Below are positions 1 to 64,000 of a stretch of 64,000 nucleotides of DNA, piece by piece. The translations under genes and the position numbers were made by a program. The stretch comes from the human T2T-CHM13v2.0 reference genome, Homo sapiens. The DNA lies in the NCBI RefSeq assembly GCF_009914755.1, contig NC_060939.1; one strand, 5' to 3'. Every line of letters begins with the position of its first letter. Positions within the stretch are counted from its first letter, which is position 1. Under the pieces are notes generated by a model. That model made no database searches. It saw only the letters and a program-made list of their open reading frames with translations, and was not told where the DNA came from.

Positions 1-3000
1 CTCCGTACGTGCTTTGCTGCGGCTGGACAACTGGATGGTGAAGAGTGAGAAGTTTCAATCTGGAGAGCCTGGGCATTTCCACACAGTGCCCCTTAACAGG
101 GCTAGGGCTAGGCCCAATATACAACTCGGTCAGTAAAGATCAAGGCATTTCCCAGCCCGTGGTCTGGTTTTTAAAAGAACACAGTAAAGTTGGAACGGAC
201 AGGGAATGAGACTGAGTTTATAGCTGGCTAACAGAGGCCCAGAGAGATCAGATAATATTGCTGTTGTTATTATTGTCATTATTACCACTGTTTGAACCTT
301 TGTGGAATGCTTCACCAGGTACCGTGCTAACAATCCCATTTAATCCTCGCAACCACCATAGGAGACAGTTACTATGATTCCCTCTATTGTGGAGATGAAA
401 AAACATGGAGTATTTGAGGTTAAGTGCTTGCCTAAGTTCACTTAGGCAGAGCTGGGATATAAACACCCAGGTCTATCCAATTCTCTAAGCCCATTTTTCT
501 TGCTGGGGATGGGGGCACAGATAGGAAGGGGAAAATTAATCTTTTGTTCACTTTTTGAAAGGATGATACATTCACATAGTCCAAAACTCAGAAGGTACAG
601 AAGGGAAGTATCTCCCAGCCATCTTGTTCTCTCTCCTGAATTTTTTATGAACCCTTGCAGACATGTTTTATGTATATTATCACAGTATGTACACACACAC
701 ACACACACACACACACATGCACGCGTTTCCTCTTTCTACAGAAATGGTAACATACTAAAGGTACTCTTCTGTACCTTCACAGTACAAGTACCCAATACCC
801 CACCTAGGACTAGGACTTGCCCAAGACCACAGACAGGTAAGGGCGGGGCAGGCACTTGGCCTCCAAGCTCTGCGTCCAGTGCTCACTCCACACAGTGACC
901 CCCAACTCACCCACAGCAGCTGACTCAGCCCCAGGCTGCCACTAAAAACCATACAAAAAAGTAGCAAGAAATGGCCATGCTGCCTTCTGGGCAGGACACT
1001 CCATCCTGCAGAAGGGACCTTTAGGCTCACTCCTCCATCTGCAAAGCCAGGCTCCCAGGGGATGGGGCAGGTGGTTGGACTCACCTGGTTTGCCTTCTTC
1101 TTCTGTGTGGCCATGACATTAGAGAGAACACTCTCTAACTCTCCTTTACGCTGCAATGAATGTTGCAGGCGGACAGCCAGATCCTTGGACTTTTCTGTAA
1201 TGAGAGAGTTGAGATGGGGCCCAAAGGACTCCCCCTGAAGACCTGTCAAAGTGCCAGGTTGAAGGATGACAGGGTGCCCAGATTCCCACCTTCAAAGTAT
1301 CTGAGAGAACGTTTCATGTGGTACAGGTCCGTATTTAGTTCCTCTTTCTGTATGTTCAATGTCTGGATTTGAACCTTTGGGAGAAAAGCCAAGGAAGTGC
1401 TGAAAGAGAAGGAAAGAAACCTTCTCCGGAGGACAGGAGGAAACTGCACACCTTCCACTCACCTCTAGCACCCTTTTGGCTTTCTGTTTCTTGTTGTTTG
1501 CTTTCTTTTCCTGTAGGAAGAGGAAGACAGAGCTCTTACCAGGGGGAGGCAGAGATGGCACAGCAAGAGACATGCCCCCAGAATGCCACCAATGCCCCAG
1601 GACAGGCCCACCCATGGGACCAGGTTATCAGGGGCCCTGTGGGGATGGGGTGGAATCTGAAGGGTGAGCCTTCATCCCCAGGCTGGGAGTGGGTGAGACG
1701 AGACTGGGGCCTGTATGTCTGAGTGCCCCCCAAACCCAGCAGTCATGTTGCGAGGAAACGAAATCACGTTACTTCTTCCAGCTGATGTTCCACTTGTTTC
1801 TTCTGTTGTTTCTGTGGGGAGAGTCAAATAAGGTGATGGAGGGTGGCCCCCTCAACTCTATTCCCCAGACCAGGAAGCGGTAGGCAGGGGCCAGGAATGG
1901 ATTTTAAAGGCAAAGTTCTCAGACATAATGGGAACACGAACCGGTAAACTCTCCTCAAGCTCCCAAGGACAGAGGATTTGGGTCTTTGTTGGCTTTTGCC
2001 CACAGCCACAGAACTCAAAGTCTGAATCTGGAATCTCTTGAGAGGACAGCAATATAAACCTCTAGAGATGGAGTTTCAGAAAGGCCCCTCCTTCTGGCAG
2101 CTTGTGATTTAGAGAAGTGGGTTCATTCAATAAACATTTACTGAGCATGTATGGGCCAGGTACGGTTCTTTACAGCAGATATAGGATGGAAAAGGACAGA
2201 CAGGAGCCCTTAGCCCTGAGGTTTCCGTTCTAGGGGGCCTTTAAATCTCAGACTCGAGAGCTAACAGAGACCTTTGATACTCACTACCTCCTCTGGAAAC
2301 ACGAGCCCAAAAAGGAGAGGTGGCTTGTCCAGAATCAAAGAGCAAATTAGGGACTGAGTCATGGCAGAAATACGGGGCCCTTGACAACCAGTCAGGCTAG
2401 CACTTCCCCAAGAGGCAACAACCCCAGGGCGTGTGTAGCAAGGACTCGAGCAGGGGTGTCTGGAGAGGAGAGAGTCGGCAAAGAGGGCAGCAAAAGAAGA
2501 GCCATGCTGCATGCTCTGGGGTCCCTCCAGGTGAGGCCTGGGCACCCAAGCTCCCTATTTGTCCCAGGCACCAGGGACCCCCAGCCCCTTTCTTCAGGGC
2601 CCCAAGGGGAAACTGGAGCCCAGGATTGGCAGCGTGGAATCAGGGGACCCCAGTGGACTCTTACCAGAGATTTGATGGTGTTCTTCAGTTGACTGATTTC
2701 TACGGACCTTGAATCCAGGACTACTGCTCGTTCTTGGCACGGGCTCTGAGGTGCATGCAGAGAGGAGGAGGTGGAGCAGGAGTGGGGGGAGAGGTAGAGA
2801 GAACAATCATTAGGGCTGGGGTGTGTGGGCTGTCTCAGCTGGCAGAGGGGCACCCAGTCCCACCTGGAGGAGGAGGTTGGAGGGTTGACCCGAAGGGTCA
2901 CTGCACCTCCGCCCAGAGCCTCTTACCTCCAGATCTTTCAGGGTAGCAGATGATGTAGGGCCTTCCCTGTGGAAACCTGTTGCTGACTACAAGAGATGAG

Positions 3001-5718
3001 AGTGCACATGGAGATGTTCTGTCCCCCACAGTGTCTGAGCCCTCTGACTTCCTTTCTTCCCCATCAACTGGCAACATTTTCTTTTCTGCCTATCTTGGAC
3101 CTTTTGTCCCATAACTCCTTTGTGCCAACTTCTCTCATGGTTCTTATCTCCCCACCATCCCATCCTGGGGCCCCTTCAGTGACTCCTGATGGCAAGTGGC
3201 TGTTCTCATTGTCCTGGTTTCCCCCTGAGACTGGGGATGAGGAAAATCAAACCATATCCTGGGTGTCCTGAGTGTTTACAGCAGGCCATGTACTAGGGAT
3301 TAACATAAAAACAACAATAACAAATCTCATTTAAACTTCACAAATGGAAGTGAAACAATAACACCTCTATTATACAGATGTGAAAAGAGAGGCCCGATGA
3401 GGTCTAGCAACTTGCCCTAAATCATATCCCTAGCAGAGCAGATGGAGAGGCAGGATTCAAACCCAGAATTCCTTTTTTTTTTTTTTTCTTTGAGACAGAG
3501 TCTTGCTCTGTCACCAGGCTGGAGTGCAGTGGCATAATCTTGGCTACTGCAAGCTCCACCTCCCAGGTTCACACCATTCTCTTGCCTCAGCCTTCTGAGT
3601 AGCTGGGACTACAGGCACACGCCACCACGCTTGGCTAATGTTTTGTATTTTTAGTAGAGACAGGGTTTCACCGTGTTAACCAGGATGGTCTCGATCTCCT
3701 GACCTCATGATCCGCCTGCCTTGGCCTCCCAAAGTGCTAGGATTACAGGCGTGGGCCACCACACCCGGCTAAAGCCAGAATTCTTAACCAGTACCCAGCA
3801 GTCCATCCACAATCTTAAGAATTACCCTCTATTGCCCCTTGGGCCCCCTGTCCCCAGAAGCCTGGTCAGCCAAGACTCACATCCCTAGGTGGCTGGCAAC
3901 CACCAGAAGTGGCTTTCTCAGGGATACTGCCATTTGTTTTCCTGTTCCTGTTCGCTCCTGCTGGAACTCTAGGGCTGTTTTTCTGCCAATATTCTTTTAA
4001 CTGTTGGAAAGAAGAGCAGTAATACTCATGAGAACCATCAGCCCCTACAGCCACATCCTCCTTTACAGTTTTTACAAAATACACTTACACACCATCTGAT
4101 TTAATGACACCAACAACTGTACAAGGTGTTGTCACACTCATTTAGTGACTGAGAAGGATTGATATCATGGCTAGAAAAAAAAAAAGAAAAAGGCAATACT
4201 GGAACTTTGAAACTCAGTCTTCTGACTCCAAGCTCTGAGGTTTTGCCAAGAATCAGCAGCTGCCAGGGACCAAAACCAGAGGCAGAGGTAGAAAAGTAAA
4301 CATTAAGTAGGCAGGAACTGTATGCCATGTGGTTTAGAGTCATACATCCTCACACGTCTGTTAGTGTGAAGAAGTGCACCAGTACCTCTCAAACTCTTAT
4401 ATCAATGTGTCCTCATGGCAGAAGGCAGCCTTTCTCTTAAATCAGAATTTATCAGAAAGAGGACAACCCAAGCCTCATTTCAGAGAGAGGTCTGGTATAC
4501 TCTTAGAAACCTATGTGACTGTCATCCCTAAGTACATTCATGTTTTTTCTCTTGATCTCAAGAGAATCAAGGGAAACTGATGCTTCAGAAAGATGTCCCA
4601 CATTTATCCTGTGGCACTCAAAGTACCCAAGGTTGAGATAATATGAGGAAGATTCAAGGTGTCAAGTTCAGTTTCCCAAGATCTATTCCACAGAAGATGA
4701 GCAAATGTCACTTCAGAGACCACTGACTGAAGGAGAGTCTGGTCCCAGAACCATGGAGAATTAGAATATGAGGTGGAGAACTCAGAAAAAAATGTTAAAA
4801 TCTCTCTGGAAAGTAGAAGCCTGGGAGAAAACCAAACCAAACCCATTCTCTCATTGCCACCCAGAGATACTGTCAACGTTTTGAGTTCATGGGGGAAGTG
4901 TAGGCTTTTCCCACCGTCAACATCTGTAAGGGAGTGAGGCAGCCTGGAACCTCTTGCTCCTAGGTCCCATAGTCTCCATTCCCCTTCCAGCTGGAAATCT
5001 GTGCTGTGACCAGAGGAACCAGAAACGGGGTAAGAACGCTTAGGGGACTGGGTCGTAAGATCAAAGGCCAGTCTTGCAGTAACAGCAGTTACTAGGTGGA
5101 CTGTGACATCACAACATTCCACTCCTCCTGGTCGGGGGGAGGGACCATGTCAGCACCATGTCCAAGTCGCTGCTCCACGATGGGGGAGGGAAGCACAGGG
5201 TTGGGACCCAGCTCCTTGGAGACGCCAGCACAAAGAACCCAGGGAGGTCGACCTTGAGGCAGCAGGAGGGGAGGGCACAGTCTGCAGCAGGGAGTCCCAG
5301 GAGTCACCAGTCCAAAGTCACCCAGGGATGACTGGCGAGGGTGGGGCCTGGCTCCTTGGAGATGAGAGCCCAAAGAGCCCAGGGAGATCAAGCTTGGGGC
5401 GGCAGGAGATGAGGGCCCAGTAATGGAGCGGGAAGCCCCAGGACTCACCCACCCAAAGTCACCCTGGGGTGATTGGCGAGGGCAAGGACTGGGCTGCTTG
5501 CTGAAGGGGTGGGGCTGACTGACAAAACTTTGGTGGGGGTAGCCCAGAGGCACCGGGGTAGGGGGGACCAGTCCAGTGTGCCTCAGGAGTCGTATAGACT
5601 CTGGCAGGGGTCTTGTCATCAGAGGGGATCTGTGGCTGGGTTGAGGGGCTATGACCTAGTGCGTTTTTACCTTTTTCTTGGCTGCAGCCAATTTGTTGTG
5701 TTGAGTTTCTTCTGCCAT
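1..5718 (-). CDS. GOLGA8K: GOLGA8 golgin, copy 1: coding exons 1-8 and start of exon 9 (continues beyond window start)
   Basis: Exons with GT-AG sites: 5671-5718 ([16 protein letters not shown]), 3881-4000 ([15 protein letters not shown]...PPRD), 2927-2986, 2665-2745, 1773-1811, 1463-1510, 1290-1374, 1085-1194, 1-30. Frame is continuous. Family is secure; paralog letter inferred from residues ([16 protein letters not shown]) and layout. Confidence 0.85.
691..717. repeat. (CA)n microsatellite (longer paralog at 53056-53090); other CA runs at about 42550-42583 and 63231-63275
   Basis: Directly visible. Confidence 0.9.
3473..3770 (-). mobile_element. Alu (GOLGA8 intron 2; paralog at 55838-56130)
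   Basis: Alu consensus with poly-T. Confidence 0.9.
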
Positions 5719-5854
5719 CGCAGGGTGGGGAGGGAGGCAGGGTTGGGGTCACAGCAGCAAAATCTCAATGAGAACCGATCAAGGCCTCCAGTCACCTACC
5801 AGGCAGCTGTGTGACTGAGCCAGAGGAGGCGTAACCAGGGCCCCAGTAGAATGC

Positions 5855-5930
5855 GGAATAGGGGCGTGGCCTTAATGCTCCAAGCCCATTGGTCAATGAG
5901 AAAGATGAAAAGGAAAGGGGGCGTGGCCAG
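5855..5930 (-). promoter_or_regulatory. GOLGA8 copy 1 proximal promoter (two GC boxes, CCAAT box)
   Basis: GGGGCGTGGCC at 5861-5871 and 5918-5928, ATTGG at 5888-5892, about 140-210 bp upstream of the ATG; conserved in copy 2. Confidence 0.55.
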
Positions 5931-6454
5931 AAAGCAGTGTGTCCAGAGGGACCTGTGGCTCACAAGGAAAGCTGCCCATGGCAACCGCTCTCCCCACCCA
6001 CTCTAAGAGAGGGGAGAGGCCTCCCACTCTGGAAGAGAAGAGGGGCCGGCTTTTGCTTTAAAAGCTTTAAAACTTTAAAAAATATATGTGTGTATACTTT
6101 ATATATATGTGTGTCCGTGTGTGTGTATCTATGTTTTTCTCCATAGCTGTCTTCATTATCCAGCTTCTATGCAAGGTCTATGATTTTGGCCTATATTCTT
6201 CATCTTTGATTACAGTACAAAAATTACCAGTATTACCTTAACTGAGATACAGATCCTATAAAAATGGAAAATGCATAGCATGCTTGATGATTAATGAAGC
6301 AGACTATATTATCCAACATTCTAATAAGATAAAATAATCACAATGATTTCTCTTTTTTGGAAAAATGTTTCTTTTATTCTCCTACGTTTTCATTAAGATT
6401 TTTTTTTCTTAAACAAGAAACATGTCTAATATCTGTAAAAACACAAAGCTTTTG

Positions 6455-6775
<321 letters not shown>

Positions 6776-7162
6776 TTAATAGTAAGAGCAATGTGAACAA
6801 AAGTTGTAATAAAATAATTTAGAAAATACAAACTATTAAAAAATAGATTTTAAAACTTGTGCAACAAAGTCAAACAGCACCCAACGAAAATGTATACCCT
6901 TACATGTTTGTTTAAAAAGCAATTTAAATTACATTGATCCACTAAACTGGGAAAAGCAAAACAAACAAAAAGGGGGAAATAATTAAGACATAAGGAAAAA
7001 GGAAAAAGAAAAACCACTAGATTTAAAAAATAAAACTGAAGGAGGATTCTTTCAAAAGACTGAGATAATAAAACAGTCAAGCCTCTGATAAGTAATCAAG
7101 ATAAAGAAAACTTTGAAGAGAAAAGGGCATATAGCCACATGTGAATATGATGCAAAAAGTGA

Positions 7163-7518
<356 letters not shown>

Positions 7519-7939
7519 AAAGTGTTCATTTTTTTTTTTTTAAGAACCTACAGTTATGAAAACTAACTGGAAAGAAATGGGTTTTGGGAAAGATTGAGTA
7601 CATTTTTGTGATGTTCAACATTATTTTTTCTTACAGTTTTAAAAACACAATTGATATTTCTATCAATTTGACTTAAAAAAATTAAGAACTATATTAAAAT
7701 TTACCAGCAGAGGGGAGTGAAGGAACACAAAGCAACTTTCAGTTTAGGGTAATTTTTGGGCATAAACAGGGCAGCAATGTCCTCAACTCTATTCTTCTTT
7801 ATTAGCCAGTGAATCCATGTGAGCTCATTAAATGTTATTAACAGCTCAGTCTATAATGGAGGGCAAATAAAGAGACTTGTAGGTCACAAAGGTATTGACT
7901 TTTGATCAGAAGTTCCAGGGGGCGAGAAGAATGAACTAA

Positions 7940-8262
<323 letters not shown>

Positions 8263-8589
8263 CCATGCATTCTTATGGCCACATTTTTCCAGTTTGAAGT
8301 TTTATTTTCTGAGTTTCTTGAAACAATTGTGAAATCAGTTTTATTACACTAAAATCACTGTATTTTCTTATTTTTGGATATCTATTTAAAAATATTCATT
8401 TAGAATGACATTCCAGTGAAATACATTTTTAACGGCTGTTCTATGTCACAGGGATAACAATTTGACTTTCACAAACTGTATTTCAGACGTACAAGGTCTT
8501 CATTTTGATGAAGAGGGGCTGTGGGAACGTAATCTGATGCCTGTTCAAAATGTACCAGAAGTGCACGCATGTGTATGCAGGCATGAGCG

Positions 8590-8735
8590 CACACACACAC
8601 ACACACAAAACCCCATTGGGATTCCATTTAGCACACACACACACACACACACACACAAACCCCACTGGGATTCCAGTTAGCACGCACACACACACACACA
8701 GACACACACACACAGCCCATTGGGATTCCAGTTAT
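8590..8735. repeat. Compound (CA)n + CCCAYTGGGATTCCA minisatellite, 3 units
   Basis: Directly visible. Confidence 0.85.
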
Positions 8736-9111
8736 TTACCTCGAGATGGATGCTTGCTGATGTTCCAAAACCTCTTTAGGTCTTAAGGCAAAGGGCCTTT
8801 TGAATGCAAAAACCCTTACCTAGATGGAATAGACAGCAGCAATCATTGTCAACAACCTGAAATATATATTGAGTAGTTCCCATGCTAGACATTAGAGACA
8901 TAAAGATGCAGAAGAGGCCATCGCCTTAAGGGAAATAATCCCGTTCAGACAAATGAGAATACATTGTGTAATGAGCTATCTCTTATAGAAAAGATGAAGA
9001 CCAATCACCAACAGACCAGAATTCCAATATTTCACCAACTTGTAATATTATTCCAACTTCTCCTTCACATTCACTTAATTCTCATAGAGCAGTAACCAGA
9101 GTTTTGTGTTC

Positions 9112-9345
9112 TTTTTCTTTTTCTCTTCTTCTTCTTTTTTTTAAAAAACAAAGTCTTGCTTTGTCGCCCAGGGTGAAGTGCAGTTGTGCGATCTCGACTC
9201 ACTGCAGCCTCCACCTTTTGGGTTCAAGAGATTCTCATGCCTGAGCCTCTTGAGTAGCTGGGATTACAAGCATCTGCTACCATGCATGGCTAATTTTTGT
9301 CTTTTTAGTAGAGACAGGGGGTTTTATCACATTGGTCAGGCTGGT
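9112..9345 (-). mobile_element. Alu, partial
   Basis: Right arm plus part of left arm. Confidence 0.85.
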
Positions 9346-9879
9346 CAGTTTTGTGTTCTTACTAGAGAGTTCTACTCTGTTATGTCAGAGAAGGAAAATG
9401 TCTTTTGATTTCATTTCAATGAAATGTCTATTCATTAATTACATCTTCATTGGCATTTCATACAGGATTAAGACTATCTTCTTTGCCTTAATGGTATACT
9501 GTGTGCATTGTTCCTTACCCATCGTAGCAGCTTTGAAGGTCTTTTATCCATATTGGTATTTTCCAGTACCAGAAAACCAAGTCTTGAAAGAAGGACTTCA
9601 TGTCTTATCCATGGACACGCCATGGTTCCAGAATGTGTTGTCAGTTGATAAGATAGGCTTGATTTGTTACTGGTCTTAATGAGGGCTTTAGGTCAGCACA
9701 CCAGGCAATGTAGGAGTTCTGGGACTGTTAGGGAAGGCCTGATGGAGAAAATGGAATGTTAGCTGGGCTTTAAAGAGAAAGTAGAAATTAGATCACTGGG
9801 GGAGGGGGTAATGTAAAAAACATTCCAGGTAAGAGAAAGTGCTTAGCAAGTAAGAAAGCATCCAAAATATTAGAAAGTA

Positions 9880-10205
9880 CCAGGCTGGTGCAGTGGCTCA
9901 CACCTGTAATCCCAGCACTTTGGGAGGCCAAGGCAAGTGGATCACTTGAAGCCAGGTGTTCAAGACCAGCCTGGCCAATATAGTGAAACCCTGTCTCTAC
10001 TAAAAATACAAAAGTTAGCGGGGCATGGTGGCATGAACCTGCAGTCCCAGCTACTTGTGGGGCTGGGGCTGAGGCTGAGAATCTCTTGAACCTGGGAAAC
10101 AGAGGTTGCAGTGAGCCGAGATCACACCACTGCACTACAGCCTGGGCAACAGAGCGAGACTCTGTCTCAAAAAATAAATGAATAAATAAGTAAAATAAAA
10201 AATAA
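9880..10205 (+). mobile_element. AluS
   Basis: Alu consensus; no clear TSD. Confidence 0.9.
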
Positions 10206-11399
10206 AATGCTTACAGGAACTTCAACCACAATTTTTCTTGTTCACTGATAGTAAATCTAATAGAGAATTCAGGATTTATCTTACACTTGAAATTTTGTTA
10301 CTGATTACTGAAAAATTATCTACAAGCACCCAATTGTGAGTTTTACAGAAACCTGGTCTCAGGAGTTATGAACCAAAGATTCACCAGTGGACTCTGCAGA
10401 GTTTTCAGATCCCCTGAAATCATGTGCTAGGTGCTGACTGCATTTTTCTGGAGAGGCTATAATGGTTTTCATTCATCTGATTCCTCTCAAATGGTAAAAA
10501 TCACCAATGGAATGGAGCCACACATCCTGTAGCAGAAACTTCTAAAAAACCAGGAAAAAGATGAAACATGGTACCATGTACCTGCTCAGCCTCTACAGAT
10601 CCTGCTTCCGGAAGTTGAAACAAATTCTTAAAACTTGCACAACTTTTTTTCTAGTGCTTGAATGACCTCTAGTGGCTCCTTAAATTATCACAGCCAATTG
10701 CTCACAGCAGGAAATAGGTTGATGTAAAAGAAATTCACAGATTTTGCCATTAAAAGTAACGAACTAAAGAACTAAAAGGTGTGGAGAAATAATAAAATTA
10801 AGATGGCATCACAAAGGAGCACGTGGCTCAATTTCAAGTTATTATATAAGCTCCCTACTATCCAACCAAATGTAGTTCACAATACAGTGTGTGTAATTCA
10901 AAACAGTTCACCAGATAGTTCAGTACACACCATTTTTTAAATGAAATAAGTATGATTTTCCCTAAGGTCTTGCATTTCAAATTAATAAAGCATCAGCAAA
11001 CACCCATGAAGAGAACAGTACCGGAATCAAAGATACAAGAACCTCGGGAATTAACACCCACCCTTTCCTCTCAGTTGAGGCAGGACCAGGAATACAACGT
11101 TGACAAAGTATAACTGGAGTAGCAGAAATACTTTGAGAATACAAACTGGCCACAGAACTCAACCTGAGTGAGCACAAGTAACAAATATGGTCCAGGAACT
11201 GCTGGGCCAAACTCTCCAAGTGGGAGTGCAGCAGCCGCAACAGCAAGTACCAGTAGAACAAGGGCAGCACATCACCCAGGGTGACAAGCAGGTCCCAGAT
11301 TACTTCACATGCCCTCTGCCCAGTCCCTTGAGAATTCCTGCAGCAGCAAAACATACCATCTTCCAGGCACTGCTACAGGGAGTCCCAAGCATACTGATA

Positions 11400-11600
11400 C
11401 ACTTTCATTCACTTATTTCAAAATATTTGTCAGTATCTAGATATACACAAGACACTGTCTAGGCACGGGGGTGGAGTGTTGAACAAGACAATTCACAATC
11501 CCTGTTCCAATGGAGCTTGTAGTCTAGTATGGAAAGAGAAATAAATACATAAAATGCCAGGTGGTGATATATGCTGTGAAAAAGATCAAGTAGAACAAGG
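11400..11600. mobile_element. L2 3' fragment
   Basis: TTCATTCACTTATT...TGAACAAGACA...GGAGCTTGTAGTCTAG pattern. Confidence 0.6.
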
Positions 11601-13102
11601 GGTTTGGAAATTACAGGGTGCCCATAGTATTCTTTTCTATAAGTTGATCATCTCAATTCAGACTAGCTGTTCTTCAAGCACTCAATAGCCACAGTGGCTG
11701 GTGGCTACTATACTGGATAGTGGAACACATCTGAAACTATCATCCATGCCTTTTTAATTCACAATCTTTATCCTCTTTCTTTCTGAATCCTAAGAGAATT
11801 CATCCAACTGATCTTCAAATTCACTAACTCAGCTTCCTAAAGTATCCATAATCTACTGCAACTACTGAATCATTTAATTCAACAGTCATATTTTACATAT
11901 TCAGAGGCTCTTTCTTCACAGCTTCTGAGCAACAAATGCCTGCTCTGACGATGCATGAATATCCTCTAAAATCTTGGGACTTTGTCTTGGACTTTATGTT
12001 CTCTCCCATCTTCTACAGCTACTCCATCTCACTGGAGACCTTTTGCTCTGAGCCATCAGAAGGAACCCCCATTTTTAAGATCCTAAGCCTTCTCATCTTC
12101 CTGGTAATACTGCCCTATATGCTCAATCTTTTAGATAAAAATCTACTCGACACATCTCTGAGAACCAAGTTGGGTACCATCAGTAATCACACAGGTCACA
12201 ATTCATTTATTTTAGGCCCCCCAAAAAAGGAAAAAATTAGACTTAGTGGCATTTTACTAGTAGCTCAGAGATCCAACAGTTTGCAGGAAATAGAGATGTA
12301 ATTGTAAGCAAGGGAAATACAGTGAAATTATATTAATCTCCACCCAGACACTGTAAGGCCAGCTGGTATACTATCCCAGCAATTGGCTACTGCAGTGAAT
12401 GGCACAGAGAGAAAAGTTTCCAATTCCTCTTGAGGCTCCAAATACCAATTGGCTACTATAGTGGACAACACAGACATAGAAAGTTTTCCAATTCCTCTTA
12501 AAGCCCCAAATACCACACAACCAGCTTCAGCTCTACAAAATCCTCTCTCCCTTACCCTTTTTAACCTCCTTCAGGACCTCTTGCTATTTCCCCTAAAAAG
12601 CCTTGGTTCTTTTCACCTACACTGACTCTTGAGCCTCTCCCAGTTCAAGGTATAACACTCTATTACCAATAAAGTGTAATATACATTAACAGAATAGGTA
12701 GAAAGTAATCTTTCATACGAAAACACTAAAAGCCAGAAGAATTTGAATTTTGAATTATAAGCTATGATTTAATTAGGAAATACATTAGCTGTAACAAAAT
12801 GTTGGACAGACTACAAGAAAACGGGAAATGAACAAGTCTTATTCAAAAACAAATGAAATAATGATGAGTAGGGTTCACGAGCCTTGTTAACTCTGCTGTG
12901 CCATTTTAATGATGGACTACATTGTAAATGAGCTGCTATGTTTAAGCCTAAAGGTCTGTTGAGGTGATAAGTTTTTGAACAATTTCCACAATCCCACAAA
13001 GAAAAGTCAAGTGAAGGTCAAGGAAAGCCGCATGTTCTAAATTACAGAATCAACAACAGTATTTCTTGTCATTCATCACATTTCAGTCATAAAAGACATT
13101 AC

Positions 13103-13181
13103 CTCAACAACAGGTGTATTTTCCTGGAGATCAGTTTTGTGCGAAGCCAGTAAACCAATCACCCGAGCAACCTTGGCCCAT
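13103..13181 (-). pseudogene. ULK4-derived exon E (79 nt)
   Basis: tttacag|ATGGGCC...GTTGAG|gtaatg; reads WAKVARVIGLLASHKTDLQENTPVVE, resembling ULK4 RAKVAHVIGLLASHTAELQENTPVVE. Confidence 0.9.
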
Positions 13182-14928
13182 CTGTAAACGGAGAGAAAAC
13201 AGGCTCTGAAGAGAAGAGTCAGGGACTGAGGAAACTAACCCCAGCTAGTTACATTATGCAATGATGAGCATTAGATATAAGACTGTGAAATAAAAATTGA
13301 ATGTGACAGGTCAGGCCCACACTCCCCCATGTACACAGCCCAGAGAAACTCTCCCTCGTATACACAGGGAGACATGAACTGTAATGTCTGCTGTAATTCT
13401 GCAACAGCAACAAAATTTAAACAAGTTATGGTGTAATAGTAAAAGGAAAAACAAAATTTGTTAAAAGCCTTAACCAGAGAAAAGAGCAACACAGTAATTA
13501 ATCATTTTATTGCTGAGTACAGAGGCATTTGGCTAAAGGTCTCTTTTCTACTTGTTAGTAGATCAGTGAGTTTCTACGTAAGTGCTAAATATCTGAACAA
13601 TAACATATCTGTATGTATTCATTTTAAAAGAAATTTTTACAATCAAAAGTTTCTAAAATATTGTACTATTTCCATAATCACTAGTCTTAATGAGGTGTGC
13701 CTTTAGTATCCAGCAGAAAACTGAATTTGATAAATCACAATTAATAAATCACATTCAGTGTGATTTGAAAAGGTATTTCATGCAGAAAAATTAGTTTTGA
13801 TGAGAATTTTTTCTAATTGAAACAAATGGTGAGTTGATGAGAACTGCACTCATTGAGTGATGTCTGCATGTTGTCTGGAATAATCAATATGTACCTTAGT
13901 CAGCTTTTATTTTTTACCTTCTTAAAATAAACCTATGTGGCACCCATGGAGGAAAACAAATCAGACTCAGAGAAGTACTTCAGGGAAAATGTCTGCGTTA
14001 TCACAACTCTAACATACAGAAATAATTCTTAGAAATTTCAACACTTATTAAATTGCCCATTAAAATTTCTTAACATATACAAATTAAAGAAGACCTAGGC
14101 AATTGTAGAACTAGCATCCTACCTCTGAATAAAAAGATTATAGTTTAAAAGTAATCATTTTGAAAAATATCTGTAGGATAATTGGAAAAGCCATCCTCCC
14201 ACCACAACCCCCCAAGTAGCTGGGACTACAGGCGTGCACCACCACGCTCAGCTAATTTTTTTACTTTTTGTAGAGATGGGGTCTCGCTATGATGCCCAGG
14301 CTGGCCTTGAGCTCCTGACAAACAATCCTCCCATCTCAGCCTCCCAAACTGCTGCGATTACAGGTCTGAGCCACTGCACCTGCCTGTCTATCTCTTTTCA
14401 AAGACAAGCTCAAAATACTTTTGAAACACTGAACCATTTTTCAATCTATAAAAGTAAATAATGGCTACCAGATTTAATCAATGGAAATAAAAATGTATCA
14501 ACAAGCCAATTATTTTCCCTAATATGACCAAAACAATTCCTATTAGAACAAAAGAAAACACACTACCTAAAAACCCTATACTTTTAAAATAGAAACTTTA
14601 AATAGCTTATGAATAGTCACTTTTTACCAAAATCCTAAATACAAGTACCACATGCCCCATAGACAACACCCTCACAGTACAGGTTCCTTCTCAAAATTCA
14701 GGTTTTCTCAGGTCACCACTCCAGGTGCCCCCAGTGACTTGACACTGTACCTCAGAACCAACCCATCTCCATGACAGCATCTAAGGCACCACTGTCTACC
14801 AAACCTTCGTGCACTGACAAATGTCCCACATCTGCACTGTTCAATCCAGTATCCACTAGACACATGACTATCAAGCACATAATATATGACACATGCAAGT
14901 GAGGAACAACAAATTTTATTCAAATTAA

Positions 14929-15216
<288 letters not shown>

Positions 15217-16459
15217 TAATTTTTATTTTAAAAATTACCCCCACAGTTGAGGGTGAGGGAGACAGTGCCCTGGGGTAATTACTCATCTTTCATGTGCCTA
15301 GTCCTGGTTACCTCGTAAGTAGGACCGATAACAATACATACCGCATGTTGTTAAAAGAATCAAAGGAGATAATCCATGTGCAGAAAGTACCATTGTGTCC
15401 GACAATACATGCTGAATGAGTAAGCTACTATTAATTTAACTAATTTAAATAACCCCCATGAAGTGAATGGCTACCACATTAGAGCAGAACTAAAATTTTG
15501 CAGTTACTTATTCATTCATTGACTGGTTTATTGTCTGTCTCCTCGACCAGCCCAGAAGATCCATGAAGGCAGGACTGTATCCCGATCGCCACTGTGACAC
15601 CTAGACAGTGCTTGGAGCGCACTCGGGCATCTAAAAATGTTGGTTGAACAAATATATCAACATCAAAAGCAAAATAAACACATTAGTAGGAAAGGAGTGC
15701 ATAAAAGTATGGCTGTCCAAGGCAAACAAAATGCAAACAGGATTGCCAATGTAAATCTCAGCAGAATTCAAGGCTAAACTCTTCAGAAGAAGATTCCCTT
15801 TAAACGAAACACCATATGACCTACAAAAGATCTAAGGTGTGAATCTTTATACACCAAATAACAAAGCACGCAAAGTAAACCCATGGTAGTGGTAAACTTC
15901 AATTTTCTTCTCTTCCAAGCACAGAGAGAAGGCAATAACGAATATATTAATCAATACATTCACACATTCAAGCATCCTAAATAAAACTAATGAAGTCAAA
16001 GTAACAGACGTATCTATCAAACTCTACACCCTACAAACAGTGACCACCCTTACTCAGTGGGAGGCTGCATAGGATGGTGTCTAACACTCTAGAATTCAAA
16101 GTCTTGGACCTAGCTCTGGCCCACCATTGGAGGTGAGGGAGACAGTACCCTGGGATAATTACTCATCTTTCATGAGCCTGGTTTCATGTTGTTCTAAGAA
16201 TCAGGAGATAATCCACATGCAGAAATTACCAATGTGTCCTGACAATTTGTGCTGACTGAGCAAACTACTAGTACTACATTATTATCAATAGTTGACTACA
16301 TTCATGGCATACATTAAAAATGATTTTATATTGGACCACAAAGATAAATTATTAGAATTCCCTAGGGCAGAAATTATAAAGGACTCATTTTGATGTAGCA
16401 AAAGGAAAAAAGTAAAAATAACAAATACAAACCAAAAAACCTAAACACGTGTGGAGTTA

Positions 16460-17030
<571 letters not shown>

Positions 17031-18028
17031 CTATTTTTTTTAGAGTGAGTCTCTAAAAATAATAATAATAAAAAATACATAAAAGAAACAAAAGGAAAAA
17101 TAAAAGGGAAAGGGAAAGAAATAAAGCATCCGTAAATCACAATCGTGTAAGTAACACAGATGCAAACTTATGAGATATTCTCTGTCTTTAATGATTGCAC
17201 ACTGAACACTTGACACTCACTTTTCTGAACCCTCTAGAGTCTCTAAAATACAAGCTCTTTTTATTAAATGATAATTGGAAACAAAAAGGAGGGCTAAAAG
17301 TGGACTAGAAAGTTTGAGAAAATCTCAGATGACATGCACAAATAGAATTAAGACTGACAGAGAATCAACAAAGGAATCCCCTGTCTAAGAACCACAGGTA
17401 GACAGACGTTCCCAAGGAAGCCTCAGGGACTTGGAATAAACAAAGACAAAAAGAAAGAATGAGCCACAGGACAATAATCAGATTAAACAACTGCACAAGG
17501 AAAAATTGTGTCCTTGTACAAGGAACAGCAGAGCCAATCAGGTCCTGTCTCTTTTCCGTCTCCCTTCCCTGGTACACAGAAGAAACCCTGCAGCCCTGGC
17601 CTCCTGGGTAAATGTGGAAAATCATTCCTACAGTGAGCAATCCACCTTGCTCACTGGATGGATGGATGTGGGAAGCAGCAACTGTGGTCCTCCAGATACC
17701 GAAGCGGGGAAGGGAATAAATGAGGAAAGCCAGTTCCACTGCAAAGAAAAACCCACCCTGGCAATTGCAGAGGCCTCCAGCCTGCCTATCTGATCTTCAG
17801 CCAGCTGGAATCCCAAATTAAAGTCAACCAGTCAACAGGCCTCACCTACCCACATACCAGCCCTTTCTTTAAAGGAGAAGCTATTGGAGAAAGAGACTTA
17901 GGCAAGAATAAAGGAAACTCATATTGCCAACTTCTATACCAATCAATTTAATCATTTATTCATAATATAAATGAAGAACCAGAGATCACCAGGCATTTGA
18001 GAAATAAACAGCATTAAAAAGCAGGACC

Positions 18029-18419
<391 letters not shown>

Positions 18420-18744
18420 TCAAAGTCCAGGTTCCAGGCTTATATTATATAATCCTAATGTTTAGCCTTAAATATTAATAACAATATTTAATTCTAAATT
18501 CTGCTCCAAGACGAGGATTTTTATAATCCTAATATTTATCCTCAAATTCAAAAGTATATTATACACCAAATATAGGCAGCTAGGAAAAAGGACCAATCAG
18601 AGAAAAAGAAAATGAACAAAAACTTTCAAATATGATTGTTGAAATTAAAAAATTAACTGGAAATCCTAAATAATAAAATGAGTGGGGATAAATATCAAGT
18701 TTGAGAGCTCAAAGATAAAGTCAAGGAAGAGCAATAAAAGAAGA

Positions 18745-19510
18745 AAGTTTGCATGGACACAAAGAGGGAACAATCGACACGGGGGCCTATTTAGGGTGGA
18801 GGGTGGGAGGAGGGAGAGGATCAGAAAAAATAACAATTGGTCCTTACCAAGCTTAGTGCCTGGGTGACCAAATAATTCATACAACAAACCCCCATAACAT
18901 GAGTTCACCTATATAACAAACCTGCATGTGTACCCCTGAACCTAAAATAAAAGTTTAACAAAGAGACTTTGGCAGTTCTTCAAAAGGTTCAACACAGAGT
19001 TACCATTTTATCCAGCAATCTCACCACTGTAGGAGAAATAAAAACGTATATGTTCACACAAAACCCTGTGGACAAATGTTCAGAGCACCATTATTCATAA
19101 TAGCCAAATGTGGAAACAACCCCAAATGTCCATCAAGACCACATAAGCAAAATGTGGAATAGCCATACAAAGATTATTCAGCTAGAAAAAGAATGAAGTA
19201 CTCACACATTCCACCATACGGAGGAACCTTGAAAACATTATGCTAAATGACAGAAGCTAGACACAAAAGGCCACACACTGTATGATTCCATTTATATGAA
19301 ATATCAAGAATAGCAAATCAGCTGACAAGAAGTAGATTAGTTGTTGCCAGGGGTTGGAGAAGAATGGGTACTGGGTTTCACTGGGTGAGAAAACTGTTCT
19401 GAAATTAGATAGTGGCGATGGTTGAACAGTTTTCAATATACTGACACCTACTGAACTGTACACATTAAAATGGTGAATTTTATGGTATGTGAATTATATC
19501 TCAATAAACA
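18745..19510 (+). mobile_element. Old L1 3' fragments (L1PA/L1M)
   Basis: L1 3' UTR motifs AACAAACCTGCATGTGTACCCCTGAACCTAAAATAAAAG and GAATTATATCTCAATAAA. Confidence 0.8.
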
Positions 19511-19629
19511 AGAGCAAGTGAGAAAGCAAAAGAAAATTTGAAAGAAGAGTCAAGAGACACAAACTCCCACACCCATCCTGTAGGGGTTTCAGGAACAGAA
19601 AAAGGGTGAAATAGAGAGGAAGAAATCTA

Positions 19630-20145
<516 letters not shown>

Positions 20146-20312
20146 GCAAATTAGTAAAATGAAATTCCTAGAGACAATCTAGTAAAATTTACAGGCCTGG
20201 AATAAAAAGAAAAGCTAACTCAAACAAGACCTACAAAATAGGGAGGAAAAAAGAAGGTAAGGTTGACTCCCAAGTCCTACAGAGCTACAGTTAGTAAAGA
20301 GAAGACAGCTCA

Positions 20313-20753
<441 letters not shown>

Positions 20754-20999
20754 TCAACATCACTAGTCACAAAATACAAATCAAACCCATGAGATACTAA
20801 CTTCACACCCATCAGGTGTGAAAACACTAATGTTCATAGCAGCATTGTTCACAATAGCCAAAAGATATAAACAAGCCAGTGCCCAACAACAAATGAAAAG
20901 ATAAACTGTGGTATATTACATACAAAGGGATATTATTCAGCCTTAAAAAGGAATGAAATGCTGACACATGTTAGTTACAACATGGATAAACCTTGCAAA

Positions 21000-21499
21000 T
21001 GAAACCAGCCCAATTGTCCTATAGAACTGATGTTTACAGTCTTTTAAAATAAAGATAGAAATTGACCCTCCCAGTCTTAAAACTTGAGAAAGTTACATTT
21101 GTCTTATCTGAGTTCCTTTCTTGGGAAACCAACCATCAGGCCTCCCAGATAGTTATCAAGGAACTGAAACTTACCAGATCACCACATCTGGACCATAAGA
21201 CACCAGACCACCTCACCCATCACAATTGCCTAACCAACTACCTGCTTCCTGTCGACCAACTCCTCTCCCTCACCCTTCCCTAACTCCTGTTTTCCCATAC
21301 GTGGTTACATTTCTTCCCTGCTAAATAAACCCGTGGTTTTAGTCAGTCGAGGAGACAAATTTGAGATTGATCTCCCATCTCCTTAGCTGCAGCACCCAAT
21401 TGAAGCCTTCTTCCCTAGCAACACTCATCGTCTCCGTGATTGGCTTTCTGCGCTGTGAGCAACAGGACCTAGACCAAACCCCTCGATGTTTCAGTAGCA
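21000..21499 (+). mobile_element. Solo ERV1 LTR (LTR26-like) inserted in an old L1 (20682-21750)
   Basis: TGAAACC...GTAGCA termini, about 500 bp, L1 sequence on both sides. Confidence 0.7.
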
Positions 21500-23036
21500 A
21501 TATGAGGTACTCACCATAAGAAAATTTACCAAGATAGAATAAGTAGAGTATAGGTTACCAGGACTGGGGAAGGGAAAGGAAAGGGGAAGTTATGTTTAAC
21601 GGGTAAAGAGCTTCTGTTCAAGATGACGAAAAAGTTCTGGAAATGAATAGTGGTGATGGTTACACAACAATGGGAATGAACTAAATGTCACTGTACACAT
21701 AAAAATAGCTAAAATGGAACATTTTAAATTATGTGTAATTTACAAGTAACACATTTTAAAGTTACAGTATTACACTATTACTATATATGAATTATACCTC
21801 ATAAAGTTGATTGGCAAGGATAAAAGGATATACAATTTGATAAATACTCAACGTTGGAAGTTCTAACAAAAGACATTTTAAACACATTGACTGGGATTAT
21901 CTATTGATACAATGTTTTTTTAAGAGTATTTCAGCAATTTTTCAGAAGTCACAAAGATATTTACTGCCTTCTACCCATTTGTTCTAGTTCTATGAATCTT
22001 TCCTAAAGGGAAAAAGAAAAAGCGGGCACGAAGATTTAATCTCAAAAATGTTCATCAAAATGTTGTTTACAACATTATAATACTATCCAAAAATAGTAAA
22101 CAAAATGATCAGATATTCACAACATATAAAACGTTTACCTTAAGTATTATGTATTTTATTTTAAAATGTTGATAACATTTAAAATACATAATATATATGT
22201 TATGGGGGAAAACAAACATAAAAAACTATATCATGTGATTCTAATTTTTTATAAGCAAAACAAAACTAAGTATCTACTTCAATAATAATTATCTCCCAGA
22301 CTAAGTTAAGGACCCTTTATCATATGCTATCAAGGTAATATAACCTGAGGTCAGAGAAAACCTCGCTGGAAGTGGCTTTGGATGGAGAAAGAGAATAAAA
22401 GAAGATTCCTACCAGAGAACTTGTCTACCTCAGTATCATTTTATTCAAATTAAAACTGTTTTACAATCAAACCTCAATTTTTAACAGTGGGGGAAAAAAC
22501 AGTATGTGTTAATTTTAGTATCCAAGGGGATACTAGAACCATTCTCCTGGCTGATACAGAGGGATGACTGTTCTCGGAAATGATTTGGAATGTCTGTCTG
22601 AAAATGTCAGCAGGGAGCACCCCATTCAGGTATATAACACGTTTTAAATAAAAGTGTTTAAATACATATTTCATTGATTCATTTTTAATGAGCATACCAT
22701 AAGCCTTCTCAAAGTATTAAATGCTCAACCATTACCTAAAAATCCTACTTTCTATTACCAGATTTTACTTTGCGAGAGTAACATTAGAAGACGTATAATA
22801 AGAATTACCCTTATTATTAAACATTTTCTAAACTCCTATTGTTTCACCCATATTTCACCAGCATAGAAGAATAATTATTATACCACTGCCACAATTCACA
22901 AAATCCTTTCACCTCCGTTTTTTCATGTGCCTGTCCTAACAATCATGAGATAAGCAAGCTTCGTGATAATAACTACAACTTCTACAACCCCAACCCCACT
23001 GTCAATGAAATACCCACTAAGAATCAGGCACTATAC

Positions 23037-23333
<297 letters not shown>

Positions 23334-24231
23334 TCACATATTTACCACATTCAAAGTTGAATAATTACCAAAAATCTATGAAGTAGTTATCCCATCCCAA
23401 TTTTACAGATGAGGAAACTGCGGCTCAGCAATTAAAGTAATTGGCCCAGAAAGCAGATCTTTGATCCACACCCAGGTCTGTCTGAATCCTAAACCTATGC
23501 CATTTCCTTGTCCCACCCACACTCCCCAGGAAACAGAGATTGAGAAAAAGATAATCATTTGGCCAAGTCTTATAGGCAACAGGAACCCAGAGCCTTCTAA
23601 CACTTGATCTACGGTGCTTTCCACCTGGTATGTTGCTTCTATAAAAAGTAAGGACACTTCCTTCCATCGGGAGTTTATAAATCATAATTAATCTCAGATT
23701 ATAAATAACATCATAGGGAAGCTATGTGCTACATAGGGACAGATAAGGGTGCCCAAGGGAAACTTTGAGGAAGTATAACTAAATTAATACACAGGGATCA
23801 GGGTTGAAGTATTTTATAACCAATACTCAAAACAGTAACAGTTAGCCTGGCGCAGTGGCTCACGTCTGTAGTCCTAACACTTTGGGAGTCAGAGATGGGA
23901 GAATCACTTGAGCCCAGGAGTTGGAAACCAGCCTGGGCAACATAGTGAGAGACCTTGTCTCTACGAAAATAAAAAAACAACAACAGTTAATAAAGTTTCC
24001 AGGAGTAGCTTAGATAATCCCAGAATCGTATCTATATTAGGAGAAGGGCTATTTTTAAATATTCTAAAGTTTATAATTGGAATGCCCATAAAAATTGCCT
24101 ATGAGTAGATTCATCATTACATCAGAAAAATTTATGATAATTACTTAGGACTCTGCTTTTGATAAATATGTATGCTGTAACTACTTAATAAAACCATGAG
24201 AAATAATTTTTAAAATGTAAATGTTACTTAC

Positions 24232-24278
24232 ATATCGCAGTTTGCAGCTATCCACAAATGCTGGATTAGCAATTGGAA
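24232..24278 (-). pseudogene. FAM7A exon A (47 nt)
   Basis: ttctag|TTCCAATTG...GCGATAT|gtaagt; FQLLIQHLWIAANCD(I). Confidence 0.92.
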
Positions 24279-24955
24279 CTAGAATAAAAAATGTAAATGT
24301 AAAAAAAGAAAAAATTAAAATATTTAAGTCATGAAACACAGAAAGTGACAGCAAAGTTAAAAACTCAGATCTTTATAAAAAGGAAATTTATACTGTACAC
24401 CAAAAATGATATTTGCTAAATTACAAAGGCACTTGTATATGAATAAGATTAAAATAAAAACTAAGAACAGTACTTTTAGTTTCTCCTACCACTTTATATT
24501 CTCTAAATGACAGCCCTTACCTGATAGACACACGCCAACTATCAAAAAAAGCAATCTTAATACCATCCTGGAAGCAAGTGAACTTACATTTTTTTCAAGC
24601 CAATTCCCAAATGAGGGCCCACTACAGAAAACACCTCCGAACCACTGTAATTCCTTTCTGAGGATGACTCCAAACACTCTGCCAATCGATGCTAAACATG
24701 AGCCAAAAGAAACAAAAAAACTCTGACAAATTCCCATGAGCTTACCAATGGACCAAGATTGTCCAAAAAGTAATATTCCCAGAGGATAGGAAAAAAATGT
24801 CTTAGAGGGTTGATGTCTGCCTTCAATGTCACAGCAGAAACCTTGCAGTTTACCAGATGACCCAGTAAAGGAACCAACACCCACAACCCATTCCACATGG
24901 GCAGTTAATTCCAGTCACTGATGAGAAGGGAAAAGGTCTGTCTTATGATATCACA

Positions 24956-25306
<351 letters not shown>

Positions 25307-25578
25307 TGATTTCACATATTTTTTAAAAATCTTACAAGTTAACATAAAATGGAAACCTGAGTATTACAAACAACAACAACAACAAAAAGTTCAAAATCAC
25401 CGTCTACTCTTATCTACTTTAAGACGTAAGGATTAAGCAGAGGATAATTTGCATAAACCTAAAATCGTGATAAATCAGTTTTTTCATGGTAGTTAAATCA
25501 AATTGCTATTTTAGCACTTGTTTGAGCCTCTATAAAAAACATAAATTTAAATGCATAAGTCATGTCACAGAGGCCTAC

Positions 25579-25760
25579 CAGCGGGGAAAGGAGGAGCCTG
25601 GTGGCCACCTCCTGGTGACCAGCCACCACTCACAAACAGCAAAGGAGATTAAGCTTGGCTCAGGAGGTCCCCGAGCTCTTCTCACTGGAGTCGATCTGCG
25701 AGCACACTTGTTACAAAAAGTCATTCCAATCTTGGTCTTTCAGAAATTATAACTTATCCA
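25579..25760 (-). pseudogene. Dead ULK4 exon (182 nt; acceptor AG mutated to AA, four stops)
   Basis: ggcaa|TGGATAAG...CCGCTG|gtaggc; reads DKL*FLKDQDWNDFL*QVCSQIDSSEKSSGTS*AKLNLLCCL*VVAGHQEVATRLLLSPL, matching the ULK4 segment between exons B and A. Confidence 0.88.
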
Positions 25761-27194
25761 TTGCCAAGGAAAGAAAATAACAAAAGTATGATGATGAGAA
25801 AAACAACTGCTGGAAACATTACATGAGAAATAAACACAGAGTTACGACAGCTAAGATGAGGACAAAGAAAACATTACTCTGTCAACACCAAAAATACTCC
25901 AAAGATGACACTACTTCTATTTGTCCTTTTATATTCCTCATCTCTTTATCTATCCATGGAAACTTTTTAAACACTTCAATGGAAAACTATGCTTTCAAAC
26001 CAAGCAGATGTCTAAAGCAGAATTGTCTCACAACCTAGATTATAACAAAATGCAAAGTTCAATACAACTGGAGTAAAAGACAAAAAAGCCTTTGTATAAA
26101 TAAATCAACTCTCAGATATTGAGAAAAGCACAAACCACACAGTTATTAAAAAGTTCCAATGAAATTACTGTAAAAAAATAACGAGGATAACATGATAGCT
26201 AAAATCACCTGAAATTCCTACCTCCAAATCCCTATAAAAAAAGGGCAAAATCTAGGAAATGTGATACTCCCTAAAATTTTTTGCTAACATGTTTTTGCTG
26301 ATCTCAATCTTTAGACAAAGAAATTGTAAATATAATTTCCTAAGTAACTCAAAGAAGAAAAAGGAAATAGTATTTCCCAATAATAATTCTCTAGGTTTGC
26401 ATAAATAGACCTACTTGGCACTGAAAGCACTATTAATATTTTGCTTCACTTTGGTCTTTCAAAAACGTCCTTCTACACAGGTTTTTTTGGTTGTTTTTAT
26501 CACTAATTAAGTTGACTGATATAAACCCTTAGCTGGTTTATTTAAACCTAAATATATTTTAAATTTACTTCAAATCATAGATTCTACTCTAGCCACAATG
26601 AATAATTTTCCCCAAATTGAGTTTAACAGCTTAAAATATAATTTGTTAAAAAAAAAAAGTTTAAGGTATGTAAAAATTTCTGACTTTCACCGTAAATAAG
26701 ATTTTCATTAGCTCAACAGAAATGTAATAATTATCCCTTAAGTATCTCCACTCCCACACCATCTCCACAGTCATGAACCACCTAGTCCCGTTCTCAAATG
26801 TCCTGGTCCCGCCAATAGAATCCCAATCCTTCCTTGTTGTCCCCAACCCTGTGCACCTACACCTGCCATAAATGGTGGAAATTCAACCAGCTCTATGAAC
26901 GGAAGGGAGGAGGCCCCCCACCCACTCTACAGGAAAACTTGCCCAGATCTACAGGAACCTCCCCACTCACAAGAGGACAGGGCAGCCCAGACTCAGCTGA
27001 GAAATGTCAACAGCTGGCACAAATGAATTACAGATTATTTACAATTCACATAACACTGACCCAAGAATATAACCAATTGTCAAGACAAAATAAATTTAGT
27101 TGTTCACATACAAATATTCCATTTGTGAATAAATTTCATATTCGTATCTGTATACAGACAGTCTACATGTTCGATAACTCCTTTATGATCCTAC

Positions 27195-27258
27195 CTGAAA
27201 ATGCTGGTAGATGCAATATTTTTGCATCAAATTTAACCGATGGTGGTTGTTTCATTAT
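27195..27258 (-). pseudogene. FAM7A exon B (64 nt)
   Basis: cag|ATAATGAAAC...TTTTCAG|gtagga; ULK4 frame IMKQPPSVKFDAKILHLPAFS; alternative-frame ATG at 27227 gives MQKYCIYQHFQ. Confidence 0.92.
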
Positions 27259-28323
27259 CTGTGGTTAAAAAAAAAAAAAAACTTTTGAGGCAATTTTAAA
27301 GATGGATATCTGTCTCCTTATATGTCCCTTATATCAGATAATAAATCAATGAGGACAGAAAAAGAATGTGTAAAATTTGTTACCAAAAACAAAAAGAACG
27401 ATGCCTTTTCAGATTAAAACATACATATATAGATAATAATTTATTTTTTAAAATCATTTCAATTGATATCTGTAATAAAATAAAGCTTCAAAGAAAAAAT
27501 TCACCCCATCCTGGCTTACTTTTTAGGTAATTTACCTCTAATTAGAAATTCAGTCTTTCAACAAATATCTATTGCTTACCTGCCAAGGTAAGGCTCTATG
27601 TCAAGTGCTAAGGGGGATACAAAGATATAAAAGACACAATCCTATTTTCAGCGAGCTGACTTTCTGGTTGGGAAGATGAGACAAACATTTGATAAACAAG
27701 AAAATATTTCACAATTCAAAAGAGGCAGGACATAACTACAGACAAAACCCTGGACAGAAAGAATTTTTTTTGTAAATAGTAGTTTAGAGAATACAGCAAG
27801 CACTTTACTTGATATAGTTGACACCGGGTTTACGGAAGAGGTAGAAGGTGGGTTGAGGTCTTGAAGGATGGCTAGAACTTTATGATTATATCAGAGAAGA
27901 CACCATTCAAGGAAGCCATAATAGCATGAATTGGAAAGTGCATAATTTATTTCAGAAATGTGAAGAAACCATGTAGTTGGATCCATGAGCTTAGGACAGC
28001 CAGATACTGCATCTTGAGACTTTTAATTAAAAATTCAACCATCATTTCTATACCTAACTTCTGCAAAACTTCTATATGTAATATTTTTAAAACCTTTACT
28101 AATTAAGTAACCAGCATTACTGTATTTACTGTAGTATTCTTACTAAAATGCATATTCTCATTCTAATCTCATAATCCAAATTCATAATCTCATTCGAGTC
28201 ATGAGAAACCCTTAGACAAACCTAAATTAAGGGACATTCTTCAAAACACCCAACCAGTTACTCTTCAAAGTGTCAAGGACTTGAGTCATACGTTTTATAA
28301 CATGTATTACAAAAACATACAAA

Positions 28324-28685
<362 letters not shown>

Positions 28686-29206
28686 CTATATGAGACTAAG
28701 GAGGCATAACAACTAACTGTAATGTGGGATCCTGGAACAAAAAAAAAGAGGACATTAGAGGCAACCGGTAAAATTCAAATGCATTTGGTAGTTAACAGCA
28801 CTATTCTCATGTTTTATTTTTCCCTTTTCAGGAAGAATTCGAAAGGAGCAGTCAGGGTATTGCATGCCATCATTACACAGAGATATCAATCAAGTATCAT
28901 GCAACTCCAACTACCACATTCTACTGCCCTCCAAAAGGAGGAACAGGTAAGGATTATCCCGCCTGACTAACACTATACCAATGTTAATTCCCAGGTTTTG
29001 CTAACTATACTATAGACCTATAAGATGTGAACATTAAGAGCAGCTGGGCAAAAGCTATACAGGAGTTCTCAACTATTTTTTAATCTTTTCTCTAAAAGTA
29101 GTTTAGAATTAAAAGTTAAACACAAAAATTTCCACTGATGAAGGCTTCCCATAAACTATCAAATATGGTTATAAGAGGAAAAAACGAAACACAGAATATT
29201 GTGTAA

Positions 29207-29434
29207 AGCAAGCTTGTCCAACCCGCAGCCCGTGGGCTGGATGCGGCCCAAGACAGCTTTGAATATGGCCCAACACAAATTCATAAACTCTCTTAAAACA
29301 TTGTAAGAATTTTTTTGCAATTTTTTTTATTGGTTTTTTAGTTCATCAGCTATTGTTAGTGTATTTTATGTGTTGCCCAAGACAATTCTTCTTCCAGTGT
29401 GGCCCAGGGAAGCCAAAAGACTGGACACCCCTGG
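29207..29434 (-). mobile_element. MER30 (hAT-Charlie MITE)
   Basis: TGTCCAACCCGCAGCCC...GGAAGCCAAAAGACTGGACACCCCTG. Confidence 0.8.
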
Positions 29435-29718
29435 GAAAGATATCACAAATTGTTCTAGAAAGCCCATTTTGAAAATGCGCCAATGCACATCAAACTTAGC
29501 ATAATAAAGTTACACTGCCAGACATATGAACTCACAAAAAGAATTAGCTCCATTATGAAAAACAGCTAAATCATCTATATAAAATGCTGTCTATCTAGAA
29601 AATAAACATGAATCCAAAAACCCTTACATTGTTCTAAACCACACTAATGTTCCCAATGAGACAAGAACAAAACAGTCATGAATTAATACAGAAAAAGATA
29701 TTTAAAAAAGAAAAAGAA

Positions 29719-30052
<334 letters not shown>

Positions 30053-30739
30053 TTAAAATAGAGAATAAGTAGTGGAATGTGAGTATGTTGGGGAGCTGGA
30101 AGTCAAGACAAAACAGAGGGACTTAGAAATGCATCTGTTTTTTAAAGTAAATACTCATTATCCCCCAGCAATAAAGTATTATATTCCAAAAGACAAGAAG
30201 CAAAAAAACTCACAGTGGTTTAGAAGTACATTGTGAACCATGACTCCTCAAGTTCCCATAGTGTCTCCCCACCATCTCCCCTGCAGTATTAACAACCTGT
30301 GACAGGGCAGGGCTTCCGTGTGATCTGCCTGCCCAGCCCAGCCTGGTGAGCAGTGCCCTCTGACTGCTTCTGCCTTCAAAACACATCAGAGACTAGAATA
30401 CTTAGAGTGATTCACATTAGTGCAGATGGAGAAACGATGGGACTGAGAGCTAAGGTCTGAGGTCAAGAGGCTGGCAACCCCTCCGTGGCATGTGGAAGAA
30501 AGCAGTAGTGAGAAGCAGAGCTGACTCATTCAAAACAGAGGGGAGAAAACTTAGAACTCCAGTGAAGCGGAAGTGAAGGCAGAGGAAAGGGTTGCAGACA
30601 GAGCGGGAGCTGGAAATGCAGACATGCAGCACAAATGAAAGAGAAGCGGACAAGAGAAACAGGAAAGATTAGACAGTAAATAATATTCTGAATGAAAATC
30701 TTATGCAGATTTCAGATCTCAGTAAAGTCTACAACTCAC

Positions 30740-30864
30740 TTGTCAGAGTGCTTTCTGCACCTTTGGATTGTCAATAATGGGGGTGACAACAAGATCTGAG
30801 TCGTGTAGATAAGCTCTCTCATCTGGGATTCCAGGTCCTGCTGACTCAGGTGTCCACTTGTAAT
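30740..30864 (-). pseudogene. FAM7A exon C (125 nt)
   Basis: tttcag|ATTACAAGT...CTGACAA|gtgagt; ITSGHLSQQDLESQMRELIYT, then a 1-nt frameshift before DSDLVVTPIIDNPK. Confidence 0.9.
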
Positions 30865-31204
30865 CTGAAATGAGAACAAAAATTTGACTTTGTTTCTGTG
30901 ACTAATATAGAGCTTTAAAACACTGAACTAATATGATGCTGAGGAAGACACCACTGTAAAATATCACCTATATCAATGTACTTCCACTGCTATTCAAGAC
31001 ACTTGCAGTCTCACTTGATTTTCACAAAAATCCTAAACTGTAGGTACCATAATTTCCATTTTACAGATAAAAATATAAAACTCTGAGAAAGTAACTGAAT
31101 TGCTCATGTTACCATTAAAACTGGCTAGGACTACAAAAAAGATCTTTACAATTCAACGTTCTAAACTCTGATGAGGCAAACTGCTTTTTCGATTACCAGC
31201 ATGG

Positions 31205-31714
<510 letters not shown>

Positions 31715-32148
31715 TAACATACAAAAATTTTCAGACTTAAATACAGACCGGTTACCTAAGTGTTAAACCTCAATTATTTATTAAGCCTCATTAGAGATGA
31801 TACATAATAAAATCAATCACCAGACATTCACCATCAGTTATTCCTTTGAGATGGTTCTTTGTGCTCTATTTAAACATAATTTGTATTCCTAGTGCTATGC
31901 CCCAGTATTTCCCATCAGAAAAAAAAAAAGGATTTATGCTTAAGAACCTTAAAAGAAACAATGACTAGCAAACTAAATAAAATAGAAAAGTAAATCAGTG
32001 AAGTAAGGAAGAAGGAAAATAAATTATCCAAAACTAGTGAGGAAGGGTCATAGATAAAGGAACAGAGTTAGCTAAGAAAATTCCTGGAAACCCAAGGTGC
32101 CCCTTGCAACTCAGATGAAAGATATACGAAAACACACAAAGAGGCCGA

Positions 32149-33607
<1,459 letters not shown>

Positions 33608-33779
33608 AGAATAAATTTTTAAATTTACATTGATTTTCTATTTCACATAACCAAAAAATTAGCACAGTCAGATTTTATTATAACCAATTTATACTAAATT
33701 TCAAAGCAGAAATAAGCTTCACAAGGTCCAAATACAGTTCACATTACATCAAAACTACAGTTAAAAACTAAAAGCAATT

Positions 33780-35400
<1,621 letters not shown>

Positions 35401-35588
35401 AGCAGTCCCCAAACTTTTTGGCATCAGGAGCCAGTTTTGCAGAAGACAATTTTTCCACAGACAAGGTTGGGGGAGATGATTTTGGGATGATTCAAGGACA
35501 TTACATTTATTGTGCATTTTATTTCTATTATTATTACATTGTAACATATAATGAAATAATTGTACAACTCACTATAATATAGAATCAG
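35401..35588 (+). mobile_element. MER1A-like DNA transposon, truncated at an Alu
   Basis: GTCCCCAAACTTTTTGGCA...GAAGACAATTTTTCCAC...TAGAATCAG. Confidence 0.75.
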
Positions 35589-35954
<366 letters not shown>

Positions 35955-36093
35955 TTAAAAAGGAAAATAAGATCAATATAAACTAAGAAAAAATTATTAC
36001 AGAACAAAGAGATTCTAGGCAGAAGACAAAAGAGTATCAAAATCACTTCGTAAAGATACTTGTGAATATATTACATGTATAAAACAAAACAGA

Positions 36094-36729
<636 letters not shown>

Positions 36730-36769
36730 AAAAAACCGAAAATCTTAAAGGCCTTTCCCCTTCCCCGCC

Positions 36770-37730
36770 TGGGCTCCAACAACGCGGGAGCCGCCCTGCC
36801 CCGCCCTGTCGCGGTCCCTAGAGCAGGTGGGCTGACTGAGGGCGACCATGGGTCCCAAGAGGGCTCCCGCAGCCGCGGGCTCCCACCTCGAGGCGCAGCG
36901 ACAGGGGCCGAGAGGGGCCAGCAGCCCCCAAGCCAGCCCCGCGCTAGGAGTTGGAGAGACGCGCCCTCCGCCTTCTCCCACCCAAGCCTCTGCCTTGCCG
37001 GGCGGGCCAGTTGCGGGAGAAAGGGGCGGGGAACCGCGGCCTCTCTGGGGCAGCTTCCCCTTTCTCCTGGGACTCTGGGCACCCGCTTTCCGCCCTCGCC
37101 CTGCCCCGCCAGGCCGCCACCCGGCGACTCACCTTAATGTTGCGGTGGGGCGTGAGCCGCGGCTGTGGCTCCTGGTTCTCCTGGAAGATAGAGGCCAGTA
37201 ACTTCGGTTTGGCCTTGAACCCTGACATGGTCATCTTCCCCTCACCTCCGGCGGGAGGGGCGCGGAAAAGGAGCCTGTCCCGAGCCGCTGTCATGGCCGC
37301 GACCACCAGGCGGGGCCCCCGGCCGAGCTCTCGCGGCTCCACCTCTCCCCGCCGCCGTGACCCTCGTGGGAGCGCGGCTGGAAAATGGCAAGGGGCACCG
37401 AGGACTTGGCGGGAGCTATGTGGCGGCCTGCGGGGCTGCTCCCTTTATAACCGACTCCACCGACAGGAGGCGCGGCTCCCGTCAAGCCGCAGTTTAAAAG
37501 GGCAACAGCACCACTGCCCCCGCTACCGCCTGGGAAAGGGCTGCCCCTACCCCGCCCCGGTCCTCGTCGCCCCTCACCTCTTACCCCTCACCCCTCACCC
37601 CTCAACCCGGCGCGCCCCGCGCGCACCCGGCGTGCCCGCGCTACCGGCTGCCCCCTCCTCTCTTGACCCAGCACCTTTCTGCCCGACCGATCTGGTCCCT
37701 TCCTCACACTCGCGACTGGGCGGCACAACC
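36770..37730 (-). promoter_or_regulatory. CpG island / promoter of the FAM7A-ULK4P transcript
   Basis: Very GC- and CpG-rich, several GGGGCGG boxes, spans the first exon. Confidence 0.85.
37133..37234 (-). pseudogene. UBE2Q2-derived exon 1 coding remnant (within FAM7A exon D)
   Basis: MTMSGFKAKPKLLASIFQENQE-PQPRLTPHRNIK|gtgagt versus recalled UBE2Q2 [22 protein letters not shown]...LPPPLTLHCNIT. Confidence 0.8.
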
Positions 37731-37734
37731 ACCA

Positions 37735-37738
<4 letters not shown>

Positions 37739-37805
<67 letters not shown>
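37739..37805. repeat. (TG)33 microsatellite
   Basis: Perfect TG run. Confidence 0.97.
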
Positions 37806-37809
<4 letters not shown>

Positions 37810-37817
37810 GTCCCAAG

Positions 37818-38552
<735 letters not shown>

Positions 38553-39384
38553 AGTTGGGGTGCAGTGTCCCAGGTTCACTCAACCCTTCCCGTTTTCCTC
38601 TGTGTGTGTGTCTACTTTGCCGTGTTCCCTGGTGGCGGCGGCGGTGGCAGTGTTGGTGCATGGGCCTCCCAGGACAAGGGGAAAGTGAGTATGCCCCTTT
38701 CTTGCCCCCTGCCAGGCGTCTGCAGCCTGGCACAAGCTCTGGCCAGGTCTCCAACAGGGGACCTGGAGATGTTTTTTTCCAATTTCTGGATTGGTAACTT
38801 GAGGCAGATTCTGGGCACTAGAGTCAGAACTAAGAGGAGACTGAATCAGGGGAGTCTGGGGTCCTGAGAGGCAGATACCTGAAACCGTCTAGAGCGTGTG
38901 GGGAGCTCGGTGCATGTTCACGCCAGTTGTTTTTCTCTGTGCCTCAATGTTCCAGGTACCCTTGGAGGTGCTGAGATCCTAGGGATTCCTGGAGCCTGGC
39001 TGCATGGCCTGGCCACCCTGATGCCACTGTGTTCTCCATGACAGGACAGCAAGGCTGAGGAGAATGGCTCCGACAGCTTCATGCACTCCATGGACCCATA
39101 GCTGGAGCGGCAAATGGAAACCACCCAGAACCTTGTGGACTCCTACATGGCCATTGTCAACAAGACCGTGTGGGACCTCATGGTTGGTGTCATGCCCAAG
39201 ACCATCATGCACGTCATGATCAACAACGTGCATGCACCGCCTCATAGGGGCAGGGGGCTCCTGTAGCACTGGGGATGCAGGTGGCCATGTTGGCCTGGGG
39301 GAGATGCTGACCAGCCCTATGGGACCAAGGTCCAGGGAGGGAGGCACAGTCCAGACCAGAGCTGTCTCATAGAAATATAACGTG

Positions 39385-39680
39385 GGACTGGGGACAGTGG
39401 CCCATGTCTGTAATCCCAGCACTTTGGGAGGCCAAGGCAAGAGGATAGCTTGAGCCCAGGAGTTCGAGACCAGCTTGGGCAACATAGTGAGACCTGATCT
39501 CTACACTAAAATTTTAAAAATAGCTGGGCTTGGTGGTGGCACGTACCTATAGTCCTAGCTACTCGACAGGCTGACATTGGAGGATCACTTTGAGCCCAAG
39601 AAGTTGAGGCTACAGTGAGTGGTGATCTCGCCCACTGTCCTCCAGCCTAGCGACAGAGCAAGATCCTATCTCCAAAAAAC
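39385..39680 (+). mobile_element. AluJ in DNM1 pseudogene intron
   Basis: TTGAGCCCAGGAG J-type features. Confidence 0.85.
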
Positions 39681-41493
39681 ATTTTTAAGAAACTGAGTAG
39701 ACCGGTGTCCTGGTGGCATGATAGGTCCTGGGTCCCCTCCCAGATGTGTGACCTTGGACAGGTGACTTTTCCTTTGGACCTCAGTGTCCCTATCTGAGTG
39801 AGAAAAGGGTGGTGGGGAGGCAGATCTTTGAGTCTAAGCGGTGTAGAAGCCGCGTCTGAAAAGCCATACTCAGGGCTCCAAGTCCAGCACACAGTCCCAG
39901 CAGGGCCCGGCAGGAGGCCAGGGCAGCAAAGGCATCAGGTCCCAACCTCCTTCCCTCTTTGCCCGCTCTCAGACCAAGGAGTTCATCTTCTCGGAGCTGC
40001 TGTCCAACCTGTACTCACGTGGGGACCAGAAAACGCTGATGGAAGAGTCGGCAGAGCAGGCACAGTGGCGCGACGAGATGCTGCGCATGTACCACGTGCT
40101 GAAGGAGGCACTCGGCATCATCGGCAACATCAACACGACCACCATCAGCACGCACATGGGGGCCCGTGGACAACTCCTGCCTGCAGGTGCAGAGCGTCCT
40201 TGCCGGATGCAGGTACCAAGGCTGGCTCCCACGGCCCCAAAGCCCCCCAGCCCCCATGGCTGAGCCTGGGGACTCTTGGAACAGGCTCCGTGCCCACGCT
40301 GGTAGACATGGGTGCTCCCTGGAGCCGTCACAGAGCTCATGGTTTATGGTGTAAGGGCTGAGAGCTTAGAGGGGGTGGTGTGTGGGGCTGTACTCTGAGG
40401 CGGCCAGAGTCCTAGGATAGTCCTCCTGTGCACACCGCACCTGTTGGGCAGTCTGAGTCATGCTGCCAGGGCAGGGCATCCAGCTCCCAGCCTGGGAGTG
40501 CTGAGAGCCAAATCCACTGCAGAGCAGGGGTGATAGTCAGAGTCCCACCTCCTCTATCTGTCGGCAATGCAGTGGTGAGATAGGATAAAACCTTGAGAGT
40601 CCCATACACACGGTCAACCCACAACACACCTCACAGGCCAGGCAGGAAACACAGGCCCCTTCCCTCCCTCCCAGGTACCATCATAGCTGCTAGCGTGTGA
40701 CTGAAGGCAGGGTCCCTGGCCCCCGCTGAAGCACTATTGCTGGCCAGCAGGCTCACGCACCTTGGAGTGTTGCTCCTAGAGGTCACCTCTGCTATTCAGC
40801 CAAGGGGACCACAGTGCCTGCTGGCCCAGCTGACCTCCGCCCCACAAGCCCACCCACCTCCCCTGCCATAGACTCTCCCTCTTCTGCTTTTCCCAGCAGG
40901 AAGGGCCCAGCCTCACCTATCCGACCTGCAACCCCCAACAAGCTGAGGCTCCCCTCTTAGACTTATAAGTCTATAGCCAGTGGCATCCAGCTGCATGCCC
41001 TCCTTTCCTCCCCCAGGGACCCTTCAAGGGTTCCTGGGCATTCTGACCCCCCAGAGGGGGCTCCGGCGATCACTCCACCCATCCATCCCTTTTAGCTTCA
41101 TCATCCTGGTTCAAGCAGTGTTTCTTCTCTATCAGGCCTGGTGGCTGTTGTTTTGGGCTCCCCAAGGCGAGAGGTGGCCCTGGACAAGTGGGTTGGAAGA
41201 CACGGTGACCAGAGAAGAGGGAAGCCCAAAGGGGCTGAGCATCAGTCTTAACAGTGGGTGCACTGGGTGCCGTGGAAGAGGCCAGCACGTGTGGGGTGGG
41301 GAGGGCTGCCACAGCCCCCAGGCACTACATGTGAAACTCCGGCTCCTCCCTCTGTCTTCCTCCCCTTTCCCTTCCAGCCCCTCTTTTCCAGGAACCTTGC
41401 CACACCCGCACGTGCACCCTTTACTCCTTGGCCCTCCCACAGCTGCTGTGGCACACCTGTGCTCTGCACTTGCCTCACCAGCTCTCTGCTCGC

Positions 41494-42207
41494 TTTTTTT
41501 TTTTTATTATTATACTTTAAGTTTTAGGGTACATGTGACAATGTGCAGGTTAGTTACATATGTATACATGTGCCATGCTGGTGCGCTGCACCCACTAAAT
41601 CGTCATCTAGCATTGGGTATATCTCCCAATGCTATCCCTCCCCCCTCCCCCCACCCCACAACAGTCCCCAGAGTGTGATGTTCCCCTTCCTGTGTCCATG
41701 TGCTCTCATTGTTCAATTCCCACCTATGAGTGAGAATATGCGGTGTTTGGTTTTTTGTTCTTGCGATAGTTAACTGAGAATGATGATTTCCAATTTCATC
41801 CATGTCCCTGCAAAGGACATGAACTCATCATTTTTTATGGCTGCATAGTATTCCATGGTGTATATGTGCCACATTTTCTTAATCCAGTCTATCATTGTTG
41901 GACATTTGGGTTGGTTCCAAGTCTTTGCTATTGTGAATAATGCCGCAATAAACATACGTGTGCATGTGTCTTTATAGCAGCATGATTTATAGTCCTTTGG
42001 GTACATACCCAGTAATGGGATGGCTGGGTCAAATGGTATTTCTAGTTCTAGATCCCTGAGGAATCGCCACACTGACTTCCACAATGGTTGAACTAGTTTA
42101 CAGTCCCACCAACAGTGTAAAAGTGTTCCTATTTCTCCACATCCTCTCCAGCACCTGTTGTTTCCTGACTTTTTAATGATTGCCATTCTAACTGGTGTGA
42201 GATGATA
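41494..42207 (-). mobile_element. 5'-truncated young L1 (L1PA2-like) 3' end
   Basis: Poly-T, L1 3' UTR, open ORF2 C-terminus (41770-42186), TSD TGCTCGCTTTT at 41487-41497 and 42208-42218; lacks the L1HS-Ta ACA diagnostic. Confidence 0.92.
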
Positions 42208-42546
42208 TGCTCGCTTTTCTCTCTCCTGTCTTCTCTCTGCTTTCTCTCCAACTGCCAGCCAATCGGCTCAGGCAAGTCCATCCCATCCTGAGAGCCCCAG
42301 GCCCCCCTTTGACCTCTAAACAGATTCCTCCTCTTCTCAGAGACTTCCCTTTCCAAGCCTGCCTGGGCGGCTGTTCTGTGACTTGGCAGTGGCTCCCCCA
42401 GCCCCAAAGCCAGCCCCCCTTCATCTGTGACTTAGTCTATTGTTGCGGTGAGCTGACACATCCAGGTGTGACCGTTGCTGAAAACTTGTGCCCCCCTCTG
42501 TGGTATGCCCCTGCCCTGTTCTAGAAATATCTACAAATACCCATAT

Positions 42547-42588
<42 letters not shown>

Positions 42589-44454
42589 CTACATGTGGCC
42601 GACCGCCTCGCCTCTAGCGCTGGGAATCAGTCACCGTGCTGTCCTTTTGGAGTCTTGTGGCCAAACAAGAGAAAGCTAACCCCTGACATTGCCCCTCCAA
42701 AGTGCGCTACCTTCAGTGAGCCTCCCTGTCACGCCCAGCCTATGGAGAGACACACCCCGCCATCCCTCCCGCCCCCCACCCCCCCACCAAGCATGGGAGT
42801 GCTGTGCAGGCAGCTGAGTGGCCTGACAGTCTCTACCAGTCCTGCTGTCCCTTGGCTGAGAATCAAACCCGCTTCTGGATGGCGGGGAAGTGTGTCCTCT
42901 GCTGGCTGTGTTCTCTGTGGAGCTCAGGGGAGGGGAAAGGCCAAGCCATTTCTAGGGTGCTGTTGGGAGCAGTGAAAAGGCCATGCCCTTTCCAAGGGAC
43001 ACTTTTCCTGGAAAGCCCCTGGAGCTTAGCTGGCTCTTATCCTGTGAAGCCGGCTCTGGCCACCAGGGGGCAGGGCCATGAACTCAGCCCAGAGGGAGCC
43101 TGCAGGGCAGCCGGCACTCTGGAGGCACAGACAGAACAGGCCACCAGGTGCAGACAGGAGAGGGAGACAAGGGGATAGAACGGAAGATGCCGGGGCTGGG
43201 TGGAAGTCAGTGCCCTTAGGTGCTGGTACCTGTCTTCCGGGCCACCGCTAGATCAGGCTTCTGAGCCTGTTGGCTGTCAGGGCCAGACTGCGCCCCATAG
43301 ACTACATGGCAGTCCCCTTGGAATCCCCCAGGCGCCACCAGGCAGCATACAGGTAACACGCCTGGAAGGTCCCCAACAGCCTAGCTGGACATGCTCAAGA
43401 CACTCTGGGACTCCTTGTTTGGTGGCACAAACTCCAGGACCCAGTGAGGGAAACGGAAACACACCAGGCCGAGCAGTATGGCTAAATCCATTTATTCCAA
43501 AATAAAAAGCAAAATAAACAGGAGTCGCATCACCAGGGAGCCATGACCCCATCCCCGCCTCCTTCCTCTGTCCTATGCTAGCAATAAATAAGTTTCCCAG
43601 CCACAAATAATTATTACAACCTCCTCCCCATGTGCCGGCTCCAACCTCAGCTAGGTATGACACAGGGGTGGCCCTACCCTCTGGAATATACAAAACCTTA
43701 CACAGACACAATGTGTACACCGGGGAACGGGGGCCACCCCAGCAGCCCGTGCCCTCGCCTGGTCCACAGTTAGCCCCACTGTCCTGCCTCTCTGAATAAG
43801 AAGGTGGGAGCCCCCCTGAGGGAAAAGTTGCTATGGTGAGAGTAAGGGGGGCATCAGGCCTCCTCCAAACAAACCAACTCCACCAGCCTCTGGCTCTTAA
43901 ATAACAATCATCATCATCCAGAAATGTAGGGACTCAGCCCTGGTCAGGGTGGCAAAGGGTCTGTTTGTCTTTCCCCATTAGACAGAGGTCTTGTCCTGCT
44001 ACCCTCATTGTAAAGGGCTGCCTGGGAAGGGGTGGTAGGGACATGGTGGCGGTGGAGACCCCGGCCCCACTTCTCCAGGCTTTGCTGACAGGGGCCTGCT
44101 TTTAATTTTTATTTTTATTCCATGACTTTTTAAAAAAGAATCCCGTAACTTCTTTTTCATAACTTTTTTGGTAACTTTTCATAATACTGTTTTCTACTTT
44201 GTTCCCACAAGTTTTTTTGCCACAACGTTTTTACATTTTTTATCCCATAACTTTTTCACCCCATAACTTTTTTAATCCCATAACTTTTAAAATCTTGTGT
44301 TCTTTTAAGAAACACTTGCATAGTTATATCACAACTTTGTAAAAATGAAACACATTATCTCATGCCAAGCATGCCCAGCATTTGCACAGTATCAATACCT
44401 TTAATACTATAGTTTTCAAGAAACGCAAAATAAAATTTTAAGACAAAAACAACA

Positions 44455-47400
44455 CATTGAAACAACTTAATAATTTATTACATTACAGTGGCATCACACC
44501 AGCAGTCAATAAGGCCACTCTAGGGAAAAATCTTTCAGTATTTCCACGACACATTCTCTTTACAATAATTCATAAACTGGTAAAATTCATTCTAAGAAAA
44601 CTTGGCAAATAAAACTTTGGACTGGAATTGGCATTTCTTTCTCTGCTTTTCGTTCCCACCATTTCTTTCTTTTATACTACAGTATTCATATTTTAAAATG
44701 TTTTAAATTATTTCAGAACATTAAGATAGCAGTTACATTTTTTAATAGTTATATTATTTTAAAATAACTCTTTAAAATAAAGTTTTAGAGAAACTATATT
44801 ATGGATAGGGCTGATTTACATTTTCAAATTTTCTAAAATCAGCTTTGGTTTTAGAGCTGATTTTTTTTTTCATTTCTGGAAAATTATCAGGTTGAATCAA
44901 ATACTTTTAAAATGATTATTATACATTGCCATCTTTAAATAGGTATTTTGATTCTTCCTACAGAAATCAAAATGTATTCAGTGGAACTCACAGTTTAAAA
45001 TTCTATGTTTCTGATGAACTCTAACATTCCAATGTTGCCTTCTAAGCAAACTGAAAGCTGCCTTATACTGAATGAGGAAGAGCACAAATACTCGGCTGAA
45101 TGAGGTATCGCAAAAGACTGCATGCACTTTGGAGAAAGACTTGAGTTATTGTCATACAATTTCCATTCTTTTTAGCTTTTTCTTAAATATATGACAAATA
45201 CCTACACAAAGAGTGGTATTTCAGTCAATATAGTAAATTTATTTTCCAGACTGACCTTCAGCTTAAATATGCCAGTGTGTGATTTAATCCATAGGCACCT
45301 CATGAACACATTATTGTCAGATTGGTTACAGATGCTAAACGCTATCCGAAGGTCATTCCTAGTCACTGATATTTATCAGGGTAAAAGTGAAGTGATTTCA
45401 ACGATAAAAGTACCTTTGCAATAATTTATCAATGTATTAGATAAACCCAGTTTCAGAATGATAAAAGAAAAAACGTTAGACCAAATAATGTGGCTGATTA
45501 ACAGTGGTCCGATTTCTAGCCCGAGGGTTTAAAATGCTCTTAAAGTAACTGTCTTTAAACTGAACTCAAAGAATGCAAAAGCGGCAAGTTCAGAAAATAA
45601 AAGGCGAGAACAGGACTTTAAGTGCATTTTAAACCCACGGGCTACAAATCGTACCACTGTTAATTAGCCGCATTATTTGGTCTAAGATTTTTTCTTTATC
45701 ATTCTGAAACTGGGTTTATCTAATACATTGATACATTCATAAAATTTGGAAGAGTCAGTGGAAGTCACAAGGACCGAATATTTGCACTCTTTCAGTGAAT
45801 GCCAGCAAATCTGTTATTCCATCGGTAAAATCGTATTGTTGCTCTCCTGTTAATGTCATATTTATAGAAGTATCATGAGGATGCCAAATGCTAAAAATGG
45901 AGATGATCTAGTAACTAGAAATCCCCACCGCAGGGAGCACACACACCTATCTCCCTGCATCCTAACAATGTGATGTGTTTTGGAACACAGACATTAGAAC
46001 TTCATGAAGTTTGAACTGTTGAGTCTTTCCCAAGCATCATCAAGTTACGATTTAGGCAATACATAACTGAAATGCATTCATTCATCATGCATAGGCACAA
46101 TCACATAAATATTGCACAAAATATGTCCCGAACAGAAACCCAGAGGTACAAAAACATATTTCACTTTGTAAAGAAGTTTGTGAGAAAATATAACTCTGTG
46201 GTTGTATAGACACGTTTCCTGATAATACATTGACATTCACGAACAACAGTAGATTGCACTGCAGTTTGTACACATTTTAAGTTTCATAAACTTCTCCTTG
46301 ATTTTCAAAGATAGTATAATACCATCTACTAAAACTCCTTTTTGTTTCAACTATCTCACATATATTAGTTTATAAGAATGTTTCTATTTTTTTAAAGTGT
46401 TTTCCATTCAAAGAAAAAGAAGTAAATTCCTATGTCAGAGTAACCAAGGTGGTTGAAGAATAGGTATTAGCCAAAGAGGTCTAGATGGTAAAATCAATCT
46501 TCAAGCCTCAAAGAATCTCCGTGAACAGAGAGGAATGCCAGGAGTCACACAGCTTTCCTTCACTCTAATTCATTCTTGACTAGAGCCTGTATGCCTGTTC
46601 CAGGGACATTTGAACTCGTAAAGGATTTCTTATGATCTTCACTAAATACATTAAGAAGAATGCCAACCAGTGCCCTTTTGTGTACTGGGGCATGTAGTCA
46701 TGTGATTAAAACAGGTAACATGAACTCTGACTTTAAAATGTATTGTAGATACAAATGCTCTAAGCTAGGAAAGGTTTTCCACATCCACAGTCAACGATGG
46801 GAACCTTTCATTCCTCAGAAATAAGCCCTTTTTAGGTCATCGAAAAAGAGTGCAACTGCTGCAGCTCATGATGCAATATCTTCATGAGCCCAGAGCACAT
46901 ACAAATCCTAAGGGCACCACCATAATACACCGCTAATTCCTGGCACCGGAAGAGATGAAACACACTCTATCTTGCACATACCTGCCAGAGGAGGCCACTT
47001 TCCTCTTCTGTGAGATTTAAAAAGCTCCCCCAAAAGGTTATCACTCCCATCACCAATACACAGAAAATGGAGGAAAGGCTGTTTCCAATTCTTGGCCTTT
47101 AAACAACTCTAAATGTCAGTACTCATAGTGGCGTATTACAAAGTAATAAACAGTGCACACTTGGGGGCAAACTACATATTGAGCTAAGGAAGAGCTCACT
47201 GTGATTAAGATTAGATCAAACAACAGCAGAACATAGGCAAATTTTGTCTGAATGCTGTAGTGAATATACATGCTGCAATAACATTAAAAAAGCATGGCAG
47301 CCTATTCCAAACCAAAGAGAACAGTTTTGGGCAAAGAGTGGGTCTTTGTGTGTTTGAACTCCCACCACGTAAGGGCAAACTCGATATGCACGCTAATGAC

Positions 47401-47643
47401 CTACAATTATGAAATTAAAAAAGAAAAATGCTAAAGGATGCCAGAGTGAACATCAGTGAGAGCCACAGACACCCACTCTCTTTTAACTTTTTACAAATAA
47501 ACTTAAACTATAAATTAGAAACACAAATAATCATGAGTGAGTCTAACATTCAAAGGAAGTAAATGAATTGTGTAGGAGATTAACCCCATAACTTGGTTTC
47601 TTATTTAAAAATTTCTTGAGCAGCTGTTTGATGATGGTGATGT
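44455..47643 (-). other. GOLGA8 copy 2 long AT-rich 3' UTR (chr15 core duplicon, reported ITSN2-UTR-related)
   Basis: AT-rich, repeat-poor block after the stop codon; ITSN2 origin is recalled from the literature, not verified here. Confidence 0.6.
44474..44479 (-). terminator. Candidate polyadenylation signal AATAAA for GOLGA8 copy 2
   Basis: TTTATT on plus, followed on the minus strand by GT/T-rich sequence. Confidence 0.5.
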
Positions 47644-59918
<12,275 letters not shown>

Positions 59919-59994
59919 AAGAAGTGGGAAATCTGGAGACCAATATGCAGAAGAAGGAAAAAGACAAAGACTCATCCTCCAAATTGGATATTTA

Positions 59995-60213
59995 AACCAG
60001 AATTTGTCATCCTCAGCAATATTGATATATTGGGCCAGATAATTCTTTGTGGAGGGTTCTCTTGGTGTGTTGTCGGGCATTTAGTAACATTCCCTCTACC
60101 CACAGAATGCCAATGAGACCTCCCGACCATGACCAGTTGTGACCACAAAAATGTCTCCAGATATTTCCAAACGTCCCATAGGAGGCAAAATACTCCTGCA
60201 GTTGAAAATTACT
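59995..60213 (+). mobile_element. MER20 (hAT-Charlie)
   Basis: TTGGGCCAGATAATTCTTTGT...AAAAATGTCTCCAGA...GTTGAAAATTACTG. Confidence 0.75.
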
Positions 60214-61114
60214 GTGTAAACCAGATCTACATCCTAGATCTTAGAAAAAAGATGTAAAGCTTCCCAACTCAGCCCTGCATACCCTTGATACTGAAATAAC
60301 AGCCTTAAAGGAAACAAACAAAACTATAATCTTATTTAATACAGAAGTAAAAATGCAAAAATAAAATATTACCATAGCCATTCTAACAGTGTTTATTATA
60401 GGAATGCAAAGATAATTCAAAATTAGGAAAATTTCATCAGGCAATTCACAAATTATATTTCTACATATAATTGAAGGCACAATCATGAAAAACAAAGTAG
60501 CTCTATATGCATTAAGTCCATGATCTATTCAGTGAAAAACACAAGTTGCACATGTCTTACAGAAGGAAAACTTAACACTGAACACAGATTCTCACCATCT
60601 GCTCTTTGTCCTGAGGCTCCAATAGAAATACAGTGAAGAATAAACATTGTATAAGCACACCATTACAAAAAAGGAATGGGGTTACCAACAGAAGAGAATT
60701 CATCTTCATTAGACAATGACAGTACATGGAAAATGGTTAATTCATGGAGCAAAGCAACAAAGGTGGAGGTCAGGGGGATACTGAGAACAAGGAGGCTAAT
60801 CTGTCCCACAGCAACCTGGAAAGGTTCTAGACTCAGACACGAGGTACCCCCGACAGTGGGACTGATAGGCAAGACTGAAAACAGAGATTAAGCAAAAGCC
60901 CGGATAGAGAACACATTTCACAGGCCCTGAAACACACTGCTAGCCCCATCTCCTTAAACAGAACCCAAGCAAACGTATCCACCTCAGGCAAGAGAATGTA
61001 GATTTTACATCCAGAGGAATGGAGTAGTCATCCAGCCATCATTTATGATTGCAACAGGAGACAAGATAGAGGGATGGAGGATAACAATTAGGAATCAGCA
61101 TACATTCCCCTTAA

Positions 61115-61858
<744 letters not shown>

Positions 61859-62089
61859 GACTACAAATGATAAGCAACATAGAATAGATATTTAAGGAAA
61901 GGCTTTAAAAAGAAAAATAAGACCAAAATAAACTAAGAAAAAGATTATTAAAGAACAAGGAGATGCCAGGGAGAAGACAAAGAGTATCAAAATCACTTCA
62001 TAAAGACACTTGTGAATATATTACATGTATAAAACAAAACAATATGAATAAGAAATAATCAGAGAAGAAAAAGTTCTTAGAACTCATGC

Positions 62090-62625
62090 TCCATCTTGGG
62101 AGTTGGTCTCCAATGAGCCATACCTCCTGTCATCATGTCCTCAGACAGGCCCATCCCATAGTCAATCTGGGTTGGCCCCAACACTCACTTTAACCTATAG
62201 CATGTGGTAGAAATGACACTGGACCTGTTCCAGGTCTAAGCCTTAAGAACTCCTGGCAGCTCCATTTCTGTGCTTCTGGAAGCCAAAAATAAGAATTGGC
62301 TACCTTCTTGGAGAAAGGAAAGCCACATGAAGAGATCCGAGAGGATGAGATGCTATGCAGAGAGAAAGGCCACATCAAGAATTACCAAGGCAGCAGACCT
62401 GTGGGTAAAGAAGCCGTCTCAGACATTCCACTGCAGCTGAGCATCCAGATGACCAGTCCCTGACACTGTTTAACCACACAGTGAGAGCTGCCAAATGAGA
62501 CCAGCAGAAAAACTGTCCAGCTAGCCCCAGGTAATCCATACAGTCGTGACAGATAGACAGATGTGTAGTTTTAGGCCATTAAGTTTTGGGATAATTGGTT
62601 AAGCAACAATAAATAACCAAAACAA
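62090..62625 (+). mobile_element. MLT1-family (ERVL-MaLR) LTR
   Basis: 3' end TTTTAGGCCATTAAGTTTTGGGATAATTGGTTAAGCAACAATAAATAACCAAAACA. Confidence 0.7.
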
Positions 62626-64000
62626 AACTTAAAGTTATGACAGTCCAAATAAAATTTCCTGAAAGTCGAAAGATAAGAAAATATTCCAGAACTGAAAATT
62701 TAAAAAACATTTAGAAATAACGTGAGATATAAGACTCAAGACAAGAGGTCTCAAATCCAATTAACAGACACTTCCAAATGAACAAATAAAATGGAAAAGA
62801 GAAAGTTAACAACAAAAATATGACAAGATTCAAGACTCCAACTTTGAAAGAGCCTATCCATAGGCCTGTTCATTTGGTGTACCCAGCATAATGAATGAAA
62901 AAAGACCCACACTAAGTACACTGTTGTGCTATTTCAGCTCACCAAGGAAAAGACAAACTCCTAAAAGCTTCCAGGGAGAAAGTCATGCATAAACAAGTGA
63001 AACTCAGGATGGCATGAGGCTTCGCCACCACGACTGGTTAGAAGACAACAGCACAGACTTTGAAATTCTAAGGTAAAATTATCCTCAACCTAGAAATACA
63101 TAATCAAGCAAACTATCAATCAAGTGTGAGGGTAGAATATGAGAGACGTGAATACTGATGGGGATGTGATATGCAGCAGGCACTGTTCTAAATGGTTTAC
63201 ATGTACCAACCCAATTAAGAAACTTAAAATACACACGCGCACACACACACACACACGCACACACACACACACACAGTTTTTCCTGCTAATCATTTTACGA
63301 TGAAACAGCCAAGTAGCTAACCCAGAGCCCACAAAGGCAGAGTAAAAATTCTAACACTTGGTAAAATAAAAATGCACATATACCCTGTGATCTAAAAAAA
63401 AAAATGCTTAAATATTCAAAGACAGACAGCAATTACAGCTACTGAGAACATCACTGTAAGCAAACTGAGGCAGAGAAAACAAAGGTGCTAATGAGGATTT
63501 GAACCACCTAACATGCAGAAACCCACTGGATGCTTTCCTAGGTTCCGAGCTGGCATTGTCTTTCAGAATGATCTAGAAGAGGTCACATGACACTGTTACA
63601 AAGGATCTAGAGAAAGGGACCCTTGCTTTATCACTCCGGCTCTCCAGTCATGCTTCACATTTTCACTTCTTACACTCTTTCACATGAAGTCAATTTACAG
63701 ACCTCCATCATGCCCTTAGAGACCTTTTTGTAATATTCTGACAAGTTCTGGATGTCATCTCTGCACTTTTGACAAATTCTTAGCAGTTAACGTACAAGGC
63801 AGTTAACATTTTTGTTCACGGTATAGCTAGAAAAGGGTCATATACTCAATAAAACAAATATTTACCAAGCATTCATTGAGTGGAAGATAAAACGCACAAA
63901 GCATAATTATAAAATATTCTCCCCTGCCATGATACAACAAAATTTTTAAAGGCTTACAGAATATAGCATAACATGACCAAAGCAAAAATAGTAAGGACTA

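What the first reader, a model, noticed from the sequence alone, without database searches (positions are those of the whole stretch)
3881..27227. Possible FAM7A-GOLGA8 in-frame fusion, a golgin analogue of CHRFAM7A
Seen: the ATG at 27227 in exon B (33 nt) + exon A (47 nt) + exon E (79 nt) gives an uninterrupted 53-codon frame, MQKYCIYQHFQFQLLIQHLWIAANCDIWAKVARVIGLLASHKTDLQENTPVVE, ending at a phase-0 donor (13103). I could find no following ULK4 exon. The next annotated-type coding acceptor on this strand is GOLGA8 exon 2 (4000), also phase 0 (LKEYWQ...). Splicing E to exon 2 would replace the 16-aa golgin N-terminus with the FAM7A peptide. Exon D is also phase 0, so D>A>E>exon2 or D>exon2 stay in frame too. 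Known: the first 27 aa are the CHRFAM7A (dup-alpha7) N-terminus. Inference: readthrough from the CpG-island promoter could make a chimeric golgin, and FAM7A-epitope antibodies or probes may detect it. Phase match alone has about a 1-in-3 chance prior.
Basis: partly seen in the sequence, partly recalled or inferred. Interest (0 to 1): 0.8.

Follow-up and report, generated by a model that had tools for sequence, protein, structure and literature searches.

The report
In-frame FAM7A–GOLGA8K splice possibility, unproven
A known transcribed pseudogene cassette (ULK4P1/FAM7A) lies just upstream of a golgin gene and could in principle splice into it in frame, but the frame match is inherited from the parent genes and nothing available here shows that such a hybrid RNA or protein is made.

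Summary
On the minus strand, ATG 27227-27195 (33 nt), 24278-24232 (47 nt) and 13181-13103 (79 nt) give the stated open 53-codon frame. It ends in phase 0, and GOLGA8K exon 2 (4000) starts in phase 0. The hypothetical fusion stays open through all GOLGA8K coding parts in the window.

The match carries little weight. 42 of the 53 codons are the native ULK4 reading frame of two consecutive ULK4 exons. 12 of 18 GOLGA8O introns are phase 0.

It lies 149 nt beyond the end of ULK4-derived DNA and stops the frame after 16 codons. GOLGA8K also keeps its own first exon and upstream duplicon.

The MQKY start is the sixth ATG of a D-C-B-A chain. The RefSeq chain C→79-nt exon, however, opens at its first ATG and is also in frame with exon 2.

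Three near-identical FAM7A→GOLGA8 units exist in this genome. No RNA data were reachable, and four literature searches found no report of a fusion. Verdict: real geometry, unproven and weakened interpretation, low interest.

The parts
36800..37800 (-). CpG island carrying the ULK4P1/FAM7A promoter and first exons. A (CA)n run lies at its upstream edge, about 37740-37830.
   Evidence: GC 0.70, CpG o/e 0.78, 67 CpG in 37000-37720; sequence read.
37133..37294 (-). Exon 'D'. The RefSeq short form is 37180-37133. The long form carries ATGs at 37294, 37234 and 37228. The donor at 37133 is phase 0.
   Evidence: The region has 17 genomic matches, including chr15:73.714 Mb at 72%.
30740..30864 (-). Exon 'C' (RefSeq exon 3, 125 nt). 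The ATG at 30822 is the first ATG of the RefSeq chain. It opens 54 codons that run to the 13103 donor.
   Evidence: The donor caa|gtgagt is absent in chr3 ULK4, which has caactgagt.
27195..27258 (-). Exon 'B' (64 nt). The MQKY ATG is at 27227. An upstream out-of-frame ATG lies at 27255.
   Evidence: Identical in 3 of 5 other genomic copies.
25579..25760 (-). Dead homologue of a 182-nt ULK4 exon that lies between B and A in the parent. The acceptor is AG>AA (25762-25761), there are four in-frame stops, and the donor is gtaggc.
24232..24278 (-). Exon 'A' (47 nt), read in the native ULK4 frame.
13103..13181 (-). It is the last ULK4-derived exon, is read in the native ULK4 frame, and has an orphan phase-0 donor gag|gtaatg.
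9887..9887 (.). Downstream end of the ULK4 (chr3) homology, at an Alu.
   Evidence: The divergent copy L027 is collinear for only 3303 nt, ending at the same point.
9132..9738 (-). It adds 16 in-frame codons and then TAA at 9690-9688. Its 3' end sits at the A-rich tail of a sense Alu.
   Evidence: The unique part has 3 genomic matches, all in FAM7A-GOLGA8 units.
7798..8345 (-). The next AATAAA hexamers on this strand (8345, 8306, 7803). These are candidate true poly(A) signals.
   Evidence: none between 11758 and 8345.
5817..7581 (-). Upstream part of the GOLGA8 duplicon. It matches the region upstream of GOLGA8O.
   Evidence: 96.7% over 1770 nt to 58174-59928.
5671..5816 (-). GOLGA8K exon 1 (CDS 5718-5671, 16 aa), in CpG-poor DNA.
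   Evidence: o/e 0.16-0.30.
3881..4000 (-). GOLGA8K exon 2, with phase-0 acceptor ttccaacag|TTAAAAG. This is the proposed fusion acceptor.

Best explanation
The stretch is the known FAM7A/ULK4P1 transcribed-pseudogene cassette lying head-to-tail in front of a complete GOLGA8K gene.

The cassette has three parts:
- a CpG-island first exon of non-ULK4 origin;
- about 21.5 kb or more of ULK4-derived DNA carrying exons C, B, a dead 182-nt exon, A and a 79-nt exon;
- a short non-ULK4 linker.

The ULK4 copy is 3'-truncated 3.2 kb after the 79-nt exon, so that exon's donor is orphaned. The annotated fate of the donor is an exapted terminal exon at 9738. That exon closes the frame after 16 codons, giving 69-70-aa ORFs.

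The open 53-codon frame is 11 off-frame codons from exon B followed by 42 codons of native ULK4 frame. Its phase-0 end is the native ULK4 exon boundary. It is in frame with GOLGA8K exon 2 because GOLGA8 introns are mostly phase 0.

The in-frame compatibility is therefore a by-product of ancestry. Any 13103>4000 junction, if it exists, is inferred to be a minor read-through product, not an established chimeric golgin.

Shown: the anatomy, the frames, the copy structure and the origin of the frames. Inferred: how the donor is used, and that there is no meaningful fusion product.
For: - Frames and splice sites were read directly.
- Chr3 ULK4 has the order C - B - 182-nt exon - A - 79-nt exon.
- The 182-nt exon has lost its acceptor (AG>AA) in 4 of 5 chr15 copies examined. 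This explains B>A splicing.
- ULK4 homology ends at 9887.
- The terminal exon 9738-9132 comes from RefSeq NR_026858.1 in the hub table. Its in-frame stop is shown.
- GOLGA8K keeps its exon 1 and 1.77 kb of GOLGA8-type upstream DNA.
- 12 of 18 GOLGA8O introns are phase 0.
- The MQKY ATG is the 6th ATG of D-C-B-A-E, with T at -3 and C at +4.
- The hub table lists no fusion model for GOLGA8K.
- No paper holds ULK4Px-GOLGA8-type terms: 0 papers.
- 29 papers name ULK4P1/2/3. 27 were listed, seen as titles and abstract starts only, and none is about a fusion.
Against: - No RNA data were examined, so absence of the junction is not shown.
- The RefSeq 3' end at 9132 abuts a genomic A-run of a sense Alu. 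No AATAAA or ATTAAA lies between 11758 and 8345. The real transcripts may therefore extend towards GOLGA8K, whose start is only 3.3 kb further.
- Multi-mapping reads in 99-100% identical duplicons are commonly discarded. A missing RefSeq model is therefore weak evidence.
- The RefSeq-supported chain x1-x2-C-79-nt exon has its first ATG in frame with GOLGA8K exon 2. Translation would not be hindered on that chain.
- Fusions of 3'-truncated duplicates with downstream genes are described as common (PMC6169893, passages).
Confidence: 0.72

Rival explanations
1. A reproducible read-through isoform exists. Transcription from the CpG island passes the weak or absent poly(A) site, skips the 9738 acceptor and GOLGA8K exon 1, and joins 13103 to 4000 at an appreciable level. 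It does so at one or more of the three units, but yields little or no protein.
For: - The two genes are on the same strand, with only 3.3 kb between the annotated end (9132) and the GOLGA8K start (5816).
- The donor is an orphan.
- There is no poly(A) hexamer in the terminal exon.
- The geometry is the usual conjoined-gene pattern of penultimate exon to second exon (my own knowledge of the conjoined-gene literature).
- ARHGAP11B isoforms read through into ULK4 duplications nearby (PMC6169893, passages).
Against: - A usable acceptor at 9738 is closer (3.4 kb against 9.1 kb) and is the one in RefSeq.
- The hub table has no fusion model.
- No literature report was found.
- AATAAA hexamers at 8345, 8306, 7803 and 6378 precede GOLGA8K.
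Confidence: 0.18
2. One reading: a translated chimeric golgin. The 16-aa GOLGA8 N-terminus is replaced by a 53-aa (B-A-79) or 54-aa (C-79) FAM7A peptide, making a functional analogue of CHRFAM7A.
For: - The frame stays open through all 8 GOLGA8K coding parts in the window: 244 or 245 aa, 0 stops.
- The same geometry holds at three loci.
- On the RefSeq chain the in-frame ATG is the first ATG.
- The positive control behaves the same way. At the CHRFAM7A-type locus, exon A joins a Cys-loop receptor exon in frame.
Against: - This needs everything in the previous rival, plus translation and stability.
- The B-A chain has five upstream ATGs and a weak start context.
- In the cited study only a small fraction (<2%) of the NBPF (NOTCH2NL) fusions maintain an ORF, and fusion transcripts of 3'-truncated duplicates 'rarely alter the ORF' (PMC6169893, passages).
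- Unlike CHRFAM7A, the partner gene is not truncated and keeps its own start.
Confidence: 0.04
3. The relevant product is a short protein of 69-70 aa made from the annotated transcript (C- or B/A-start, 79-nt exon, 16 codons of the terminal exon). It would carry a 26-42-aa fragment of a ULK4 helical repeat.
For: The ORF of 70 aa starts at the first ATG of the RefSeq chain. The 69-aa version comes from the MQKY start.
Against: RefSeq classes the transcript as non-coding (NR_). The copies are 99-100% identical, so no conservation test is possible. No protein evidence was sought or found.
Confidence: 0.04

Closest known systems
CHRFAM7A (FAM7A exons D-C-B-A fused to CHRNA7 exons 5-10)
   Same: - The 5' cassette is the same. 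Exons B and A at the CHRFAM7A-type locus (chr15:28.17 Mb) are identical to the window's, and the dead 182-nt exon is the same.
- The logic is the same: an off-frame start in B, then ULK4 exon A in its native frame, then the partner gene in its native frame (...CDI|ADERFDATF).
- The partner exons were confirmed as Neur_chan_LBD / Neur_chan_memb. All 4 ORFs submitted hit; they were picked by eye from 77 ORFs of at least 55 aa.
   Different: - In CHRFAM7A the cassette is cut 2.5 kb after exon A (collinearity with the window ends at 21690). It is joined to a 5'-truncated partner that has no promoter of its own. The fusion is therefore genomic and obligatory.
- Here the cassette is longer, with the 79-nt exon and a terminal exon.
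- The partner, GOLGA8K, is complete. A fusion would need read-through and the skipping of two exons.
3'-truncated segmental-duplication genes with exapted exons or downstream fusions (Dougherty et al. 2018, PMC6169893; e.g. ARHGAP11B long isoforms, NOTCH2NL-NBPF)
   Same: The parent gene is truncated at its 3' side (ULK4 homology ends at 9887). The last duplicated donor is spliced into non-parental sequence (RefSeq exon 9738-9132). A neighbouring gene lies on the same strand.
   Different: For those genes the fusions were seen in full-length cDNA. Here none has been seen. The paper's 5 searchable supplementary files hold no GOLGA8, ULK4 or FAM7A entry (file 1 could not be searched).
Conjoined / tandem read-through genes
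   Same: Same-strand neighbours a few kb apart. The proposed junction runs from the penultimate exon of the upstream gene to exon 2 of the downstream gene. (The pattern is taken from my own knowledge of that literature.)
   Different: Membership is defined by an observed chimeric RNA, which is lacking here.

Membership tests
CHRFAM7A-type FAM7A fusion gene | FAM7A 5' exons with the start in exon B and exon A read in frame | tested here: met
   Exons B and A are identical to those of the CHRFAM7A-type locus. The ORF is shown.
CHRFAM7A-type FAM7A fusion gene | The partner gene is 5'-truncated and genomically fused inside the FAM7A transcription unit, with no promoter or first exon of its own | tested here: not met
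   GOLGA8K keeps exon 1 (5816-5671) and 1.77 kb of GOLGA8-type upstream DNA. A FAM7A terminal exon lies in between.
CHRFAM7A-type FAM7A fusion gene | Reading-frame compatibility of the donor and the partner acceptor | tested here: met
   Phase 0 to phase 0. The frame is open for 244 aa to the window edge.
CHRFAM7A-type FAM7A fusion gene | Observed chimeric mRNA | not testable with these tools
   No RNA data. The hub RefSeq table has no such model. Literature searches found nothing.
Conjoined (read-through) gene | Same-strand neighbours with a short intergenic distance | tested here: met
   3.3 kb from 9132 to 5816, both on the minus strand (hub table).
Conjoined (read-through) gene | RNA joining exons of both genes | not testable with these tools
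   No transcript data are available.
3'-truncated duplicate with exapted terminal exon | The duplication ends inside the parent gene, downstream of a coding exon | tested here: met
   The chr3 homology blocks run from 9887 to 31395 (7 blocks of at least 400 nt at 88-92%). The chr3 segment compared ends there, so the upstream limit was not reached. No convincing next ULK4 exon was found in 19.9 kb of chr3 (19 heuristic candidates).
3'-truncated duplicate with exapted terminal exon | The last duplicated donor is spliced to non-parental sequence | tested here: met
   The RefSeq exon 9738-9132 lies outside the ULK4 homology. Its unique part is found only in the 3 FAM7A-GOLGA8 units (3 of 3 matches). 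The splice itself rests on the RefSeq record, not on data seen here.

The most novel reading that the evidence does not exclude
Three near-identical composite duplicons on 15q13 each place a CpG-island promoter and ULK4-derived exons in front of a CpG-poor GOLGA8 gene. Read-through from them would make an ape- or human-specific family of chimeric golgins. In these, the first 16 aa of the basic N-terminus are replaced by a 53-54-aa peptide that contains a native ULK4 helical fragment. That would be a second, multi-copy use of the FAM7A cassette beside CHRFAM7A. It could give GOLGA8 exons expression wherever the CpG island is active.
Probability: 0.04. Interest if true: 0.6.

Novelty: already known. 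Interest (0 to 1): 0.22.

Why it matters
If a FAM7A-GOLGA8 protein were made, three things would follow. It would be a second fusion gene built on the cassette that gave CHRFAM7A. It would sit in the 15q13.3 region whose GOLGA8 and FAM7A repeats mediate pathogenic rearrangements. And it could confound reagents aimed at FAM7A exons.

As it stands, the value of this check is mostly corrective.
- The frame match is explained by ancestry.
- An annotated terminal exon with an in-frame stop was overlooked.
- The decisive experiment is now sharply defined: count 13103>4000 against 13103>9738 junctions in long reads mapped to T2T.

By-products may help annotation of CHRFAM7A and ULK4P:
- the origin of the B>A junction, through loss of the acceptor of a 182-nt ULK4 exon;
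- a mutation-created donor for exon C;
- a likely internally primed 3' end in NR_026858.1.

Tried and rejected
- **Exon D as a GOLGA8 exon-1 copy.** I tested whether the cassette might already be a GOLGA8-ULK4 hybrid. Local alignment of 37750-36900 against the exon-1 regions of GOLGA8K and GOLGA8O scored 21 and 24, against a shuffled maximum of 29. blastn found only (CA)n matches. Rejected for these paralogues. The review's 'D and F homologous to GOLGA8B' (PMC8998457, passage) probably refers to DNA near GOLGA8B. A D-like copy at 87% lies at chr15:32.32 Mb.\n- **Crude acceptor ranking.** Of 610 AG sites between 13102 and 3800, 7 passed a strict pyrimidine filter. Neither 9738 nor 4000 was among them. 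The heuristic is therefore uninformative on splice competition, and I draw nothing from it. No MaxEnt-type model was available.\n- **A ULK4 exon between A and the 79-nt exon.** Six heuristic candidates, none convincing. Riley 2002 was not looked up (no PMC id in the reference list). The original exon nomenclature (E, F) could therefore not be checked. A search for CHRFAM7A + 'exon E' + 'exon D' found 0 papers.\n- **Genome-wide search for a retrocopy of the junction.** Not done, because it would have required typing a joined sequence.

Full report
**1. The observation**

I read the minus strand directly.

- Exon 'B' is 27258-27195 (acceptor ...ccacag|, donor |gtagga). An ATG at 27227 leaves 33 nt to the donor.
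- Exon 'A' is 24278-24232, 47 nt, with donor |gtaagt.
- The 79-nt exon is 13181-13103, with donor gag|gtaatg.
- Joined, they give 159 nt = 53 codons without a stop.
- GOLGA8K exon 1 holds 48 coding nt. Exon 2 (4000-3881) begins in phase 0 with LKEYWQ.
- Carried on by coordinates, the hypothetical fusion stays open through all eight GOLGA8K coding parts inside the window: 244 aa, 0 stops.

**2.

RefSeq NR_026858.1 (hub table) splices the 13103 donor to an acceptor at 9738 (ttttctccatcag|G). Read in the same frame, this terminal exon adds 16 codons and then TAA at 9690-9688. The ORFs are 69 aa from the MQKY start and 70 aa from the exon-C start.

The RefSeq chain skips exons B and A altogether. 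It runs 37594-37578, 37180-37133, 30864-30740, 13181-13103, 9738-9132.

On that chain the first ATG (30822, in exon C) opens 54 codons. The 'in frame with GOLGA8K exon 2' property therefore also holds for the only RefSeq-supported chain, and there it faces no upstream ATG.

On a D-C-B-A chain the MQKY ATG is the sixth ATG. It has T at -3 and C at +4. An out-of-frame ATG in good context (A at -3) lies 28 nt upstream.

**3. Where the frame comes from**

The window's own genome is searchable.

- The 79-nt exon has 5 matches: four on chr15 and one on chr3.
- Exons B and A have 6 matches each.
- Homology between the window and chr3:41.90-41.92 Mb (the ULK4 parent) runs from window 9887 to at least 31395. 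It forms 7 blocks of at least 400 nt at 88-92% identity.

On chr3, exon B is open in only one frame, and that frame is not the MQKY frame.

Between B and A, chr3 holds a 182-nt exon with good splice sites (ttctttccatggcag| ... |gtaagc). Its open frame links B to A. The parental order is therefore C - B - 182-nt exon - A - 79-nt exon. Only the 11 codons from B are off-frame.

In the window, the homologue of the 182-nt exon (25760-25579) has its acceptor changed from AG to AA and carries four in-frame stops. The same is true at the two other high-identity units and at the CHRFAM7A-type locus. The divergent fifth copy keeps CAG. This explains why B is spliced to A, and why the FAM7A start is off-frame in B yet in the native frame from A onwards.

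That the chr3 locus is ULK4 follows from the literature statement that these exons derive from ULK4 at 3p22.1 (PMC8998457, passage), and from my recollection of the ULK4 protein. No annotated ULK4 record was available to me.

**4. How much the phase match is worth**

The A>79-nt join is ancestral, not a coincidence. The phase-0 end of the 79-nt exon is the native ULK4 boundary. From the hub's coordinates, 12 of 18 GOLGA8O introns are phase 0, including the first six. A phase-0 donor placed upstream of a GOLGA8 gene would therefore be in frame with most of its acceptors. The match gives little support for function.

**5. The orphan donor and its surroundings**

- ULK4 homology stops at 9887, at an Alu, 3.2 kb after the 79-nt exon.
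- A heuristic scan of the 19.9 kb that follow the parental exon on chr3 gave 19 candidates, none convincing.
- The terminal exon begins 149 nt beyond the boundary. Its unique part occurs only three times in the genome, always in this context.
- Its annotated end (9132) abuts the A-rich tail of a sense Alu. No AATAAA or ATTAAA lies on this strand between 11758 and 8345; the next are at 8345, 8306, 7803 and 6378. I infer that the 3' end is an internal-priming artefact and that the true end lies further downstream.
- 5817-7581 is GOLGA8-duplicon DNA, 96.7% identical to the region upstream of GOLGA8O.
- GOLGA8K exon 1 follows at 5816.
- The 5' region of GOLGA8K is CpG-poor (o/e 0.16-0.30). The FAM7A start is a CpG island (GC 0.70, o/e 0.78).

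**6. Copies**

The 10 kb from the 79-nt exon to beyond GOLGA8 exon 2 are collinear with two other places:
- chr15:27.919 Mb at 99.6% identity;
- chr15:28.390 Mb at 99.2% identity.

A divergent copy at chr15:28.4526 Mb is collinear for only 3303 nt, that is, up to the ULK4 boundary.

Across the three units, exons B, A, the 79-nt exon, the 9738 acceptor and GOLGA8 exons 1-2 are identical or nearly so. The exceptions are:
- one copy has lost the upstream ATG of exon B;
- one has donor gtaaag;
- one has two substitutions in exon 2.

Whatever happens here can therefore happen at three loci. Junction reads would multi-map.

**7. Comparison with CHRFAM7A**

At chr15:28.15-28.19 Mb (minus strand), exons D, B and A are present. 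The 79-nt exon is not.

Collinearity with the window ends 2.5 kb after exon A, at window 21690. About 0.7 kb further on lies an exon with acceptor ctgtttctag|T. It joins exon A in frame (...CDI|ADERFDATF).

That exon and three further ORFs hit Neur_chan_LBD or Neur_chan_memb. All 4 ORFs submitted hit. I chose them by eye from 77 ORFs of at least 55 aa, out of 207 of at least 30 aa.

CHRFAM7A thus uses the same logic as the proposal: an off-frame start, then a native ULK4 exon, then the native partner frame. The difference is that its partner is a promoter-less gene fragment fused inside the transcription unit. GOLGA8K is a complete gene behind a terminal exon. The defining feature 'truncated, genomically fused partner' is not met here.

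**8. Literature**

- PMC8998457 (passages): FAM7A exons A, B, C, E come from ULK4; D and F are homologous to GOLGA8B.
- PMC11176066 (passages): primers in exons F, D-C, B, E were paired with a reverse primer in CHRNA7 exon 5. This suggests that the published 'exon E' lies upstream of A, and is not the 79-nt exon.
- PMC6169893 (passages): fusions of 3'-truncated duplicates with downstream sequence are 'common' but 'rarely alter the ORF'. Only a small fraction (<2%) of NBPF fusions keep an ORF. ARHGAP11B long isoforms extend into duplications of ULK4. Its 5 searchable supplementary files hold no GOLGA8, ULK4 or FAM7A term; file 1 was not searchable.
- bioRxiv 10.64898/2026.03.03.709017 (passages): FAM7A is treated as a repeat unit at 15q13.3, and Iso-Seq was used only for gene-level counts.
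- Searches for ULK4P1/2/3-GOLGA8, GOLGA8K-ULK4P1, FAM7A-GOLGA8 and ULK4P-GOLGA8 found 0 papers.
- 29 papers name ULK4P1/2/3. 27 were listed, seen as titles and abstract starts only; they are mostly CNV, methylation or expression studies.
- 5 papers name FAM7A1/2/3, none on transcripts.
- 44 papers hold at least 3 of GOLGA8, ULK4, Iso-Seq, read-through, chimeric transcript and core duplicon. 20 were listed and none reports this junction; I opened two of them.

The supplementary tables of fusion catalogues are not covered by these searches.

**9. Verdict**

It is explained by ancestry and by the phase-0 bias of GOLGA8.

The annotated fate of the donor is a terminal exon with an in-frame stop. 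The partner gene is intact. No RNA evidence could be consulted. I rate the alternatives as follows:

| Reading | Probability |
|---|---|
| By-product of ancestry, no meaningful fusion | 0.72 |
| Appreciable but unproductive read-through isoform | 0.18 |
| Translated chimeric golgin | 0.04 |
| 69-70-aa product of the annotated transcript | 0.04 |

Interest is low (0.22). The one experiment that decides the matter is cheap and is spelled out under next steps.

Noticed in passing
window 25579-25762 (-): Dead homologue of a 182-nt ULK4 coding exon between FAM7A exons B and A. The acceptor is AG>AA, there are four in-frame stops, and the donor is weakened. The same state is found in the two other high-identity units and at the CHRFAM7A-type locus. 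The divergent copy (L010) keeps the AG. This accounts for the B>A junction and for the off-frame start of the CHRFAM7A-type ORF.
   Followed up: yes
window 30740-30864 (-): The donor of FAM7A exon C (caa|gtgagt) does not exist in chr3 ULK4, which has caactgagt. The parental donor, 22 nt upstream (ccaaag|gtgcag), is still intact in the window. The exon also has a 1-nt deletion relative to chr3 that shifts the frame after ...MRELIYT.
   Followed up: partly
window 37133-37294 (-); L028 (chr15:73.7138-73.7149 Mb): The ORF of exon D aligns with an ATG-initiated frame at chr15:73.714 Mb. The D region has 17 genomic matches on chr15 and chrY at 72-100%, one of them (87%) near a GOLGA8 copy at chr15:32.32 Mb. 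From memory the 73.7-Mb locus is UBE2Q2 exon 1, which would make the FAM7A/CHRFAM7A CpG-island promoter a UBE2Q2-type promoter copy. The gene name is recalled, not tested.
   Followed up: partly
window 9132-9200 (-): The annotated 3' end of NR_026858.1 sits at the A-rich tail of a sense-oriented Alu, with no AATAAA or ATTAAA within the 607-nt exon. This is a likely internal-priming artefact, and the true poly(A) site is unknown.
   Followed up: partly
L009 (chr15:27.9056 Mb) and L010 (chr15:28.4384 Mb): Copy-specific start-codon differences in exon B. One high-identity copy has lost the upstream out-of-frame ATG (ATAAGG). The divergent copy has lost the MQKY ATG (GATCC). Both could serve as paralogue markers.
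   Followed up: no
window 27224-27232 (-): Exon B of all chr15 copies carries a 3-nt insertion (TCG) relative to chr3 ULK4.
   Followed up: no
window 28837-28969 (-): The hub table lists a U8 snoRNA model inside the intron between exons C and B. I did not examine it.
   Followed up: no
window 4170 and 6028 (-): Two very pyrimidine-rich AG sites. One is 170 nt upstream of GOLGA8K exon 2 (a 21-nt pyrimidine run). The other is about 210 nt upstream of the GOLGA8K start. Both could compete as acceptors in any read-through RNA.
   Followed up: no
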